The position numbers were made by a program, and so were the translations under genes. Shown here piece after piece: positions 1 through 64,000 of a stretch of 64,000 bases of DNA. Below the pieces are notes generated by a model. The model was not told where the DNA came from. It worked only from the letters and a program-made list of their open reading frames with translations, and made no database searches. The DNA is from a virus (lineage: Duplodnaviria; Caudoviricetes), in IMG/VR virus record IMGVR_UViG_3300030419_006251, positions 128,001 through 192,000 of that record; one strand, written 5' to 3'. Each line of letters opens with the position of its first letter. Within the stretch, counting starts at the first letter, position 1.

Positions 1-344
1 GGGCCCAAGCCAGTAGAATTCGCTGGAACAAGCAGGTATAGTGAAATTAGGCCAAAGCTACTTGGGTATCCTGATTGTTTATATCCAAGTTGTCTGCCCA
101 AGCGCACAATATTATTATATTCTACGGCCGTGTCTAAGAAAGTTTCATTAACTTGGTAGTCGATATAGAACGACATAACATCGCCAATATAGGCAACAGT
201 ATCAAGCATTAGGGCGCCGAAAGAAGCTTCATTAAAATCTTGAAAAGTATCTGGATAATATCTCTTTGCATACTGCACTAAATCATTCTTTATTGAATTA
301 AACTCTCTGCTAGTATAATTTATTGGTATTACTTTTGTTGGCAT
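1..344 (-). CDS. Baseplate wedge subunit, T4 gp6-like (runs off the window edge)
   Basis: Manual translation from the ATG at 344 (RBS AGAGGA): MPTKVIPINYTSREFNSIKNDLVQYAKRYYPDTFQDFNEASFGALMLDTVAYIGDVMSFYIDYQVNETFLDTA. This is the characteristic gp6-family N-terminus, and the gene lies next to a gp25-like gene. Confidence 0.85.
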   Translation of the reverse strand, partial: MPTKVIPINYTSREFNSIKNDLVQYAKRYYPDTFQDFNEASFGALMLDTVAYIGDVMSFYIDYQVNETFLDTAVEYNNIVRLGRQLGYKQSGYPSSFGLISLYLLVPANSTGLG

Positions 345-369
345 TTTATCCTCTTTTGATTAATTAATA

Positions 370-966
370 TCATACCCACCATCGTGTCGGAAAATCTTGT
401 AATGAATCTTCAGATTCCGACTCGCTCTCTTCGCCTTCTTCATCATATTCGTCGGCGCCAGTAGAAGAAGGGTGCTCAGAATATCTCGGGCCGGGAGCAT
501 CTGAATCTGCAGTATCGGATACTTCTTCGTCCGTTGGTTCCAATTCTAGTTCGCTTTCAGAGTCTGAAACCTCTAATATATCTGGAGTAGCCTGGAGATC
601 AATCCAGGCAACCTCTCCTGTTGTTAAGATTCTAAAAGTTATATTAATTTTAAGCAGATTTTTATCAACATCGGTGCCTGTAAAATCAACACTTTGGATT
701 TTAATATAGGGAAGATATTCTGCTGCCTGTGCTTTGATCGCGCTTTTTAGGTTATTCCTAACATATGGCAAATTCATTTCAAACAAATATTTTCTCATAC
801 AGACGCCGAACTTGGGTTCCATTATTCGCTCGCCCGGGCAACAAAGAAGAAGATTCATAAAGTTTTGTACAGCCACCTGCTTCAATGACATATTTTGTGT
901 GAATCCCGTATCGGGATCTATTTGAAATGGTAGAATTCTCGGTGAGTATCCGTGAGCTGATGACAT
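370..966 (-). CDS. Baseplate wedge protein, gp25/GPW-like, with acidic C-terminal tail
   Basis: NLLLCCPGERIMEPKFGVCMRKYLFE matches the gp25 pattern (LLTxxGERxxxPxFG); baseplate context. Confidence 0.85.
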   Translation of the reverse strand: MSSAHGYSPRILPFQIDPDTGFTQNMSLKQVAVQNFMNLLLCCPGERIMEPKFGVCMRKYLFEMNLPYVRNNLKSAIKAQAAEYLPYIKIQSVDFTGTDVDKNLLKINITFRILTTGEVAWIDLQATPDILEVSDSESELELEPTDEEVSDTADSDAPGPRYSEHPSSTGADEYDEEGEESESESEDSLQDFPTRWWV

Positions 967-1005
967 TTTAATTCCTCACTAACTAAGTATTAGCTTTTTA
1001 ATAAT

Positions 1006-4000
1006 TTAGCCACTATTATATGCCGCTTTTTCAGCATCGGCGCCCATATCATCGTCGCATTCGGGTCCTTCTAACTGCCTATTGACAAAAAACTTAGGAT
1101 TCCAATCAAAGAAAGGAGGCAAATTAACCTTAAATTTAAACTTAGGAAGAGAGAACTTACCATTTACTTTATTATCCCAATCATAGGCGTGCATAAAAAA
1201 GTCTCTTAGTAGCTCTTTAGTTTCTCCAAAGGGCGGGGCTTTGCCGTATTTATCCCAGTTTCTGTAACTCTTCTTTTTCTGTTGACCTTTAAACCAAAGC
1301 AGCCAATCGCCGGTTTCGAGGCCTGGGCCGGCGCTATGTTGTATATTTCTCATAAATTGGCCGATTCGAGAACCATCGTAAGGATCACCGGGGCCATCGC
1401 CCGGGGCGTTTTCAGGACTAACCTCTTGATACCACCCATCGTCCATTCCAATAGAATCTAAGAAACAGTGCATCATATAGATTGTTGGTAATGACAAAAA
1501 TCTATCTAATGCGAATACATATTCAAATAATGTTCTGAACTCTGTGTCGCTTATAAATTGGTCCAGCATACATTCAAAGTCATAATCTTCTACGATATCA
1601 AAATTATTAATTTTAAGATCTCCAGGAATTTCAATTTCTGTCGATGCTATGGGAATTAAATTAACCGGATCTCCTCCCAAATATTCAATATTAAATGCTT
1701 TATTTTTTAATGATATATCGCTAGAAACTTGGCCGCACAACTGTTGAATATCGGAAGTTCCGTGAAAACTAGGGACATAAGATAATCTAAGGCCATATGA
1801 CCACTTCTCAAATAAGTCAGAAATTTTATAACTGTCTTCTTCATCTCCCTCTTCGGTCGTAGATGTGTAAGTAAAATTATTGTTTTCGGAAAGATAAGTT
1901 TTCCACTCCTCCATATTAACAATTTTAAATAGGTGCTCTGAGCGCGAGCCGGTGTCTAAATCAATAGCGGCTTCAGAAGAATCTTCATAATCTTCAATTT
2001 TTATATATTTTTCAACCACAAATCCTCCGTTTTGTAAATATGCAAAGTTGCCAGAATAATAGCCTTCGCCGCCAAAACGATCTTCCTGCAAATCAACTGC
2101 GACATCTGTCACATAAGCTCCGATAGGTCCTTCTGATAAGTTTAATCCTCCTTGCAGAAAGTGTAGCTGTAAGTTATCAATTTCGGAGCATGCCCAATTT
2201 GCAAATTTTCCCGAACCTTCTTCGAATTCATGTCTGAAAAGTTCTTTTGCTACAGTGGTCATGTATGGTTCGCTATTCTCCCACACCTTTCTTCTCCGAG
2301 CTTTGCGTTTTCTATGAAACCAGTCGGCTTGTGGCTGGTTATATAGTTTAGTATTAATTTCATCAATTTTCTCAACCGCCATAAGAGCTTCTGCTGAACC
2401 TGACATATTTCCAGCCGAAACCTGTCTAGCATACATTGCGCAGCATTGTTCTAAAAATTTATAATCATAGCGATTGTGACCTTTACTTATTCTTCCAAGC
2501 GAGCCAAATATTTTGCTTCTTCTAGAATATTGAAATAAAGATTCTCTTAGATTTGCAAATATATATGCTGCTAATAAGTCTCCAAAACAGCCGGTCGAAG
2601 GATTAAACTTCATAAATGCCGGAACGGCACAAATCATTTTTTCGAATATCGTTGTACGCATTGTGGCCTTAATATAACCCTCTATCTTTGCTTTTGATTC
2701 TCGATCATTAACTCGATCAAACGGAGGATCCCAAACACAACTTGGATCAGAAGACACGCGATCATCAGAATCAATGTTGTCCATTGCTTTCGAGATGTGT
2801 TCTGCTACACCGCTCCAATTAAAGATATCGGCACTTACCTGCTCTTCGCAAGGATTCGCGGGGCCGGGCAAATATTCGTCTGCTATTCTTGCCCAACCTT
2901 TTTGATATTGTTGGTGTACATAGTAAGCCCCTACTCCATACTCTTCTTCTGGCAAATCAACGATCTCTGACAGGCCCTCACTTCCCGGTACCGGGACGGG
3001 CCGGTACCACCCAGTATCCTCATTATTATTTGGATGGTATGGAAATTCTTTGCGGTTTTTCTTCCGGGTACTTCGAGGAAGCGGAATTTCTTTCTTATCT
3101 TCATCATCTCCCTTGAATTTAGATATACCAGCATCCAAACACTCTTCTTCAGAAAGTTCTTTTAAATAAAAATTTAACAGGCCGCTGTCCCACGCATCGT
3201 CATCATCTGAGATTTGCGCAGCATATTCTTCGACAAAACTTTCACATAAGCCTGAGTAATCTTGTCCGTAAAGCTTCTGCCACACTGATTCTAAATTGCT
3301 TTGTTCCGCTTCTTCTCCAGATTCAACAATTGCAGATTCAATAACATTGGTGATGTGTGTTGCCCATATAGTAGGCTTTTGCTGTCTATTAGCCACATCT
3401 AATTCCATCGAAGATATGTGGTCTAATATGTCTGAGTCTAAAGCGCGGACGACTCTGATTATTGGATCCAGCGCGGATTTGGAGCGACTTGAGTTTGGCG
3501 CGCCGTTTGATAGCGGACCGAATCCTTTGAAAAAAGAATCAAAATTTCCTCTCCGATCTTTATCAAACTGCATTGTATATTCTCCGACTGAGCTGGCCGC
3601 CTGACTACTTCTGCTGACTCCAATTGCGTTTGGCACTAGTCTGAAAATATGAAGCTTTCCAACATCCTTAGTTAATTCTTCTTCGTCATAAAGCGCTGTG
3701 TCAGTATATCCCTCGGGTATAAAGTCTAATTCATTTCTTTCTTCATTCCAAAAATGAAAATGATATGCTGGCTGGCCAGCCTCCTTGTGTGAGTTAGCAC
3801 CCATAGATGGATCCGTACCCATAAATTGCATCCTAGCATGCGGTTCTGGATAATAGTGGAACTTCTCTTTTCCTATTTTATATTTGCGATATATAACATA
3901 TCTGGGATCATATTCATATTCTACTCCCCAATCAGTAGCAATTCTTTTATAAGCTTCATTAACTTCCCAAACATCATAAGCTGTTGATTCATCCTTATCG

Positions 4001-7000
4001 AGTTTTCGATCGTTTGAGTCTAATTCGTGATAATACTTTTTAGTATCCTCCCATACGCGACCATAGGAAGAAACATATACATTTTTTCCTTGATAAGTGC
4101 CTAAAGAATTATCCCACGATTTTGAAAATCCGCCGTCAAGAGCACCATAACCAACACCTTCGACTGGATCAAAATTTAAAAATGTAAAATTTCTACCGTA
4201 ATTATCGATTACAGTGCTAGAGGCGATCTCCCTATGAACTCTAATTGTGGCGCCTTCTTCTGTAGCGCCTGAACGCATGATGTCTCGAAGATATTTTCCA
4301 ACTGTTTCTGGGTTTCCAGCAATTGCTTTTTCTAACAAATCGACCAATCTTCTATCGTGTTCTTGTTTTCCTCGGCCGTCCATGTCTGACTGGATTCTAT
4401 CCATTAATCCGCCGGGACCGATAAGCTCTCTTTCATATGTTATTTGCAAGAACTGAATATCATCTCCCACATCATTGGCGAACATACTACGATCAAAAGC
4501 AGTATCTCTAGGAAGAAAGCTGCCATCATCCATATTCTCACAAGGTATTAAAGAGCCTGTCGGCAGAAGATTACTAATATCTCCACCAGACTGCGCTAAT
4601 TTTAAAGCCTCATCAAGTGTAGAATCTAAATCTGCTAAAGTAGAATCCGTCAAATGCTCACATGCTTCTTCCGGGATTCCTAAATTACAAAATGCATCCT
4701 TAATAGGTTCTCGAACTCCACAAAACGGAATTACAGGCCCACAACCATCTTCGTCAACGCAACTCTTACTTTCCAAATAAGAATCTCTTAATGCGTCAAT
4801 AGTTTTGGTTCCAATAAAAGTTTGACCAATAGTTTTGTAAAGAGCGCGAAGATTGTTTGCATTTCCAAGTGTACCCGCCAAAGGTGTCTCGCTGTATCTA
4901 TAAAAGTCTGCTGCATCTCTTAATGCACGAGTTGATGGTGAACCACCGAGCAATTCTAAAGAGTCCCTTACTGATGCCACTTCCATATAGCTACCCATAG
5001 ATGTCAGGGCGATTTCGCCGATTGCAAGTAGCTCTTCTTCCGTCTGAGCGCCGGTGGCGCCTAAAGCAGATAAGATAGTCGCCATTGCTGTTGCTATTTC
5101 ATTGTCTGTAGCATTCGTGCCACACATAGTATCTTTTAACAAATTAGAGAACTCGCCGGCGCTCATTAAGCCAGTGGCCGTAAGTGCGGCTGAACCTAAA
5201 ACATTCATCAAAGAACAAAGTACTCCGAATATCCATTCAAGTATTTTTTTCAACATAGTCATTAAAGCTTGTACAATTGCTGCTTCCAAAGCGGCGAGTA
5301 TTAAATTGCCAATGGCTTTCATGGCATCCCAAAATCTATATGGTCTATTGAAAACAATTCTAGGAATTATAAGTGGTTTTCCAGATCTACAAAATCCGAA
5401 GTCCCACTGAGATATCGCCCTCGTCAGATCATTATACCAGCCCTTGATCGGCGGATGAAAAATTGCAACGCCAGGGCACTTAGTTAAGTCAATCAAATTT
5501 CTTAAAAATGTGAATCCAGGAATATTTTCTAATAAATCTAAAATTTCATCCGGTTGAAGCAAGTCCATTAAAGCTTTAATGTATGCGTCTTTGATATCTT
5601 TTACGGCGCCGGAATCTACTAAAACAGAACCTAATGTTTTTGTCTTGCTAGCATCATCTGTCCCTTGGTATGATGGGGTTATTGTTGCCGCATCGGCCAA
5701 ACCTTCTTCATAAGCTTCTTGTTTTGCAGCACTATTTACTGGATCGTCTATGCTGCTGTGTGAGGTTGTCCATCGAAGCGTTTCTGTCTGAGTAGTCGTG
5801 GTATAATCGTCGGGGCCCAAGCCGGTCTGTTCTGTAGTGGTTAAAGTGACTTCTTGTTCTCGATTCATGGTTGTCGGATTTTCATTCAACTGTTCTTGTG
5901 CGGCTTCATAGTGCTTTTGTATTGCCGCGTCTTGTAGTACCTGGGCTGTTCTTTGCTGCCTCTCCAGTGAAGGTTCCTTGTCCCATGGTCTCCAATCTTG
6001 AAGATTCTCAGAAAGGCCTGCGGTAGCGTTGGCAGCTATCTCATTCTGCACATGAGGAGGTAAACCTACCAGAAGCCTTTTAAACAAATTCATGTCCATA
6101 TTCTGAAGTGCGCTTATTAAGGCTTTTTCAAGAATGTCACCAAAATCTACACCATTGAACAGACATTGAAATAAAGTTTCCAAAAAGTCCAACAGACCAC
6201 AAACACCTAATTGGCCTAAAATCTTACGCCACAAGTCATCAGCCGATCTAATATAATCCAAACTATCAATCATTTGTGACATAAACGGATCATTAGTTAG
6301 TACTTGATTAACCGCGGCTTTTGTTGCCTCTTCTAAGTCTTGCCCAAATGGTGATTTAACGAGTTTCCCCTCGGGATCCCCCCGGGGATCACGAAGTCTA
6401 GTTCCGGTGTTTTCCGGGTCATCTGGTGTGTGGTATTTTGTCCAATAATCTGCCCACGCCTCAGAGCCTTCTTCGATCGTTTGGCAAAGCTGTTGATCGA
6501 ATTTGCTTGTTAAAGTTTCAATAAATACATTTACACCGCTCTGTAGGATTCCTTCTAAAGCGCTTGAGGTGGAATTGCAAGCAGGGTCGTTGTCCGCTAA
6601 TTCGTTAAAGTTCGCAATTCTTACTTTTGGATATGTCCATAATGTAATAAAGTCTTGCCACTCCATAGGAGTTGTGGCTTTTGCAACATCATCCATATAT
6701 GTAATCGAAGCAACATAAGCCATCGTTCGCGGATCTGTTTGAGGATAGGTATTAGCAAAATCATCCCATCCTTTTGCAATTTTAAACTCAGGATTAACAA
6801 ATGGGTTCATTAAATATTCTTCGTCATCATATTTTTCTTGCAACAATGTCTTATAATAGTCTTGCCCAGTAAGAGTGATGGGTGGGCAGCCCCGAAGATT
6901 ATATGTCACGCTTTGGATAGAATATGTTGGAGAAAATTCTATTTTTATATTCTCAATTCCATTTTTCTTGTTGTGTTCGCCCAAATAAGTAAATTGCCAT

Positions 7001-8970
7001 CCATCCGTATTTTCATTTAGAAAGTCTAATAAATTATTTTTAAAATCTCTTAAATTAGTGGCCTGTTGCACTAAATCTGAAGATGCAAGTATCTTCTTAT
7101 AGTTCGGCGGCTGTTCTTCGCCATATTTGGTATTTAACCATGTATTCCAAGCATTGAGTCGCTTAGTACTTACAGCAGGTTCGTAGGAGTCAATATTATC
7201 CTCTAGGTTTACAGACTCTGCATCTGAATATTCATCATCGTCAACCACCTCATCAACTTCCGGTACACCGGTATCTTCTAAGGTTTCGATAACGCACATT
7301 CGATTGTCTTCGTAGGCCATCGGCACTCGCTTTTTTCCATAATGATTAATTAACCATCTAACGCGAGTAAACATACCATCTGCCACATCTTCCGTTGTAA
7401 ATTCTACTTCATAAGGTAGACTTACATCAACGCCTTCTTCGCTAGTTACAGAATATGGTTGGTCTTCTCCGGGGGCGGCCTCTGGTATTTGACTAAATAT
7501 TAATGATGGTATGCATATTAATACTTTGATTCTGGAGCCTGCTGTATTTGAAACATACCAATCTGTGGCCATAACCTGATCATAAGTTAGTAAATATTGA
7601 CCAGCAGGACTCTGCTCAACATCGTACTGCCATGCCTTAGATGGTGTAGCAATACCCACATCTGCCGAAGGACCGCTAGAAACTTGTTGTTCTTCTTGTT
7701 CATGACTAATAAACTCTATATCTGCAGCTTCTTCCTCCTCCTCTTCGATCGCGGTTTCTTCCGTTACTTCTTCTTCATATTCAATAACCATAGTAGCCCA
7801 ATCTTCAAAAGTTTTGGGGTCATCATCGCTCAAGTATTCTTCATTGTGCGTCCGATTGCCAGTAACAAGATACATGCTCTCTATTTGATATAACACTGTA
7901 CTTTGTGATGAGGTTGCTTTATGGTATGATTCGTTATCGGCGTCCCAAACCCATAAGTTGCCAGCAAGATCTATGCGCAATCCAGTGGTAGATTTTGAAG
8001 TTGGTATGTATTCTGTTAAAGCGTCAGCCTTAGTAAGACTGGTTTCGTCAAATGCAATACCCTCTGCTTCGACATAATCTCTATATGTGCGCCAAGCGCT
8101 TGGCGCATCCTCATCTTCCGGGTCAGAAGAGACTTTAAAAAATGATGTCTCTGAATTCCAACCATATGGACTATTTGATCCATCCTCATTATCGGCATCG
8201 TAATACCAATCCTTTCCAGACGACGGGCTTCTGCTGACAGTTCCATGTTCAATAGGCTCGTTGTTCTCAGTCATATTGCCTTCGATGTCAAAATAGACGC
8301 GTTCTTTGCTAGCTGGGTCTATGGTTTCATAATCAGATGTATCTTCTGCATCTGCTGATCTAGTTGCACCCCCGCCTAGGCGCGCGCAGCCACTTTCTAT
8401 TGGAGATTCAAGAGAGCCTGGAGCAGGGATGGAGCCGTCCGGGCGACAGAGATCTAAAGGACCAACCCAATTAAGATCTTTTGCATAAAATCGAATTAAT
8501 TTAGCAAGGCCAGTGACTTTTGCCGATTCCATTACCGTGTTTTTAATCCAATCATCAAAGAGCGCGTCGGAATCAGTGCTCATCTCTATCCCCGACATGT
8601 CAGTCCAATCCTCAAGTGTATAGTCTGTCCACACAGTAACACAATAATCACAAGTTTTCTTATTTAGAAATGGTCTAACTCTGTTCTTCCAATCGGGAAT
8701 TTGAGATTCCGGATAATCCGGATCCGGAACACACTCCGGGCATAATGGCTCCGTACATATGTCATCTTCGTCTTCATCTTCCTCACAAGGAAAAATATCT
8801 GCTGCTGTTAAGTCAACTTCTTCTTCAGCCTCAGCGGCTTCAGTTTCTAGCTCGGGTGGGATGTCTGTCGGATCTATTGATGAGTCCGGATCTCTGTCGG
8901 TACCGACCTCAAGATCGTCTGCGGTATCTGTTGGATCTGTATCTGCTGTAGGATCTGTAGTCTCTGACAT
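1006..8970 (-). CDS. Very large acidic putative virion/baseplate-associated protein (2654 aa)
   Basis: Uninterrupted ORF between spike-like and gp25-like genes. Acidic, with a Cys-rich N-terminal patch and a central hydrophobic helical segment. No family recognised. Confidence 0.6.
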   Translation of the reverse strand: MSETTDPTADTDPTDTADDLEVGTDRDPDSSIDPTDIPPELETEAAEAEEEVDLTAADIFPCEEDEDEDDICTEPLCPECVPDPDYPESQIPDWKNRVRPFLNKKTCDYCVTVWTDYTLEDWTDMSGIEMSTDSDALFDDWIKNTVMESAKVTGLAKLIRFYAKDLNWVGPLDLCRPDGSIPAPGSLESPIESGCARLGGGATRSADAEDTSDYETIDPASKERVYFDIEGNMTENNEPIEHGTVSRSPSSGKDWYYDADNEDGSNSPYGWNSETSFFKVSSDPEDEDAPSAWRTYRDYVEAEGIAFDETSLTKADALTEYIPTSKSTTGLRIDLAGNLWVWDADNESYHKATSSQSTVLYQIESMYLVTGNRTHNEEYLSDDDPKTFEDWATMVIEYEEEVTEETAIEEEEEEAADIEFISHEQEEQQVSSGPSADVGIATPSKAWQYDVEQSPAGQYLLTYDQVMATDWYVSNTAGSRIKVLICIPSLIFSQIPEAAPGEDQPYSVTSEEGVDVSLPYEVEFTTEDVADGMFTRVRWLINHYGKKRVPMAYEDNRMCVIETLEDTGVPEVDEVVDDDEYSDAESVNLEDNIDSYEPAVSTKRLNAWNTWLNTKYGEEQPPNYKKILASSDLVQQATNLRDFKNNLLDFLNENTDGWQFTYLGEHNKKNGIENIKIEFSPTYSIQSVTYNLRGCPPITLTGQDYYKTLLQEKYDDEEYLMNPFVNPEFKIAKGWDDFANTYPQTDPRTMAYVASITYMDDVAKATTPMEWQDFITLWTYPKVRIANFNELADNDPACNSTSSALEGILQSGVNVFIETLTSKFDQQLCQTIEEGSEAWADYWTKYHTPDDPENTGTRLRDPRGDPEGKLVKSPFGQDLEEATKAAVNQVLTNDPFMSQMIDSLDYIRSADDLWRKILGQLGVCGLLDFLETLFQCLFNGVDFGDILEKALISALQNMDMNLFKRLLVGLPPHVQNEIAANATAGLSENLQDWRPWDKEPSLERQQRTAQVLQDAAIQKHYEAAQEQLNENPTTMNREQEVTLTTTEQTGLGPDDYTTTTQTETLRWTTSHSSIDDPVNSAAKQEAYEEGLADAATITPSYQGTDDASKTKTLGSVLVDSGAVKDIKDAYIKALMDLLQPDEILDLLENIPGFTFLRNLIDLTKCPGVAIFHPPIKGWYNDLTRAISQWDFGFCRSGKPLIIPRIVFNRPYRFWDAMKAIGNLILAALEAAIVQALMTMLKKILEWIFGVLCSLMNVLGSAALTATGLMSAGEFSNLLKDTMCGTNATDNEIATAMATILSALGATGAQTEEELLAIGEIALTSMGSYMEVASVRDSLELLGGSPSTRALRDAADFYRYSETPLAGTLGNANNLRALYKTIGQTFIGTKTIDALRDSYLESKSCVDEDGCGPVIPFCGVREPIKDAFCNLGIPEEACEHLTDSTLADLDSTLDEALKLAQSGGDISNLLPTGSLIPCENMDDGSFLPRDTAFDRSMFANDVGDDIQFLQITYERELIGPGGLMDRIQSDMDGRGKQEHDRRLVDLLEKAIAGNPETVGKYLRDIMRSGATEEGATIRVHREIASSTVIDNYGRNFTFLNFDPVEGVGYGALDGGFSKSWDNSLGTYQGKNVYVSSYGRVWEDTKKYYHELDSNDRKLDKDESTAYDVWEVNEAYKRIATDWGVEYEYDPRYVIYRKYKIGKEKFHYYPEPHARMQFMGTDPSMGANSHKEAGQPAYHFHFWNEERNELDFIPEGYTDTALYDEEELTKDVGKLHIFRLVPNAIGVSRSSQAASSVGEYTMQFDKDRRGNFDSFFKGFGPLSNGAPNSSRSKSALDPIIRVVRALDSDILDHISSMELDVANRQQKPTIWATHITNVIESAIVESGEEAEQSNLESVWQKLYGQDYSGLCESFVEEYAAQISDDDDAWDSGLLNFYLKELSEEECLDAGISKFKGDDEDKKEIPLPRSTRKKNRKEFPYHPNNNEDTGWYRPVPVPGSEGLSEIVDLPEEEYGVGAYYVHQQYQKGWARIADEYLPGPANPCEEQVSADIFNWSGVAEHISKAMDNIDSDDRVSSDPSCVWDPPFDRVNDRESKAKIEGYIKATMRTTIFEKMICAVPAFMKFNPSTGCFGDLLAAYIFANLRESLFQYSRRSKIFGSLGRISKGHNRYDYKFLEQCCAMYARQVSAGNMSGSAEALMAVEKIDEINTKLYNQPQADWFHRKRKARRRKVWENSEPYMTTVAKELFRHEFEEGSGKFANWACSEIDNLQLHFLQGGLNLSEGPIGAYVTDVAVDLQEDRFGGEGYYSGNFAYLQNGGFVVEKYIKIEDYEDSSEAAIDLDTGSRSEHLFKIVNMEEWKTYLSENNNFTYTSTTEEGDEEDSYKISDLFEKWSYGLRLSYVPSFHGTSDIQQLCGQVSSDISLKNKAFNIEYLGGDPVNLIPIASTEIEIPGDLKINNFDIVEDYDFECMLDQFISDTEFRTLFEYVFALDRFLSLPTIYMMHCFLDSIGMDDGWYQEVSPENAPGDGPGDPYDGSRIGQFMRNIQHSAGPGLETGDWLLWFKGQQKKKSYRNWDKYGKAPPFGETKELLRDFFMHAYDWDNKVNGKFSLPKFKFKVNLPPFFDWNPKFFVNRQLEGPECDDDMGADAEKAAYNSG

Positions 8971-8971
8971 T

Positions 8972-9934
8972 TTAGTTTACCTTGTTCCATTTACTTCTAA
9001 TGGCGAATTCGCCATGTTCGTGCAAATAAGTATTTACAAATAAATTCTGTAAGTTCTTGTGCACGGTTTTAGTATCTGTATTTGAAATGGAGAGTTGTTG
9101 ATTACATGCAATAACGGCTCCCGGGAGAGTCGGTGATGGTGAGGTCGGGATCCCAAAAAAAGGCGAATTGTGAAAGTGGGTACCCAAAGCATAGTTCATT
9201 TTTTTTATCACTCCTTGTGTGCGCATCAAATTTGCACACAAAGACATCATCATATCTGCTAATTCTTCAAACGCAAAAACCAAGTTGTCTCCCTTCACCA
9301 TGGGCTGTAAAAGATCTGGATCTGCGCCGGCAATTAAATCTATACCTTGAATTCCGTCGATTGGCTCACTGTGTGAATTTCGAGCTTCAGTTCTGGTCAC
9401 TAGTTTAATACCCTCTCGTCCCACCAGTCTAATTGCGTCTGCTTTTGCAGCTACGCAGGACCGGTCTTTAGAATTAACACATCCCTTTTCTGGTTCGGCA
9501 CCCTCCATAGCTCTCGGATCATATACATCTATTCCCAGATATCGATCGATATCTGCGTTTTGGGAAATATAAACTCTGGCAGCATCTGTAATAAAATTTG
9601 TATCAACAGTGTTATTGGGGTCTGGATCGTAGCTTGATCTACCACATACCAAATCAATGCTGGAGCATCCGTGTGACCCGATACCGCCTTTGCCGCTATG
9701 TGGGCTAGCAAATCGATCCGGGCCCAATATAATCCAAGCATTATTAGAGTTGCCAAGTAACAACTCGCCGCCCGTTCGGCGCCAATTAATTCTAGCTTCG
9801 GGAGTATGTGATCCTCTTATTCCACTAGGATCACTATTGGGGTTAGTACCATACTTGTTTGCAATATTATCGCCGTACTCTTTTTGTCCAGGTGTACCGC
9901 CCTTGCTGGGTATTGTTTTATCGTGACTACTCAT
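8972..9934 (-). CDS. Putative baseplate central spike protein (gp5 C-terminal/gpV-like)
   Basis: Beta-rich repeats (DAARVYISQNADID) and a C-terminal HxH apex-like motif (THFHNSP); baseplate context. Confidence 0.55.
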   Translation of the reverse strand: MSSHDKTIPSKGGTPGQKEYGDNIANKYGTNPNSDPSGIRGSHTPEARINWRRTGGELLLGNSNNAWIILGPDRFASPHSGKGGIGSHGCSSIDLVCGRSSYDPDPNNTVDTNFITDAARVYISQNADIDRYLGIDVYDPRAMEGAEPEKGCVNSKDRSCVAAKADAIRLVGREGIKLVTRTEARNSHSEPIDGIQGIDLIAGADPDLLQPMVKGDNLVFAFEELADMMMSLCANLMRTQGVIKKMNYALGTHFHNSPFFGIPTSPSPTLPGAVIACNQQLSISNTDTKTVHKNLQNLFVNTYLHEHGEFAIRSKWNKVN

Positions 9935-9958
9935 AATTTATTACTTTAGTTTAGTTTA

Positions 9959-10891
9959 TTAATTTGTCGTTTTAGATGGCTTCTCGTCTGGTGCTGTCTC
10001 AACCGCAGAAGTAACCAAAGCGGCAGAGGTGGATGCTACTTGGTTCCATATCCTCCCCTCATCCTTGGCCCATTCACCAGCTTTCTCTTTTAGAGTTTGC
10101 TTTTGCGCTGCTGTTGAGGCCTCATTCGCTTCGCTCATCGTCATTGGTGCGTCGGAAGAAATACCATCTTCAAAAGTATCACTAGAACTCTCTGGTTCTT
10201 GTATTATATTAAAAATTATATCATTTTGTACCACTGTTTCCAAATAATATGCATATCCCTCTGATGCATCCGCATCTGGAAAGCTTACACGAACTTTTGA
10301 ACCTATAGTGGGGAGCGAAGCTGCCTGTGACCTATCTGGCAATCCTATACATAATTTACAGTATTCATGAGCATAGGGGCCGGCAGGTTCGCCGAGGAGG
10401 CTTTTGCCCGGGCCAAGATGGCCCGATGTTAAGGGTCCAGGCTGCATAGGTTGAATCTCTGCAATATAAACCCAAAAAACTGGCACTATCAAGCCTTTAA
10501 GTGCGTCTGGACCTCTTAATTCTATATATTCTCGCAATATTGGGAAAGCGTTACTCAAATGATGCTTTTTTATGAAGTTTTCATTAAAATAATGTAAGTC
10601 TTGCATCGCGATTGGAAAATGTTTAGTAACCGTTCCAATATAAGTGTCTTGATTAAATGGCGCCCAGACTGCTTCGCCAGTTTTCCTCATGTTTAACTCA
10701 AACTGCTTTGCTTGACGCACTAATGATTTAAACGGATACCTAGCTGGCTCAAGACTACCTTCATTTTGCATAAAGAACGAGTCGCCGGTACCACAGGAAT
10801 AGTTATGAGGACTACGAAGATCTAATTTTGAATTATTATAAAATAGATTTTCGAATTTTACTGGTGTTTTCGTTGGATCTGAATCGCTCAT
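9959..10891 (-). CDS. Putative baseplate hub/spike N-terminal OB-fold-like protein
   Basis: LPTIGSKVRVSF resembles the gp5/VgrG OB-fold (PxxGxxVxVxF); adjacent to the spike gene. Confidence 0.4.
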   Translation of the reverse strand: MSDSDPTKTPVKFENLFYNNSKLDLRSPHNYSCGTGDSFFMQNEGSLEPARYPFKSLVRQAKQFELNMRKTGEAVWAPFNQDTYIGTVTKHFPIAMQDLHYFNENFIKKHHLSNAFPILREYIELRGPDALKGLIVPVFWVYIAEIQPMQPGPLTSGHLGPGKSLLGEPAGPYAHEYCKLCIGLPDRSQAASLPTIGSKVRVSFPDADASEGYAYYLETVVQNDIIFNIIQEPESSSDTFEDGISSDAPMTMSEANEASTAAQKQTLKEKAGEWAKDEGRIWNQVASTSAALVTSAVETAPDEKPSKTTN

Positions 10892-11196
10892 TCTTCTTCT
10901 CCGCTATCTTTAATTAGATCAAATATCTTTTCTTTGTCAATAGAAAAATCTTGTGACTGATGTTCCTTTTTTTGTATCAATGCAGAGACTTTTACCAACT
11001 GTTCGTTTGATCTTTGCAATGTCTCAACATACTTGGCCGCCACAGGGCCAACCTCTCTGTGGTGTGATTCGTTTCTGCTCAAATACTTAAATACATCGTC
11101 TAAAAGCTCTTTTGTAACTTCGCGATCTGCTCTTATATTATCAATAGCTTCTTGAAGATATTTGTCTAATTTGCTCATATATCGCCCTTGTTCCAC
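10888..11196 (-). CDS. Hypothetical helical protein
   Basis: ORF coupled by overlaps to both neighbours; no motif recognised. Confidence 0.55.
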   Translation of the reverse strand: MEQGRYMSKLDKYLQEAIDNIRADREVTKELLDDVFKYLSRNESHHREVGPVAAKYVETLQRSNEQLVKVSALIQKKEHQSQDFSIDKEKIFDLIKDSGEEE

Positions 11197-11933
11197 TTTT
11201 CCCTAAAATTCTTGTATTTTATTCTAAGTTTTTTTAGATTATTAACGACCTGTTTTGTATTAAGACCGGTTATTTCTCTAAGGTATAAGTAAATAGCCTT
11301 TTTGTTAAAAATTTCTATATCATCAGTATTCGAAAGTAAAATTTTTACAGCCTCTAAAACCTTTTTTTCATTTTCTTTTAGATTTCCAGTATCCCATGTA
11401 TCGATCTCTTTCCACAAAAATTCCCAAAATTCTTGTTCTTTTCTCTTGTCATAATACCCATGTTGAGCCACCAAATTTTCATATTCATATTCTTCTCGAC
11501 TCGTAATATCTTCTAAATGAACTTCTCGTTTCATTTGAGATGAATTTTTCTTAACTTTATGAATAAACCAGTTTTTTGTTATAACACTAAAATAAGAAAA
11601 GGCCTTAGAGCCTTTATTTGGATCATATTTGTCTAGTATCATAGTTAACCACACCTTACATTCAGCCCTTAAATCATCTATATTTGGAAGTGTAGTAAAT
11701 TTATAAGTATAAACAATTTTGTCAACCATTTCGTCAAACGCCGGCTGTATTAGATTAACATATAATTCTGTTCTTTCTTTCATGCATTGTGTATTGGCGT
11801 ATTTTATTATGGCATCTTCGTGCTCTTGAGTAAAATAGTGTCTTCCTTTTTTGCTGCGTCGGCGACGGCGGCGTTTAGGCGCTTCGTTCTTCTTCGTCAT
11901 CGTATGGTAATTCCTCTTCATCATCAGGCTCAT
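11175..11933 (-). CDS. Putative phage late-transcription sigma factor-like protein
   Basis: YFTQEHEDAIIKY...YDPNKGSKAFSYFSVITKNW resembles sigma region 2 of phage (gp55-like) sigma factors. Confidence 0.55.
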   Translation of the reverse strand: MSLMMKRNYHTMTKKNEAPKRRRRRRSKKGRHYFTQEHEDAIIKYANTQCMKERTELYVNLIQPAFDEMVDKIVYTYKFTTLPNIDDLRAECKVWLTMILDKYDPNKGSKAFSYFSVITKNWFIHKVKKNSSQMKREVHLEDITSREEYEYENLVAQHGYYDKRKEQEFWEFLWKEIDTWDTGNLKENEKKVLEAVKILLSNTDDIEIFNKKAIYLYLREITGLNTKQVVNNLKKLRIKYKNFREKWNKGDI

Positions 11934-12231
11934 CTTGTTCTGCCTCCAGATCCGTAGTTAGTGTGTATATAGATTCAAACTGCTCTATTTCCTCAACAAC
12001 AGCAGCTGTATGTTGCAATAGAGATTGAAGCGTTTCATCGCCATAAAATGTTTCCATATTATATACGGTATCTAGATGATTTGCATAATTGTCAACGACA
12101 ATCATAAAATCTCCCATACTTTCTGACACATAAAGAAGTTTACTCAGTATTCCTCTTATGTACCAAACTAAAAACGCTGTGGTGCTAAAGAAAAAGAAAC
12201 ACAATACACTTAATATAATAACCGTTTTCAT
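11875..12231 (-). CDS. Hypothetical membrane-anchored protein
   Basis: N-terminal hydrophobic helix, acidic tail. Confidence 0.55.
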   Translation of the reverse strand: MKTVIILSVLCFFFFSTTAFLVWYIRGILSKLLYVSESMGDFMIVVDNYANHLDTVYNMETFYGDETLQSLLQHTAAVVEEIEQFESIYTLTTDLEAEQDEPDDEEELPYDDEEERSA

Positions 12232-12488
12232 TCTTTGTATTCCTCTTCTTTGTATTGCCTCTTTTCGGCCTTGATCTCTTCTGAAGCTTCTTTGATAAAC
12301 CTATCAACAAGTTCTCCTGGCTTCTGCTTTTGATTGGGCTTCTTAGATATAGTGGTCACAGGAAATGGAATCCTGTTTAAAGAACCGCTAACCTCACAAG
12401 CCTCACAATCATATTTTTTATCTGTGATGGGGTGGATTATTTCAATCGCAACATCACAGTTCTTACATTCATAATAATATTTGGGCAT
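12228..12488 (-). CDS. FmdB-family zinc-ribbon protein
   Basis: MPKYYYECKNC...CEAC, the typical MPxYxYxCxxC-CxxC pattern. Confidence 0.8.
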   Translation of the reverse strand: MPKYYYECKNCDVAIEIIHPITDKKYDCEACEVSGSLNRIPFPVTTISKKPNQKQKPGELVDRFIKEASEEIKAEKRQYKEEEYKE

Positions 12489-12497
12489 ATATTCCTA

Positions 12498-12695
12498 TTA
12501 GGTCTTTACAGTGTCGGCAAAATTTACTTTAACTGTCGGAGGGTTTGTTACCAAAAGCTCTTCTTCTGCTCCATCAGTTGGAGTTAACTCAAATGCTTTT
12601 AATACCGGCACAATATCCGATTGCTCTAATAAAGACTTTTGCAGGGCCATCATAATAGCTCCCAAAGCCTGATCGCTAAGTTTGAAAGTTGTCAT
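12498..12695 (-). CDS. Hypothetical protein
   Basis: RBS AAGGAG upstream; 65 aa. Confidence 0.6.
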   Translation of the reverse strand: MTTFKLSDQALGAIMMALQKSLLEQSDIVPVLKAFELTPTDGAEEELLVTNPPTVKVNFADTVKT

Positions 12696-12721
12696 ATTAT
12701 TCTCCTTTTTTATATTTTAGG

Positions 12722-13714
12722 CTATATGCCTCTTTGAAATAAATCTTTTAAATCCGCTTCATACATCATAGCAGCTAACTCTTTGAAATTAACTTTTGGC
12801 TGCCATCCTAAAACTTCCTTCGCTTTAGTAGGATCTCCTAATAGAAGCGGAACTTCGTGTGGTCTAAATAGTCGCTCATCTATTTTAACATGTTTCTCTA
12901 TGCTTAAGCCGGCCTCTTCAAACACTGTCTCTAGAAATTCTCTAACAGTATGTGTTTCACCCGTTGCGATTACAAAATCATCAGGGGTTTCCTGTTGCAA
13001 CATGAGCCACATGGCTTCAACATAATCGCCGGCGAAACCCCAGTCTCTTTTTGCATCTAGGTTTCCTAAATATAGTGTATCTTCTAAACCAAGCTTAATT
13101 CTTGCAGCTGCTCTTGTAATCTTGCGTGTAACAAATGTTTCTCCTCTTCGTGGAGATTCGTGATTAAACAAAATTCCATTTGCTCCAAAAATATTGTAAC
13201 TTTCTCGATAATTCCGCACAATATTGTAAGCAAAGACTTTAGAACAAGCATATGGTGATGCCGGCATTAACCTAGTATCTTCATCTTGTGGATGAGCTGG
13301 ATTGTCTCCATACATCTCAGAGGACGATGCCTGATAAAACTTTGCCCATGGGCAAACATTTCTTACAGCTTCTAATAACCTGAGTGTTCCCATAGCAACA
13401 TAATTTGCTGTTTCTTCTGGAGTGTCAAAAGAGACTCGTACATGCGACTGTGCCGCTAAATTGTATACCTCGTCTGGTTTATATTTTGCCAATATTCTAT
13501 GCAAACATCCAGAATCGTTCACATTGCCGTATACTAAATCAAAATTTTCTATTTTGTCCGAGCTTTCAAATATATGATCGATCCGGTCTGTCGAAATTAG
13601 AGAAGTTCTTCTCTTCATCCCAATAACTCGATATCCTTTATCTATTAAAAAGTCTGCCAAATAAGAGCCGTCCTGTCCTGTAACTCCCGTAATTAATGCT
13701 TTTTTTTGTGTCAT
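12722..13714 (-). CDS. gmd: GDP-mannose 4,6-dehydratase
   Basis: [61 protein letters not shown]. Confidence 0.97.
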
Positions 13715-14637
13715 TTTGTTCCTCTAATGTTTGGATAATTTGTTAAAAACCAATCACATGAATTTTTAAGTGCTGTTTCGAAGTTTGTATACATGTTTTT
13801 ACGCCATCCTAACTGTAATAAGCTTTGATTGGTTGATGGCTTTCGAAACTGTCCTGACGGCTTAGATGTGTCCCATATAATTGAATTATGGTACTCAAGA
13901 TTGTGCGCTATCATCTGAGCTATAGTGCCGATTGAATATTCTCCCGTGTCTCCCACATTGATTGGGGCGCGGCCATCGTAATGTTCTAATAGAAATAATA
14001 AAATATTTGCTAAATCGACCGAATATGTAAATTCTCTCAGAGGAGTGCCATCACCCCATAATACAACATTCTCATTCTTTTGTTTAGCATTATACATTTT
14101 ATGTATTAAGGCAGGAATTACATGCGAGTCGTTTAAATCGTAATTGTCGTTTTCTCCGAATAAATTATTCGGTACCGCAGTAATAAAATTACAACCATAT
14201 TGATCGCGATAGGCCTGCGATTGTATATCCAACATACGCTTTGCGTGCGCATACGCATAATTTGACTTGTGCGGAGATCCACTATGAATTTGTTCTTCGG
14301 TTAAAGGATACATAACATTGTCTGGGTATATACATGTGCTCAAAAGTGACAGAACTTTTTCTGCTTTATGTTTATGTGCACTATCAAGCACATTTGTATT
14401 AATCCTAATATTATCAGAATAAAAATCTCCTAGATTCTCCATATTTGCTTTGATGCCACCGACTTTTGCTGCCAAATGAATCACTTGTTCTGGCTGATGT
14501 GTCCTAAACATTTCTTCGGCTTGTCGACGATCTCGTAAATCATAATCTGTAGAAGCTACAAAGGTTGCTTCTGGGATCAAGCGCTTAAGAGCGTGACCGA
14601 CCATACCCGAACCTCCAGTTACAAGAATTCTTTTCAT
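13711..14637 (-). CDS. fcl: GDP-L-fucose synthase
   Basis: [51 protein letters not shown]; coupled to gmd. Confidence 0.93.
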
Positions 14638-15561
14638 TTATTCACTCGCATATTCCATAATAGTTGGGTAGTAGTATTTATCGAAATAAACATCAGGTTT
14701 GTGATTTTCATTATAATCCTTATATGCTCTTTCTCCATAATCTTTATATCTTTCGTTCTCTAACATATACACAATTTTATCTTCTAAATCTTGAAAATCA
14801 TCTTGTATAACACAATAGTCTGTAAATGGCATATGCTCTTCCGATACCGACTTATTTCTCATCTTTGGCATTATTATTCCAGCTTTGCAACTAGCTAATT
14901 GCCAAATTCTCCATGCATCGTATGAATTCCCAAAATAGTGTAGTCCTATTTTACATCGATTTGCAGAATATTTAAAGGCATCCGACTGTAAGCCTCCGTG
15001 CGGATTCCAATCCTCAAAATTTAAAGCCCAATTTAAATGCTTTAGATTTCCTTCGGATAATTTTAAAACATGCTCATTAAACGGGCGACGACGAATATTG
15101 GTCATATTTGCCATAAAAAATATATCTATTGGACGGCCGTCTTTTTCTGCTTCAGGGTCTCTTAGTGAGTCAATAACAAAATGGAAAGGTTCTATTGGCG
15201 TATGTGGCCACATATTTACAGTCTGATCCGTTAATTCTCGCTGCATAATTAAGTCTGGTTTTCTATTACTCCAAATTTGCACATGTTCATGGTCTGTGGT
15301 ATCGTGCTGAATTAGAAAGGCGTCTTGAAAATAGTTGTTAATTAAGTGATTTGTGATTGGTATCGTATCGTTTTCGTGCAAATATAATACTACATTCTTA
15401 TATGTGTGTTCTGGGCCATGTTTTAATATATTGTCTGCGAATGGTCTTAGGGTTTTTTCATCTATGATATCAATCGTGTGACCCTTTTTGGCAAATGATT
15501 CAAACAAGAAAGTAGAATTTTTGACAAACGAATAATTAAAAAATAAAAAATCTTTATGCAT
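14638..15561 (-). CDS. Putative glycosyltransferase (GT-B, CgeB/YkvP-like C-terminus)
   Basis: C-terminal CKIGLHYFG...RIWQLASC...DLEDKIVYML pattern. Start moved to the ATG at 15561 (RBS GGAG). Confidence 0.55.
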   Translation of the reverse strand: MHKDFLFFNYSFVKNSTFLFESFAKKGHTIDIIDEKTLRPFADNILKHGPEHTYKNVVLYLHENDTIPITNHLINNYFQDAFLIQHDTTDHEHVQIWSNRKPDLIMQRELTDQTVNMWPHTPIEPFHFVIDSLRDPEAEKDGRPIDIFFMANMTNIRRRPFNEHVLKLSEGNLKHLNWALNFEDWNPHGGLQSDAFKYSANRCKIGLHYFGNSYDAWRIWQLASCKAGIIMPKMRNKSVSEEHMPFTDYCVIQDDFQDLEDKIVYMLENERYKDYGERAYKDYNENHKPDVYFDKYYYPTIMEYASE

Positions 15562-15982
15562 ATTTTCTCCATAATAAAGCATAATCTGTACACACTCCGT
15601 ACAGATTAGGATAAGTTTCAGTTGGGGCATTTAAATGAACTGTTATTCCATTTTGAATATAGTTTTCCGGATAACACCAAATATGACCTTTGCTTGTCTG
15701 TGTCATAACATCACTTTCATGCCAAAACCAATTAAAGTTAGTTTTTTGTAGCTGTTCTACAGCTTCAATGTTTTTACAGTGCAACCACATTCGCGGATCA
15801 AAAAAGTTTTGACTAACTTCATATGTTGGTAAATCGTGACCTAAAAACCATTTTTCGCTGGTAAACCACACATCTACCTCTACATCGAACCCCAAAGCTA
15901 TAGCTGTTAACAAATATTCTGGCCTGTTCTCTTTGCTCGGATCAGCGCCACTTATGTTTCCTCGGTGTGATATTATATGCAC
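15554..15982 (-). CDS. PLC-like/glycerophosphodiester phosphodiesterase-like protein
   Basis: IISHRGN, DVEVDV, FLGHD, WLHCKN motifs. Confidence 0.7.
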   Translation of the reverse strand: MHIISHRGNISGADPSKENRPEYLLTAIALGFDVEVDVWFTSEKWFLGHDLPTYEVSQNFFDPRMWLHCKNIEAVEQLQKTNFNWFWHESDVMTQTSKGHIWCYPENYIQNGITVHLNAPTETYPNLYGVCTDYALLWRKYA

Positions 15983-15983
15983 C

Positions 15984-16709
15984 CTATCTCCTGTGTCTCC
16001 AGTTATTTAAAAATTTTGTAAGATCTTCTGGCGTTCCCAGGCCCCACATTTCAGATACATAAAATGGGATCAATGACTTACCATCTTGGATTAGTTCGTT
16101 ATAAACTGGAGCAATATAAAATTCATTATTGACTCGTATATCTTTCTCAATCATTTGTTTCGCATATTTAACAAAATCTGAGCCTTTACGATACCAATAA
16201 ATTCCACAAGTCGCAATATTTGAAATTGGTCGCTTTTCTGCTACCTCTGTAATAAATCCACGAGAATTTGTTTTTACAAAAGACCATTTTGGATGTACAG
16301 CATTGAAAGTAAACACAATCCCATCAACACTTGTAAGGCTCTTAAGTGTATCAAAATTATCTGGCTCATATTGAATAAACTGATCCGAATTTGCAATTAA
16401 AAGACTTTCATCGTTGTCAATATATTTTTCAGCTAAAAGCGCTGTGCAGGCGGCCCCTTCGGTTAATCCATTAACTGTTACATAATTGAAACGACCATTT
16501 GTAATTCTATCCAGCGTATCTAAAAGTCCAGAGTATTTCTGTACATGCTCTTCTCTAACAAGAAAAATATAATCACAATCAAAATCTAAATTTTCTACAA
16601 CGGATTGTATCATAGGCTTGCCAGCAACATCAATTAATGGCTTTGGAAAAGTATATCCCTCTTTTGCAAACCTGCTGCCTTCACCGGCCATTGGAATCAA
16701 GATCTTCAT
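15984..16709 (-). CDS. Sugar-phosphate nucleotidyltransferase
   Basis: ILIPMAGEGSRF...PKPLIDV (GxGxR/PKP motif). Confidence 0.88.
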   Translation of the reverse strand: MKILIPMAGEGSRFAKEGYTFPKPLIDVAGKPMIQSVVENLDFDCDYIFLVREEHVQKYSGLLDTLDRITNGRFNYVTVNGLTEGAACTALLAEKYIDNDESLLIANSDQFIQYEPDNFDTLKSLTSVDGIVFTFNAVHPKWSFVKTNSRGFITEVAEKRPISNIATCGIYWYRKGSDFVKYAKQMIEKDIRVNNEFYIAPVYNELIQDGKSLIPFYVSEMWGLGTPEDLTKFLNNWRHRR

Positions 16710-17316
16710 TTAAATACTCCTTAAATAATTTTATACATACATCATCAGGATTTTTGACCTGTATGATATTACAGCCAGAGGCAAGTGCCGCGGCCATTCC
16801 TTTGGGCGAATCCTCTACAATCAGCATAGAAGACTTGTCTATTTGAAAATGTTCCAAAACTTTAAGATACCCTTCTGGATGTGGTTTTGGATTTTTCACA
16901 TCTTGGTTAGTGATCACCAATTCAAACAAGTCAAAAATGCCGGTTTTTTGCAGCATTAAATCAGCAGTCATTCTGATACTGTTAGTATAGCATGCCACAT
17001 GTAATTGTCTATCTTTTAGCCAATTAATTAAATCTACTTTTTCTTGTCGTAATTCGGCATTTTCAGAAATAATTTTAACTGTCTTCTCTTGCTTCAAATC
17101 ATATACTCGCTCATGTTGTTCTTTGTTTAATATTCCCATTTCTGTTAGTTTGTTTAATTTTACTTTTGTAGGAATTCCATTAAAAGTTTTATAATGATCT
17201 TCGAGAGATATCTCATAATTGCATATTTCTTTTAACGATTCGTTCAAAGCAACTCGATGCCATTCACATGCGTCGACAAGCACCCCATCTAAATCGAATG
17301 TAACTAACCTAATCAC
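16681..17316 (-). CDS. HAD-family phosphatase (beta-PGM-like)
   Basis: FDLDGVL, KPHPEGY, VEDS motifs. Confidence 0.88.
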   Translation of the reverse strand: MIRLVTFDLDGVLVDACEWHRVALNESLKEICNYEISLEDHYKTFNGIPTKVKLNKLTEMGILNKEQHERVYDLKQEKTVKIISENAELRQEKVDLINWLKDRQLHVACYTNSIRMTADLMLQKTGIFDLFELVITNQDVKNPKPHPEGYLKVLEHFQIDKSSMLIVEDSPKGMAAALASGCNIIQVKNPDDVCIKLFKEYLNEDLDSNGR

Positions 17317-17668
17317 CTTTCATAATCCTGTGGCTGTCGCTGTCAAAGTGTTGTGTAGAAAATTCAAAAAGCTCTGTATCTTCTAATGCTATCATTTGAT
17401 GTCGAAGGCCACGATATACATGAAAGTTGTCGCCGCGCTCCAATATTAGCTCTTCTGCTTCTGCTATGTCATCTTTCTCAGAATATTTTACCAGCATTTT
17501 TCCAGATTGTATATAAAAAACCTCGTCTTTTAACTTATGATAATGCCAAGAGCAGCGCTTTCCCTTTACAAAATAAAGAAGTTTGCCACAGTATTCGTCA
17601 TTATTAACAATCCATTTTTCAAAGCCCCAACCTTTAGGGACAAAATTCATTTCTAAAGAAGTCTTCAT
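17309..17668 (-). CDS. Cupin-fold sugar isomerase-like protein
   Basis: VPKGWG, SWHYHKLKDEVFY, HQM cupin metal motifs. Confidence 0.8.
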   Translation of the reverse strand: MKTSLEMNFVPKGWGFEKWIVNNDEYCGKLLYFVKGKRCSWHYHKLKDEVFYIQSGKMLVKYSEKDDIAEAEELILERGDNFHVYRGLRHQMIALEDTELFEFSTQHFDSDSHRIMKGD

Positions 17669-17975
17669 CTCTTATTCCTCTGTCATCGACATAAATATCG
17701 CCGGCAGGTTTTCCCAAAAAGAGCATATGGTGTTTTACGCCCCATTCTTTTAGCTGCGCAGCTGTTTTATCATATAAATCTTTAATGGCCTTTTCGGCAT
17801 CATTGTTGTGTCTTCCCATTCCGCGGGCAGTCTGCATTATAATTGTGTTGCCCTGTTCATATAAAGCGTTAACAACCTTTACTCTTTCGACTATAGGCAT
17901 TGCTTTTTCGTATTCACCATAAGTGTTTGTACATATAGTTCCATCGATATCAAAAACATATGTCATTTTATCCAC
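17634..17975 (-). CDS. HAD-like capsule-biosynthesis phosphatase
   Basis: FDIDGTIC, TARG, GKPAGDIYVDDR. Confidence 0.8.
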   Translation of the reverse strand: MDKMTYVFDIDGTICTNTYGEYEKAMPIVERVKVVNALYEQGNTIIMQTARGMGRHNNDAEKAIKDLYDKTAAQLKEWGVKHHMLFLGKPAGDIYVDDRGIRDEDFFRNEFCP

Positions 17976-18631
17976 CTTTCAAAGTCTTTCATAAAGCCCT
18001 CTACAGATTCATCAGTTTTAACATGCGAGGTAGCCTTTTTAATAACAGAATACCCTGCTGTTACTATGTGGCATCCTTGGTTCCAACAATTAGATAAATC
18101 ATATGCATTGCGTATAGAGCCTGCGATGATTTCGCAATCTAATTTGTTATCATCGATAAACTTACGAGTTCTTCGAAGTACTTCGAGCGGATCTCCACCA
18201 ACATCTATTAGTCGGTTATAAAATAGTGAAACATATCGAGCCCCGGAAAGGGCTGCTAGTTGCAATTGTGTATCGCTAAAACAACAAGTACAATTAACTC
18301 GGATTCCTTGTTTTTTAAGTTGATCTATTACTCTTAATTCTTCAAAGCCTACAGGAATCTTAATATTCAAGTTCTTATAATCTATTCTTTCGCATATTTC
18401 AACAGCTTGTAATATCATGGAATCCGGCTCAGTAGCAAATACTTCAACCGAGACCGGGATGTCTACGCCGTACTGTACACACAAATCACAAATTTTTTGT
18501 ATGTGGTCATAAAAGTCTGTTTTTGGTTCTTTAGCCAAAAGGGAAGGATTAGTAGTTATCCCTTGTATGACTCCCTTTTGTAATAAGCTTTCTATTTCTT
18601 TCAAATTAGCAGTATCTGCAAATAATTTCAT
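17963..18631 (-). CDS. tal: Transaldolase (TalC/FSA family)
   Basis: FADTAN, GITTNPSLL, Schiff-base lysine in IKIP, VNCT, IIAGSIR. Confidence 0.9.
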   Translation of the reverse strand: MKLFADTANLKEIESLLQKGVIQGITTNPSLLAKEPKTDFYDHIQKICDLCVQYGVDIPVSVEVFATEPDSMILQAVEICERIDYKNLNIKIPVGFEELRVIDQLKKQGIRVNCTCCFSDTQLQLAALSGARYVSLFYNRLIDVGGDPLEVLRRTRKFIDDNKLDCEIIAGSIRNAYDLSNCWNQGCHIVTAGYSVIKKATSHVKTDESVEGFMKDFERWIK

Positions 18632-18632
18632 T

Positions 18633-19043
18633 TTATTCCTCGATGTGTTTATAGGTTTTGCCGTCTTCTACGATATGTGAGTCTCCATCGTCGTCCAGTG
18701 TTGAAAACTCAATAATTACGGTATCTTCTAATGCGATTCTCATATGCATAAATCCAACAGGTATATGAAAGACATCTCCTTCATTTAAGATAAGCGAGGT
18801 GTTCTTGGCGCGACCTATCCTTGTTCCCACTTTAAGTTTTCCAGACTCTATGTAATATGATTCTTCTTTTTTTATATGATATTCCATACTACTTTGAGTG
18901 CCCTTCTTCATAAAAATTCTTTTAACTGTATAGTGTTCATTTTCGAAAAGAGTCTTCATATTTCCCCAATATTTATCGACCTCTTTTATAACTCCATGAA
19001 TTGGAGGCAATTCTTGTCTTCCATATTTTATATCATTGGCCAT
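18633..19043 (-). CDS. Second cupin-fold protein
   Basis: VDKYWG, SMEYHIKKEESYYI, FMHMR. Start moved to the ATG at 19043. Confidence 0.75.
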   Translation of the reverse strand: MANDIKYGRQELPPIHGVIKEVDKYWGNMKTLFENEHYTVKRIFMKKGTQSSMEYHIKKEESYYIESGKLKVGTRIGRAKNTSLILNEGDVFHIPVGFMHMRIALEDTVIIEFSTLDDDGDSHIVEDGKTYKHIEE

Positions 19044-19716
19044 AATATTTTTCTTTTCCATTCTTGCGAAAAAAGTGTTTATCAATAACATATTTTGGTA
19101 TACGCATACTGCTTGCTCCAATTAAAGTTAAACTCTTGTACGCCATCTCCGCAACCAACTCTAAAACATAGGCCGTTTCTAATGTTTGTTCTATCGATGG
19201 CCCCCAAATAAAAGCGCCGTGGCCGGAAACCAACGAACAAGGCATTCTTTTGTAGTCAATGCCAGATGATTTAAAATATTTACAAATTTCTACACCTGTT
19301 TCAAGTTCATAATTGGTTTCTATCTGTCGTCTGTTCGGGTGTGGAACACAGGGTATATCTCCATAAAAATAATCTGCGTGTGTTGTTCCCAAGCAGGGTA
19401 TTTGCCTATTAGCTTGTGCAAATGTAGTGCTGTATTTGGAATGTGTATGTACTATGCAATTAATATTATTGAAATTCTTATAGATCTCCAAATGTGTAGG
19501 TGTATCGACGGATGGTTTTTTGCCATCAATTTTTTGACCGTATATTGTCAAAACAGATATATCCTCTTCTGTCGCAGCATCTAAATCAACTCCAGATGGT
19601 TTTATATAGATTATATCTCCTTGCCTGTAACTCACATTTCCCCAAGTTAACTCTACCAAGTCTTTTTCGACAATCCACCTATTGGCCTTTAAAACTTCTT
19701 TCTTAATTGAGCGCAT
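19033..19716 (-). CDS. araD: L-ribulose-5-phosphate 4-epimerase-like (class II aldolase family)
   Basis: TWGNVS, IKPSGV, KPSVDTPTH, IVHTHS, GTTHADYF, GHG. Confidence 0.88.
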   Translation of the reverse strand: MRSIKKEVLKANRWIVEKDLVELTWGNVSYRQGDIIYIKPSGVDLDAATEEDISVLTIYGQKIDGKKPSVDTPTHLEIYKNFNNINCIVHTHSKYSTTFAQANRQIPCLGTTHADYFYGDIPCVPHPNRRQIETNYELETGVEICKYFKSSGIDYKRMPCSLVSGHGAFIWGPSIEQTLETAYVLELVAEMAYKSLTLIGASSMRIPKYVIDKHFFRKNGKEKYYGQ

Positions 19717-20635
19717 AGAAATCCTCGTATGTAGGAGGCTTAGTGCCCATATTCAATGTTGATGCAGCTGCCCATTTGTTGCAGAATTCAAGATCAAAAT
19801 CGGGATATTTTACAGCAAATGCTGCGAGGAACGAGTCGCCGGCGCCGCAAGAATCTTTCGCTTCTATTGGATATCCGCCATGATGAATTACTCTGTTGCC
19901 ATCATATAAAACGCTGCCGCGAGATCCTAAAGTAACACAGATTCCCGCTCTTAAATTTTCCGAAAGTTCTTTCAATTGATTTAATACTGGTTTAAATGAA
20001 TTTGATGGACAATACAAAGATTTAAGATTATTAGTTGCCTCAGTTTCGTTCATACAAATAAGATTCGAGCCGGCGAAATGAAAATATTGATTTTTTCCGT
20101 CTGATATTTGCGAACTAGCGATGACTTTTATATCCCTCTCTTTCAAAAGTGATATTAATTCTTGAGTTTGTTTGGCATTATTGAAGAACCCCTTTCTGTA
20201 ATCTACTAGTAGTGCTGTTTCAAAACTTTCATTGTTTATTTTGTCTTTTATTTGCTGGATGTGCTCATTAGTCAACGAAACCTGTTGACCTCTATTAACT
20301 TGTAAAAATTTATACTTATTATCACCCTTACTTATCCAATATCTTGATTTAACGGTATTTTTACCACTGTGTTCTATCAAATATAAATCAAGATTTTCCG
20401 ATTTCCAAGAATTGAGAACATCTTTGTGTGCATCTTGCCCATTAGCTGTAATAAAAGTGACCTTTGCTGATAGAGATAACAAGTTACTAACCACATTGGC
20501 CGCTCCTCCAAAAGTGTATTCTTCTTCTACGAACTCGGTTTTCATAGTCGGAGTTTCTAGCGATATACCTATTGGGTTGCAAAAAATAGAATGATCTATG
20601 ATTGTATCGCCTATAACCAATATATTATCTTTCAT
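19703..20635 (-). CDS. PfkB-family sugar kinase, HldE/RfaE kinase-domain-like
   Basis: ILVIGDTIID, GGAANV, DSCGAGDSF. Confidence 0.82.
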   Translation of the reverse strand: MKDNILVIGDTIIDHSIFCNPIGISLETPTMKTEFVEEEYTFGGAANVVSNLLSLSAKVTFITANGQDAHKDVLNSWKSENLDLYLIEHSGKNTVKSRYWISKGDNKYKFLQVNRGQQVSLTNEHIQQIKDKINNESFETALLVDYRKGFFNNAKQTQELISLLKERDIKVIASSQISDGKNQYFHFAGSNLICMNETEATNNLKSLYCPSNSFKPVLNQLKELSENLRAGICVTLGSRGSVLYDGNRVIHHGGYPIEAKDSCGAGDSFLAAFAVKYPDFDLEFCNKWAAASTLNMGTKPPTYEDFYALN

Positions 20636-21491
20636 GCTTATCCCAATGTTGCTTTTCGTGAATTTTCTTTATTACACTTGTGGTGGAATAATTTTCCAAA
20701 AATGGATAAATTTTGATATCAATATGTCGTGGGATTCCATCTCTGGCCCTGACTTCTTCGGAAGTCCACTCTCCACCTTTGACAACAATAGATGGATCAA
20801 TCGCCTCAATAATACCAATACTCTTTGTATTATCAAATATAACCACCTCATCGACACAATGCAAGGATTCTAGTATTTTTTTTCTGTCATTTTGATTATT
20901 AATCGGCCGATCTGGCCCTTTAAGTTGCCGAACACTATTATCAGAATTGATTCCTACCACCAATTTATCTCCGAGAGATTTAGAAAAATTCAGTAATTCA
21001 ATATGACCTGTGTGTAGGATATCGAAGACCCCGTTTGTAAAGACCACTCTTTTCTTCTTAGAAGATAGTTTTTCGACTCTCTTAACATGGCGACCTTCTC
21101 CAAACTTAGTTTGCAGCCACAAATCTAAAATTTTAAAGTTTTCTTCTTCAGAGGTAGTCCAGTGTCCTAAACATAATATATTTGAATCATTGTGTTCTCT
21201 GCATTTAGGGGCCGTAGTAACATTATGCACCAATGCTGCTCTGACTTTTTCAAATCGGTTTGCCGCTATGCTCATTCCGACTCCGGTGCCACATATCAAT
21301 ATACCACTCTGTATATCGTCGTTAGTCAACATTTGACTTAACTGGTTCGCATAGTCTACATAATCTACTTTTCTTGCCTCGTCAAATGGTCCAATATCTA
21401 CAGCAATAAAATTGTTTTCTTTGAGATATTTTCGTATTTTATTTTTTAATGCTATTCCGTTATGATCGGAGGAAAGTCCTATTATTTTCAT
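20625..21491 (-). CDS. Fusion of RpiB/LacAB sugar-phosphate isomerase and HldE/RfaE domain II nucleotidyltransferase
   Basis: N-half: SDHNG, ILICGTGVGMSIAANR, REHNDSNIL, FGEGRH. C-half: FTNGVFDILHTGH, VVGINSD, KGGEW, YSTT. Confidence 0.9.
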   Translation of the reverse strand: MKIIGLSSDHNGIALKNKIRKYLKENNFIAVDIGPFDEARKVDYVDYANQLSQMLTNDDIQSGILICGTGVGMSIAANRFEKVRAALVHNVTTAPKCREHNDSNILCLGHWTTSEEENFKILDLWLQTKFGEGRHVKRVEKLSSKKKRVVFTNGVFDILHTGHIELLNFSKSLGDKLVVGINSDNSVRQLKGPDRPINNQNDRKKILESLHCVDEVVIFDNTKSIGIIEAIDPSIVVKGGEWTSEEVRARDGIPRHIDIKIYPFLENYSTTSVIKKIHEKQHWDKHER

Positions 21492-21501
21492 ATCGCTCTC
21501 T

Positions 21502-22182
21502 TTAGGATTTTGTATATTTTACTATATTCCATTTATCTGAAAATTTAAACGATGTCGGCTTGATTGTGTGAAAAAATAATTTATCTGTTTTATGTGTCAT
21601 GCCATCAATAAGGTTGATAACACTACTATCAATACAATGTATTTCTGATGCATTTTGGATAATTTTTACATAATCGAGCAAGTTCTCCGTCAATCCGGGG
21701 CGAATTTCTATTACTGGTAATTTTGATTTTATATCCACAAAAAACTTTCCTATGCTGGACTGTTGGTGTAATAAAACATAATCCTTTTTGGTGTGCACTA
21801 AAGTCTCGTATAGTTTATCAGAATTTGGTATGTGGCTCGGCAGTTTAAAGTTTGAATATCTGATGGAAAAATCTAGGTTTAATTGTTCATAAAAGCATAT
21901 ATTACATTCTAATTCGCAAGTATCTAAATATTCAAATCCAACTCTAAGTACCGGTAGCTTCTTAGTATTACAGTAGTCTATAACATCCCTGTGTTCTACG
22001 GCCACAGGAAACACTGTTATATTATCCCAATCTTGATATAGGCACTGTACAGTATTAAAGTTGTGAAGCTTGGCTGGTAAATGAATTTTATCGTATGTTG
22101 TTGCAACTTGATGTACTAAGCCGTTGCATACGAAATGATCGCCCAAACCTAAGTGGTGATGTAGAACAACTTCTTTATTCAT
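21502..22182 (-). CDS. Hypothetical glycosyltransferase-like protein
   Basis: HLGLGD and IHCIDSS motifs reminiscent of GT-B sugar transferases; island context. Confidence 0.4.
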   Translation of the reverse strand: MNKEVVLHHHLGLGDHFVCNGLVHQVATTYDKIHLPAKLHNFNTVQCLYQDWDNITVFPVAVEHRDVIDYCNTKKLPVLRVGFEYLDTCELECNICFYEQLNLDFSIRYSNFKLPSHIPNSDKLYETLVHTKKDYVLLHQQSSIGKFFVDIKSKLPVIEIRPGLTENLLDYVKIIQNASEIHCIDSSVINLIDGMTHKTDKLFFHTIKPTSFKFSDKWNIVKYTKS

Positions 22183-23068
22183 CTTTAAGCCAATTTTCTA
22201 ATTTAATTTTTGGCGTCCAGTTGAGCAAATTCTGCGCTTTTGTATTATCAGCCAATGAAATTTCAGCTTCCGCTGGGCGAGGCGGAATGAAAGTATATTC
22301 TCCTCCGACAAGTTTTGCTAGCTCAACAATGCTGTGATTTTCTCCCGTTCCTATGTTTATAAGTTGGCCAATTGGCTTCTTATTTTCTAAATCTGCTGCT
22401 AATATATTAGCGGCGACTACATCAAGCACATTGGTAAAGTCTCTTCGCTGCCTTCCTGAGCCTATTATAGTCATCGGCAGACCCGCACCCTTCTGTCTTA
22501 GAAAGAGACCTACTACGGGTGCATATTGTCCTCTTACGGGCTGCCTTTTTCCATATACATTAAAATATCTGAAGACAACGGTTTCAAGCCCATATAAATC
22601 CATATACATTTTACACAAATCTTCGCCGGCACATTTCGAAATTGAATAAGGATTTAAACAATCTCGCGGCATATCCTCGTGGAGTGGAGGAATGTTTTTA
22701 AGTCCATAAGCAGCAGAAGTAGAGGAATAAACTACCCGTTTAACACCAGCTTCGCGTGATGCTTGAAGTATGTTGCATGTGCCGACAGTGTTTACGGTTG
22801 TTGCATAAATAGGATTGTGAATAGCTGGCTGGATTCTTGACTCAGCTGCTAGATGAAAAACAACATCGATATCTGTAAATAAGTGTCGTATTGCATCATA
22901 TTCGCAGATATCATATTTATAGTTTTTTGCATTCTCGTTCCAGTAAAATTGTTCATGTGCATCGGAAGACTCATTATCAATAACTATTACCTCATGTTCT
23001 AAATTGATCAATTCGTCAACTAAATTGCTTCCAATAAATCCAGCGCCGCCCGTAACTAAACATCTCAT
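22175..23068 (-). CDS. NAD-dependent epimerase/dehydratase (extended SDR)
   Basis: VTGGAGFIG, YSSTS, YSISK (YxxxK), RYFNVYG. Confidence 0.92.
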   Translation of the reverse strand: MRCLVTGGAGFIGSNLVDELINLEHEVIVIDNESSDAHEQFYWNENAKNYKYDICEYDAIRHLFTDIDVVFHLAAESRIQPAIHNPIYATTVNTVGTCNILQASREAGVKRVVYSSTSAAYGLKNIPPLHEDMPRDCLNPYSISKCAGEDLCKMYMDLYGLETVVFRYFNVYGKRQPVRGQYAPVVGLFLRQKGAGLPMTIIGSGRQRRDFTNVLDVVAANILAADLENKKPIGQLINIGTGENHSIVELAKLVGGEYTFIPPRPAEAEISLADNTKAQNLLNWTPKIKLENWLKDE

Positions 23069-24024
23069 TTTGCGTTCCCTTCAATAAACACATCATTAAA
23101 TTTTTTCATAACATTCTCTGGCGTGTATTTATCTACTAATACACTGTACTTTCCACCATGCGTTTCTCGTCTGACATTTACCAGATGTGTATATAACTCT
23201 TCTGGTTCGTTATACCATAGACCTTCTTCGCCAAGCATCTTAAGGTGATTTTGATCGCCCCCTCCTGGCCAAGCAATTACTGGCTTATCGTGATACAAAA
23301 ACTCTCCTATTGCTAAACCAAAACTTTCTCCCATGGCCCGGGCATGAATCATCGCATCGCACATTCCAATAAAATTTGATTTTTCTTGTAAATCGTAAAT
23401 CGGATCTAAATGAATAATATTGGGCAAAGGCATACAAAATCGATCTGTATTTAAAAATACAAAATATAAAAATCTATTATTTAAAGCTGCTCGTTCAATA
23501 ATCGAACCAATGGGCAAATTAAATTGATCTCTTCCGCCGTGTCGGCCAATAACAACTGCGTGTTCTGGAATATTCAATTGTGCGCGCATATCTGCATTTG
23601 GTTGTGGCATATTGATCATGTGAGGTACATACGGAGAATTACCAGAGGTCATCTTATCTGACAACCACTCCGACACATACGCATATATATCGCCGTGCGG
23701 CTCATAGTTTTGGAAAACTGCATGGACACCTGTTTTACACGCATCTGTTATTTTTCCATCTTTTTCTCCGCCTTTGATCATATAAAGTAAATCCGCCTGC
23801 TCTGCTTTAATAATTGCATCAACTTCGGACCAGTCATCGTATCCAAAAATCTCAAAATGTTTTTTGTACTTTTCAATCCCTAAAGGATGATTGGCGGTAG
23901 AACCCTTCCAGTGTAAAACAATAGATTCATTTCCTAATATTTTTCTATTAAAATATGCATAATCAAACATGGCTACAGAGGCGCCTCGCAAGCATATTTC
24001 ATTTGAGTGAAAGGCAATTTTCAT
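23065..24024 (-). CDS. Glycosyltransferase, GT4-like
   Basis: GESFGLAIGE donor-binding motif. Confidence 0.75.
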   Translation of the reverse strand: MKIAFHSNEICLRGASVAMFDYAYFNRKILGNESIVLHWKGSTANHPLGIEKYKKHFEIFGYDDWSEVDAIIKAEQADLLYMIKGGEKDGKITDACKTGVHAVFQNYEPHGDIYAYVSEWLSDKMTSGNSPYVPHMINMPQPNADMRAQLNIPEHAVVIGRHGGRDQFNLPIGSIIERAALNNRFLYFVFLNTDRFCMPLPNIIHLDPIYDLQEKSNFIGMCDAMIHARAMGESFGLAIGEFLYHDKPVIAWPGGGDQNHLKMLGEEGLWYNEPEELYTHLVNVRRETHGGKYSVLVDKYTPENVMKKFNDVFIEGNAK

Positions 24025-24698
24025 TTTAATATCTCACTGTTATAAAGGCCGCATTGCGAACCTTGTCTTGTAATTGGTGGCTCCCACCAATATACTTTCA
24101 TATCCGCCTCCTTCATATGATAATTGATCTCGAAATCAATTGGAAGCGTAAATGGTTTTGTATTCTTGTTTATTATAGCAGCTGCTTCATAGTTTATTAA
24201 ATACGAATCTACACATTTGCTAGCCGGATGTTCTTTGCGATATGCCACAACTCCGTCTTTCACCTTTCTTTTAGGAATTCTTAAATTACAACCATTGCCT
24301 ATAAAAATCAAATCCCAATCTTTTGGAGTCGATAGCAAATTAAAATTAAACACTTCAACAAATCTATCACTAAATAACAAATCATCTTCTAAAATAAGGG
24401 CGGTAGATATTTTATTATTTACAATATCTTCCCAGATTTTAATATGTTTATATGCAATTGATTTTTCAGATTTAGTAAGTTCTTTCCAAGGTATTGGGCC
24501 GCCATAATCTAAACTAAAAATTTTTTTATACCACAAATCACAATTACTATCATAGATCTCACCTAACTGCTTCTCAGTTGGCTCACACTCAATCCATGTT
24601 ACATCAATATTAAACTCTTGAAGTGTTTTGAGTAATTTTTCTTTTCTTTCTCGCAGCGGAGTATAATGAGCTACATAAATCTTATCAACCATCAACAT
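24021..24698 (-). CDS. Glycosyltransferase, GT25-like
   Basis: YKHIKIW, ALILEDD, SYLIN, LPID. Confidence 0.75.
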   Translation of the reverse strand: MLMVDKIYVAHYTPLRERKEKLLKTLQEFNIDVTWIECEPTEKQLGEIYDSNCDLWYKKIFSLDYGGPIPWKELTKSEKSIAYKHIKIWEDIVNNKISTALILEDDLLFSDRFVEVFNFNLLSTPKDWDLIFIGNGCNLRIPKRKVKDGVVAYRKEHPASKCVDSYLINYEAAAIINKNTKPFTLPIDFEINYHMKEADMKVYWWEPPITRQGSQCGLYNSEILK

Positions 24699-25573
24699 AT
24701 TATATTCTCCTCAAAAAACTTAAGCACTGATTCGGGCTTAACCGAGTCTGGAATTTTTCCTGATGGGAAAACCGGGGCTGTGATGTATTGTTCATATAAA
24801 CTATCGTCTGATTCAATTTCCTCAATTAAATCGACTACTTCAACCAAATCATTAAATTTATGTACATCAATAAATGCGTCTTTGTTGAAGTCCAAATGAG
24901 CAATCGGAGATCCCCAATAGATAGGAATACTACCAATCGACAATGGGTGCAACAACTTTTCTGTTGTATATCCCGGATGCGATGAATTTTCTGCCGCAAT
25001 TGTAAACCGGTAATTTGAAATAAAATCTACTTTGGGCTTCTGATCTCCTCGACCCGGAATTCGTTGACCCATATTGTTTAAAAGACTGCCGGCAGAGTCA
25101 ACTCGCTCGTACATTGAAATTTCATTTAACAGTGGTACTCGAATTCCCGTATGGTTGGAAAAAATAAAATTACAAAACTTTGGTTTCTTCCTTATTTTTC
25201 GAGGGCCAATTAAATTATTTAAAGGAGTTAAATAAGAAACATCTCGCTCTTCTGAGTGGGGTACATTGAACCAATTAATCCACAGCACCCAGAGAGGTAG
25301 GCGATAGTTTTTTGGGTTGTCCGAAAAATCAAATGAAAATGCAAATTCGCATTCATCGAAATTGGGCCTTTTATTCTCGCCAGTATAATAAACCTTTCGC
25401 GTCGTGCTGTGCGCTTTGTGCGAAGTTCCGAAATCTGCATAAAAAAGAATATCTGGAGTTTCGCTTATCTCCACATCGTACTTGGTCGAAAGAAGATGAT
25501 AAAAATAATTGTCCGTTGCAACAAAGTTTGGCCAAAAGTCAGCAAAGTTAATTTTTAACTTCATATATCCCAC
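24692..25573 (-). CDS. Alpha-1,3-fucosyltransferase-like (GT10)
   Basis: YTGENKRP, KFCNFIFSN, YRFTIAAENSSHPGYTTEK, IPIYWG (GT10 motif). Confidence 0.88.
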   Translation of the reverse strand: MGYMKLKINFADFWPNFVATDNYFYHLLSTKYDVEISETPDILFYADFGTSHKAHSTTRKVYYTGENKRPNFDECEFAFSFDFSDNPKNYRLPLWVLWINWFNVPHSEERDVSYLTPLNNLIGPRKIRKKPKFCNFIFSNHTGIRVPLLNEISMYERVDSAGSLLNNMGQRIPGRGDQKPKVDFISNYRFTIAAENSSHPGYTTEKLLHPLSIGSIPIYWGSPIAHLDFNKDAFIDVHKFNDLVEVVDLIEEIESDDSLYEQYITAPVFPSGKIPDSVKPESVLKFFEENIIC

Positions 25574-26223
25574 ACCCTGCTGTCGACATCATTTTCGTCA
25601 AATACTTGTCCTATAAAGTTAACAGGATATCCACCCTCGTCCAAACCTCCTTCTCGTTTTACGGGAAAAGGTTTCTTTTCAAAATAATCATCATGTACGC
25701 AAGATTCTTCGCGGACGATTGGGTATATTACATTTCTCAAAAAATCTTGATCAATCTGCCATCTGTCTTCTTTCGGAAATCTACTAATCAAACGCGACAT
25801 GTTAGATAAAAGACTATTTCTTACGCCCCACATTCCGCCCATGATTGGTGCTGCGTGACATGGGTGATCTCTCATAATATGAAAATCCTTATCTCCAGCC
25901 AACCAATCATCAACTGCTGCTTTCTCTCTTTGTGTTAGACGACTATCTGTGTCCCGCGAGATCATGACATCGACATTAGGATCTGATGCCGCATAAAACC
26001 TCCAAAACATTCCGTTCCAATCGCCGGGATCCTGCATGATGTATAATTCAGTATTATTCATCATGAATAAGTTGTTGATGATTCCCATGGGAACACATTT
26101 GGCAATATAAAATCGACATACCCAATCAGGATAAATTTCTTTTGCCAGTTGTGCATTTTTTATTGCACCAACAGTATATCTCGGATTCGAACCCCACAAA
26201 CAAAAACTAATGACCTTTTTCAT
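25561..26223 (-). CDS. Uncharacterised GT-A-like protein (KKVISFxLWG family)
   Basis: KKVISFCLWG, MFWRF, ISRDTDSR (DxD), IMGGMWG, DQDFL. Confidence 0.55.
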   Translation of the reverse strand: MKKVISFCLWGSNPRYTVGAIKNAQLAKEIYPDWVCRFYIAKCVPMGIINNLFMMNNTELYIMQDPGDWNGMFWRFYAASDPNVDVMISRDTDSRLTQREKAAVDDWLAGDKDFHIMRDHPCHAAPIMGGMWGVRNSLLSNMSRLISRFPKEDRWQIDQDFLRNVIYPIVREESCVHDDYFEKKPFPVKREGGLDEGGYPVNFIGQVFDENDVDSRVWDI

Positions 26224-27017
26224 AAACTCTCCACAATTCTTTTTGTTGTTTCAAACGAGCCTAGTCTAGAACAATTACGCTCGTACCATTGCCTGCCGTA
26301 GTAAGACAGGTATTGCCATTGCGCCTCAGAGCAGCCTTTGACCGCCTGCTGAACCTCTTGTGGCGTCTCAGCCCTTAAATAGTGCTTTCCCTCTATTAGA
26401 GGGTCGTGATAGGCCGTACAGACGCCTTCTGTAATTACCGGGACAACTCCAAGGCCCAAATATTCAATTTCTCTATTACATTTGGGCCCGTACCCCGGAA
26501 GGCACAACCCAAATTTTGTACTAGCAACTTTTTCTAAATATTCGTCTTGTGTAAATGGCCAATTAAAGCTATCACCCATCGCAATGGGCATGTTGAACAG
26601 CTCTATGGCTTCAAACCAGTTGTGAGCAGTTCTGTTTGCCAACTGAACTCTATTTTCGACTTTTCCGAGGAATATAGATTCAATTTCTCGCTCTGCATAT
26701 GTTTTAATTCCATTGTGAATCTTTTCCTCTAATTTTCGAGGATGTCTGGCCCAATAAATCCAAGGATGAGCGTTTGGCCATCGGTGCTGCATACCGGCAA
26801 ATAGGCCGCTCTTCCAGTGGCCAGGAAGATTCGGGTAAACATCATAACGATCATACTCATAAAGCAAAATATCTCCAGGTTCGTTAGCCCAAAGAAATAC
26901 ATCACCAGCATCGTCATCTATTATTTCGCAATAACCAGATTCTTGCCACATATCTAATAGTTCTCTTGATGTGTCACCTTTGTGTTCTGGAGTTTGTACG
27001 CCTCTGTGGATTTTCAT
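26220..27017 (-). CDS. Exostosin/GT47-like glycosyltransferase
   Basis: KFGLCLPGYGPKCNREIEYLGLGVVPV resembles the GT47 C-terminal motif. Confidence 0.55.
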   Translation of the reverse strand: MKIHRGVQTPEHKGDTSRELLDMWQESGYCEIIDDDAGDVFLWANEPGDILLYEYDRYDVYPNLPGHWKSGLFAGMQHRWPNAHPWIYWARHPRKLEEKIHNGIKTYAEREIESIFLGKVENRVQLANRTAHNWFEAIELFNMPIAMGDSFNWPFTQDEYLEKVASTKFGLCLPGYGPKCNREIEYLGLGVVPVITEGVCTAYHDPLIEGKHYLRAETPQEVQQAVKGCSEAQWQYLSYYGRQWYERNCSRLGSFETTKRIVESL

Positions 27018-27880
27018 GCTGCTCCGTAGAAGTTTTTAAGCTCGTTATTCTCAAACAGCTTGTTTCTTATTTCGGGAAACCGGTTTAACAAGTGTTTTGT
27101 GTATTTTCCACGAGAATCAACCGGTTCCCCTGCCCAATTATCTAGATCACACTGTTTTTGAAGCAAAAATACCATTTTTTGCTCATTATTCATTTTTATC
27201 TGCGATATTTGCTCTTTTGAGGCCTCAATACACGGAAAATCTTGAGAATTCGCCTGATTATACGCCTTATGGTCAAAAAAGTGATTTTTTGTGAATTCTG
27301 GGCTATTTGTGAATCTTTCTATCATTAAATCCTGATCTGAGCCATAATTTCCGTGTTTCATTGCATAATATGTATAAAAACTATCAAATTTCATTATATA
27401 TGGCACTTTTTGAGGTTTAAAGCTCGATAATCCTGCTAGCATGCGACATTTTATGCCATAATGGTTCTGATGTGTTCTTAAAGTACCAATTGCGCACGAA
27501 GATTGTTCAAATGCGCTTGTATATCGATATTCTGTCTCTGTTGGGATTGAATCTATATCTCTGGTATGAAAAACTTCAATATCCCTCTCCCACAATGGCA
27601 TCATACGCCAAATAGCCGGCTCGGTACCGGCATATTCTAGCTCAATTGTTTCATATGTCTGCGATAAGGCTTCAAATACCGGAAATAAGCGATGTTCCAT
27701 AATATTTGGAGTAATATAGACGCGCATTTCATGGTTTGGGTATAATATTCGGTTTGTTAACACTACTGAAGGGAGGTTAAACCAATATCTATCCCTATTA
27801 GCCCTATGTTTGTCGTGTGTTCTGTGTTGTGGTAGAATTTTTGGACTGAACAGACTGTACGAAAGCACCTTCTTCAGCAT
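27014..27880 (-). CDS. Uncharacterised GT-A-like protein, paralog of 25561-26223
   Basis: KKVLSYSLF, AIWRM, HTRDIDS, MLAGL, DQDLM. Confidence 0.5.
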   Translation of the reverse strand: MLKKVLSYSLFSPKILPQHRTHDKHRANRDRYWFNLPSVVLTNRILYPNHEMRVYITPNIMEHRLFPVFEALSQTYETIELEYAGTEPAIWRMMPLWERDIEVFHTRDIDSIPTETEYRYTSAFEQSSCAIGTLRTHQNHYGIKCRMLAGLSSFKPQKVPYIMKFDSFYTYYAMKHGNYGSDQDLMIERFTNSPEFTKNHFFDHKAYNQANSQDFPCIEASKEQISQIKMNNEQKMVFLLQKQCDLDNWAGEPVDSRGKYTKHLLNRFPEIRNKLFENNELKNFYGAA

Positions 27881-29855
27881 TTTCCCTCTCTTTCTCCATC
27901 ATAGTCTTATACTTTGTATAAATTTCCTTTTCTTCTTCCTGTTTCCAGGCAAAATTTTCAAAATTTGTAGAAATACCCTTTGGATTAAAATAGTATAAGC
28001 CTAAAATATCATTAATTTTCTTAAATTCTGCTCCTCCAAAAGTGCAGCGAAGAAAAAACTCCCAATCACCAGCCGATTTATAGTCGCTATTAAACTCTCC
28101 ATGTTGTTCGTGTAAAGATTTTCTCCACATTGGATTATTATGAGGCTGATTACCTCTTAACATAGCATCTTTTGAAAACTGTTCGAAATTATACCTGCGA
28201 TCTTGTGAAGTATTGTTATCGAATGTTTCGTTTGGTGCGTTTGTAATATAAGAATCTGCATATACGAGATCAATATTTGGATTTGTATATAATTCGCGTG
28301 CATGAACTTCTAAGGAATTAGATGCTTTTCTATCATCTAAATTGGCATTAGTTACATATTCGCCAGTAGCCAATTTTAGAGCCTCATTCCAAGTACCGTA
28401 TATGCCCGGATCTTCATCTAGCTTTTTATAGATAATGTTGTCGTATTTTTGCATATACTTTTCAATTACTTCCTCCTCATTCCCGGGAGAATTTGCATTA
28501 ACCAATATTAATTCACACTTATCGAACACAGTTTGATTAGTCATATCATTTAAGAATGGTTCGATGAATTCTTCGCCATCATAAACAGAAGTTATGATTG
28601 AAATCTTTGGCAATTCATCAGTATCAAATCTAATAATTTCTTGTCCCAATACAGATTCGGCAAACAATTTGTATTGCCTCTCTTCTGTGAAGGTTTTCAT
28701 AATATGTTTGTATAGCTTGTTTGCCATTCCAACATATTTGGTATAATCTTTCTTTACATTTCGTATAGTAGACTTATAACTTTTTTCAATTGGATAACAC
28801 CACATAGAATCGGGCTGCACAACTCCATCCCATACTGCTTCAGGCTGTACATGGTTTAGATTATAATCAACTCTTCCAAATAAGGGTCTAACTCTGCTTT
28901 TCTTGGATTTTTTATTAACAACTGGTGCATATAAGAAATCGCAATGTCCGCTCCAGGCCGGGGCAATCACTGGCAGCTTATGCTGTGCTGCTTCAAACAT
29001 AGGCAGGCCGAACCCTTCTCCATGTGCTAAGTTAATGAAGGCCTTAATTTTATCATTCGAATATAATCCAGCTAATTCCTCATTTGTCATAGAGCCGTGC
29101 AAAAAGTAAATTTTACACTTTCGCTCTCCATAGGGCTCTAAAAGTGCCTTAAGTTTCTTAGAAGTATAAAAGTGATCAATATTTGAATTTGTTTTCTGGA
29201 ATGTTTTGACCACTAGGCCGACTTCCTCATCTTTAAACTCCTCAACGAACCACTTAATTGTATTATCGAGATTTTTTCTAGGACCCCATTGTGACATTGT
29301 TAAAAAATTAAAATCATATTCTAAATCTAATTCCAACGGTTCAATATCATGCTGTTTGGTACAATAATTTACAGCTGTAACTGGCTTTTCACACTTTATT
29401 TTGAGTGGCGCGCCGGTACGACGATCAGTAGCATCATAACTAGTAATATCGAAGCCGGTTTTTGCAAACTCGGAAACAACAATAATTCTATCCATTAAAA
29501 AGCTTTTTTCTACCCATTGTGGAGCTATTTTAGTAGTTTCAATACCAGCAGTATATCCCACATCAACAGCAGCGATCTTTTCCCACTCATTAGGAATTGT
29601 TACTTGCAACGAAAGATCGAATTGACCACCAGACGAAATATATTCGATAGTCTTGGCTAATGTTGCATCAATCCATTTCCTTTCTTCTGAGACATCTGTG
29701 ATAAATCCAGTGTGGCCCCATGAAATGTTAATCAAATAGATATCAAATATATCTTCATATGCCCTAAGAGCGCGTAGAGCGAACCTACATTGCTCGCCAT
29801 ATCCAGAAAGTGACATGGCGGGGCCTTTTACTAAAATCTTCTTCTTGTTCGTCAT
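27804..29855 (-). CDS. Bifunctional glycosyltransferase (GT4 + GT2)
   Basis: GEGFGLPMFEA (GT4), then ISIITSVY...NANLDD (GT2). Probable start at the ATG at 29855, overlapping the upstream stop. Confidence 0.85.
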   Translation of the reverse strand: MTNKKKILVKGPAMSLSGYGEQCRFALRALRAYEDIFDIYLINISWGHTGFITDVSEERKWIDATLAKTIEYISSGGQFDLSLQVTIPNEWEKIAAVDVGYTAGIETTKIAPQWVEKSFLMDRIIVVSEFAKTGFDITSYDATDRRTGAPLKIKCEKPVTAVNYCTKQHDIEPLELDLEYDFNFLTMSQWGPRKNLDNTIKWFVEEFKDEEVGLVVKTFQKTNSNIDHFYTSKKLKALLEPYGERKCKIYFLHGSMTNEELAGLYSNDKIKAFINLAHGEGFGLPMFEAAQHKLPVIAPAWSGHCDFLYAPVVNKKSKKSRVRPLFGRVDYNLNHVQPEAVWDGVVQPDSMWCYPIEKSYKSTIRNVKKDYTKYVGMANKLYKHIMKTFTEERQYKLFAESVLGQEIIRFDTDELPKISIITSVYDGEEFIEPFLNDMTNQTVFDKCELILVNANSPGNEEEVIEKYMQKYDNIIYKKLDEDPGIYGTWNEALKLATGEYVTNANLDDRKASNSLEVHARELYTNPNIDLVYADSYITNAPNETFDNNTSQDRRYNFEQFSKDAMLRGNQPHNNPMWRKSLHEQHGEFNSDYKSAGDWEFFLRCTFGGAEFKKINDILGLYYFNPKGISTNFENFAWKQEEEKEIYTKYKTMMEKERENAEEGAFVQSVQSKNSTTTQNTRQT

Positions 29856-31123
29856 ACTTCCTCCATTGTCCACGACTGATAATTTTTTCTTGCATCCCAA
29901 GAACCATGAGTATTAATAATGTGCGTCATTACCTCATCCCATTTCTTTGTATAAGAATCAAATGAATAATTCTTTAAAACATGTTTTCGACCTTTAGCTC
30001 CCATTTTTTTCCTTTCTTCGCGAGTCATGTGGTACATTTTCTTCAAGGCATTAATAAAATCGTCCTTGCTAATTCTATCTTCATAGATATACGGTACATC
30101 CTGAGAGCCTATAATTGCCTTAGAAGAAGGCTCTATCCCTACTCCGAAATATTCCTTACCGTCTGTAACTTGTTCTTGCAATCCTCCAGTCATGTTTACA
30201 ATTACTGGGGTTCCGCAACTTAAAGATTCCAATGTTGATAACCCAAATCCTTCCGCATCTGAAATATTGATCGTACAGTCCGCCACATTATAAATCATTG
30301 CCAATTCTTTCAAATCAACCTTATTGACAGAAAGTAGCACTTGACCGTCGGTAATATCTAATTCTTCCAATATGGCCTCTAAGTCTTGCCCATGCGGATC
30401 TTTAGGTTCTGTGTGCATAATCAAAGTGGCATTATCATGTCCTACTTCGTCTAAAAATTCTTTAAACCACCAAATTAAAGTTCCGCTCTGCTTTCTTCGA
30501 GCGTTTCGATTATTCCAAAAGAAAACTACCTTTTCTTTTCCATTGACAATTAGTTTGTCATGTTTTTCTTTATATTCTTGTACCACTTGCTCAGATAATG
30601 GGCAATATGCAGATGACGGAACAGCGTGTGGAACATGGATACACTCAACATCAGGAGATACTGTTCTAACAATATCATCAGTAACTTTGGAAATTGTGCA
30701 CACAACATCATTAGAATCATAAAATTTCTTATTAAATGTCGGATAAGGATAATTATCCCACACATGATAGTACACCATTGGAACATGTGGACGAATTTCG
30801 TTTTCTATCATCCAAAGCCAAGTCCAAAACCTAGGATCAGTCATAAACCAGACAACATCTGGCCTCTCGTTGATTACTATAGAGCGCACCTGATCTTCAG
30901 TGCCATATCCATCGACCGGATATATGATCCAATCTTCGCCATATTCTTCAGTATATACTGGATTATGATTTTCGTGCCTGATGGCGCCGCCAAGCGAAAT
31001 AACTTTGTATTTGCCAGTATCAAGCAAGCCCTCGATCATAAATCTAGTCTGTGTGCCCACACCCGAGGGAGAGAGTGGATGGTCTGATAGTGTTAGTATT
31101 AGTGTTTTTTTGTCTTCTGTCAT
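29852..31123 (-). CDS. Glycosyltransferase, GT4
   Basis: NARRKQ, EGFGLSTLESLSCGTPVI. Confidence 0.88.
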   Translation of the reverse strand: MTEDKKTLILTLSDHPLSPSGVGTQTRFMIEGLLDTGKYKVISLGGAIRHENHNPVYTEEYGEDWIIYPVDGYGTEDQVRSIVINERPDVVWFMTDPRFWTWLWMIENEIRPHVPMVYYHVWDNYPYPTFNKKFYDSNDVVCTISKVTDDIVRTVSPDVECIHVPHAVPSSAYCPLSEQVVQEYKEKHDKLIVNGKEKVVFFWNNRNARRKQSGTLIWWFKEFLDEVGHDNATLIMHTEPKDPHGQDLEAILEELDITDGQVLLSVNKVDLKELAMIYNVADCTINISDAEGFGLSTLESLSCGTPVIVNMTGGLQEQVTDGKEYFGVGIEPSSKAIIGSQDVPYIYEDRISKDDFINALKKMYHMTREERKKMGAKGRKHVLKNYSFDSYTKKWDEVMTHIINTHGSWDARKNYQSWTMEEV

Positions 31124-31134
31124 TTTATTCCTTT

Positions 31135-31914
31135 TTACGGACAGTGTTCTGTTTTATAAAAATCGCAACCATATCCGCTAGTACACGAAAGGCGATTTTT
31201 TATGCATGAGCCCTTTTTTATATTGTGCAATGCTTTTTTCAACAACTCAAGTGCATTATTTGTTTTCTTATTTCCGCTTGAAACTTTAAAGAATTCGACG
31301 CGTTCATTTTTTGCTGTTCTTTTTAAAAGAGCAAAATGAGTATCTACAATTGCTGGATCTATATCGTGCTTTTTACACCAATAGTATTTATACAATGTAA
31401 GTTGGTATGTTGTCATTGGCTCTGTTCGCCGGCGGAAATTCCATCCCCATGAACAAGTTTTCCAATCTACTATATGATATCTTCCATCGTTTGTTTTTAA
31501 AACAGCATCGATAAAACCTTTAAACTTATAATCTTTAAAATCCTCTATCTCTTCGTAAAGTTGTTCTTCAGTCGAAGCAACCTCAAATTCACCAAAATAA
31601 TTATTTAATGCTTCTTCGACTTCCGGAAGTATAGCCAAGCCTTGTCCCACCATTTGATCAACAAGTCGGCGATCCACAGACACACCGTCTCCGAGAGCAG
31701 CAATGTGATTAGAAAAACTATCAATAAAAACTCTTGCATCGTCAATATTCTCCTTTAATAGTTTCTTTTCACAAACATCATGAATTGCTGTTCCAAAAGC
31801 AGTAAATTCATTACCCTTAAAGCCGTCAATCTTGTCAATATGTACCAACTTGTGATAAAAAGAACAAAAATTCCAGTTCTTTAATTCCGAATAGGAAATG
31901 TGTGACATTTTCAC
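31135..31914 (-). CDS. PD-(D/E)XK nuclease superfamily protein (RecB-like)
   Basis: SYSEL, FGTAIH, GFIDAV, IVDWKT, YQLTLY, C-terminal Cys cluster. Confidence 0.85.
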   Translation of the reverse strand: MKMSHISYSELKNWNFCSFYHKLVHIDKIDGFKGNEFTAFGTAIHDVCEKKLLKENIDDARVFIDSFSNHIAALGDGVSVDRRLVDQMVGQGLAILPEVEEALNNYFGEFEVASTEEQLYEEIEDFKDYKFKGFIDAVLKTNDGRYHIVDWKTCSWGWNFRRRTEPMTTYQLTLYKYYWCKKHDIDPAIVDTHFALLKRTAKNERVEFFKVSSGNKKTNNALELLKKALHNIKKGSCIKNRLSCTSGYGCDFYKTEHCP

Positions 31915-32243
31915 TCCACAGCTTTAGTTGTTGTTTTTTTTCTTGATGAGCGACGACTTTTCTTCGGTGGCTCTTTTTCTTCTGGCGGTGGTGCTGACGC
32001 GTCTAAATCAACAAAAACCCATGTACCGGCAACTGCAGCTGCTGCATTATTAATTGTACAACTTTCTGTAACTACTTCTCCTGGATTTAGTCCCTTTTCG
32101 AGTAAGAGCGCTCTTGCGTTTCTAGTTGCAATTTTTTTCCAGGGCACACTACGAGTAGTGTGATCGGAATATTGTTGTTCAAGGCGTATAGTAATCGATA
32201 GCGTACCACTTTCCTGTTTAATTTCTTGCTTCATATAACTCAT
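31911..32243 (-). CDS. Hypothetical protein
   Basis: Coupled ORF with a basic tail. Confidence 0.5.
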   Translation of the reverse strand: MSYMKQEIKQESGTLSITIRLEQQYSDHTTRSVPWKKIATRNARALLLEKGLNPGEVVTESCTINNAAAAVAGTWVFVDLDASAPPPEEKEPPKKSRRSSRKKTTTKAVE

Positions 32244-32972
32244 TTATTTCTCCATAATTATCTGTTCAATTTTTTGATATATAGAAGGACTCATCTGTCT
32301 CAAACTCTCACGGTCGCCCGTCGGCATAAAGTACTCTTCAAAACCAGTTGCAAAATATTCTCTAAGAGAAGTTAAACCATATGGCGAAACTACTAATCCC
32401 ATTGTTAAGAATATTAATTTTTCATATCCAATTTCTCGATATAGAAACATATCAAATTCTTCATCGTAAGATACATTTAAAAATGTATTTAAATCTACTT
32501 CATATCCATGAGATTTTAGAATATCATAAAAATGGCGCCTTTTAAGCAAAAACTCATTTTCAATTAGATCATCTGAATATAGCTCTAATCCGTATCTATC
32601 TTCTAAAGCATGTGCAAATTCATGTACAATATCATCCATCATATCATGTTGCGATGACTGTTCGTTTGTTACATATATAGAATCGTCCATATAAAGAGAC
32701 TGGATCTCTCGTCTTTCCAATTCTTCAAACTGGCCTACTAGAATCATTTCAATTCCGGCCTCTCTTATTAAGTTCTCAGGAATAAATTCCGTGATCTTTT
32801 GCAAAATTTCTATTAAATCTACATTATCCGGTAATGGATTTCTTATATAGATTTGAATAGAATTAAATAAGAAATAGTCTTTTTCCGGATGGTGTGCGCC
32901 GGGAGGCGCATTAAGGCTGTCGTTGGTTGCCCTTATATAATCAGTTAACCTATTCCTGTTCCCGTTCTGCAT
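32244..32972 (-). CDS. Zincin-like (HExxH) metallopeptidase domain protein
   Basis: IVHEFAHALE with a downstream REYFA. Confidence 0.65.
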   Translation of the reverse strand: MQNGNRNRLTDYIRATNDSLNAPPGAHHPEKDYFLFNSIQIYIRNPLPDNVDLIEILQKITEFIPENLIREAGIEMILVGQFEELERREIQSLYMDDSIYVTNEQSSQHDMMDDIVHEFAHALEDRYGLELYSDDLIENEFLLKRRHFYDILKSHGYEVDLNTFLNVSYDEEFDMFLYREIGYEKLIFLTMGLVVSPYGLTSLREYFATGFEEYFMPTGDRESLRQMSPSIYQKIEQIIMEK

Positions 32973-33303
32973 TTTCTGCTTGTTCCGCCTTTTGTTGCTC
33001 GCGACGAGCTACTTGTTCTCGAATGGCTTTTGTTCCCTCTTCTACATCAATCATAGCTTGATAATATCCACGAATCCAGTTTTCTTCAGCAATTACCATT
33101 AAAAATTCAGGAAATTCTTCTGCTACTGTTTCTACAATCATTTCAACAGTAACATCGCCATCATTGGGTTCTTGTTGGGAACCAACATAATTAACCAACC
33201 ACTTTTTTAATTCGGTGTCAGTATCAACAGTCGAAGCTAGCGTCGGGTTTACAACGGCATCCTTTTCTTTTATCACCTTAGTATCGGTGTTATCTTCACT
33301 CAT
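32950..33303 (-). CDS. Hypothetical protein
   Basis: RBS AAGGAG and a sigma70 promoter upstream. Confidence 0.6.
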   Translation of the reverse strand: MSEDNTDTKVIKEKDAVVNPTLASTVDTDTELKKWLVNYVGSQQEPNDGDVTVEMIVETVAEEFPEFLMVIAEENWIRGYYQAMIDVEEGTKAIREQVARREQQKAEQAENAEREQE

Positions 33304-33321
33304 TTTTTACTCCTTGTATAC

Positions 33322-33350
33322 AGTATAACTAAATTATACAGCTTTGTCAA
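33322..33350 (-). promoter_or_regulatory. Sigma70-type promoter
   Basis: TTGACA-17 nt-TATACT on the minus strand. Confidence 0.75.
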
Positions 33351-33356
33351 ATTAAT

Positions 33357-34697
33357 TTATAATATTTTCGCTGCCAGGGTGGCCACATCTGATCTTTCAC
33401 CACGCTTTAAAGTAATATGCCCTGTCAAATCATATTCCTTTAACATTTCTACCGCATATGTAAGGCCGTTTGTTGTAGCGTCAACATATACATTATCGAT
33501 CTGCTCAATATCGCCCGTAAAGATGATTTTTGTACCATCTCCTACACGAGTTAAAATAGTTTTAATTTCATGTGCAGTAAGATTTTGTGCCTCATCGATT
33601 ATAATAAATGCATTTGAAATTGAGCGACCTCGTATATAGGTTAGTGCTTCTATTTCAATTAGACCTTTTTCCATATACATTTCTAATGTCGATTTAGAAT
33701 CTCCCATAAGAAATTGTAAGTTATCTTGTATCGGCATTAACCAGGGTGCCATTTTTTCCTGCATAGTTCCCGGCAAGAAACCGATATCCTTTCCTAGCGG
33801 CTGAACCGGTCTAGAAACTATTAATCTTTTATACCTATTCTCTGTCTTTACAGCTTGCTCGCCAGGAGTATTTAATATTTGCTCTAATCCAGCAGCTATA
33901 GCACATAGAGTTTTCCCTGAGCCAGCTTTCCCAATCAGAGACACAACTGGAATGTTCGGATCCATCAACAATTCCAAGGCATATACTTGTTCTTTGTTTC
34001 TTGGCTTTATACCCCATACTCCATTGCGATTATGTTCCAGTGTGCGCAACGGTTGGTGGGGGGCTATATATCTGGCCAGAGCTGTCTTTTTATCATTTGC
34101 ATTAGATATCATCATGATCATTTGGTTTGTATATAGCTCTTTTGTGGCTTCTTCTTCTAGTGTAATTTTTTCGCCTTCATAATATCGATCAACAATCTGA
34201 TCATCAACTAATATTTCGGCAAATCCACTGTATATGCTGTCTCCTGACTTAACCAATTGTTTTGGACTATAGTCTTCACATCCCAAACCAAGAGAATCAC
34301 ATATAACTCTCATATTAATGTCGCGAGTAACAACAAAAACCTTTCTATTTGCTAATCGCGATTTTTCAGTTAAAGCAGTCGCAATAATAATATGATCTGC
34401 ATGGCCTGATTCTAGATCGTGAGGGATGAGGGACTTATCACAAGCCTTAACACTTACTATTCCTTTTCCCTTTTCTAATCTAACGCCTTTATTTAAATTT
34501 CCCTTTTCTCTTAGGCCATCGAATATTCTAATAATATGGCGCGCATTAACGCCAACACTATCTTGCCTTTTTTTATGATTGTCTATCTCTTCCAAGACTT
34601 TTAATGGCACAACGATATCGTTATTACCATAGCTATAAATAGCATTTGCATCTGATAGATAGACGCTAGTGTCAATGACATATGTTTTTTTAGCCAT
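33357..34697 (-). CDS. phoH: PIN-domain PhoH-family ATPase
   Basis: YVIDTSV (PIN), GKAGSGKT, IGFLPG, YIRGRSI, IIDEAQN, GDIEQID. Confidence 0.95.
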   Translation of the reverse strand: MAKKTYVIDTSVYLSDANAIYSYGNNDIVVPLKVLEEIDNHKKRQDSVGVNARHIIRIFDGLREKGNLNKGVRLEKGKGIVSVKACDKSLIPHDLESGHADHIIIATALTEKSRLANRKVFVVTRDINMRVICDSLGLGCEDYSPKQLVKSGDSIYSGFAEILVDDQIVDRYYEGEKITLEEEATKELYTNQMIMMISNANDKKTALARYIAPHQPLRTLEHNRNGVWGIKPRNKEQVYALELLMDPNIPVVSLIGKAGSGKTLCAIAAGLEQILNTPGEQAVKTENRYKRLIVSRPVQPLGKDIGFLPGTMQEKMAPWLMPIQDNLQFLMGDSKSTLEMYMEKGLIEIEALTYIRGRSISNAFIIIDEAQNLTAHEIKTILTRVGDGTKIIFTGDIEQIDNVYVDATTNGLTYAVEMLKEYDLTGHITLKRGERSDVATLAAKIL

Positions 34698-34748
34698 ATT
34701 TTTACTTAAAACGCTCTGTATTGTAAATAGTAAAATGTTATTAATTAT

Positions 34749-34991
34749 TCAATTTATTATAACATACTTCTTTTCGGTCCAAATAATATTTTTTTGACCT
34801 ATCACCTTAAAGGCTGTTAGATTGCCTCCACCAATCCAGTTTAATTGTTGCACTTTGACATCTTCAGTTAAAATAGTACATTCATTAAGCGTTGGATAAT
34901 AAAAATTATTATGTCCCCTTTCCGAACGACATATACTTGTTCCTTTTGGAATTATGGTATCTTTTTTGCTCATATCTTCTCCTTTTATCAA
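34749..34991 (-). CDS. Hypothetical protein
   Basis: Short ORF with an RBS-like AAAGGAG near an internal ATG. Confidence 0.5.
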   Translation of the reverse strand: MIKGEDMSKKDTIIPKGTSICRSERGHNNFYYPTLNECTILTEDVKVQQLNWIGGGNLTAFKVIGQKNIIWTEKKYVIIN

Positions 34992-34997
34992 TTTAAA

Positions 34998-35246
34998 TTA
35001 TTGTGGTAACACCCAAATATCTTGACCGCTTGAGCTAGTACACACACATTTCCCACTGGTGACAGAACTCATGTGCGAACCGGTTTTATTGCATGAAGCT
35101 TCGCAACTTGCTATAGTTTCGGCATCAAGCTTGCAATTAGACAAATACATGCCAGAAAGTATAGTACAGCATACAACAAATACTACTTTAACAATAGTAG
35201 AAGCTCCAGCTTGGATTAAATATTTATCGGAGTCTTGTTCATTCAT
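34998..35246 (-). CDS. Small Cys-rich membrane/secreted protein
   Basis: Hydrophobic helix followed by CxxxC...CVC. Confidence 0.5.
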   Translation of the reverse strand: MNEQDSDKYLIQAGASTIVKVVFVVCCTILSGMYLSNCKLDAETIASCEASCNKTGSHMSSVTSGKCVCTSSSGQDIWVLPQ

Positions 35247-35257
35247 TTTTTTGTCTC

Positions 35258-35334
35258 TGGAGCCATCTTTCGGATTCGAACCGAAGACCTGATGCTTACA
35301 AGGCAGCTGCTCTGACCAACTGAGCTAAGATGGC
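35258..35334 (-). tRNA. tRNA-Thr(UGU)
   Basis: GCCATCT/AGATGGC acceptor stem, loop CTTGTAA, TTCGAAT T-loop, encoded CCA. Confidence 0.93.
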
Positions 35335-35435
35335 AAACCCGGTTTTCGTCGCGAACTAGGATAACCGGAAACCCCTGCCTGCGTGTGGGTCGGGCAGCCC
35401 CCTACCGTTATTATTTTCCGACGATACAGCGGAAA
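35335..35435 (-). ncRNA. Candidate structured RNA upstream of tRNA-Thr (unassigned)
   Basis: Three GC-rich hairpins (TTTCCG/CGGAAA, CTGCC/GGCAG, CCGGTT/AACCGG) in an intergenic gap. Confidence 0.4.
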
Positions 35436-35439
35436 TAGA

Positions 35440-35628
35440 TTATGATGGCATCTGATTTTCGCCACTTTCATCATCAACTATAACGCCCCCTTGTTTTAGC
35501 GCTGTTATAAGTGTTATTAATACATCTTCATAATATTGAATTCGTTGCTCTAAAGTTTCTACTGCTTGTTGAGTTAATTGCATTTGCCTTGTCAAGCCTT
35601 CAACATGATCTTCCCACAAATTTCTCAC
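35440..35628 (-). CDS. Small coiled-coil hypothetical protein
   Basis: Heptad-like ORF, 62 aa. Confidence 0.55.
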   Translation of the reverse strand: MRNLWEDHVEGLTRQMQLTQQAVETLEQRIQYYEDVLITLITALKQGGVIVDDESGENQMPS

Positions 35629-35638
35629 CTACTTCTCC

Positions 35639-36214
35639 TCAAGGTAACGAATACCATCCTTGTTCATCCCAACTAGTTTCTGCTTTTTCAAAATTTTGCA
35701 AAAATCTTTCATATTGTCTAACAGCCTCAAATAATATTATATTAGCAGTTTGAGAAGTATTTAAACAATATCCAACTCCAGGCATTGGAATGTATATCTT
35801 TTCACTATTTTTAAGAAGTTCCACTGGTATACCTAATTCTTCGTTACCCACGACCAAAGCCAAAGGCTTACTAAAATCGAAATTATAAGAAGTAATGGGC
35901 TGCGCACCTTCACAAATCTCTGCAGATATAAGTCTAATCTCGTTGCTTCTAATATAATCGAGAAAAGCCACTGGCGAGCTATGCTTTTCAATCTTGACAT
36001 AATCATATAGACTTCCGGAAGACGGCTCCAAGATAGAACGCGGCGGCACAGAACCTATTACATGGATACATTCAGCGCCGAAACAAGCAGCGGCTCTAAT
36101 AAGATAACCAAGATTACCATCGCACTGAAAATTAACGCACACGAGGCTAATAGGAAAAACTTTAGCATGTCTCGTTTTTTCATCGTACCTCTCCCTTCTT
36201 GTTTTGTCTCGCAT
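35639..36214 (-). CDS. SpoU/TrmH-family RNA 2'-O-methyltransferase
   Basis: GNLGYLIRAA, LVVGNEELG, IPMPG, CLNTSQTANI (SPOUT motifs). Confidence 0.88.
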   Translation of the reverse strand: MRDKTRRERYDEKTRHAKVFPISLVCVNFQCDGNLGYLIRAAACFGAECIHVIGSVPPRSILEPSSGSLYDYVKIEKHSSPVAFLDYIRSNEIRLISAEICEGAQPITSYNFDFSKPLALVVGNEELGIPVELLKNSEKIYIPMPGVGYCLNTSQTANIILFEAVRQYERFLQNFEKAETSWDEQGWYSLP

Positions 36215-36729
36215 TATATCACCTGATATTCATGATCGGCACGATATTTCACAAACCACTGTGGTATTTTATCTTTTGGATAACGAATTCTTGGCTTTGA
36301 AGCATAAAATTTACGATACGACTCGATAATATCGTCGCTTTGATATTCAATAGGCATAGCTAACGGTAATTTTGTCAAACTATGGTTGGAAAAAAGCGAG
36401 GGTGTATATAATACTTTACATCTATCAAGCACAGCTTGACATTTATGTATCTTATCAAAGCGCTCAGTATATTCTTCTAATAAAGCTTCCGTATGTTCAA
36501 TTAAAGCTTCAAAATTTGCAGACGATGACATAACCCACTTAGTGCTTGGATGATACTTGTGCGTTGAGCGATATGGTGCTACATGTGCTCCGGAGAGTTC
36601 ATTAATTGCTGTACATAACATTTGACACGATTCTAATATCATTTTAACTACACGATAGTTGTCTTGAGACTTTGCAGAAGCAACCCAATCTATGTTATTG
36701 TTATTGCCTTCTATTGCAAATATATTCAT
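36214..36729 (-). CDS. Pyrimidine-dimer DNA glycosylase-like (DenV-related) protein
   Basis: MNIF, VVKMILESCQML, YRSTHKYHP, SYRKFY pattern. Confidence 0.7.
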   Translation of the reverse strand: MNIFAIEGNNNNIDWVASAKSQDNYRVVKMILESCQMLCTAINELSGAHVAPYRSTHKYHPSTKWVMSSSANFEALIEHTEALLEEYTERFDKIHKCQAVLDRCKVLYTPSLFSNHSLTKLPLAMPIEYQSDDIIESYRKFYASKPRIRYPKDKIPQWFVKYRADHEYQVI

Positions 36730-37001
36730 TCTCTCTTCCTTTTTCTTACTATATCGCGTTCATAAACAAATGTCAAGTCTTTTTCAGGCTCCGTAAAGGG
36801 AATATTCCACTGTTTTTTCAAAATATCTATCTCATTTTGATATACAGGTGTAGCCTCCCATCCACTATATCCCGGCCAATCCATCGAATTTCCCATGCTA
36901 GCTAACACAACTATTCGTTTAAGTAACCTTACATGAATAAGAGGAATGACCGTTCCAGCAGAAGAGCGCACAACAACAATATCGCCTTCTTTATAGTTCA
37001 T
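36726..37001 (-). CDS. Hypothetical SH3-like protein
   Basis: YKEGDIVVV N-terminus. Confidence 0.5.
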   Translation of the reverse strand: MNYKEGDIVVVRSSAGTVIPLIHVRLLKRIVVLASMGNSMDWPGYSGWEATPVYQNEIDILKKQWNIPFTEPEKDLTFVYERDIVRKRKRE

Positions 37002-37043
37002 AATAAAATAGTCTCTACAATATATAGAGATTAGCTATTACTT

Positions 37044-37244
37044 CTATACACCAGGAACCATATTTGCACGAACATTTTTAGAAACATGCTTCATATCACT
37101 AGCAACCTTAGTCTTAAAAGACTCTAGTTCTTGCTTTGTGCTATGTAACTCGTCAACCAATGTGCTTACTCGATTTTGTAATCTTGTAAGTTCCTGTTGC
37201 TGCCGTTCAAGCAGGCCAGTAACTTCTTTAATTGTTGTAGCCAT
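37044..37244 (-). CDS. Small coiled-coil protein
   Basis: RBS AAGGAG; heptad repeats. Confidence 0.6.
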   Translation of the reverse strand: MATTIKEVTGLLERQQQELTRLQNRVSTLVDELHSTKQELESFKTKVASDMKHVSKNVRANMVPGV

Positions 37245-37258
37245 TATTATCTCCTTTT

Positions 37259-37735
37259 TTATTGTTTTAAATCAAACAAATCAATTTGTTTGATAGTTTG
37301 TTTTTGATTATTCACCAAATCACTACTACTTTGAATTTTGCCGCCCCCAATATTCCACAACATTTGAATATCTAATTCCTTACATACCTGTACTTCTGGG
37401 GTATTATCGGATTTACGATCTCCACCGTTTGCAAAATAGTCTGGGTTTACTCTCTTTAAAGCCTCACACACGGTACCATCCCTATCATCAACCGAAACAA
37501 CAGACATAACACCATTTATAGCTTCTATGATTTCACAGCGCTCTTCCCACGGCATAAAAACATAACCTTTTTTTCTTAGAAGCCAATCATCGCTGTTCAA
37601 TACAACATATAAGCCATCGCCGTATTGAGCGGCTTCCTGAATCATTCTAACATGTCCAACATGGATTGGATCGAATCCGCCGGATATCATCACATATTTT
37701 CTTTTTTTCATAAAATCTCCATAATGATGCGCCAA
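37259..37735 (-). CDS. Cytidylyltransferase-like (HxGH) nucleotidyltransferase
   Basis: SGGFDPIHVGH, NSDDWL, NGGDR, QSSS. Confidence 0.88.
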   Translation of the reverse strand: MAHHYGDFMKKRKYVMISGGFDPIHVGHVRMIQEAAQYGDGLYVVLNSDDWLLRKKGYVFMPWEERCEIIEAINGVMSVVSVDDRDGTVCEALKRVNPDYFANGGDRKSDNTPEVQVCKELDIQMLWNIGGGKIQSSSDLVNNQKQTIKQIDLFDLKQ

Positions 37736-37778
37736 GTCATTTTCTCCTTAATATTCTATATATTTTCTTACACATATA

Positions 37779-38384
37779 CTACAGTATCTCATCAACTAAG
37801 CCATATTTTAAGCAAGTTTCTGCATCAAACCATAAATCTTTTTTAAGAATCTGATTGAGTGTCTTTTTAGGAATTTTAGTGTGCTCTGTATATATATTGC
37901 GAATTGTCTCCATCAATAAATCACAATTTTCCATCTCATCTTTAAGTGATTCATAGTTTCCCCACATACCCGAAGATAATTGATGTATTAACATAAAAGC
38001 ATGCTTATTAATATATCTTTTTTCTGCAACTACGCTAAAGAGAGTAGCTGCCGATGCTGCACATCCATCAATAATAGAATGTACCGGTACCGGACACTTT
38101 AAGACATAATCAACTGATGAAAATCCTGCAAATAAGCTGCCACCATAGCTATTAATGTGCAGTTTAATTGGCGCGGGACTGTCTAAGCCCAGAGAGTTGT
38201 TTCGATTAACTAATTGAGTACCTATACTAATCAACTTTTTATTTAATTCTAAATTTTTAACTCTGCTTACCTCAGAATAAAAATATATATTATTATTTAT
38301 ACTGGATACCACATTGTTATCATCAGACGAGCCACCGGTAGGACCGTCTTCAGTACTGGCTTTAAGCCATTTAATATCTTTCAT
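37779..38384 (-). CDS. clpP: ClpP-like serine protease
   Basis: HINSYGG, AASAA (catalytic Ser), MLIHQ (His), DLWFDA, GLVDEI. Confidence 0.85.
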   Translation of the reverse strand: MKDIKWLKASTEDGPTGGSSDDNNVVSSINNNIYFYSEVSRVKNLELNKKLISIGTQLVNRNNSLGLDSPAPIKLHINSYGGSLFAGFSSVDYVLKCPVPVHSIIDGCAASAATLFSVVAEKRYINKHAFMLIHQLSSGMWGNYESLKDEMENCDLLMETIRNIYTEHTKIPKKTLNQILKKDLWFDAETCLKYGLVDEIL

Positions 38385-38402
38385 GTTTTTTTCCTTTTAA
38401 AA

Positions 38403-38479
38403 TGGTACTCCGAGCAGGATTCGAACCTGCGACCCTCGGCTTAGAAGGCCGATGCTCTATCCAGCTGAGCTATCGGAGC
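38403..38479 (-). tRNA. tRNA-Arg(UCU)
   Basis: Canonical cloverleaf, loop CTTCTAA, encoded CCA. Confidence 0.95.
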
Positions 38480-38484
38480 AAAGA

Positions 38485-38569
38485 TGGTAGGGGCGACGGG
38501 ACTTGAACCCGCATGCACCAGTTACCCAAGTTTAATGCACCGCTTATAAGACGGCTGGGATACGCCCCC
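38485..38569 (-). tRNA. Atypical tRNA-like RNA, anticodon UAU (Ile), no D-arm, long variable arm
   Basis: Acceptor GGGGGCG/CGCCCCT + ACCA; anticodon arm GCCGT-CTTATAA-GCGGT; T-arm GCGGG-TTCAAGT-CCCGT. Only 7 nt (TATCCCA) lie between the acceptor and anticodon stems; the variable region is 26 nt. Confidence 0.75.
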
Positions 38570-38581
38570 TGAACTATACTT

Positions 38582-38610
38582 AATATATCAGTATTCAGGG
38601 AGTGTGTCAA
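38582..38610 (-). promoter_or_regulatory. Sigma70-type promoter for the atypical tRNA/tRNA-Arg/clpP unit
   Basis: TTGACA-17 nt-TATATT; the -10 box ends 12 nt before the first G of the tRNA-like gene. Confidence 0.8.
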
Positions 38611-39094
38611 TAGGCTTTTCATTTATTTCTCTTCTTTCTTCCGTAACTATATTATACAATACACCTGGCGATAGATCACATCGATCATATATTTTAATTG
38701 TTCTCCAATTTATTATATCAGCAATTCTTAGTGCATAAGCAATCCATTCACTACAATACCATCTATTTTTTCTTTTTATATTAAAAGGTATCAACTGTGA
38801 CATTATCATGCCTATCCAATCATATGTGCATCCTTTCGTATCTTCATAAAATTCTAATAATATGTTATGTTGTTCCTGCGATATATCAAATTCTATGAAG
38901 TCCCATTTTTGCAAATCAAAATCTGTTTTTATTCTAGAGGAGACAGTCGATGATAAGAGCGGGCTTATGCTAATCCATGTATAATTATCAGGCATTATTA
39001 ATTCGGCATGACTATACGGACTTTTGGTCCACCAACGGATAATTTTGTTTTTCCAATTTCCCTTGCCTTTGTAAAAGGCAATCCGTATTTTCAT
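38588..39094 (-). CDS. Permuted papain-like (YiiX/YebB-type) amidase
   Basis: SPYSHAELI (His) precedes WYCSEWI (Cys). Confidence 0.72.
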   Translation of the reverse strand: MKIRIAFYKGKGNWKNKIIRWWTKSPYSHAELIMPDNYTWISISPLLSSTVSSRIKTDFDLQKWDFIEFDISQEQHNILLEFYEDTKGCTYDWIGMIMSQLIPFNIKRKNRWYCSEWIAYALRIADIINWRTIKIYDRCDLSPGVLYNIVTEERREINEKPIDTLPEY

Positions 39095-39132
39095 ACCATA
39101 TTTCTCCTGCTTATAATATAAGTATACTATAA

Positions 39133-39357
39133 TCAGCTATTATCTTTTAGAAATTGTATAAGATCTGTTTTTTTTAATGTTGAGTAACCTTTAAGGCCCT
39201 TTTCTTTTGCCATGGCTTTGAGATCTACTACAGTCATAGAATCATAATCTACAGTAACTTCTGTTATTTTTTTACCTCTGGCTTTTGCCAAAAGTTCCAT
39301 TAACTGTTCATGTGTTCCAGAAAACCAAGATGCAATTTTTGTGTGTTTTGTTCCCAT
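39133..39357 (-). CDS. Rho N-terminal (HeH)-like nucleic-acid-binding protein
   Basis: MTVVDLKAMAKEKGLKGYSTLKKTDLI. Confidence 0.8.
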   Translation of the reverse strand: MGTKHTKIASWFSGTHEQLMELLAKARGKKITEVTVDYDSMTVVDLKAMAKEKGLKGYSTLKKTDLIQFLKDNS

Positions 39358-39365
39358 TTTTTCTC

Positions 39366-39518
39366 CTATGCTTTTAAATAATTGTTATAACAAAAGCCAG
39401 CTAACGCTGCAGAAAAAACTGCCCAGCCCCAGCTGCCCTCTAATAAAGATACTCCGGCAATCATTACATTAATTACTGCACATGTTAAACTCACATTCTT
39501 TGATGCTAAAAATTTCAT
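39366..39518 (-). CDS. Small membrane protein
   Basis: Probable start at 39518 (RBS AAGGAG), downstream of the tmRNA; two hydrophobic segments. Confidence 0.55.
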   Translation of the reverse strand: MKFLASKNVSLTCAVINVMIAGVSLLEGSWGWAVFSAALAGFCYNNYLKA

Positions 39519-39533
39519 ATCTTCTCCTTTAAA

Positions 39534-39869
39534 TGGTGGAGACGGCGGGAGTCGAACCCGCGTCCACAATAAGTCCAATTGTAGTCATTCACAAGTTTAG
39601 TCAGTTTCTATCAGTTACTGACAAAGGTAGATGGCGTTTAGATACCGCTTACCATCCTATTGCGATAAATTTGTTGATTTTTACAACTTATCTGTTGTTT
39701 TTGCTCAAATTGGATAGAAGGCTTTGAGCGGCCTCCCGATTAAGCCGCTAAGCGAACAGAATCGAAGTGATTGTTGTTATTTGCAACTATTGTTTTTGAA
39801 CTGTCAAGGTCGTATCTAACCTACTTGCACTATTCTTTTTTCTTACTCTGTCGAAGCCGTTTCGTCCCC
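39534..39869 (-). ncRNA. ssrA: tmRNA, tag ANNNNHFDSVRLAA*
   Basis: 5' GGGGACG pairs with 3' CGTCTCC-ACCA (G3:U wobble); T-loop GGTTCGACTCC. Tag ORF 39784-39740 is preceded by ATAGTT and ends in LAA-TAA. Confidence 0.95.
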
Positions 39870-40072
39870 TTTATAGATTTTGTGATAACTCCCATGGGCG
39901 TACCATCTTCGTCATCTAGCCAAATAATTATCTCATCTTTGTTCTTTTCTTTAACTATTTTTTTATGACCAACTTCCTTTTTCGCTTTTTTTAAAGCAGC
40001 AGATTCGCTTGAATGTTTACTGATCATATCACCTTGAATAAAGCGACCATTCCATTTCCATACTTTATACAT
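39830..40072 (-). CDS. Hypothetical protein (3' end overlaps the tmRNA 5' end)
   Basis: 80-aa ORF; its last ~13 codons lie in the tmRNA. Confidence 0.55.
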   Translation of the reverse strand: MYKVWKWNGRFIQGDMISKHSSESAALKKAKKEVGHKKIVKEKNKDEIIIWLDDEDGTPMGVITKSIKGTKRLRQSKKKE

Positions 40073-40076
40073 ATTT

Positions 40077-40736
40077 TTAATAACCGTTAACTAAAGATTC
40101 AATCCAATTGCGTATCATGGATTCACTCCATCCATTTATACCGTATCTGAGTACCATGTTTTGATCAATTACAACTAAAGTAGGCCAGGAACTTATTGGA
40201 TATCCTGTTTGTGCTGTTGAATCTATCATTGTACGATCGCCAGCAAGTACTGGGGTATTAATACCATATGTTGTAACCCAATACTGTAGATCTGTCAAAT
40301 CAGGCGCCTCACCGGTGGCATCATCAATTAACACCGTTATCCAAATAAGGTTCTCGGCGCCATAGTCATTTACCAGCTCATCTCCTTTAGAGGCGATATT
40401 ATTACATACTCCACACCACATAGCCGATAAATCTAAAATAATCACCTTTTCATGAAAATCATATAGTTCAACCATTTCACCATTTTGGTCCATTAGTTCA
40501 AAATTGCACGGATGGTTGCCAGGGATTTGGCTACATGTGTCCCAAGTAATCCATGCATCTTCGGCTGGTTCTTCTTCAACAACTTCCGGGGGTGAAGTAT
40601 CTGCTTCTGCGGGATCCGCTTCTAATTCTGGTGCACATGCTGTATTACAGCCAACTACTAGTAATATAATTGCCATACATGTTAGCCACATTGTTGCCGC
40701 CGCCGCGGCTTTTATTAATATATTTTTTGTATTCAT
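40077..40736 (-). CDS. TlpA/redoxin-family thioredoxin-fold lipoprotein
   Basis: Signal peptide with lipobox-like LLVVGC; LDLSAMWCGVC (CxxC); WPTLVVID. Confidence 0.82.
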   Translation of the reverse strand: MNTKNILIKAAAAATMWLTCMAIILLVVGCNTACAPELEADPAEADTSPPEVVEEEPAEDAWITWDTCSQIPGNHPCNFELMDQNGEMVELYDFHEKVIILDLSAMWCGVCNNIASKGDELVNDYGAENLIWITVLIDDATGEAPDLTDLQYWVTTYGINTPVLAGDRTMIDSTAQTGYPISSWPTLVVIDQNMVLRYGINGWSESMIRNWIESLVNGY

Positions 40737-40753
40737 AATTTCCTTAATTTTGA

Positions 40754-40884
40754 GCCCATAGTGGGTGTATTACTCGCTCCAACACCATACTATCCCCTCT
40801 TTAATTTACCTTTTTAAAGCTCACCTCCCTAAAGGTCCGGCTCGTTAGAGGCATAGAACCGCAACTACCATTTGCACTATGGAC
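40754..40884 (-). ncRNA. Candidate structured RNA A (131 nt, multibranch with pseudoknot)
   Basis: Closing stem GTCCATAGTG/CACTATGGGC and internal stems CGGTTC/GAGCCG, ACCTTT/AAAGGT, GGTGT/ACACC. Two G:U pairs favour the minus strand. Confidence 0.6.
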
Positions 40885-41249
40885 TATTTTATTTTTAAAT
40901 CAGTAAAATATTCCTCAGTCTCATATTTTTTCTGCAATAAGTAAAGTGTTTTAAGATCGATTCCTAGAAACAATGCTGCTTCTTTTTTTGTACTGCATGC
41001 ACTTAAAGCATACTTAAAAGTTGCATCTTTAGCAATGTCTGTTAAAGAATTCCACAAAGGAATTCCGTATAATTTACCACCAGCTGCCTTGGCTGCTAGT
41101 TCTAATTTGAGACCTATAATTTCTTCTAAGCTCAAATTATTAAGCATAATTTCAAATTCAGTATTACTTTTTTTTGATTTCCTAAGCTTCGAAGCTATAC
41201 TATAGTTTGTATTAGCTCCTTTTCTTTTATTTTTTCTTTTAAAGCTCAT
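40884..41249 (-). CDS. Hypothetical protein with Fis-like HTH C-terminus
   Basis: TKKEAALFLGIDLKTLY. Confidence 0.55.
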   Translation of the reverse strand: MSFKRKNKRKGANTNYSIASKLRKSKKSNTEFEIMLNNLSLEEIIGLKLELAAKAAGGKLYGIPLWNSLTDIAKDATFKYALSACSTKKEAALFLGIDLKTLYLLQKKYETEEYFTDLKIK

Positions 41250-41311
41250 AATGCCACCTACCCACCCAGATTATCATATAAGTTAAGATCATTTAAGAAT
41301 TATTTAATTAT

Positions 41312-42220
41312 TTACAACCCCGGAGGCGGCGGAAGAGGTGGCATGCCTTCTTCTTCGGGCGGAGGCTCTAATCCTGGGGGCGCTTCTAAGCCCGGCGGAG
41401 GTGGAAGCTCATCTTCCATGGGAGGCCCACCAGCGCCAAGTCCAGCCTGTTCTTCATACGAAGGAGTTGTCGGTTCTTCCGGATTGCCCATTTCTTCTTC
41501 AAATGCATCAAAATGTAGTTTTAAGTTTGTAATTAAATATTCGTAGAATAGTTCTGCATCTTCTCCGCGCAAATCTTTATAAGCATTTTTAATTGTAGAG
41601 TCCGGACCATTAAAAGCTGCTTGCGCGCGCAAAGCTCCAGTTTCTTGATCATCAGTCAGATCACCTTCTAGACCACGGCGAAACTCCGCCTTTTCAGCCT
41701 CTAAAGTATCTTCTTCTGTAGGTTTCTTGCTTTTTCCGCGCACATCTATAAAGCGAGGATCCTCTTGAGGTGCACCAGTAGGTTCACCAATATCAAGTTC
41801 CAGTTGTTCACTAACCGGCACTTCTTCATTTTCTGGAGGCGCTTGCAACAAAGTTTCACTGTTTCCTGCGTCAGCTGAAGCTTTTAATGGTTTAATCAAA
41901 TTTTCAACTGCATTTAGAATGTGTACACGAAATGAGTCTCTTTGTTCACGACTAGAAGTTAATTTTTTATAATATGTTTCAAATATTTCTACAATATTGT
42001 CTAAAACTTCTTCTAAAATATTTATACCAGTGGCTCTACTTGGATCACCCACTGCTTCCATTTCATCTTGCTCAGATATTAATTGGCGAATTACTAATCT
42101 TAATTGCTCTTCTTCTCGTTGCTCTGTGAGTTTTTTCTTTGCCTTAACAACTTTGATAATTTTTCTAATCTGTTCTCTAAGGTGCAGTTCTTCTAGAAAT
42201 TGTTCTCGTTTGATGATCAT
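41312..42220 (-). CDS. Acidic putative internal head protein with Pro-rich tail
   Basis: LxE motifs, LRLVIRQLISE, C-terminal poly-Pro. Confidence 0.5.
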   Translation of the reverse strand: MIIKREQFLEELHLREQIRKIIKVVKAKKKLTEQREEEQLRLVIRQLISEQDEMEAVGDPSRATGINILEEVLDNIVEIFETYYKKLTSSREQRDSFRVHILNAVENLIKPLKASADAGNSETLLQAPPENEEVPVSEQLELDIGEPTGAPQEDPRFIDVRGKSKKPTEEDTLEAEKAEFRRGLEGDLTDDQETGALRAQAAFNGPDSTIKNAYKDLRGEDAELFYEYLITNLKLHFDAFEEEMGNPEEPTTPSYEEQAGLGAGGPPMEDELPPPPGLEAPPGLEPPPEEEGMPPLPPPPGL

Positions 42221-42243
42221 TTTAGTACCTCATTTATAAATAG

Positions 42244-44634
42244 TTATCTAGCAATCGTTTGTAAAAAATAATTTAATATTTCCTCAGTCAAGTCTTCTCT
42301 AAAAATTGTAGGCTCTTCGTCTTCGTCGTCCTCATCTCGCTTAGCAGAACCTACATAACCTTGAACAGCTCCTCCGCCAGCAGATGATATCTCATTTACA
42401 GCATCTGCTTGACCTTGTTGAAATTCTTTGTTTTTCTTTTCTTTTGCCTCTGCTTCCATAGCTTGTGCTAATTGTTTTTGAAACTGACCTAATGGTTCCA
42501 TAGTTCTAGCGGTAGCTTGTTGAGCGACTCCTCCTACAATTTCTCCGGTCTGTCCGGTAAGATTGTCAACAAATCCTCTTCCCATATCAGAAAACATTGG
42601 CGCTAATTGATCCATCAACTCTTTTGGTATATTACTCAATCCGCCTTCAATATTTTGTAAGATTTCCGGAAATTGCCCGGCCACATTACCTGCAGGACTT
42701 CGAGGATCTCCAAGTGCTTCTACAACCATCTCATATAAAGTATCAGAATTTCTTCTACCCGGGGCTTGAGACACACCTAGTGTTTGTAATATTTTATTAA
42801 CACTTCCGTAGCTTTTTTCCGGAATAAATTTGGTGATGTCCAACCCTTGTTCTATAGCTTCTCTAAAAGTGGTGGCACTCATTGGCTTTTGTGTATCAGG
42901 ATCTATAATGTTTGGAACTGGATCTACTTCCAAATCAACGCCTTCGGGCTTATATTGTTCAGCTTGACCTCTAAAGCGATTTCCATCCTTGGCTCCAGCT
43001 ACCATATTAACCCTTTGTCCGGGTTTTGCATTTTGTAAAATATCATATGCAATGTGCATAGGGTTTCCGCCCGGCGGTGCTTGCAAAATATAAAAATTCA
43101 CTCCGGCATCATTAGCATAAATTTCCCATATTTTCGCAGCAGTATCAAAGTCAATAGGTACATCGTTTATACTTCGCGGCCTAGTTTTTGCTGCGCCACC
43201 CATAATAACAATTGGGAACTCAACTTCGGAAGCCATTGTTTCGGCAGCTTGGAAATGTCCTTTATGTGGAGGCTTAAATCCTCCGGGAAACACACCAATT
43301 GATTCATAACCAGATAAAAGTTCGTACAGATCTGCTGGAGATGGCGAATCAACCATTTTAACGCCCTCAGACAGCTGCTGACTGCCTTGTGACATAATTG
43401 CCGGGGCTGTACCCCGACCATACTTGAAGAGGCCTAGAAGCTGGTTTATGGGCGCAAAATTGCCTGTGAACTTATACATTTGATCGCCTAGTTGAAATAC
43501 AAATCCTTCGACTGTTGTATTAATATTATCGTGGCTCTTGAGTTTTTTAAGTTGTTTCTTTAATACTTCATGTGCCTCTTCTGCGCCGGGCCCGCCATAT
43601 CTAGAAATTTGTTCTATTGCATTTTGAACCTCTTTTCTTAATCTTTGCAATTCGGCTTTGTTATCTAAAATATATGCACTTTCCATTCCCTTGAGCATCT
43701 CTACGGAAAAATCGTGAATTGCATCTTCGATTGGAAATATAATTTTACTTAGTATTTTTGATCCGTCCTTGATTATATCGCGAATCGAAGTTTTTTCTTC
43801 GTCTCTCATTCCTTGATAAATCAATCTTAAATTTTTTGCTCCCGGAAGATTTAAGATTTTATCTTTTATATCTTTTTGGGTCTGCGCGCCAAAATAAGAC
43901 ATTTCGCTTCTTAAAAATTCTTCTAATCCTTTCTCTAAATAATTTCCGATAGTCATTGAACCGGAAAAGCCAGCATCTTTTAATTTTTCAATTGCCTCTT
44001 CATACGGCCTATCATCACTTAAGGCCTGTAATTGCATCACCGCAGTTCGTCTAACAGAAAAATCTGTACCACTGCCAGACTCTTCAAATCGATTTAAAAG
44101 TGCGTCTAACATTCTAGAATTTTGTTCTGCGTCAACTACTTCTACTTTATTTGTATCTGGTATATATCTTTTGTGGCCACCGTGATGAATCGATAGTACA
44201 TTTGCATCATAATTAACAACATTAGAAGCCCCTGGTCCTTGAATTTCTGTGTTATAAAATATTTCGCCATTTTGACCAAAAACAGCTGCTTGTTCTTCTG
44301 GCCTCATTGAATCGATCGCCTTTTGAAAAGAACGAAAAGCTCGAAGATAAACATCCTTAATTGCATCTCCGCCGGCGAACTGCCTCATTTTTAAATCGCG
44401 AATTGTCCGACCGCCGGCAGCCATATCACCTTTATTTCTAGCATATAGAGCTAATCCTCCACGAGAGCCGAGATAAATATTGAAACCATCAGTTTTTTCA
44501 GTACCTACCAACTTACCGCCAGCAGCTTTTCTCAAAATAGAGCTAATTTCATTAAATGTTAATTCTCTATTATCATACAAGTGAGATAAGTGGCCGGCCA
44601 CGCCGCCCTCTAATAACAAATAAAGCTTTTTCAT
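42244..44634 (-). CDS. RNA-ligase-like (KxDG) domain fused to an HxGH nucleotidyltransferase
   Basis: EKTDG (motif I), NTEI, VEGFVF (IV), MYKF (V); then PGGFKPPHKGH and MSATTFRE. Confidence 0.7.
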   Translation of the reverse strand: MKKLYLLLEGGVAGHLSHLYDNRELTFNEISSILRKAAGGKLVGTEKTDGFNIYLGSRGGLALYARNKGDMAAGGRTIRDLKMRQFAGGDAIKDVYLRAFRSFQKAIDSMRPEEQAAVFGQNGEIFYNTEIQGPGASNVVNYDANVLSIHHGGHKRYIPDTNKVEVVDAEQNSRMLDALLNRFEESGSGTDFSVRRTAVMQLQALSDDRPYEEAIEKLKDAGFSGSMTIGNYLEKGLEEFLRSEMSYFGAQTQKDIKDKILNLPGAKNLRLIYQGMRDEEKTSIRDIIKDGSKILSKIIFPIEDAIHDFSVEMLKGMESAYILDNKAELQRLRKEVQNAIEQISRYGGPGAEEAHEVLKKQLKKLKSHDNINTTVEGFVFQLGDQMYKFTGNFAPINQLLGLFKYGRGTAPAIMSQGSQQLSEGVKMVDSPSPADLYELLSGYESIGVFPGGFKPPHKGHFQAAETMASEVEFPIVIMGGAAKTRPRSINDVPIDFDTAAKIWEIYANDAGVNFYILQAPPGGNPMHIAYDILQNAKPGQRVNMVAGAKDGNRFRGQAEQYKPEGVDLEVDPVPNIIDPDTQKPMSATTFREAIEQGLDITKFIPEKSYGSVNKILQTLGVSQAPGRRNSDTLYEMVVEALGDPRSPAGNVAGQFPEILQNIEGGLSNIPKELMDQLAPMFSDMGRGFVDNLTGQTGEIVGGVAQQATARTMEPLGQFQKQLAQAMEAEAKEKKNKEFQQGQADAVNEISSAGGGAVQGYVGSAKRDEDDEDEEPTIFREDLTEEILNYFLQTIAR

Positions 44635-44888
44635 TTTTGCTTAGATTCCTCTAAAACTTTTACTTGCTCCTCTAATACTCTAACTTGTTCTTCGAGCTTT
44701 TTAGTGCGTCTTTTAATTTCCTTTAATTGACTTTTTGCAATTTCTACTCTTCTTTGTCCTGTCTGAGTTTTAGGATTTAATTTAGATAATGTCTCTCCAA
44801 GAGCTTGAATATAACTATGTACACTAGGAGACTTGTCTTCTCCTAAAAGAAATCTTCTTGTAATAAAGTTTAATTTACTGTAATTCAT
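44631..44888 (-). CDS. Small coiled-coil protein
   Basis: Heptad repeats with LEE motifs. Confidence 0.55.
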   Translation of the reverse strand: MNYSKLNFITRRFLLGEDKSPSVHSYIQALGETLSKLNPKTQTGQRRVEIAKSQLKEIKRRTKKLEEQVRVLEEQVKVLEESKQK

Positions 44889-44892
44889 TTTT

Positions 44893-45441
44893 TTATCCTA
44901 TGTGTGTTTTATAAGCTTTTGGATTAATTCTTAATCTTATGCCTTTTGTGGCGTAGCTAAACGGTACGCCTCTTCTAGAACCTCCCGCAAATTCAGTTGT
45001 CAAAGTATTACTAGTAACTCCATTCCAATGAGAATAGTTATTATATGAAATTGTTGTATTTCCGACAATACCAATAACATCAGAAGTTAAAGTTAGTGTT
45101 GCGCTTGATTGTGTTGCGGTAATTGATAAAGAAGAAGCATTAATTTTAGCTGCAAGATCAGTAGCGGTGCCTGTACCGCCGCCACCGCTAGCAGCAATAT
45201 TATTAACAGCAATATTGCCGCTCGTTACTCCATTGTTCTCGTTATCGATCTCGAATGTAGCTGAAGTTCCATCAGAATCAACTAGCGTGATTGTAGAGGC
45301 ATCGTTTGGCGTATCCGTAAATGTAATAACAGCTGTTGCTTTCCCAGTATAACCCGACGCAAATTCAAAGTCTTGTGACAATCGTTCGTAATGGTTCATT
45401 ACAAAATTATCTTCATAATAGTGTTTCTTCTTATATGCCAT
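44893..45441 (-). CDS. Putative virion structural protein (Ser/Thr-rich beta domain)
   Basis: KATAVITFTDTPNDASTITLVDSDG..., typical of phage structural beta-sandwich modules. Probable start at 45441. Confidence 0.45.
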   Translation of the reverse strand: MAYKKKHYYEDNFVMNHYERLSQDFEFASGYTGKATAVITFTDTPNDASTITLVDSDGTSATFEIDNENNGVTSGNIAVNNIAASGGGGTGTATDLAAKINASSLSITATQSSATLTLTSDVIGIVGNTTISYNNYSHWNGVTSNTLTTEFAGGSRRGVPFSYATKGIRLRINPKAYKTHIG

Positions 45442-45634
45442 ATTATCTCCTAAAATCGCTAGATTCACATTTATGTATAGTTATTTTTTTTGGTATACAT
45501 GCCCATAACCCACAAGACAATTTTTCAAGCATAAAATTATATGCTAAATTTTTATTTTTAAATGGTGTGTAATTTCTTTCTCCCATTGTATTTTTCCAAA
45601 CGACATAAGTCTCTTTCATACTTCATGTTATCCT

Positions 45635-46423
45635 CTACTTGGTCCATTTACGAACTAGTCTCTCATAAAGACCTTTTTCATACCACTCTTTGTCTGATAA
45701 ATTTTCATCTATTCCGGTGTCCAAGGTTCCTAGCTCCCAGCCGAGTTCCTCTTCTCCAGGTGAAGCAGACGGAGGGGCAACTATTCCAGTGTCCAAGGTT
45801 CCTGGCTCCCAGCCGAGTTCCTCTTCTTTGCCCCAGGGCGCACGCCCACTCGGCGGAGCAGCCGGCGTAGCCGTTTCCGGAGGGCGAACCTCCGGCGGAG
45901 GGCTCGTAACCAATCCTCGTCTGTCAGCTTCGCGCTGCAGCGCGTTTTCAGCTTCGTCTTCAACCTGCAATATGCGTAAGAGGTCCTCATCGCTCATCAT
46001 AGCAATAGCGGCGCCTTCGCCCACGGACTTTCCTGCTTTTGCCAAAGCGCCTCCGCCGGCGGCAATCAACGGCTCTAATACCGCATCGAGCCATGATTGA
46101 TCGTCAGAAGGATCGTCAGAAGCTCTCGACGCCAAGTGTGCGGCTCCTCCATCAGATTGTGACTCTTGTTGTTCTCTCAAAACATCGTTAATTATTTGTC
46201 TAATAAGAGCTTCTGGAAGAGCTTCCGATTCCGGATAAGCCGCTTCATCCGCATCACCGTCGCGATTCGCCGGCGACAGAGTTGACTCCATTTTTTTAGC
46301 CAGCGTTTCTGCTCGTTCGTCTCGATTTGCAGGGCTTGGTAAATCTCCGCGCATTCCCCAACCTTCGTTTAGTTGTCTCCTGATTATCGATTCAATTTGT
46401 TTTCTTGTTAATTTTTTAGACAT
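45635..46423 (-). CDS. Acidic putative internal head protein with an internal duplication
   Basis: IESIIRRQLNE motif; EELGWExGTLDTGI twice. Confidence 0.55.
   Translation of the reverse strand: MSKKLTRKQIESIIRRQLNEGWGMRGDLPSPANRDERAETLAKKMESTLSPANRDGDADEAAYPESEALPEALIRQIINDVLREQQESQSDGGAAHLASRASDDPSDDQSWLDAVLEPLIAAGGGALAKAGKSVGEGAAIAMMSDEDLLRILQVEDEAENALQREADRRGLVTSPPPEVRPPETATPAAPPSGRAPWGKEEELGWEPGTLDTGIVAPPSASPGEEELGWELGTLDTGIDENLSDKEWYEKGLYERLVRKWTK
45709..45827. repeat. 47-bp direct repeat, 72-bp period, in frame
   Basis: 45709-45755 and 45781-45827 differ at 2 positions. Confidence 0.9.
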
Positions 46424-46424
46424 A

Positions 46425-49400
46425 TTATTTTGCTCCTTTTAATTTTGCTATAATTTGTTCTCGAATAACGCTCTCAAGATTAGTTCTCGATAATCTAATG
46501 GACTTTCCAACGAAAGCTTTATTAACTTGTTCTATAATTAGTTGTTTGATCGGGTCTTCGCTATAAATTCGATTATAATTTCTATTTTCGCGTAGATCTC
46601 TCTTCGGTACACCAGACTGGCCAGTAGTTCCGGTACGATTTTCTTCTGGTCTCATAAATCTAATCTCTGGAGGTTCTGTAAGATTCCATGCTTCTATAAG
46701 AGCGTTAAGAGATCTTTGCCATTCGCCCGACTCACTATCAAAGAAAGAATCTGGAATTCCACCGGTTGCACCCCTAACTCCAGTGGCCGAAGCCATAAGA
46801 TCTCCTGGGAAGACATTGATCACATTCGTGTGTGGATTATAAAATCCAATTTGCACAACATCGCCAATAACCAGACCCTGGGGACCAGTGTCTTGAATAT
46901 AGAATTTGGTTCGATCGCGTGTCCCTCCTTGTTCAATTTCCCACCGAAACATATTAGCATCTGAAGCAAAGGTCTCCGCCAAAGCAGCCTGCGCTGCCGA
47001 ATCAACTTCAGTTTGTGCGTTTAATGACCCAACGACATTACCTTGTGTATTTGTATATCGAGGATTGACGCTGGAAGTTTCCGGATTACCTTCAGAAGCA
47101 GCTTCAGAGTTATTGGCTAACCAATCTTCTAGCGATATGCCGGCCCGAGATGCCCTGTATCTTTCAACAGAATCCGGTGCTTCTGGATTTCCTCCAACAA
47201 CGACATATCGTCTACCCCGGCTTTCTGCTCCAGGTCCATACCACACATCATTAATTGGTACAGTTTCTGGCTGTTGGCCTCTGAGGTGTGCGGGAATACG
47301 CTCTCGACGCATTGAACCATCAGCTTGAGTAACAAGCCTATACTCTCCTTCTTGTGAGCCTATAAGTGGCGCGCCTGGAGTTCCTCCGCCTTGAGCCATA
47401 CGAGTAATATCTTCACCAGTTTGAGAACTAGGCAACTGTGCCCACATTGCTGCAACTATTGCTTCGGCCGGCGAGGGCATATCTTCAAGACCTTCTATAT
47501 TTCCAATAAGTGGTCTTGCGTCACGCAAGCTTTCTGTTGCATATAATAGTTCTGGTGCATACTGTAACATCCAGCGCTGAGTCTCCGCGTCTGCTCCTCT
47601 TTTAGGATCCCACCAACCTCGATAGAAAGTTGCAGCAATATCGTCTCCAAATTTTCCATGAAGCATATCTTTTCTTCTGCCGTGTACCGCCTGATCCTCT
47701 AATACTTGTGAGTAACCATCCCAAAGTACTTTTTCGTCTTCAGTGGCTACATAATTATACCAATAAGAGATAAAATCTGATGCATTTCCAATTGGGTCTA
47801 AGCCTCCAAGAGCCATTTCAACGCTGGTCATAGGAATGTTTTCTCCTTCTGGTATCGTATCTGATCCTAAAGTAAACAAAGGTTGATCACCGTATTTTGT
47901 TTGCAAGCCGGCAGCATAATTTTCGCCTGAACCACCATGTAATTCAATAGATTCGTCATATATGCTGATCATCTCTTCATCAGATGCCATAGGTCCTCGG
48001 CGTACCGGCTGTGAAGATGCATCAGCCCTGAATTCAGTCGGCCCTCCGAGACCCATAAGATCCATCACGCCGGCTCCAATAGTAGGAATCATTCCCACAT
48101 CACCGCCGGCATTGTGATAAAGAATCGTGTAATGTTCACCTTGGCGAAGAGTTCGAACCTGCAAGGCAGTCTGAGCTATATCAATATCTGCCACACCATC
48201 ACCGTCATGATCATCTGGTAATAGGCCAGCCTCTTGCCATCGTCTTAACATATTGAGCCTAAATTCCATTTGGGTTGCAATACCCTCTTCACCCAAAACT
48301 CCAGCGCCAGGATCTCCAATTGCAGACATCATAATCGTCTCATATAGACTACGGCCGGCATGCTTAACCATATCTGCATCAACCAAACCGATGCCTTGTA
48401 TCTCTACAACATTCGTCGGCGCAGCAGCAATGCCAGTTTCCGGATCTACTTCCCCGGGTGCCGGCGCCCATGGCCTCTCTCGATTCTCCGGGTCTGACTC
48501 ATCTAAAGACCAGGAACTTAATAAGCTAGTACTGTAGGCTGTCGCACGATCGGGATCTAACATATCTCCCCGGGGAGTGAAGTTAGCTACAAATTCAAAA
48601 ACAATATCTCTGTAGCTATTAAGTTGTTCATGATTCTCTCTTCCTTGATTAAAAAATCCCAAATGATGGCCAATATGAGCAGTAGTTCTACCCTCACTAT
48701 AAACTCCACCATAATCAATCAAATACTGTGTAGTAGAAATGGGCTGAGCTTCCCCTGTTTCCGGATCAACATCATAATGATCTCTATAGAGAACCATATC
48801 ACCCATAATATCAACAAATCCGGCGCCTAATTCTGTTTCAGATAAAGCTGTAAAATATTCTTGTTCAAATTCACTAGCATGCTCAGGCGGCCTAAGAATG
48901 TCTTCTGGCATAAAAGGACGATACATCGGTTCGTTTGGTGTATCTGGATTACCGTCTGTATCAACTCCTTCTGGTGCCGCATCGTTTGCGATACATCCAA
49001 CGGATTCGGGAGTCGACAGACCCATATTACTCATCGCTAGCGAACAAGCATCGTTTAGATCAGCAACAGTTCTACTCTCCCCTGCCAACTCTCTAGCGGT
49101 AGCAGATTTCATTAATAATAGCTGATTCATTCTGTGAAGCATTTCAACTCTTTCAAATTCTTCGGCACGGCTTTCTATTAAATTTGCGCTTGGATCTGCA
49201 GATCCAATAACTTCTGTATTGATAATTCTTCTAAGCGCCGGCCCGTATCTTGGGTCCTCAGAAGCACTGGTTAAGAGTTCTGTGTTTTCTAAAATTTGTG
49301 CGTCATCTAAATCGCTTAGATCTTCTGCTTGATATAGACCACTTTGAACAGCATATGTGCGTAATTGATTAGTGAACTCTCTTCTTTGTTCAGTTATGGT

Positions 49401-52400
49401 TGCAAACGGAGGAGAAATCATTGCTACGATATTTGCGGCGCTTTGCGAATTTACTCGACCAAGCTGATCAAATGTTGTTTCATATACTTCGCCCGTTGGT
49501 TGACCTCCTATCGTAACTTCTCCGCTGACACTAGCATCTTCAAGCTCAGGATAATCTACCAACACCTCTTCCCGGGGAACGCCCATAGTCATTAACATTA
49601 ATACTGCAGATTGTGTGTCGGCGCCCATATCAGAAAACCTTGCATCACCGCTAGCAAGTTGTTGAAATGCTTCGCGTACTCCTGGCTGTGATATTGCGGC
49701 TCTAATAGCCGGGTCTAAAGTACTAGGATCACTTTCAAATATTTGTTGATATAAGTCGCTCGTATTAACTCGCGGTCTATCCTCACCAAAAATAGTATCT
49801 AGAGCAGTGGTCGCATATCTGTTGAAGGCAGTATCTGCAATATATTCTCTATCAAAAGCTTCACCAGTAAATGCTCTTGTTTGAGACATAAACTGTGCTC
49901 TTCTTCCTGCAAGAGATGTTGAAATATTATCATTAAAAGTGAGGTAAATTTCATCTGCCCTTTGTTCGCTATTATAACTTAAAATATTTTGCTCGCCACA
50001 AATATAATCAGCGCCGTCAGCTAAACCGGGTGTATATTGATTTGTTGATGTTCTGTGCACCGCGCCAAGCTCTCTTATTCCGCCGCTTTTTTTACTTGAG
50101 GTTTGGCCGGCCGAGAAACCACTTACAGAAGGATTATAACAATTTATATTATTAACCAGTTCATTATAAGCAATTGCTGCATCAGAACCCTGTCTTTTAT
50201 CAAACAAGTCTGGTCCGAAGGCTAGATTCCGTGCTTCAGGGTTTGACCAGTAGGAAGCGGGAATATCTATGCCGGCCTCATGTGCTTTAGTATATGCAGG
50301 AATATTTGCCGCGGCAACACCTTCTTCTCGAAAACGCGCCAACGCTTCTTCATCTTGGTTGGCTATAGCTCCCTGAACGCCACCAATTGTTATATTTTGA
50401 GTTCCCGGAGTGTCAGGATCCGCGTCCCACCACGGTATTTCTATGCCCTCTCGATCTCCTGCCATGTCAGCCGCGGCCATAGAGCCCCAAATGCCTGCCC
50501 GGGCCAAATCACCAGCAGACAGAACACCTCTAGTAAGGTTGGTAACTCTTCCGGCACCTTCTCCGGTAGCGTGCCTCGCGAGACCGGTCCATCCGCGGCT
50601 TCCGGGCATAACGCGACTAGAATGAATTCCTCCTCTTTCTAATGCCCGGGCAGTCGATCCGCGAGTACCTGTTGCGAGGCCTCTACCTCCTGTTTGGCCT
50701 AAAAATCGTGTTGCAGACTCCGAACCTTTCGTAGCTAATTGACTTGCTGCCGGCGTCATTCGAATAACATTTCCACCTCCTACCGCTGCACCACCTGCTG
50801 CTGTTCCTCCTCTGCTGGCAGCCACTCCTCCACGGCCGACCACTCCTAACTTTCCAACCGCCAGTGGCCCAAGGTTAAGAGCTGTTTGGCCTGCAACATC
50901 ACCCATCATACTCCAGAAAGGATCACCCTCTTCATCAAGCTCCCAGTGAGCAGATTGTCGCTCTAGATCGCCAATTAAGTTACCTCCCAGGTCTTCTATA
51001 GCGCCGGCATATAAATCACTACCATATTCAATTTCTCCGCTAGCTAATTGTCGAGCCAAGCGCCGCTGCCCAGCATCGTATTGTTCGCGTTCGGTACTAA
51101 TGAGATTCTCAATCTCATCGTCATCCGTTACCATGTGGTACGCCGCGGTACCGAGCATTTCTCCGCCGGCCACGAAGGCGCTTGGAGAGCATGTAGTGTT
51201 AGTTGGAACAAAATTTTGCCAGCTGTACCAGCTACATTCTTCGGTTAATAAATCTTTATTCTCGGTTAGAATTTTACTGTTTGCTTTCTTATTTTCTTCA
51301 AATTTGCTCGCGTCTATAGTAAAAGGATCAATACCAGCCAGCTTCATCATTCTTTGGGCTTCATTTAAAGTAATTTTTTTATTCTTTTTAATTTTAGTAT
51401 TTGAAGGTTTTTTATCTTTCATATGAGGTTTTCCTTTGGTATTATTAATCGCTTGCTGAACTGCCGCCCTTATTTGTAATTCTTCCGATAATGTTAATGA
51501 TTCCGATAGTCCTGTACCATCTCCCTCTTCTTCCCAATAAAACTTTATTCGTTTATCGATGGACTCCAACTGCTTTGCCAATTCATCTATAAGAGATATT
51601 GCTTTAGGATCAGGCCGGCCGGCCGCGTCTCCGGGAAACGCACCGCTATTAATTAGTGCTTTTTTAAAGTCTACTATATCAATATATGGACTTGTAGCCA
51701 AAACTTGCTTTACTGTCCTATATAGTATGCCCTTATTTACACTAGCGTTATTTGGAAATCCAGCATTTTTTAAAGCTCTTGATATCTGAGAATTATTAAG
51801 CTGCACTGTTCTTGTCGGCGCGCCACTGCTTAAATCTGGCGCTGGTGCCTGTTGTGTCTCAATGCCAGGATCAATATTCTCAACTTTATACCAATTAAAC
51901 TTTTTTTCTGGGTCTCCGCCAGGAATGGGCCCAAAATTATTTCTTCCTAAATTACCTTTCCCTTCTATAACCTCTAAAATTTTAAATATTTCGGATGTAG
52001 AATATCCATATACTGCTATGCTCAATTCTTCAGCTGTTATTATTGGTTTTTTCCAGTTATCTATTACCTGTTTTGCTGTAGATAAATGTTCAGGATTTAT
52101 AGAAGCTTCTTCGGGCTCTGCAGGCTGGCCGTCCTCATCCCAATCAACCTCAACTGGCAAAGTAGAGGGACTTGCTCTGGGATCTGGCCTGTCAGTAATA
52201 CTTGCAGGAGGTGTTCCTGTAGGGGCTTCACTTGAATCTATAGGAAATCCATAATATTCTTCTGCGCTTAGTGATTCTGGCGGCGTTTCTACCTTAAGGC
52301 TTTCAGGTCCAGGCTCAGGTTCAACTGGATCTTCGCCATAGCCTTGCTTATTAATGATATCTGAATATTTTCTATAGATATTCATTTTTTTATTCATATT

Positions 52401-53246
52401 AATTTCATCTTCATATAAAGCAGAATAGAATGCTTTTTTAAGCTGCTCTTTGCCTTTATGTAGAAAGATCCACTTGATCCAACCTTGCACATTATCCGGA
52501 AATCTTTTAGTTTCCGATTCTTCATTTAATATTCTTAAAATTGTTTCGAAAAGATCATCACTATCATCGTCATCTTTTTTCTTTTTCTCTGTTCCGGATA
52601 CAGAAATATCATCGCCCTGCCCTTCTGGTTGTGGTCTTCTATCCCAATGTGGGCCAGGGTCTTCTTCATTATAGTGTTCTTGAGATTTTTCCTTAAGATC
52701 AACATTTTTAAGACTATAATTATAGCCAAGAGAAGACGGATTAATCCCAAGAGGACTCCAACCTTTCCGGCCGGCCCGTTTGGCCATCAAATCCTCAATA
52801 ACGCCTTCGTTTAAAGTCCACTGTTGTTTCTGCTTATATTCATCTTCCCAGTCTCGAAAGCATAAGTTACCCAACTCATAAGCTTCTCGCTCCATCTCTC
52901 GCAAATGATCGTCTTCTTGAGCATACCCTAAGCTCATTTCGCCGATATCATCGAACATTCCATTGCAATTTTGTGTATGGTGTACTAATTCGTGTGAAAG
53001 AGAGCGTAATATATCTTTTATATGTCTTCCGTCGACAAAAATACTAATAGCCATCTCACCTGGGTCATAATAGCCAGTTTTTCCAAGAGGATTTAGAGAA
53101 TTTTCTTCATCTGAAAGCAACGAAACAGAGACAGGTTCAGAAAAACCCATAACAGATTGTGCATGAGGCAAAAATTCGTTTGCTAAATCGATTAAATCAG
53201 TTAAATCGATATCAGATTCATTAGTTATATCAACATTACAGGGCAT
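46425..53246 (-). CDS. 2273-aa protein with an N-terminal HExxH metallopeptidase; putative internal/ejected virion protein
   Basis: RSLSHELVHHTQN...EREAY at the N-terminus; many LxE motifs, AQRMMKLAGI, and a Gly-rich hydrophobic segment. Confidence 0.6.
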   Translation of the reverse strand: MPCNVDITNESDIDLTDLIDLANEFLPHAQSVMGFSEPVSVSLLSDEENSLNPLGKTGYYDPGEMAISIFVDGRHIKDILRSLSHELVHHTQNCNGMFDDIGEMSLGYAQEDDHLREMEREAYELGNLCFRDWEDEYKQKQQWTLNEGVIEDLMAKRAGRKGWSPLGINPSSLGYNYSLKNVDLKEKSQEHYNEEDPGPHWDRRPQPEGQGDDISVSGTEKKKKDDDDSDDLFETILRILNEESETKRFPDNVQGWIKWIFLHKGKEQLKKAFYSALYEDEINMNKKMNIYRKYSDIINKQGYGEDPVEPEPGPESLKVETPPESLSAEEYYGFPIDSSEAPTGTPPASITDRPDPRASPSTLPVEVDWDEDGQPAEPEEASINPEHLSTAKQVIDNWKKPIITAEELSIAVYGYSTSEIFKILEVIEGKGNLGRNNFGPIPGGDPEKKFNWYKVENIDPGIETQQAPAPDLSSGAPTRTVQLNNSQISRALKNAGFPNNASVNKGILYRTVKQVLATSPYIDIVDFKKALINSGAFPGDAAGRPDPKAISLIDELAKQLESIDKRIKFYWEEEGDGTGLSESLTLSEELQIRAAVQQAINNTKGKPHMKDKKPSNTKIKKNKKITLNEAQRMMKLAGIDPFTIDASKFEENKKANSKILTENKDLLTEECSWYSWQNFVPTNTTCSPSAFVAGGEMLGTAAYHMVTDDDEIENLISTEREQYDAGQRRLARQLASGEIEYGSDLYAGAIEDLGGNLIGDLERQSAHWELDEEGDPFWSMMGDVAGQTALNLGPLAVGKLGVVGRGGVAASRGGTAAGGAAVGGGNVIRMTPAASQLATKGSESATRFLGQTGGRGLATGTRGSTARALERGGIHSSRVMPGSRGWTGLARHATGEGAGRVTNLTRGVLSAGDLARAGIWGSMAAADMAGDREGIEIPWWDADPDTPGTQNITIGGVQGAIANQDEEALARFREEGVAAANIPAYTKAHEAGIDIPASYWSNPEARNLAFGPDLFDKRQGSDAAIAYNELVNNINCYNPSVSGFSAGQTSSKKSGGIRELGAVHRTSTNQYTPGLADGADYICGEQNILSYNSEQRADEIYLTFNDNISTSLAGRRAQFMSQTRAFTGEAFDREYIADTAFNRYATTALDTIFGEDRPRVNTSDLYQQIFESDPSTLDPAIRAAISQPGVREAFQQLASGDARFSDMGADTQSAVLMLMTMGVPREEVLVDYPELEDASVSGEVTIGGQPTGEVYETTFDQLGRVNSQSAANIVAMISPPFATITEQRREFTNQLRTYAVQSGLYQAEDLSDLDDAQILENTELLTSASEDPRYGPALRRIINTEVIGSADPSANLIESRAEEFERVEMLHRMNQLLLMKSATARELAGESRTVADLNDACSLAMSNMGLSTPESVGCIANDAAPEGVDTDGNPDTPNEPMYRPFMPEDILRPPEHASEFEQEYFTALSETELGAGFVDIMGDMVLYRDHYDVDPETGEAQPISTTQYLIDYGGVYSEGRTTAHIGHHLGFFNQGRENHEQLNSYRDIVFEFVANFTPRGDMLDPDRATAYSTSLLSSWSLDESDPENRERPWAPAPGEVDPETGIAAAPTNVVEIQGIGLVDADMVKHAGRSLYETIMMSAIGDPGAGVLGEEGIATQMEFRLNMLRRWQEAGLLPDDHDGDGVADIDIAQTALQVRTLRQGEHYTILYHNAGGDVGMIPTIGAGVMDLMGLGGPTEFRADASSQPVRRGPMASDEEMISIYDESIELHGGSGENYAAGLQTKYGDQPLFTLGSDTIPEGENIPMTSVEMALGGLDPIGNASDFISYWYNYVATEDEKVLWDGYSQVLEDQAVHGRRKDMLHGKFGDDIAATFYRGWWDPKRGADAETQRWMLQYAPELLYATESLRDARPLIGNIEGLEDMPSPAEAIVAAMWAQLPSSQTGEDITRMAQGGGTPGAPLIGSQEGEYRLVTQADGSMRRERIPAHLRGQQPETVPINDVWYGPGAESRGRRYVVVGGNPEAPDSVERYRASRAGISLEDWLANNSEAASEGNPETSSVNPRYTNTQGNVVGSLNAQTEVDSAAQAALAETFASDANMFRWEIEQGGTRDRTKFYIQDTGPQGLVIGDVVQIGFYNPHTNVINVFPGDLMASATGVRGATGGIPDSFFDSESGEWQRSLNALIEAWNLTEPPEIRFMRPEENRTGTTGQSGVPKRDLRENRNYNRIYSEDPIKQLIIEQVNKAFVGKSIRLSRTNLESVIREQIIAKLKGAK

Positions 53247-53256
53247 TATATAATAA

Positions 53257-53535
53257 TTAGTTGCTTTTTTTGCGTTTGGAAAGTAATTTTAACCTAATAA
53301 TAAGTACTTCTTGTTCACTGTATCCGTCACCTTGCAAAAAAAAGACCCGTGCATACGCAACGGGCCTTGAGCCTTTTATCTTAGTATAAAATTCTTTTAT
53401 AATTCCATAATTGTTTTTTGAATGTTTACCTAAGTCTTTCCATGTTACTAAATCGCCAATACATAAATCATCAGCAAACTTAATTCCAAGCGCTTTTTCT
53501 TTCTTTTCTTCGATGCCGCTCATAATACAGTACAT
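53257..53535 (-). CDS. Small SH3-like hypothetical protein
   Basis: LCIGDLVTW...YGII. Confidence 0.55.
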   Translation of the reverse strand: MYCIMSGIEEKKEKALGIKFADDLCIGDLVTWKDLGKHSKNNYGIIKEFYTKIKGSRPVAYARVFFLQGDGYSEQEVLIIRLKLLSKRKKSN

Positions 53536-53613
53536 TAAAATACACGCCGGCGCTTATAATAGCTACCGCACCTATAAATAGACCATATTCAATTGTCTTA
53601 TGTATTTTTTTTC

Positions 53614-53820
53614 TCATATTCCAATTCCATATAATATAAGATATCGCTCGTCTGATTCTATGATTCCGCCTTTCCGTGTCAATACTTTGCATCGCCGGCT
53701 TATCTGATCTAACTCAAGCAATAGACCAACAATACTACCATAAGTTGTCCGAATTTCAACTAAATTACCAATTTCAAATATCATTTTGAATGCTTGTCCG
53801 CAATTGATGAAGACGCCCAC
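53614..53820 (-). CDS. Small SH3-like hypothetical protein
   Basis: FEIGNLVEI...VGLL; probable start at MIFEIG. Confidence 0.5.
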   Translation of the reverse strand: MGVFINCGQAFKMIFEIGNLVEIRTTYGSIVGLLLELDQISRRCKVLTRKGGIIESDERYLILYGIGI

Positions 53821-54248
53821 GAATCCGGCTTGACTTTACACGAAAATCCGCTACTTTTAGCATATCCAGTCAACATATCGGAATATTGCGCAGTTGCTCC
53901 TTCAGCGGTGGACGCCCCAATATCTAAATGCAATTCAATATTGGCTTTTGGACAATCTTCATGTATTTTAAGCGCAAAATAAATTGTTTTTTCGACTTCA
54001 GCCATAATTCTAGACAACAGTACTTTAAACTTTTTTGCGCTAGGCTTATTTTTTTGTATAAAATACCTTCCACCCTCAAGTTTTCCACCATGAAGACATA
54101 TAGCAGTAGCGAACACACAGTGTTTTTTTGTTAAAAAAGAATCAGTACCAATATACACAGTACCACCAGCTTTCGTGTGGTTTTCGACAACTTTAATTAA
54201 GTCCTTATACTCTATTTCATATCCCGTACCGGTATACCAAATACTCAT
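53781..54248 (-). CDS. RNase H-like YkuK/DUF458-family protein
   Basis: VYIGTDS, FATAI, IELHLDI, KPDSWASSSIAD. Confidence 0.75.
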   Translation of the reverse strand: MSIWYTGTGYEIEYKDLIKVVENHTKAGGTVYIGTDSFLTKKHCVFATAICLHGGKLEGGRYFIQKNKPSAKKFKVLLSRIMAEVEKTIYFALKIHEDCPKANIELHLDIGASTAEGATAQYSDMLTGYAKSSGFSCKVKPDSWASSSIADKHSK

Positions 54249-54266
54249 ACTATTAATATATAGCGT

Positions 54267-55307
54267 TTAAACGGTCATGTCAACAGTATTTTCAAGTTCT
54301 TTAAGGGCGTCTTCCATATTTTTTTCAACATCTTCCATTTCCGCATCAAAATTAGCATCCGCCACAGCGCCCTCGCCGGTTATCATGCCTTCTTCTTCAT
54401 TAGGCAACTCAGTTTCAATATCCCCTTCTCCCGCTGCAGCCGCGGCTGCATCGGTATTTTGTGCGTCAATGGTGTCGTCGTCTGGCATAAACTCATCCAT
54501 ATCCATTTGCTCTTTTATTCCAGCTATTTTTCTCCATCGGCGGAGAGTTGACTCTTCAATCGGCTCATCAGTAGCTACAGGAATTCCAGGAACGCCGGAA
54601 ATTTTTCCATCTTCATGGTCACTTAATGTATCAACACCAAAGACTTCCTTATCAGAAGACTTAGCTTCTTCTTTCAATAACTGTAATAACTCTTGTCTGA
54701 TTATTTGTTCAAGCGTTTTCTCTTTCTGTGTTTTTGGGATGGACTCGGTTGCAGCTGCGCGGACGGCTTCAGGCGTCTCTTCGCCTCGCTCAAAGGCATC
54801 CATGGCTGACTTCATATCTCTAACCTCACTCGGAGATCGACCGCCGGGGAGCCAGCCGCCCATTTTATAGTCGGCGGACCGATACCGACGGGAACGCAGA
54901 CCTGTATCCCCCGTGTCTCCGGTGTCTCCTGTGTCTTGTTCATTCAAAGAATCGACAACGGATTTAGGCCTTCGCTGACCGCGGAAGCGTTGTATGGGTT
55001 CTCCCAATTCGTCGACACCTTCTTTTTCGTGAGGCCCTAGGGATTCGACAAAATGATGTTTTAAACCGGGCGGGTCGATACATCCACCAGAATCAGATTC
55101 GACGCATGTTTGTTCACGGCCGGCCGCCGGTTCTGGCATTGTCGCGGATCCGCCTCGTGCACCCATGCCTTGTGTAAATCCAGCTTCGACGCCGTTACGG
55201 TGCATGCCCGCGCCCCTAGCTTCGCGTAAAATTTTTCTTTTGTTAGCTAATAATTCTTCGCGGATAATTTTTTCTACTTGTTGCCTACGCTTACTTTCTC
55301 TACTCAT
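54267..55307 (-). CDS. Acidic putative internal head protein
   Basis: VEKIIREELL, LEQIIRQELLQLLKEE, LRRWRKIAGIKE; GDT x3 repeat. Confidence 0.55.
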   Translation of the reverse strand: MSRESKRRQQVEKIIREELLANKRKILREARGAGMHRNGVEAGFTQGMGARGGSATMPEPAAGREQTCVESDSGGCIDPPGLKHHFVESLGPHEKEGVDELGEPIQRFRGQRRPKSVVDSLNEQDTGDTGDTGDTGLRSRRYRSADYKMGGWLPGGRSPSEVRDMKSAMDAFERGEETPEAVRAAATESIPKTQKEKTLEQIIRQELLQLLKEEAKSSDKEVFGVDTLSDHEDGKISGVPGIPVATDEPIEESTLRRWRKIAGIKEQMDMDEFMPDDDTIDAQNTDAAAAAAGEGDIETELPNEEEGMITGEGAVADANFDAEMEDVEKNMEDALKELENTVDMTV

Positions 55308-55340
55308 TGAATAGTATGCCTCCGTTGCATATAATTAGTT

Positions 55341-55481
55341 TTATTTTAGTCTTTTGGCAATAATTGCTAGCAAAATTATAACAGAAGCCTCGAAGCCAAT
55401 AGCCCAGTAGCCAAAAAGGATTAACGCAAACCACAACGCGTCACGCAATAGCGGGTTAATAACTTGGTCCAAGGGCTCCAT
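55341..55481 (-). CDS. 46-aa membrane protein (below the ORF-track cutoff)
   Basis: Manual translation: MEPLDQVINPLLRDALWFALILFGYWAIGFEASVIILLAIIAKRLK*. Confidence 0.5.
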   Translation of the reverse strand: MEPLDQVINPLLRDALWFALILFGYWAIGFEASVIILLAIIAKRLK

Positions 55482-55795
55482 TAATTAAAGCCTAGGTCTA
55501 TTATTTCATCTCCAGGCACCATAAAATACTGGCCTTGAAGATTGACAACATGATATCTACCATCTTTATCTGGTTCAAGCGGTAATACATATACTTCCGT
55601 CCCCCGGCTAATGGTAATAATGCGGCGCTTTTCCGGTGCAAAGTAATATCCGGGCCCGCTTCCACTTATTACTTGATAGGGTACAAGATCGGTACTACCC
55701 TTCCTCTTAGAACCAGCTTTCATAAGGTTCTTGATATAATCATTAATATCATATGATCCGGATATTGACAGTGCCACTTGTTTATCTCCAATCAA
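55481..55795 (-). CDS. Hypothetical protein
   Basis: 104-aa ORF in a co-oriented run. Confidence 0.55.
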   Translation of the reverse strand: MIGDKQVALSISGSYDINDYIKNLMKAGSKRKGSTDLVPYQVISGSGPGYYFAPEKRRIITISRGTEVYVLPLEPDKDGRYHVVNLQGQYFMVPGDEIIDLGFN

Positions 55796-55816
55796 AAGTA
55801 ACTATAACGCTAAGCA

Positions 55817-56080
55817 TCAAATATCATATTTCTGCGCATTTTTCTGTGCAGCCTTAGCCACCAAGTCTAGCGAATGATCTGCATACCAGTGTTGGCCAAC
55901 CTTATCCATTCGCTGAATCAGATATAGTTCATGCGCGAAATAGCTATGCGTATGTGGCGGGTCTGGCCTCTCTATTATGCGCAATACTATACCTAGGCCG
56001 GCATCCTTAACAATATCACCATCGGCATAATAGTCAAACCACTTAACCAAATCGCCTACATCTACCTTCTCACTCTGCAT
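55817..56080 (-). CDS. Small SH3-like hypothetical protein
   Basis: VDVGDLVKW...GIVL; promoter TTGTAA-17-TATATT at 56118-56090. Confidence 0.6.
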   Translation of the reverse strand: MQSEKVDVGDLVKWFDYYADGDIVKDAGLGIVLRIIERPDPPHTHSYFAHELYLIQRMDKVGQHWYADHSLDLVAKAAQKNAQKYDI

Positions 56081-56112
56081 ATCACCTACAATATAACATA
56101 TTATTCATATCT

Positions 56113-56445
56113 TTACAATTTTTTCTGGGAATTTTTTGGCAACTTGGCCCTCGACAATAACTTAAGTTCTTTACGAAGGTATAGCCCGGGCTTTATATCT
56201 CTATCTAACCACTTCACTTTAAGATATATGTTATTCCTAACCTCGATTACTATACCTGCACCATCTATAATCCTTAAGTCTTCCGGAATCGGATCGACAT
56301 ACTGCACTAAATCGCCTACTCTAATCAGTTCAAGCTGCACTTCCGGTTCTTTTACTTTCACTCTTTTAATTAGCGAGAATGTAAAAATCTGGAAAAATGG
56401 CTTAGGGATCGCGAATGTATCTGCGCGCAGCTTAAGAATCCCCAA
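56113..56445 (-). CDS. Small SH3-like hypothetical protein
   Basis: IRVGDLVQY...GIVIEV; true start uncertain. Confidence 0.5.
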   Translation of the reverse strand: MGILKLRADTFAIPKPFFQIFTFSLIKRVKVKEPEVQLELIRVGDLVQYVDPIPEDLRIIDGAGIVIEVRNNIYLKVKWLDRDIKPGLYLRKELKLLSRAKLPKNSQKKL

Positions 56446-56459
56446 TGATTCCGCGGACT

Positions 56460-57035
56460 TAGATTCCCCGGAGGGGGAGGGGGGGTACCTGGTAAGTGCT
56501 TGTTATTGCTTGGGTTTTGTGTAGCATATACATTGTTATACGGTGTTAAATGTATGTCAAGTCTTTGTTAGTACTGTGTAGTATATTCTTTTACTTGTTC
56601 TTTACATTTATTCTTTTATTACCCTCGTTAAATGTTTCACTCCTCCGTAACACAGGTTATACCTGCCATATGCTGTCGCATGTATCACATACTGTAGCAT
56701 ATATTCTTTTATACCCCTCGGCGTATACCTTTTGATACGGTAGATGCGCCGCGTATACTTTATGATACGGTGGCTTGTAGCATGTGTCGCATGTATTTGT
56801 TACACTGATGCATTTATTACCCTCGCTCATATTGGGCTTGTAACCTGCGTTATCGTGTCGCATAAATATACATTAAATGTTACACCGTATACTTTATGAT
56901 ACGGACAATAAATGACTTGACAAGCAAGGCGTATATGTACTAGTTCCTTCCCCTGGTTTGCTCCCTTCTCATTAAATGTTAATACATGTATACAATGTTG
57001 CAACTATTATACGATCAGATGGTAGTACCCCTAAG
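56460..57035. repeat. Non-coding region with several interspersed short repeat families
   Basis: (C/G)CGTAT-N8-ATACGG x3, TTA(T)TAC(C)CCTCG x3, TGTCGCAT x3, TTAAATGT x4; G-run at ~56471-56485. Confidence 0.7.
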
Positions 57036-57039
57036 ACAT

Positions 57040-57318
57040 TTATACTTCATGTAGTACGGCACTGAGGGATTGCATTAAAGCTACTGCAAGTTGTTCACTC
57101 TCTGTAGACAATGTAGACAATCCTGTTACACTTTTATTATCATTGGCCTCGGTGGTTTTCCGTTGCAACTCATTGAGCCCGTTAGCTAGTGTCACAAAGG
57201 TGGCAGACAAAGCGAGGTTGTCACCGAATGCCATGGCTCTGCAAGTGTGTCGCTCAAAGAGTGTAACATTATTTATAACTGGAATACCCTTGATCATATC
57301 CTCTTCTGTGTAATACAT
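57040..57318 (-). CDS. Hypothetical protein
   Basis: RBS-like AGGAGAG upstream; 92 aa. Confidence 0.45.
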   Translation of the reverse strand: MYYTEEDMIKGIPVINNVTLFERHTCRAMAFGDNLALSATFVTLANGLNELQRKTTEANDNKSVTGLSTLSTESEQLAVALMQSLSAVLHEV

Positions 57319-57693
57319 TTACTTTATTCTCTCCTTTATACCCTCGATGTGTTTGCATTTACGACGATAGCTATACCCAATGCAAGTACAACTGAAAAAA
57401 ATCTGGCGCGAATCGCTCTGATACTCGGTCACGATATATTCACTCCCTCTCGACCCCATCACCTTCCACTCTCGACCCTCGCGCGGGGCGGCTGGCTGCT
57501 TCTCTCGGCGCTTCACCACCATGTATCGGGGCAAGTCCTCAAAGGTGGTGCTCGGAGGCACTGAGAGCCATTCTGAGCCGCTGACTGCATAAGTGCCTGA
57601 TGGTAGTCTCGTGATGCACGGAGGCCAGTCAACCTCGATGGGGCTGACCGGCGGAGTGTGCAAAGGTTTATTATCAATCGCAGTCAATGGCAA
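57319..57693 (-). CDS. SWIM zinc-finger protein
   Basis: FSCTCIGYSYRRKCKHI (CxC-x7-CxH). Confidence 0.72.
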   Translation of the reverse strand: MPLTAIDNKPLHTPPVSPIEVDWPPCITRLPSGTYAVSGSEWLSVPPSTTFEDLPRYMVVKRREKQPAAPREGREWKVMGSRGSEYIVTEYQSDSRQIFFSCTCIGYSYRRKCKHIEGIKERIK

Positions 57694-58918
57694 TAATCCT
57701 CTCGTTGGTCTGGAAGTACGGACGCTGGGCGTAATACTTAGTCGTCATCCACATACGCTGACACTTGGATGGAATGGGCTTGGGAGCCATGAGATCCGTC
57801 AGGACGATGTGACCGTCGAACCCGTGATCGTTGACATACTTGGTCGGAGGGTTGAAGTCGGTGCCGCCGTAGCGCACACGGACCCACTTGCGCTTCTCGT
57901 TACGCTTCCACACATGAATAAAATCTTCTGCAACCTCGGTATCAAAGGGGATTACCGTGAACTCAGCTAGCTCGGCCAGCTTGTTCAACTCAGAGAAGAA
58001 CGCGGCCAGCATGCCATCATCAACAGAACCGGACTGATCGATGCTGATCGCGATACGAGCTTGACGACGGACCTTAGAGCCTGCATGGATGTAGGGGTAA
58101 CGCTTATTCAGGCGCTTCACCGTGCGAGTCTTGTTGGACCGTTGAGAGGTTTTAATGAAGTACCGCAGCACTTTGCGCCAATCAACCTTAGAGGCGATAC
58201 GGTCAAGGATGTCGCGACGGCACTCACCAGACACGGAACCCCAGCTATTGGCCTTCTGAGCCTCTTCTGCAGCCTTCTTGACTGATTCCTTTAGACGCTC
58301 CTTCGCGATGTCCTGAGCGGCCCCCTGGCCCTCGCCCCAGCCACTATGATCATCAAAGCTGTCGCCAAGCTGATCGGATGGGTCGCCGGATCCTCCACCT
58401 TCGCCGTCGCCCTGCTGTTCGTCCTGCTCTTCCTGCTTCTTCTTGAGAGCAGCAAAATAATGCTCCGCGCTCTTGCCCTTTTCCATATCCGCAAATGGGC
58501 CCTCACCGGGCATGCAGCACTGTTCGGGCAACTCGCCGACAAGGTGAGAGTTGATCGCAAGATCCGTGGCGATGTTCCACATTTTAGACATGCCACCATC
58601 GGGCAAACGACCAGTGACATGCTCAAAGACAAGATGATAGAACTCATGCTTGAGCACTCCAGCACGCTGGACATCTGGCAGCTTCGCAAAGAAGGCCGGA
58701 TTGTAGAGCATTTCAAAGTGACCATCATCAGTCACGCGAACACCAGCAGTCGGGATCGCGCCCGATGCCTTCTTGTTGATGCGTCGAGAGAGGGCCGCAA
58801 AGAACGGCTCGTCAACGAGTAGACGCGCGGTGTGACGATTCAAGTCAAACTCTGCCACTGCAGCGGCTAGCTCCTCGGGAGTCATTTCGGGCGCGGGGGA
58901 TGAAACGGGCTGGGTCAT
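57674..58918 (-). CDS. DUF2201-type zincin metallopeptidase + vWA-like protein
   Basis: IPTAGV, LKHEFYHL (HExxH), WNIATDLAIN, acidic Gly linker, IDQSGS (MIDAS DxSxS), GGTDF, LTD. Confidence 0.88.
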   Translation of the reverse strand: MTQPVSSPAPEMTPEELAAAVAEFDLNRHTARLLVDEPFFAALSRRINKKASGAIPTAGVRVTDDGHFEMLYNPAFFAKLPDVQRAGVLKHEFYHLVFEHVTGRLPDGGMSKMWNIATDLAINSHLVGELPEQCCMPGEGPFADMEKGKSAEHYFAALKKKQEEQDEQQGDGEGGGSGDPSDQLGDSFDDHSGWGEGQGAAQDIAKERLKESVKKAAEEAQKANSWGSVSGECRRDILDRIASKVDWRKVLRYFIKTSQRSNKTRTVKRLNKRYPYIHAGSKVRRQARIAISIDQSGSVDDGMLAAFFSELNKLAELAEFTVIPFDTEVAEDFIHVWKRNEKRKWVRVRYGGTDFNPPTKYVNDHGFDGHIVLTDLMAPKPIPSKCQRMWMTTKYYAQRPYFQTNERIIAIDCD

Positions 58919-58941
58919 AGAAATCTCCTTGCTATACTATA

Positions 58942-58996
58942 AATATAGCATGGTGAGGCGAAAAGGTCAAGGCTCAAGCTGTCAAGAGAATGTCAA
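58942..58996 (-). promoter_or_regulatory. Early-type promoter 1 with an upstream 11-bp direct repeat
   Basis: TTGACA-5-TTGACA-9-TTGACC-17-TATATT. Confidence 0.85.
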
Positions 58997-59295
58997 ATGT
59001 CCTCTTCACACGCTCTCGCCTCCTTATCAAGCTCTGCGAGGTCTTCAGCGACATCGGCGACGGTCATGGGCCGGTCCTTTCGTCGCTTGGCAGCTTCTCG
59101 ATCCAACCTCCCCCATCGACGCGATCCGTTTGGATGCTCGCACAAGTGGAGATCGGTGATTCCAAGGGCTGTGTAGCGTTTCAGGGCCGTCTGAGTGGCT
59201 CGGAGGGTGTCGGGACGGGTTAGCACTGTCTCGTACCCTGAGAGCCGTCCTGCGGCGTCTAAGTTGACATGCGTGCGGCTGATATAGTATTTCAC
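58993..59295 (-). CDS. Hypothetical protein
   Basis: Probable GTG start at 59295, overlapping the stop of an upstream small ORF. Confidence 0.5.
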   Translation of the reverse strand: MKYYISRTHVNLDAAGRLSGYETVLTRPDTLRATQTALKRYTALGITDLHLCEHPNGSRRWGRLDREAAKRRKDRPMTVADVAEDLAELDKEARACEEDI

Positions 59296-59387
59296 TATCG
59301 GCCCTCGTAGAAAGCGCAGACGGGGATCCCGACGAGTGCGGTGCTCCAAAGAGCGATGATGATGGATGATGCGATGATTGCTGTCAT
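59295..59387 (-). CDS. 30-aa hydrophobic peptide
   Basis: RBS AGGAGG; MTAIIASSIIIALWSTALVGIPVCAFYEGR*. Confidence 0.5.
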   Translation of the reverse strand: MTAIIASSIIIALWSTALVGIPVCAFYEGR

Positions 59388-59424
59388 GATATGCCTCCTA
59401 TGGCGATTGAGTAAAGGTTTAATA

Positions 59425-59500
59425 TGGTGGGCCCTGTCGGATTTGAACCGACGACTATCCCGTTATGAGCGGGGCGCTCTTACCACTGAACTAAAGGCCC
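59425..59500 (-). tRNA. tRNA with CAU anticodon (probably Ile2, lysidine type; Met not excluded)
   Basis: GGGCCTT/AGGGCCC acceptor stem, loop CTCATAA, CCA. Lacks the initiator GGG/CCC anticodon stem; resembles ileX-type tRNAs. Confidence 0.88.
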
Positions 59501-59504
59501 GGAA

Positions 59505-59580
59505 TGGTGGGTCAACTGGGACTCGAACCCAGAACCTACGGCTTAAAAGGCCGGTGCTCTACCCGTTGAGCTATTGACCC
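59505..59580 (-). tRNA. tRNA-Lys(UUU)
   Basis: Canonical cloverleaf, loop CTTTTAA, CCA. Confidence 0.95.
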
Positions 59581-59582
59581 GA

Positions 59583-59668
59583 TGGTAGCTGCGGCGGGAG
59601 TCGAACCCGCATGCTCATTGGAGCGAGAGATTTTAAGTCTCTTGTGTCTACCGTTCCACCACGCAGCC
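59583..59668 (-). tRNA. tRNA-Leu(UAA)
   Basis: Class II cloverleaf, loop CTTAAAA, long variable arm, CCA. Confidence 0.95.
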
Positions 59669-59677
59669 AAGGTTTAT

Positions 59678-60745
59678 TTACTGCTGGGACTCTCCAGTCA
59701 ATAGTTCGACAAGATAGCCACTGACGGATGTACCATCTGCGGCAGAGGACTGGTGAAGCTCAACAGTATTCTGGATCTCACCGTTGCCCAGAACAACCCA
59801 CAGCTTCATGGCTACCTCGGATGGCAGCGTGACGAAATAGTTAGCAAGGTTCTGTACCTGCTCGGCGGGCAGAGCCTCTGCGAAAGCTGCGGTAGCCTCC
59901 ATCTTCTCGACTAGTGCGCTGTGATCGTTGATCGTGAAATCACTGGTGCGGTCAATCTCACCCTTGACCAAAATATCCTCGACCGTCACCTGACGGGAAT
60001 AGTTGGTGAAGAAGTCCTGCAGTGCAACGGCAGCTTCAAAGCCAACAAACGCTGCAGCGAGGTTAAAGATCGTACCCGCGTCTGCGTCCTCACCAAGGAG
60101 ATCCGCGCCGGTCGCTGCCTGATTCAGGCGATCCCAGGAACGACGAGAAGGGTATACCTTGTTCGGCTCAAAATCGCCGGTGTGCTCAAGGTGATTACGG
60201 TTCTGATTGATGAAATCCCAGACCAGACCATCAACCTCGGTCTTGGCCCAATCAAGCCAGTCCTCGTGGGAAGGCTCGACATCGAAGACCGTGTAGCGGT
60301 CAAGCTCCGCAGGATCCATTTCGCCGACCTGATACTGTGCGCCGTGCTCGCCACCGTTGACGGCTGCGACAATGATGGTGTCAGCGTGGAGGCTGAAACC
60401 GGCCAGCTTGCGACTGTCGGTCAACTCAAAGATGCCTTGACGGACCTCGGGAGTCGCACGGTCAACCTCATCGAGGAAGAGCACCACAGGCTCATCACAG
60501 GCAGTCTTGAACCACGCGGGCGGGTTCCAAGTGGTGACAGCACCGTCAGTGCTCGGAAGGCCAAGAAGATCGCCCTCAGTCATCTGAGAGGCGCGGCGCT
60601 CCACAACCGGGAGTCCGAGATCGCCCGCCAACTGGTAGACAACCTGAGATTTGCCCACACCGTGACGGCCACGGAGCAGCACGGGAAACCGTGCAGCGGT
60701 GACATGAGGGACGATAGCGCGAAAGGTCTTGAAATCAACTGCCAT
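59678..60745 (-). CDS. MoxR/AAA_5-family ATPase
   Basis: GRHGVGKS (Walker A), LFLDEVDR (Walker B), VAAVN, MDPAELDRY, PSRRSW. Confidence 0.9.
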   Translation of the reverse strand: MAVDFKTFRAIVPHVTAARFPVLLRGRHGVGKSQVVYQLAGDLGLPVVERRASQMTEGDLLGLPSTDGAVTTWNPPAWFKTACDEPVVLFLDEVDRATPEVRQGIFELTDSRKLAGFSLHADTIIVAAVNGGEHGAQYQVGEMDPAELDRYTVFDVEPSHEDWLDWAKTEVDGLVWDFINQNRNHLEHTGDFEPNKVYPSRRSWDRLNQAATGADLLGEDADAGTIFNLAAAFVGFEAAVALQDFFTNYSRQVTVEDILVKGEIDRTSDFTINDHSALVEKMEATAAFAEALPAEQVQNLANYFVTLPSEVAMKLWVVLGNGEIQNTVELHQSSAADGTSVSGYLVELLTGESQQ

Positions 60746-60796
60746 GATAGGACTCCTTAGTCGAGGGGGCGAGGGTTCATCCCTCGCTACATTATA

Positions 60797-60851
60797 AATA
60801 TAGCACAGTGGGGGGAAAAGGTCAAGGACATTCTTGTAAAGAGAATGTCAA
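60797..60851 (-). promoter_or_regulatory. Early-type promoter 2
   Basis: TTGACA-5-TTTACA-9-TTGACC-17-TATATT. Confidence 0.85.
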
Positions 60852-60859
60852 GAAGATGT

Positions 60860-61384
60860 TTAACTTACCAGCGTGAAGGCATCGGCCCGGTCGCTGATCT
60901 CAGAAATCGAGGTTGTAGGCGCGGTTTGAGAAGGCTTAAGAAGTTTAATCCTGAAGCCACCCCAGTCACCATCCCACATGAAGTGGTCGATCACCAGACC
61001 TTCGCCGTGATGCTGATGGCACACAAGCGATCCTATGCCGATGGGCTTGGGACGCTCAGAAATCAGTTCCATGGCCTCGCTGCGCTCGATAGGCTCACCG
61101 TCCAAGAAGACCGTATCGGAGGGCTCAGAAGGGCTCTCAGGGGCCTTAAACACAAAGTCATCCCAGTCGAGGACGAAATCAATCGCGTTGCAGGCTTCGT
61201 GACCAGCCTCGGTCAGATCCCATTCGGGCGGGTGGATGCTGGTTCGCACGGCAAGTCCAGCCAGCACGAGCATATCCAGATGAGCGCGATTCGGCTCAAG
61301 CTCGCCCATGTGCATAAGTGCGTGCCATTCGTCCTCGGTCAGCTTGAGGGCGCGAAGGTCAGAAGTGGTCGGGGTGTCAGTCAT
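60860..61384 (-). CDS. Hypothetical two-domain protein (wHTH-like + SH3-like)
   Basis: WDLTEAG wing-like motif, then IGIGSLVCH...GLVI. Confidence 0.55.
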   Translation of the reverse strand: MTDTPTTSDLRALKLTEDEWHALMHMGELEPNRAHLDMLVLAGLAVRTSIHPPEWDLTEAGHEACNAIDFVLDWDDFVFKAPESPSEPSDTVFLDGEPIERSEAMELISERPKPIGIGSLVCHQHHGEGLVIDHFMWDGDWGGFRIKLLKPSQTAPTTSISEISDRADAFTLVS

Positions 61385-61413
61385 CGGGTAGCTCCTTGCT
61401 CGATTACCCCTGT

Positions 61414-61468
61414 ATTATCTCACAGGGGAGAGGGAAAGTCAATAGAAAGTTTGTCAAGAGAATGTCAA
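61414..61468 (-). promoter_or_regulatory. Early-type promoter 3
   Basis: TTGACA-5-TTGACA-9-TTGACT-17-GATAAT. Confidence 0.82.
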
Positions 61469-61470
61469 GA

Positions 61471-62199
61471 CTACTCGTCACCCTGTTCACGCCAGAACCA
61501 GTAGTCGCGCTTTGCGCCCTTCTCAAAAATATCCACGCTGGCATAATCGAGGTTGGAAGCCGCTTCCCAGCCTGCTGGTGGCGTCGGCACAACATGGGCA
61601 CGACTCAGGATAGTCACCGTGTTCCATCGGCTGGAAGACTGCGTGACTTCGCTCGGGAACGAGAGCACACAAGGTTTATTATCCGTCACTCGACGCGCGA
61701 TGATGGCAGCGGGCCACTTGGCTTTGCGGTGAATCGTGTCCCACTTGATGCCCGTGACGATACACGGAGTCACCGTGCCATACTCATCATGCGACAGGAG
61801 AGTGCCGGGACCGACGCCATGTTCACGCATCGCATCCAACACGGTGCGTCGAGTCTCGACGGTCAGAGCAGCGTAACGCTCACGATCTGCCTTTTGCTGC
61901 GGGCATGTGCGTCGGTTATGTCCGTTCTCCCCGCAATAGCCGCACACGCGGCCTCCGTGGGTCGCTCGGCGACGGCGTTTGCTTTCGCCCGTGATTGGAT
62001 CTTCTCCGATGCGCTTGGCTAGCTTTTCGCGAGTGCGCTGATAGGTATAGTCGTCTTCTGGTCGGGATCCATTCTCGACCTCTTTCCGTAGTCGTTCAAA
62101 GCGGTGAGCCATTTGCTCCGTCAACTTCTCGCAGCTTGCGCGGTTGTGGCCTCGCTCGTAGCAGTGGCCGCATCGAATAGTTCCAGAATAGTTACCCAT
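61471..62199 (-). CDS. Double CCHC zinc-knuckle protein
   Basis: CGHCYERGHNRASC and CGYCGENGHNRRTC (Cx2Cx4Hx4C). Confidence 0.8.
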   Translation of the reverse strand: MGNYSGTIRCGHCYERGHNRASCEKLTEQMAHRFERLRKEVENGSRPEDDYTYQRTREKLAKRIGEDPITGESKRRRRATHGGRVCGYCGENGHNRRTCPQQKADRERYAALTVETRRTVLDAMREHGVGPGTLLSHDEYGTVTPCIVTGIKWDTIHRKAKWPAAIIARRVTDNKPCVLSFPSEVTQSSSRWNTVTILSRAHVVPTPPAGWEAASNLDYASVDIFEKGAKRDYWFWREQGDE

Positions 62200-62244
62200 G
62201 TAAAATCTCCAGTGTCAGAGGGTTCAACTCGTTCTTACCCTATA

Positions 62245-62299
62245 AATATAGCCGATATAAACGAGGAAGTCAAGGTTAAAGTTGTAAAGAGAATGTCAA
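62245..62299 (-). promoter_or_regulatory. Early-type promoter 4
   Basis: TTGACA-5-TTTACA-9-TTGACT-17-TATATT. Confidence 0.85.
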
Positions 62300-62309
62300 G
62301 AGAGGTTAA

Positions 62310-62485
62310 AGAGTGAGTCCGGTCGATGATCGCTGTCCTTGCCGCGTCTTCCTCACCAGCTTTGTTTTAACTCCCTCGCGGGTTCGCACGCGCATCTACC
62401 GTGTTCGGTGACTCTCGCCGTGCAGTGGGTTCATTCAAAGCGTTGAACCCCACCTTTAGTTTACTATTTCGACCGGACTCACTCT
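62310..62485 (-). ncRNA. Candidate structured RNA B (176 nt, closed by a perfect 17-bp inverted repeat)
   Basis: AGAGTGAGTCCGGTCGA (62310-62326) and TCGACCGGACTCACTCT (62469-62485); internal hairpins with GNRA loops (GGC-GAGA-GTC, CCC-GCGA-GGG). Confidence 0.65.
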
Positions 62486-62493
62486 AGAAAGGT

Positions 62494-63327
62494 TTATTTT
62501 ACTTTTCGCGCTGCTTTAAGGTGGCGTTCCTCGATAATCACGGGGCGTGCCCCACCGACCGGCAACACGCTATACTTCTTCGCGCCACGGGCTGCGCTAG
62601 TCACTGGTGCAGCGTCGGTCTTGATGACAACGCAAGGCTTATTTCCAGTGCCCCAACGGGCGCTAGAGGGCGCGGAAGCCCTAAGAGCGACAAATGACCC
62701 TGCCGCGTATTTCGGGGCGCTCAGAGTGGCCTCAATGACCTTCTGGGCGTACTTGTTCTCGACCATCTTACGGTACTGCTTTTGGGTCGGAACGCCATCG
62801 GCCAGCACCTTTGTGACAACACCTTGAAAATAGCTTGTCGTCTGGTAGTAACGCGCGGCGATGACAGCGCGGTCACGCGGAGACACACCCTTCTCGTCTG
62901 GCGAGGTATAATCAGTCGCCCATGTAGCTGCTGCAGCCATGGCCTCATCACTGTTTTCGCGCTCGATCTTCTCAAGAATCTGTACCTGCTTGGGACTGAG
63001 ATCACGCCCACCCTGTACCTGTAGGCTCAGACTCATCACAAAGCGGCTAGCCCATGCATCATCGCTTACACGCTCTGACAGTGCGCTCAGACGCTTGATC
63101 ATGGTGCCGCCGCGCTTTGCTGCCTCGGCCAGCTTCTCGGCGCTATAGCGGTCCTCAAGCTCTCTAACGCAACGCGCTCGGCCAGAGGTCAGGCGACCTT
63201 TGCTCTTATAGTAGTGCTGCAAGCTCTCGCAGAACTGACGATCCCGCTGTGAGAGCGGGCGGGCGAGAAGAGCGATGAAGCGGTCGGCGTAAGTCAGACG
63301 GGGCATAGAATCTCCTTGGTTACGCAT
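62494..63327 (-). CDS. Hypothetical protein
   Basis: RBS AAGGAG; two similar LSxR/KQxxxLE helical repeats and an SH3-like C-terminus. Confidence 0.7.
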   Translation of the reverse strand: MRNQGDSMPRLTYADRFIALLARPLSQRDRQFCESLQHYYKSKGRLTSGRARCVRELEDRYSAEKLAEAAKRGGTMIKRLSALSERVSDDAWASRFVMSLSLQVQGGRDLSPKQVQILEKIERENSDEAMAAAATWATDYTSPDEKGVSPRDRAVIAARYYQTTSYFQGVVTKVLADGVPTQKQYRKMVENKYAQKVIEATLSAPKYAAGSFVALRASAPSSARWGTGNKPCVVIKTDAAPVTSAARGAKKYSVLPVGGARPVIIEERHLKAARKVK

Positions 63328-63329
63328 AT

Positions 63330-63384
63330 AATATAGCCTATGCGCGGGCAGAAGTCAAGTCAGGAAATGTCAGGGAAATGTCAA
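63330..63384 (-). promoter_or_regulatory. Early-type promoter 5
   Basis: TTGACA-5-CTGACA-9-TTGACT-17-TATATT. Confidence 0.82.
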
Positions 63385-63590
63385 ATCGTAAAATCAATGA
63401 TTGCAACTCCTCTTTCGGGCTGCTCATCTTCATCGACTTTATGCATGGGCGATTCATAATCGCGTGGATCGTGGAGCGGTTCGATGGGATCGGGGGCGCG
63501 TAGCTGCAGTGGCGGCTGTCCATCTGGGTGCTCGCGGCGCATAAGGTCGAGGATGACACTGATCGGAAGGGTCGGATGCATATGATTCAC
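63381..63590 (-). CDS. Hypothetical protein
   Basis: RBS AAGGAG; 69 aa; preferred over the overlapping frame 63338-63559. Confidence 0.65.
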   Translation of the reverse strand: MNHMHPTLPISVILDLMRREHPDGQPPLQLRAPDPIEPLHDPRDYESPMHKVDEDEQPERGVAIIDFTI

Positions 63591-63605
63591 TCCTTGCTTG
63601 CCTAT

Positions 63606-63660
63606 AATATATAGTATTCTGGGGCTGAAATCAACCCTTTTCTTGTAAAGGATTTGTCAA
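63606..63660 (-). promoter_or_regulatory. Early-type promoter 6
   Basis: TTGACA-5-TTTACA-9-TTGATT-17-TATATT. Confidence 0.8.
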
Positions 63661-63828
63661 CGCCTGCAAGAGCCCGCCAGTACACCATCGCTTGACACCA
63701 GTATCAGCAAAACAAATCAGATATTGATCGGTTCCTTCTGAAACCTTTAATATGATACCGGGCGGCTGACTGCCTAGTCCTCGACTCCACATCGCCAAAT
63801 CGCCTACCTTAAATCTTCTATTTCTCAT
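63631..63828 (-). CDS. Small SH3-like hypothetical protein
   Basis: FKVGDLAMW...PGIIL; ATGA coupling to the upstream ORF. Confidence 0.55.
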   Translation of the reverse strand: MRNRRFKVGDLAMWSRGLGSQPPGIILKVSEGTDQYLICFADTGVKRWCTGGLLQALTNPLQEKG

Positions 63829-64000
63829 GCTGCAACCTTTGTTTTAAGAATCTCGCACTCATACATGAAGTCATCCCATGTCTTCTCAACCCATTCGCCA
63901 AAGATGCCGTATAGCTCTCCTGCTGTCATCTTTCGCAGCTTTTCATGATGCCACTCGGGAGGTTCGACAGCAGCGTCTTCCTCGATGCCGCTACGGTCGT
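63825..64000 (-). CDS. Partial hypothetical protein (5' end outside the window)
   Basis: Open frame ...DRSGIEEDAAVEPPEWHHEKLRK...KVAA* ending at the TGA at 63825-63827. Confidence 0.5.
   Translation of the reverse strand, partial: DRSGIEEDAAVEPPEWHHEKLRKMTAGELYGIFGEWVEKTWDDFMYECEILKTKVAA

What the first reader, a model, noticed from the sequence alone, without database searches (positions are those of the whole stretch)
40754..62485. RNA A and RNA B look like two members of one unassigned pseudoknotted ncRNA family
Seen: both have a long terminal stem and an AAAT(G/A)GTA linker. Both then have a hairpin GGTTC-12 nt-GA(G/A)CC with aligned loops TATGCCTCTAAC versus AACGCTTTGAAT. In each, the loop centre is complementary to a downstream strand preceded by TTAAA: CCTCT:AGAGG in A, GCTTTG:CAAAGC in B. 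This is a compensatory change at several positions. They lie 21 kb apart in compartments of very different GC content. Inference: a conserved tertiary fold under selection (ribozyme, protein sponge or anti-defence RNA) present in divergent copies. Two sequences cannot prove covariation.
Basis: partly seen in the sequence, partly recalled or inferred. Interest (0 to 1): 0.78.

Follow-up and report, generated by a model that had tools for sequence, protein, structure and literature searches.

The report
Two-paralog pseudoknot RNA of marine phages
The two intergenic elements are real, related structured RNAs: diverged sister copies of a widespread pseudoknotted RNA family of uncultured marine T4-like phages that matches no Rfam family and usually sits between an early promoter and the phage's own tmRNA or tRNA genes; what it does is unknown.

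Summary
Both elements are at the stated coordinates on the minus (gene-sense) strand, and neither matches any Rfam 15 family.

**RNA A (40754-40884).**
- I found about 40 relatives in IMG/VR and metagenomes.
- They confirm a fold closed by stem P1, with hairpins P2, P3 (optional) and P4.
- Positions 4-9 of the invariant 12-nt P2 loop pair with a downstream strand (94% of cells paired, against 42-50% in slid controls).

**RNA B (62310-62485).**
- I found four relatives.
- P1 differs completely in sequence yet always pairs, and the pseudoknot covaries at four of six pairs.

**A and B are related.**
- Covariance models built from one type find the other at the right place.
- A B-type copy in another phage carries an A-like loop and scores with both models (60 and 27 bits).
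- In five phage genomes B lies 21-33 kb upstream of A on the same strand.

**New context.** A-type copies follow a conserved Fis-like helix-turn-helix (HTH) gene and usually lie 15-60 nt before a phage tmRNA or tRNA-Gly gene, often just after a consensus promoter.

**Function is untested.** My leading guess is a compact RNA cut out of the transcript at P1 that works through its fold. A cis-acting riboswitch-like leader is the main rival.

Earlier notes of this scan described A and B separately on this same DNA.

The parts
40754..40884 (-). RNA A, A-type family member (131 nt)
   Evidence: Scores 119 bits with model R1 and 88.5 bits with R3. Relatives in about 40 loci.
40875..40884 (-). A: P1 5' strand. 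Its first base is the last base of the HTH gene's stop codon.
   Evidence: Pairs with 40754-40763. P1 sequence differs among relatives but always pairs.
40754..40763 (-). A: P1 3' strand
40838..40861 (-). A: P2 hairpin. The stem is 40856-40861 with 40838-40843. The 12-nt loop L2 is 40844-40855.
   Evidence: Loop length is invariant. The UC/GA closing pairs never vary in 23 sequences, and the outer pairs covary.
40808..40836 (-). A: P3 hairpin (variable; absent in some relatives)
   Evidence: Compensatory changes. Missing in L080, L071 and L072.
40793..40798 (-). A: 3' strand of the pseudoknot (AGGGGA). It pairs with loop positions 4-9 at 40847-40852.
   Evidence: The pseudoknot was not part of the model, yet 90.6% of cells pair and 4 of 6 pairs change on both sides.
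40764..40786 (-). A: P4 hairpin. The 5-bp stem covaries and the loop is UGGAGCGAGUAAU.
   Evidence: 100% of cells paired, and all 5 pairs change on both sides.
62310..62485 (-). RNA B, B-type family member (176 nt)
   Evidence: Scores 159.9 bits with model R2. Relatives in four other phage records.
62469..62485 (-). B: P1 5' strand (17 bp, perfect)
   Evidence: The P1 sequences of B1 to B5 are unrelated to one another but all pair, 12-18 bp.
62310..62326 (-). B: P1 3' strand
62427..62450 (-). B: P2 hairpin. The stem is 62445-62450 with 62427-62432. The 12-nt loop is 62433-62444.
   Evidence: 100% of cells paired, and two pairs change on both sides.
62386..62423 (-). B: P3, a variable hairpin
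   Evidence: The closing pairs covary.
62373..62382 (-). B: P3b, CCC-GCGA-GGG, a tetraloop hairpin with no counterpart in A
   Evidence: Conserved in B1 to B4. The loop is GCGA, GAGA, GUGA or UACG.
62359..62364 (-). B: 3' strand of the pseudoknot (CAAAGC). It pairs with loop positions 4-9 at 62436-62441.
   Evidence: The five sequences read GCUUUG:CAAAGC, GCCUUG:CAAGGC, GUCUUG:CAAGAC, GUCUUU:AAAGGA and GAUUCU:AGAAUC.
62328..62348 (-). B: P4 hairpin (GACGC, GGCAAGGACA, GCG-A-UC)
   Evidence: The inner pairs never vary. The outer two pairs change on both sides in B4 and B5.
40884..41249 (-). Gene for a 121-aa Fis-like HTH protein, always directly upstream of A-type RNAs
   Evidence: Protein alignment A7. 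Weak HTH_8 matches. 161 relatives in IMG/VR.
39534..39869 (-). Phage tmRNA gene. It directly follows A-type RNAs in most relatives. Here an AhpC-like gene (40077-40736) and an 80-aa ORF lie in between.
62494..63327 (-). 277-aa ORF of no known family. B lies in its 3' untranslated region.
   Evidence: Promoter-like site at 63330-63358.
62245..62273 (-). Promoter-like site (TTGACT, 17 nt, TATATT) just downstream of B

Best explanation
**Shown.** A and B are diverged sister copies (two subtypes) of one RNA family of uncultured marine T4-like phages.
- Both fold into a compact unit closed by a terminal stem, P1.
- Inside is an A/U-rich joiner, then hairpin P2. The P2 loop is always 12 nt, and positions 4-9 of that loop pair with a strand that follows a UU(G/A)AA motif and precedes U(A/G)G.
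- Next come one or two variable hairpins, and a last hairpin, P4, that stacks on P1.
- A-type copies sit right after a Fis-like HTH gene and usually 15-60 nt before the phage's tmRNA or tRNA-Gly gene, often just after a consensus early promoter.
- B-type copies lie 21-33 kb upstream on the same strand, in the 3' untranslated region of another gene.

**Inferred (about 40% likely).**
- The unit is cut out of the longer transcript. Candidates are a double-strand nuclease acting on P1, and RNase P acting at the 5' end of the adjacent tmRNA or tRNA.
- It then persists as a stable small RNA.
- It would work through its tertiary fold, binding a protein of the translation or RNA-processing machinery, rather than through base pairing with a target. 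Nearly all conserved bases are tied up in the fold or its junctions.
For: **Structure.**
- A-type, 23 sequences: 94.4% of cells paired, against 42-50% with slid partners. 18 of 22 pairs change on both sides.
- B-type, 5 sequences: 96.6%, against 30-44%. 14 of 25 pairs change on both sides.
- 23 G-U cells in the A-type alignment would be A-C mismatches on the other strand. The structure therefore belongs to the gene-sense strand.

**Kinship of A and B.**
- The A model R1 ranks B1 and B3 second and third in 69 kb (13.2 and 12.7 bits).
- The B model R2 hits all eight A copies in 90 kb, best E 0.001.
- Over 80 HTH loci, 11 of R2's 13 best hits fall on A-type RNAs.
- The broad A model R3, built without any B, gives B3 22.2 bits and B2 18.1 bits.
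- A B-type copy in record G004 scores 60 bits with R2 and 27 bits with R3. It has an A-like loop, UAUGUCUUUAAC, and GGAUAG.
- The order B then A on one strand holds in G000, G001, G003, G004 and G008.

**Context.**
- tmRNA or tRNA-Gly lies 15-63 nt after P4 in 24 distinct loci.
- A promoter TTGACA, 17 nt, TAnnAT lies before P1 in L066, L092, L059, L061 and L056.

**Fits a free-standing RNA.**
- The element occurs as an operon leader and between two genes.
- It also occurs in a 3' untranslated region before a promoter.
- Elsewhere it lies directly before another ORF.
- In two contigs an intrinsic terminator follows it.
Against: - No expression data. Ends, stability and processing are all inferred.
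- No partner is known.
- The element is dispensable. Several relatives go straight from promoter to tmRNA (L040, L048, L050), and L007 goes straight from HTH gene to AhpC-like gene.
- Position just after a promoter and before genes is also what a riboswitch or attenuator looks like.
- P1 of A is only 10 bp, which is short for RNase III.
- Kinship of A and B rests on about 45 nt. B1 alone scores only 10.6-13.2 bits with A models, E 0.07-1.7, and the E-values are rough.
- The copies within each type are related to one another, so the many cross-hits are not independent.
Confidence: 0.5

Rival explanations
1. A cis-acting leader, either a riboswitch or a protein-controlled attenuator. A ligand or protein stabilises the pseudoknotted fold and P1. 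This changes how much transcription or processing proceeds into the tmRNA/tRNA genes, or into the next ORF.
For: - A-type copies sit right after a consensus promoter and right before the first gene of the unit.
- In the tRNA-Gly subtype the P1 3' strand is followed by a run of 6-20 U.
- In two metagenome contigs an intrinsic terminator follows the RNA.
- The fold has a conserved junction and pseudoknot core, variable outer stems and a closing P1. That is the usual anatomy of an aptamer.
- Precedent: related marine myophages carry a glutamine riboswitch beside their tmRNA gene, downstream of an early promoter (PMC9004378).
Against: - B1, B3 and B5 are followed by a promoter, not by a regulated gene.
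- Downstream genes vary: tmRNA, tRNA-Gly, an AhpC-like gene, a methyltransferase-like gene and ORFs of unknown function.
- I found no conserved alternative pairing that would serve as an expression platform.
- The U run does not always touch P1 (L062, L072).
- No known riboswitch model matches.
Confidence: 0.28
2. A self-cleaving ribozyme that helps process the transcript next to the stable-RNA genes.
For: - It has a compact pseudoknotted fold with conserved unpaired bases and variable outer stems.
- It lies in intergenic positions in phages and next to tRNA-type genes, which is where several self-cleaving classes were found (general knowledge).
Against: - No match to the hammerhead, twister, twister-sister, pistol, hatchet, HDV-like or glmS models at E up to 10.
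- By my own reading, the strand order differs from both pistol and HDV-like folds.
- No candidate cleavage site was identified.
Confidence: 0.08
3. A processive antitermination element. Like the put RNAs of phage HK022, it would act on the transcribing polymerase so that it reads through terminators or Rho sites in untranslated stable-RNA operons.
For: - There are two diverged copies per phage in separate early transcription units, as with putL and putR (general knowledge).
- A-type copies are close to the promoter and precede long untranslated genes.
- Terminators follow the RNA in L027 and L035.
Against: - There is no similarity to put or EAR.
- tmRNA and tRNA are highly structured and make poor Rho targets.
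- B is followed by a promoter, so read-through is not obviously needed.
Confidence: 0.06
4. A and B are unrelated structured RNAs that share a similar hairpin-pseudoknot module by chance or convergence.
For: - BLAST finds no similarity between A and B.
- B1 scores only 10.6-13.2 bits with A models.
- The 3' domains differ, and B has an extra hairpin.
Against: - The cross-hits are reciprocal and fall at the right places.
- The bridging copy L149 scores with both models.
- Both share the 12-nt loop, the pairing at loop positions 4-9, and the flanking UU(G/A)AA and U(A/G)G.
- The order B then A is conserved in five genomes.
- The composite motif occurs only at A and B in the genome.
Confidence: 0.08

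Closest known systems
Phage T4 species 1 and species 2 RNAs (rnaC, rnaD)
   Same: Small RNAs of unknown function encoded head to tail with the tRNA genes of a T4-type phage (annotation of NC_000866). They are presumably released by the same processing.
   Different: No sequence or structure similarity. The best R1 score in 8 kb around the T4 tRNA cluster is 6.4 bits, and it does not fall on rnaC or rnaD. rnaC ends in a tRNA-like T arm, which A and B lack.
Glutamine riboswitch (glnA RNA / glutamine-II) beside the tmRNA gene of Melnitz-like marine myophages
   Same: A small structured RNA next to a phage-encoded tmRNA gene, downstream of an early promoter, in marine T4-like phages (PMC9004378). 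Glutamine-II is built on a pseudoknot (PMC6698751).
   Different: No Rfam hit to glnA or Downstream-peptide at E up to 10. The conserved core differs. Here the RNA lies 5' of a one-piece tmRNA.
putL and putR antitermination RNAs of phage HK022
   Same: Two diverged copies of one structured RNA in two early transcription units of one phage (from general knowledge).
   Different: put RNAs are two plain stem-loops with no pseudoknot or closing stem. There is no similarity, and the function was not tested here.
Pistol self-cleaving ribozyme
   Same: A hairpin loop forms a 6-bp pseudoknot with a downstream strand, and there is an A-rich linker (PMC4604425 abstract, and general knowledge).
   Different: By my own reading the strands come in a different order, because here the closing stem lies outside the hairpin. 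No Rfam hit.
Unnamed candidate structured RNAs from IMG/VR (PMC10690425)
   Same: Same data source and the same kind of object. That paper lists 8,495 unnamed candidates from IMG/VR, so this motif may be among them.
   Different: The main text mentions no motif near tmRNA. I did not open the supplementary tables.

Membership tests
Any Rfam 15 family (4227 models) | Score at or above the family's gathering threshold, or at least E up to 10 in a small search | tested here: not met
   Only tRNA and tmRNA pass in the window. On A, B and three divergent A-type loci, only chance-level hits or hits on terminators appear.
Proposed A/B family (this report) | P2 hairpin with UC/GA closing pairs and a loop of exactly 12 nt | tested here: met
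   All 23 A-type and 5 B-type sequences.
Proposed A/B family (this report) | Loop positions 4-9 pair with a 6-mer that follows UU(G/A)AA and precedes U(A/G)G | tested here: met
   90.6% (A-type) and 96.7% (B-type) of cells paired. 4 of 6 pairs change on both sides in each type.
Proposed A/B family (this report) | Closing stem P1 formed by the two ends, free to vary in sequence | tested here: met
   Duplex of 8-15 bp starting directly after P4 in nearly all A-type loci. 12-18 bp in B1 to B5.
Proposed A/B family (this report) | Models of one subtype detect the other | tested here: met
   Scores for B1 alone are marginal.
Glutamine riboswitch (glnA, RF01739; Downstream-peptide, RF01704) | Match to the covariance model, with the conserved CGUUC ... 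GGAAGUAGG ... GGAACG core | tested here: not met
   No hit at E up to 10. The core sequence from PMC6698751 is not present.
Known self-cleaving ribozyme classes in Rfam | Match to the class model | tested here: not met
   No hit. Cleavage itself cannot be tested with these tools.
T4 rnaC / rnaD | Sequence or structure similarity to the T4 genes | tested here: not met
   R1 finds nothing on rnaC or rnaD.
tmRNA (RF00023) | The element is part of the tmRNA gene | tested here: not met
   The tmRNA model is matched end to end at 39534-39869 without A. A-type RNAs end 15-63 nt before the tmRNA 5' end.

The most novel reading that the evidence does not exclude
The family is a new class of riboswitch or ribozyme that gates or processes the phage's own tmRNA/tRNA operon. 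The B-type copy would be a second sensor or processor elsewhere in the early region. This would tie the phage's supply of ribosome-rescue and tRNA functions to a cellular signal.
Probability: 0.3. Interest if true: 0.85.

Novelty: categorically new. Interest (0 to 1): 0.7.

Why it matters
- It is a widespread structured RNA with strong covariation, a pseudoknot and no match to any catalogued family. That makes it a ready candidate for structure determination and for ribozyme or ligand screens.
- Its fixed place in front of phage-encoded tmRNA and tRNA genes links it to an open question: why large marine phages carry their own ribosome-rescue RNA, and how they control it.
- Two long-diverged sister copies per genome, with a shared 5' module and different 3' domains, give a natural experiment. 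The comparison can show which part of the fold does what.
- It also recalls the 50-year-old puzzle of the T4 species 1 and 2 RNAs, which are likewise encoded among the tRNA genes.

Tried and rejected
**Searches that found nothing useful.**
- Rfam at gathering and at E-value thresholds gave nothing.
- BLAST of both regions against 50,697 phage records matched only tRNAs.
- tblastn of the HTH protein against the same records found no match.
- Expression: no RNA holder listed for 39400-41300. I laid no reads.
- Papers: I found none describing a structured RNA 5' of phage tmRNA genes.

**Ideas tested and dropped.**
- T4 rnaC/rnaD as relatives: rejected.
- The proteins upstream of A and of B are unrelated (hhalign probability 0.1), so there is no shared protein-plus-RNA module.
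- The paralog of the 277-aa ORF has no RNA after it.
- A 14-codon ORF inside A (MVLERVIHPLWAQN): rejected. Its start is not conserved in other subtypes, and the apparent synonymous changes are compensatory changes in P4.
- The Shine-Dalgarno-like GGAGGUGA in A's P3 loop is not conserved (GGGGGUGA in A3; the loop is absent in L027).
- A boxA-like CUCUUUAAC after B1 is not conserved in B2 or B3.

**Chance pattern hits set aside.**
- lepA genes (L021, L024, L025, L034), plus L017, L036 and an Hsp20 gene in a bacterial genome (L118).
- That bacterial hit was the only one in 185,579 genomes for one subtype's pattern, so I saw no bacterial copy.

**Limits on where B-type copies were found.**
- No B-type copy at E up to 0.5 in five further large records. 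The tool warns that an empty answer shows little.
Full report
**1. What is in the window**

The window is bases 128001-192000 of a 200,760-bp IMG/VR virus record that CheckV rates complete. Earlier notes of this scan call it an uncultured marine T4-type phage. Genes around both elements run on the minus strand.

RNA A (40754-40884) lies between a 121-aa gene with a weak HTH match (40884-41249) and an AhpC-like gene (40077-40736). RNA B (62310-62485) lies after a 277-aa ORF of no known family (62494-63327). It is followed by a promoter-like site at 62245-62273.

GC is about 0.38-0.39 around A and 0.52-0.58 around B. No Rfam 15 family matches either element, even at E up to 10. On its own, A does not fold better than shuffled sequence (z -1.1). 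B does (z -3.8).

**2. RNA A is a member of a large family**

- A syntenic locus in a 205-kb relative holds a copy with compensatory changes in three stems. Another syntenic locus lacks the element.
- Pattern scans of IMG/VR and of metagenomes gave further copies. Three were divergent: L020, L027 and L028/L035. Chance hits in lepA genes were set aside.
- In every case the RNA directly follows a conserved gene of about 120 aa. Its C-terminal region matches the Fis-type HTH weakly.
- Using that protein as bait returned 161 relatives in IMG/VR, of which 80 loci were kept.
- A covariance model of eight A copies (R1) found an RNA just after the HTH gene in 34 of those loci (37 matches in all; 3 lay elsewhere and were left out as doubtful). 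Reading the gaps by eye added six more.
- On 23 clean sequences, 94.4% of cells pair, against 42-50% when partners are slid. 18 of 22 pairs change on both sides.

The pseudoknot was not part of the model, so its counts are unbiased: 90.6% of cells pair, and four of six pairs change on both sides. One position shows C-G, U-G, A-U, U-A and G-C.

P3 is optional, and the smallest copies are about 80 nt. P1 varies freely in sequence but forms in nearly every locus. Twenty-three G-U cells place the structure on the gene-sense strand.

**3. RNA B is also conserved**

Copies were found in four records:
- G001 (78% identical over the core), after the homolog of the 277-aa ORF;
- G003;
- G004;
- G008.

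The five P1 stems are unrelated in sequence, and all pair over 12-18 bp.

| Copy | Loop positions 4-9 | 3' strand |
|---|---|---|
| B1 | GCUUUG | CAAAGC |
| B2 | GCCUUG | CAAGGC |
| B3 | GUCUUG | CAAGAC |
| B4 | GUCUUU | AAAGGA |
| B5 | GAUUCU | AGAAUC |

Overall 96.6% of cells pair, against 30-44% in slid controls. 14 of 25 pairs change on both sides.

**4. Are A and B one family?**

BLAST sees no similarity between them, but structure-aware searches do.

| Model | Searched | Result |
|---|---|---|
| R1 (A only), filters off | 69 kb | B1 second (13.2 bits, E 0.073); B3 third (12.7 bits, E 0.099); B2 sixth (9.3 bits, E 0.64) |
| R2 (B only) | 90 kb | All eight A copies at the right place and strand, best E 0.001; one unrelated hit ranked among them |
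| R2 | 80 HTH loci (253 kb) | 11 of the 13 best hits fall on A-type RNAs, which occupy only a small fraction of the searched sequence |
| R3 (23 A-type, no B) | window plus two loci | B3 22.2 bits, B2 18.1 bits, B1 10.6 bits |
| R3 | whole records | B is the best non-A hit in G001 and G003 |

The strongest link is the B-type copy of G004. It scores 60 bits with the B model and 27 bits (E 0.002 for the genome) with the A-only model. It combines an A-like loop (UAUGUCUUUAAC) and GGAUAG with the B-type 3' domain.

Shared by both types:
- the UC/GA closing pairs of P2;
- the 12-nt loop, with G at position 4 invariant and A at position 2 nearly so;
- pairing at loop positions 4-9;
- UU(G/A)AA before the 3' strand and U(A/G)G after it;
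- a last hairpin next to P1.

Not shared:
- the sequence of the 3' domain;
- B's extra tetraloop hairpin;
- the AAAU(G/A)GUA linker, which is not conserved even within each type.

In G000, G001, G003, G004 and G008 the B copy lies 21.5-32.5 kb upstream of the A copy on the same strand. For G004 and G008 this assumes circular permutation. The duplication is therefore old.

A composite motif occurs only at A and B in the genome. I put kinship at about 0.85-0.9. The caveats are that the E-values are rough, that copies within a type are not independent, and that B1 alone is marginal.

**5.

- In most loci the A-type RNA ends 15-63 nt before a phage tmRNA gene, or 15-23 nt before tRNA-Gly(UCC).
- In this window an AhpC-like gene and an 80-aa ORF lie between A and the tmRNA (39534-39869).
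- Many loci have a consensus TTGACA, 17 nt, TAnnAT promoter between the HTH stop codon and P1.
- Loci without the RNA go from that promoter through a short leader (GUUCUUUAAAAUAU) to tmRNA.
- So the typical A-type copy is an optional first element of the stable-RNA operon.
- In the subtype of this window there is no such promoter, and P1 overlaps the HTH stop codon.
- B-type copies are followed by a promoter (B1, B3, B5) or directly by another ORF (B2).
- I found no copy in bacterial genomes with one subtype's pattern. The family looks phage-borne.

**6. How it may work**

Nothing here measures function.

The element occurs in many settings: operon leader, between genes, 3' untranslated region, and before a terminator. 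It is always a self-contained unit closed by P1, and almost all conserved bases are used in the fold.

This fits best with a compact RNA that is released from the transcript and acts through its shape. I put that at about 40%.

| Alternative | Estimate |
|---|---|
| cis-acting riboswitch-like leader | about 28% |
| self-cleaving ribozyme | about 8% |
| antitermination element | about 6% |

The riboswitch-like leader is helped by the promoter-proximal position, by the U run after P1 in the tRNA-Gly subtype, and by the published glutamine riboswitch beside tmRNA in Melnitz-like phages (PMC9004378).

**7. Known relatives and novelty**

- T4 rnaC and rnaD are the nearest analogues in genome position but are unrelated.
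- No known riboswitch or ribozyme model matches.
- The motif may be among 8,495 unnamed IMG/VR candidates of PMC10690425. I did not check its supplementary tables.
- I rate it a new RNA family of unknown function.

Noticed in passing
L037-L116 (80 IMG/VR loci); window 39534-41249: A conserved arrangement in this phage clade: a Fis-like HTH gene, a consensus early promoter, then tmRNA and/or tRNA genes. The order holds with or without the RNA in between.
   Followed up: partly
L045, L046, L047, L050, L053, L055 (just before the tmRNA 5' end): A recurring leader, (U)UGUUCUUUAAAAUAU, directly before the GGGGG start of phage tmRNA genes. It is present whether or not the A-type RNA is there, and it faintly resembles boxA.
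   Followed up: no
L092, L093, L094, L096, L098, L099, L100: The U run between P1 of the RNA and tRNA-Gly(UCC) varies from 6 to about 20 U among close relatives.
   Followed up: no
window 40814-40830: The P3 loop of A carries GGAGGUGA, a perfect match to the Shine-Dalgarno consensus. It is kept in the closest relatives, reads GGGGGUGA in G003, and is absent in other subtypes.
   Followed up: partly
window 61471-62199; L012:305 onward: The gene after B starts with a CCHC zinc-knuckle motif (MGNYSGTIRCGHCY...). It is conserved after B3 in G003, but a different ORF follows B2 in G001.
   Followed up: no
window 62305-62315: CACUCUUUAAC spans the end of B's P1 and resembles the boxA antitermination motif. 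It is not conserved in B2 or B3.
   Followed up: partly
window 62486-62500; L012:25-36: The AAUAAACCUU motif noted by earlier readers lies between the stop codon of the upstream ORF and P1 of B1 and B3. B2 has only AAAUAACC.
   Followed up: no
window 17782-17890 (-): The only unrelated hit that ranked among the A copies with the B model (10.3 bits, E 0.07). I did not inspect it.
   Followed up: no
L067, L068, L070: ARAGORN calls about 470-nt 'tmRNA' genes with odd tags (VDTKLGKDCYSKLNEL) after tRNA-Gly. These may be false calls or unusual forms.
   Followed up: no

What the first reader, a model, noticed from the sequence alone, without database searches (positions are those of the whole stretch)
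62310..62485. Structured RNA B: 176-nt element closed by a perfect 17-bp inverted repeat
Seen (minus strand): P1 of 17 bp; P2 GGGTTCA/TGAACCC; P3 TGCAC/GTGCG enclosing GGC-GAGA-GTC and CCG-AACA-CGG; CCC-GCGA-GGG; and a pseudoknot GCTTTG (62436-62441) with CAAAGC (62359-62364). It has two GNRA tetraloops, sits between a stop codon and promoter 4, and shows no target-site duplication. Inference: a compact tertiary-folded ncRNA expressed early. Its length is 6S-like, but it is branched rather than rod-shaped.
Basis: partly seen in the sequence, partly recalled or inferred. Interest (0 to 1): 0.68.

Follow-up and report, generated by a model that had tools for sequence, protein, structure and literature searches.

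The report
New pseudoknotted RNA family in marine phages
The 176-base element is a genuine, conserved, intricately folded non-coding RNA carried by a group of uncultured 200-kb marine T4-like phages; it matches no described RNA family and its job is still unknown.

Summary
The 17-bp closing stem, P2, P3, P4 and the predicted pseudoknot are all at the stated coordinates, on the minus strand.

Comparison settles the nature of the element. At least 30 distinct homologues occur in related uncultured marine phage contigs, all on the gene-sense strand. Of 34 modelled base pairs, 32 show compensatory changes: 91% of cells are paired, against 63% after shuffling and about 40% when the partners are slid. 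The pseudoknot has 12 different but still complementary sequence pairs.

P6 is a hairpin that displays a near-invariant 10-nt loop, GGYRAGGACA.

- No Rfam 15 family matches, even at E up to 10.
- It is single-copy in six of six complete or near-complete positive genomes.
- The model found nothing in three complete relatives.
- It is not a MITE: the arm sequences differ between lineages while the interior is conserved.

It always lies just 3' of an early-region gene, usually the 277-aa gene, and ahead of the next early promoter. No U-tract terminator follows.

Best reading: an accessory early phage ncRNA, probably excised at the long P1 stem, that acts through its invariant loop. The fold is well supported; the function is inferred.

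The scan had noted this same stretch once before in an overlapping window, but not on other DNA.

The parts
62310..62485 (-). Whole structured RNA (176 nt as bounded by P1). It is a member of a new family found in at least 30 distinct sequences.
62469..62485 (-). P1, 5' arm (17 nt).
   Evidence: All 9 scored P1 pairs show compensatory changes.
62310..62326 (-). P1, 3' arm (17 nt).
62452..62468 (-). J1/2, an A/U-rich linker (AUA...UAA pattern). Its length varies from 14 to 21 nt among members.
62427..62450 (-). P2 hairpin: GGGUUCA, 10-nt loop L2, UGAACCC.
   Evidence: 7 of 7 pairs covary in the wide set
62436..62441 (-). Pseudoknot 5' strand (GCUUUG), inside loop L2.
   Evidence: 6 of 6 paired in 27 of 30 members, with 12 different sequence pairs
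62359..62364 (-). Pseudoknot 3' strand (CAAAGC), preceded by an A-rich strand.
62385..62424 (-). P3, a variable arm. The base helix is UGCACG/CGUGCG. The interior is lineage-specific, and the arm is absent in the short members (L143, L209, L200, L219).
62373..62382 (-). P4 hairpin CCC-GCGA-GGG (GNRA loop here; UUCG or other loops in some members).
62352..62358 (-). Conserved joining strand UGGUGAG (family consensus UGGCGAG, with GCGAG the most constant part).
62331..62346 (-). P6 hairpin: CGC, loop GGCAAGGACA, GCG. The helix covaries and the 10-nt loop is near-invariant (62334-62343).
62494..63327 (-). Upstream gene p277 (277 aa, no Pfam family; helical N-terminal part plus a C-terminal SH3/KOW/Tudor-like barrel). 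The RNA directly follows its homologue in most members.
63330..63358 (-). Promoter-like site (TTGACT-17-TATATT) in front of p277. It is the likely source of the transcript that runs into the RNA.
   Evidence: consensus match only
62245..62273 (-). Next early promoter-like site (TTGACT-17-TATATT). Its -35 box begins 36 nt after the end of the RNA.
   Evidence: consensus match only
61471..62199 (-). Downstream gene p242, which carries two C-X2-C-X4-H-X4-C zinc knuckles. It is a neighbour, not shown to be a partner.

Best explanation
The element is a gene for a conserved structured non-coding RNA of a family not yet described.

It is read on the window's minus strand, the same sense as the surrounding early genes. 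It is most likely transcribed as the 3' extension of the p277 message from the promoter-like site at 63358-63330.

The fold is a junction closed by a long stem. P1 is 17 bp here and 10-25 bp elsewhere. It encloses:
- hairpin P2, whose loop forms a 6-bp H-type pseudoknot with a strand about 75 nt downstream;
- a variable arm, P3;
- a small hairpin, P4;
- a terminal hairpin, P6, which displays a near-invariant 10-nt loop (GGYRAGGACA) next to a conserved strand (UGGCGAG).

Shown: the fold, its conservation, the strand, one copy per genome, patchy distribution among related phages, and a placement just 3' of an early-region gene in every member whose neighbourhood was examined, ahead of an early promoter-like site where one could be read.

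Inferred: the RNA is cut out of the early transcript at or near the long P1 duplex, for example by RNase III. It then accumulates as a stable RNA of about 160-176 nt. It acts in trans early in infection by binding one conserved partner, a host or phage protein or RNA, through the invariant P6 loop and adjoining strand. This would be an accessory host-takeover or counter-defence function rather than a core replication or packaging role.
For: - Homologues sit at the same place in syntenic contigs whose p277 proteins are only 41-69% identical, while about 60 nt of the RNA is almost unchanged.
- Covariation in 13 sequences: 94.5% of cells paired; 18 of 34 pairs have compensatory changes; 0 of 500 shuffles reach the observed values.
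- Covariation in 30 sequences: 91.3% paired against 63.4% shuffled and 32-43% slid; 32 of 34 pairs have compensatory changes.
- The pseudoknot and P6 were not part of the model used to align the sequences, yet both covary.
- G:U cells outnumber A:C cells 69 to 19 on the gene-sense strand.
- All 30 members lie on the gene-sense strand.
- There is no Rfam match at gathering score or at E up to 10.
- It is single-copy in the own genome and in 5 of 5 other complete or near-complete positive genomes. Nothing was found in 3 of 3 complete related genomes.
- The gene upstream differs between members: p277, a VWA/DUF2201 gene, a 124-aa gene, or a Dam-like methylase. The RNA is therefore a module of its own.
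- No U-tract terminator follows P1.
- The region is an early-promoter cluster.
- In the P6 loop, 5 of 10 positions are invariant and the other 5 change only by transitions, across sequences that were found through a protein gene and not through the loop itself.
Against: - There are no expression data.
- No partner is identified. The exact complement of the P6 loop does not occur elsewhere in the window beyond chance.
- P1 is shorter than two helical turns in many members, so RNase III cleavage is only a guess.
- The constant position just after a stop codon would also suit a cis-acting 3'-end element.
- Part of the set was found with an exact 20-mer from the P6 region, which inflates the apparent invariance of that block. 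The later set, found through the AAA gene, corrects for this only in part.
- The alignment for P1-P4 was fitted to the model structure.
Confidence: 0.5

Rival explanations
1. It is a cis-acting 3'-end element of the upstream early mRNA. The stable P1-closed knot would block 3'-to-5' exonucleases or define a processing site. That would set the level of the upstream message and insulate it from the next promoter unit. No separate RNA product would have a function.
For: - It starts within about 10-105 nt of a stop codon and lies on the sense strand, in every member whose neighbourhood was examined.
- No promoter-like site was found directly in front of it.
- No terminator follows it, and terminator-like sites are not enriched in the early region, so another 3'-end device would be useful.
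Against: - A simple hairpin would do this job.
- About 60 nearly invariant nucleotides, a conserved pseudoknot and an invariant displayed loop are far more than end protection needs.
- The protected gene differs between members.
- Complete relatives keep p277 without any detectable RNA.
Confidence: 0.2
2. It is a nascent-RNA element that acts on the transcribing RNA polymerase in cis, giving processive anti-pausing or antitermination. This would work like HK022 put RNA or the Bacillus EAR element. It might act together with the p277 protein, whose C-terminus has a KOW/SH3-like fold.
For: - It lies inside early transcription units between genes, independent of which gene follows.
- It is a compact fold with invariant surface nucleotides.
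- The p277 C-terminal barrel gives weak partial matches to NusG/Spt5 KOW domains, among many other small barrels.
- put RNA shows that a phage early RNA can do this alone (PMC9378689).
Against: - Each downstream gene has its own promoter-like site, and intrinsic terminator-like sites are not enriched in the early region (7 found against 12 expected). There is therefore no visible terminator to overcome.
- put RNAs are about 70 nt with two stem-loops directly downstream of the promoters. There is no likeness in sequence or architecture.
- The KOW-like matches are weak (E around 0.1-0.6). SH3-like barrels are common in this gene array.
Confidence: 0.1
3. It is a self-cleaving ribozyme of an undescribed class that cuts the early transcript between genes.
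For: - It is intergenic in phage DNA, with a sporadic distribution and several genomic contexts.
- It has a pseudoknotted core with a cluster of invariant unpaired nucleotides.
- This is the profile in which twister, pistol and hatchet were found (own knowledge).
Against: - No match to any ribozyme model in Rfam, even at E up to 10.
- It is larger than most small self-cleavers.
- Nothing in the sequence identifies a cleavage site.
- Untested.
Confidence: 0.08
4. It is a ligand-sensing aptamer: either a riboswitch controlling the downstream gene, or a decoy aptamer that soaks up a small signalling molecule.
For: It is a P1-closed junction with a pseudoknot and an invariant core, as many aptamers are.
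Against: - P1 is 10-25 bp and very stable, so it is not switchable.
- There is no expression platform or terminator.
- A promoter lies between it and the next gene, and the next gene varies.
- No riboswitch model matches.
Confidence: 0.05
5. It is a DNA-level element: a MITE or other mobile element bounded by terminal inverted repeats, or a protein-binding palindrome.
For: - It has a perfect 17-bp inverted repeat.
- The element occupies different sites in different phages.
Against: - There is one copy per genome in 6 of 6 genomes.
- There is no target-site duplication.
- The arm sequence differs in every lineage but stays complementary, with G:U wobbles on one strand only. The interior is conserved. 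A MITE shows the opposite pattern.
That number of single-arm matches is about what my own estimate gives for chance in 596 Gb.
Confidence: 0.02

Closest known systems
Orphan structured ncRNA motifs of phages and metagenomes (the Weinberg/Breaker candidate lists in Rfam; the 8,495 IMG/VR candidates of PMC10690425)
   Same: It was found by covariation, is intergenic in uncultured phage DNA, has no known function and has a complex fold.
   Different: No Rfam 15 model matches. At 125-185 nt, with five helices plus a pseudoknot, it is larger and more intricate than the average 67-nt candidate of that survey. I could not check whether part of it is among that survey's unnamed candidates.
Phage T4 small stable RNAs rnaC and rnaD (species 1 and 2)
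   Same: They are small stable RNAs of a T4-type phage and their functions are still unknown (PMC9697503). They are similar in size (139 and 119 nt).
   Different: - The family model gives no significant match anywhere in the T4 tRNA region (best 7.3 bits, not on rnaC or rnaD).
- rnaC carries a tRNA-like T-arm, which this RNA lacks.
- The T4 RNAs lie in the tRNA cluster and are late RNAs. This RNA lies in an early promoter array and is not next to tRNA genes in relatives.
'RNA A' of the same genome (window 40754-40884, minus strand)
   Same: - The order of parts is the same: long P1, A-rich linker, a GGUUC...GARCC hairpin whose loop pairs with a strand after an A-rich run, a middle hairpin, then a last hairpin before P1 closes.
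- It contains a GCGAG motif.
- It is also conserved, with compensatory changes, in a related genome.
   Different: - Neither the covariance model nor the profile HMM of the RNA B family detects it.
- Its last hairpin has a different, 13-nt conserved loop.
- Common descent is possible but not shown.
HK022 put RNA and other processive antitermination RNAs
   Same: It is a phage early-transcript RNA that folds as it is made and needs no specific downstream gene.
   Different: put RNA is about 70 nt with two stem-loops directly after the promoter. Here the element is 125-185 nt, pseudoknotted and placed after a gene, with no terminators in view. This is a functional analogy only, and it is untested.
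phi29 prohead RNA (pRNA) and 6S RNA
   Same: The size is similar (about 174 and 180 nt) and the 5' and 3' ends pair in a closing helix (own knowledge).
   Different: No match to either Rfam model. 6S is a rod with a central bubble, whereas this RNA is a branched, knotted junction. pRNA belongs to phi29-type packaging motors, whereas this RNA is missing from complete close relatives, so it cannot be a core packaging part.

Membership tests
Any Rfam 15 family (4227 models) | Score at or above the family's gathering threshold, or at least a suggestive sub-threshold match | tested here: not met
   no match at the element in the whole-window scan; with permissive filters on 62150-62550 the only match is a plant miRNA model at 14 bits (E = 3.2).
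6S RNA | Long, mostly double-stranded rod with a central open-promoter-like bubble; matches a 6S covariance model | tested here: not met
   The covariation-supported fold is a branched junction with a pseudoknot. No 6S model matched.
MITE or other TIR-bounded mobile element | Multiple dispersed, near-identical copies | tested here: not met
   One copy in the own genome and one in each of five related genomes.
MITE or other TIR-bounded mobile element | Conserved terminal repeat sequence and a target-site duplication | tested here: not met
   The arms differ in sequence in every lineage but remain complementary. There is no flanking direct repeat.
Phage T4 rnaC/rnaD | Detectable similarity of sequence and structure to the T4 genes | tested here: not met
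   Model R1 with filters off on the T4 locus L159: best hit 7.3 bits, lying outside rnaC and rnaD.
Retron msr-msd ncRNA | Inverted repeats a1/a2 flanking the ncRNA, next to a reverse transcriptase gene | tested here: not met
   Closing repeats are present, but no reverse transcriptase domain occurs in the six ORFs tested on either side (59678-60745, 60860-61384, 61471-62199, 62494-63327, 63338-63559, 63631-63828). The neighbouring genes also vary.
Riboswitch | Aptamer upstream of a consistent regulated gene, with a switchable P1 and an expression platform | tested here: not met
   The downstream gene varies and a promoter intervenes. P1 is 10-25 bp. There is no terminator or sequestering hairpin.
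CsrA/RsmA-sequestering sRNA | Several conserved GGA motifs in hairpin loops | tested here: not met
   There are only two GGA motifs. The one upstream of P6 is lost in L133, L143, L209 and others. The one in the P6 loop is replaced by GAGAAC or GAAGAC in several members.
New family defined here ('RNA B' family) | P1; P2 whose loop forms a 6-bp pseudoknot just 5' of UGGCGAG; P6 with loop GRYRARRACA | tested here: met
   The window copy scores 160.9 bits against model R1 (built with it). It has all the features.
Self-cleaving ribozyme (any class) | Site-specific self-scission | not testable with these tools
   Only the absence of matches to known ribozyme models could be shown.

The most novel reading that the evidence does not exclude
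The RNA is the active part of a new kind of phage early weapon. One possibility is a new class of self-cleaving or otherwise catalytic RNA. Another is an RNA decoy whose invariant P6 loop and UGGCGAG strand trap a conserved host factor, such as a defence sensor or nuclease or a component of the transcription or translation machinery. 'RNA A' of the same genome would then be a second specificity variant of the same scaffold.
Probability: 0.15. Interest if true: 0.85.

Novelty: new variant of a known kind. Interest (0 to 1): 0.62.

Why it matters
Structured RNAs of this size that combine a conserved pseudoknot with a long run of invariant unpaired nucleotides are uncommon. When such RNAs have been studied, they have usually turned out to be ribozymes, aptamers or scaffolds of ribonucleoproteins.

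This one belongs to an abundant but uncultured clade of ~200-kb marine T4-like phages. It sits among their early, host-takeover genes and is present in only some members, the pattern typical of accessory takeover or counter-defence functions. Phage T4's own small stable RNAs, described decades ago (my recollection), still have no known function.

A family with a firm covariation-backed model gives a well-defined object for biochemistry. The model has five helices, a pseudoknot and a candidate active loop. It can also serve as a ready covariance-model seed for Rfam-type annotation.

Tried and rejected
- DNA similarity to cultured phages: none. tblastn of p277 against the same collection: none.
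- Exact-arm scan of viral contigs: no hits.
All matched only the seeded 16-mer, with no second arm or interior. This spent the single genome scan for little gain.
- A 22-mer from the core in viral contigs: none, because the last two bases vary. An 18-mer gave one true member and seven seeded chance hits. Five of the seven are one related high-GC stretch.
- Distant p277 homologues (30% identity, L002-L004) and L137-L140 have no RNA downstream.
- The RNAalifold helix 'P5' (GCG/CGC) was rejected. The same CGC pairs downstream instead, forming P6, which covaries.
- CsrA-sponge idea: rejected because the GGA motifs are not conserved.
- Idea that UGG pairs with the tRNA CCA end: rejected because UGG is replaced by UAA or UAG in several members.
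- K-turn at the base of P6: the non-bulged strand lacks the G-A step (my reading).
- Antisense target of the P6 loop within the window: nothing beyond chance.
- Adjacency to tRNA genes in relatives: none.
- Fold search for p277: only a C-terminal SH3/KOW/Tudor-like barrel with weak matches, and no function. The protein atlas returned only viral hypothetical clusters.
- A second, wider covariance model could not be built, because the calibration forecast exceeded the limit. A profile HMM was used instead.

Full report
**What is there.**
The window is bases 128001-192000 of a 200,760-bp IMG/VR virus record that CheckV rates complete. At 62310-62485 two 17-nt arms are perfectly complementary, and no other repeat in the window is both this long and perfect.

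- P1;
- an A-rich linker;
- P2, GGGUUCA/UGAACCC, with a 10-nt loop;
- P3, UGCACG/CGUGCG, around two small hairpins;
- P4, CCC-GCGA-GGG;
- a loop-to-strand complementarity, GCUUUG (62436-62441) with CAAAGC (62359-62364).

The fold energy is 6.6 standard deviations below dinucleotide shuffles. The opposite strand scores nearly as well, so energy cannot assign the strand.

The element fills most of a 294-nt gap between two minus-strand ORFs, 62494-63327 (p277) and 61471-62199 (p242). It lies just upstream of a TTGACT-17-TATATT promoter-like site.

**Not a known RNA and not a repeat.**
Rfam 15 finds a tmRNA and six tRNAs elsewhere in the window. It finds nothing at the element, even at E up to 10 with permissive filters.

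The element is single-copy in its genome. It has no DNA match among 50,697 deposited phage genomes. A scan of prokaryote genomes for one arm returned only single-arm 16-mer matches. About that number is expected by chance, by my own estimate for 596 Gb, and none had the rest of the element.

**Homologues.**
The p277 protein has more than 200 metagenomic relatives. Contigs encoding relatives at 57-69% identity carry a recognisable copy of the element at the same spot, starting within about 10-30 nt of the stop codon and on the same strand.

Two interior blocks are almost unchanged, while P1 is rewritten in every lineage and still pairs. A 20-mer from the core retrieved further members from metagenomes.

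A covariance model (R1) was then run on 80 loci fetched through the neighbouring AAA ATPase gene. It found many more divergent members and a profile HMM added three. The alignment holds 30 distinct sequences (A7).

By position and form, most members fall into three groups, and a few divergent ones sit elsewhere:
- long forms after p277, still adjacent at 41-44% protein identity in L221, L244 and L238;
- short forms without P3, after a 124-129-aa gene;
- a third form after the VWA/DUF2201 gene that follows the AAA ATPase.

One variant follows a Dam-like methylase gene.

**Structure.**
On 13 distinct sequences, 94.5% of pair cells are standard pairs and 18 of 34 pairs show compensatory changes. 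No shuffle out of 500 reaches the observed values.

On 30 sequences the figures are 91.3% paired against 63.4% after shuffling and 32-43% when the partners are slid. Compensatory changes occur in 32 of 34 pairs.

The pseudoknot was not part of the aligning model. It is fully paired in 27 of 30 members, with 12 different sequence pairs such as GUCACC/GGUGGC, GUCUCG/CGAGAC and GCCUAU/AUAGGC.

The wider set also revised the 3' domain. The helix RNAalifold proposed (GCG/CGC) is wrong. The central CGC pairs with the downstream GCG to form hairpin P6, which covaries (CGC/GCG, UGC/GCA, GGC/GCC, CCC/GGG) and reaches 8 bp in L208.

The 10-nt P6 loop is G-R-Y-R-A-R-R-A-C-A. Five positions are invariant in all 30 sequences and the rest change only by transitions.

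G:U cells outnumber A:C cells 69 to 19 on the gene-sense strand. Every member lies on that strand. The RNA is therefore read on the window's minus strand.

**Context and distribution.**
Sigma70-like promoter matches (TTGAC[ATC], 16-18 nt, TAWAWT) occur 19 times on the minus strand of the genome and never on the plus strand. Eleven of the 19 lie at 182-198 kb, where the element sits, so it lies in an early-type transcription array.

No promoter-like site lies directly in front of the RNA, and no U-tract terminator follows it. The simplest route to expression is read-through from the upstream gene's promoter.

The RNA is single-copy in five further complete or near-complete related genomes. The model found nothing in three complete relatives whose AAA proteins are 64-71% identical. 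It is therefore an accessory element, not a core part of replication or packaging.

**Neighbouring proteins.**
The p277 model (pLDDT 89.7) is a helical N-terminal part followed by a small C-terminal beta-barrel. The barrel gives weak partial matches to KOW, Tudor, PWWP and SH3 domains, and no function follows.

p242 carries two C-X2-C-X4-H-X4-C zinc knuckles. p242 homologues, and in most loci p277 homologues too, also occur in loci that lack the RNA, so neither is shown to be a partner.

**How it probably works.**
Shown:
- a conserved knotted fold with an invariant displayed loop;
- sense-strand placement just after a gene, in every member whose neighbourhood was examined, in the early region;
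- one copy per genome and a patchy distribution.

Inferred:
- co-transcription with the upstream early gene;
- release at the long P1 duplex;
- action in trans through the P6 loop and the UGGCGAG strand on a conserved partner.

I give this about 0.5. The main rival is a purely cis 3'-end stabiliser or processing element (0.2). That reading explains the position but not the 60 constrained nucleotides. The other rivals are:
- a put-like element acting on RNA polymerase (0.1);
- a new self-cleaving ribozyme (0.08);
- an aptamer (0.05);
- a mobile DNA element (0.02), which the arm covariation contradicts.

**Comparison with known systems.**
T4 rnaC and rnaD are the nearest precedent in kind: small stable RNAs of a T4-type phage with unknown function (PMC9697503). 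The family model does not match them, rnaC is tRNA-like, and they are late RNAs in the tRNA cluster.

'RNA A' of the same genome (40754-40884) has the same order of parts and is itself conserved with compensatory changes. Neither the covariance model nor the HMM detects it. It may be a distant relative or a convergent scaffold.

A survey of IMG/VR lists 8,495 unnamed candidate structured RNAs (PMC10690425). I could not check whether a fragment of this one is among them.

**Limits.**
- Part of the member set was ascertained through an exact 20-mer.
- The P1-P4 columns were aligned by a model that contains those helices.
- The phage clade has no cultured member in the collections searched.

Noticed in passing
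window 40754-40884 (minus strand); L253 about 1500-1620: 'RNA A' is also conserved. A homologue in related genome G007 is 80% identical, with compensatory changes in the last hairpin (GGUGU/ACACC becomes GGUAC/GUACC) and a conserved 13-nt loop, UGGAGCGAGWAAU. It has the same order of parts as RNA B, but the B model does not detect it.
   Followed up: partly
window 61471-62199 (minus strand): p242 has two retroviral-type CCHC zinc knuckles (CGHCYERGHNRASC and CGYCGENGHNRRTC). That is an unusual nucleic-acid-binding motif for a phage early protein. Homologues sit near the AAA ATPase gene in most related phages, with or without the RNA.
   Followed up: partly
whole genome; window about 54000-64000 (minus strand): Sigma70-like promoter matches show total strand asymmetry (19 minus, 0 plus) and cluster at genome 182-198 kb. 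Nearly every small early gene has its own TTGAC(T/A)-17-TATATT unit, preceded by a conserved TTGACA..TTTACAAC segment.
   Followed up: partly
window 62494-63327 (minus strand): p277 belongs to a virus-only protein family with no Pfam domain. Its model is a helical body plus a C-terminal SH3/KOW/Tudor-like barrel. One AFDB relative is auto-named 'ADP ribosyltransferase domain-containing', which I did not verify.
   Followed up: partly
L141 243-454 (minus strand) and 451-1458: A divergent RNA B member has a 25-bp P1 and an insertion before the pseudoknot strand. It directly follows a 335-aa gene with a DPPY motif (Dam-like methyltransferase) rather than p277.
   Followed up: no
L150 100-2000; L204 9072-9530: Related phages carry the same array of tandem mini-genes of about 60-80 aa that start MKVGDLV... 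and end ...VISESR. These are the SH3-like mini-genes noted at the window's right edge by another reader.
   Followed up: no
L204 6001-8307; L137 1-2422: In many relatives the MoxR-like AAA ATPase is paired with a VWA/DUF2201 protein. In the window the AAA gene (59678-60745) is followed instead by three tRNA genes (59428-59668).
   Followed up: no
L160, L164, L165, L166, L167 (viral contigs, 67-70% GC): Five high-GC viral contigs share the 18-mer CGCGGCAAGGACAGCGAT in what appears to be one related stretch. It looked like coding sequence but I listed no ORFs. They are seeded chance matches, not members of the RNA family.
   Followed up: partly
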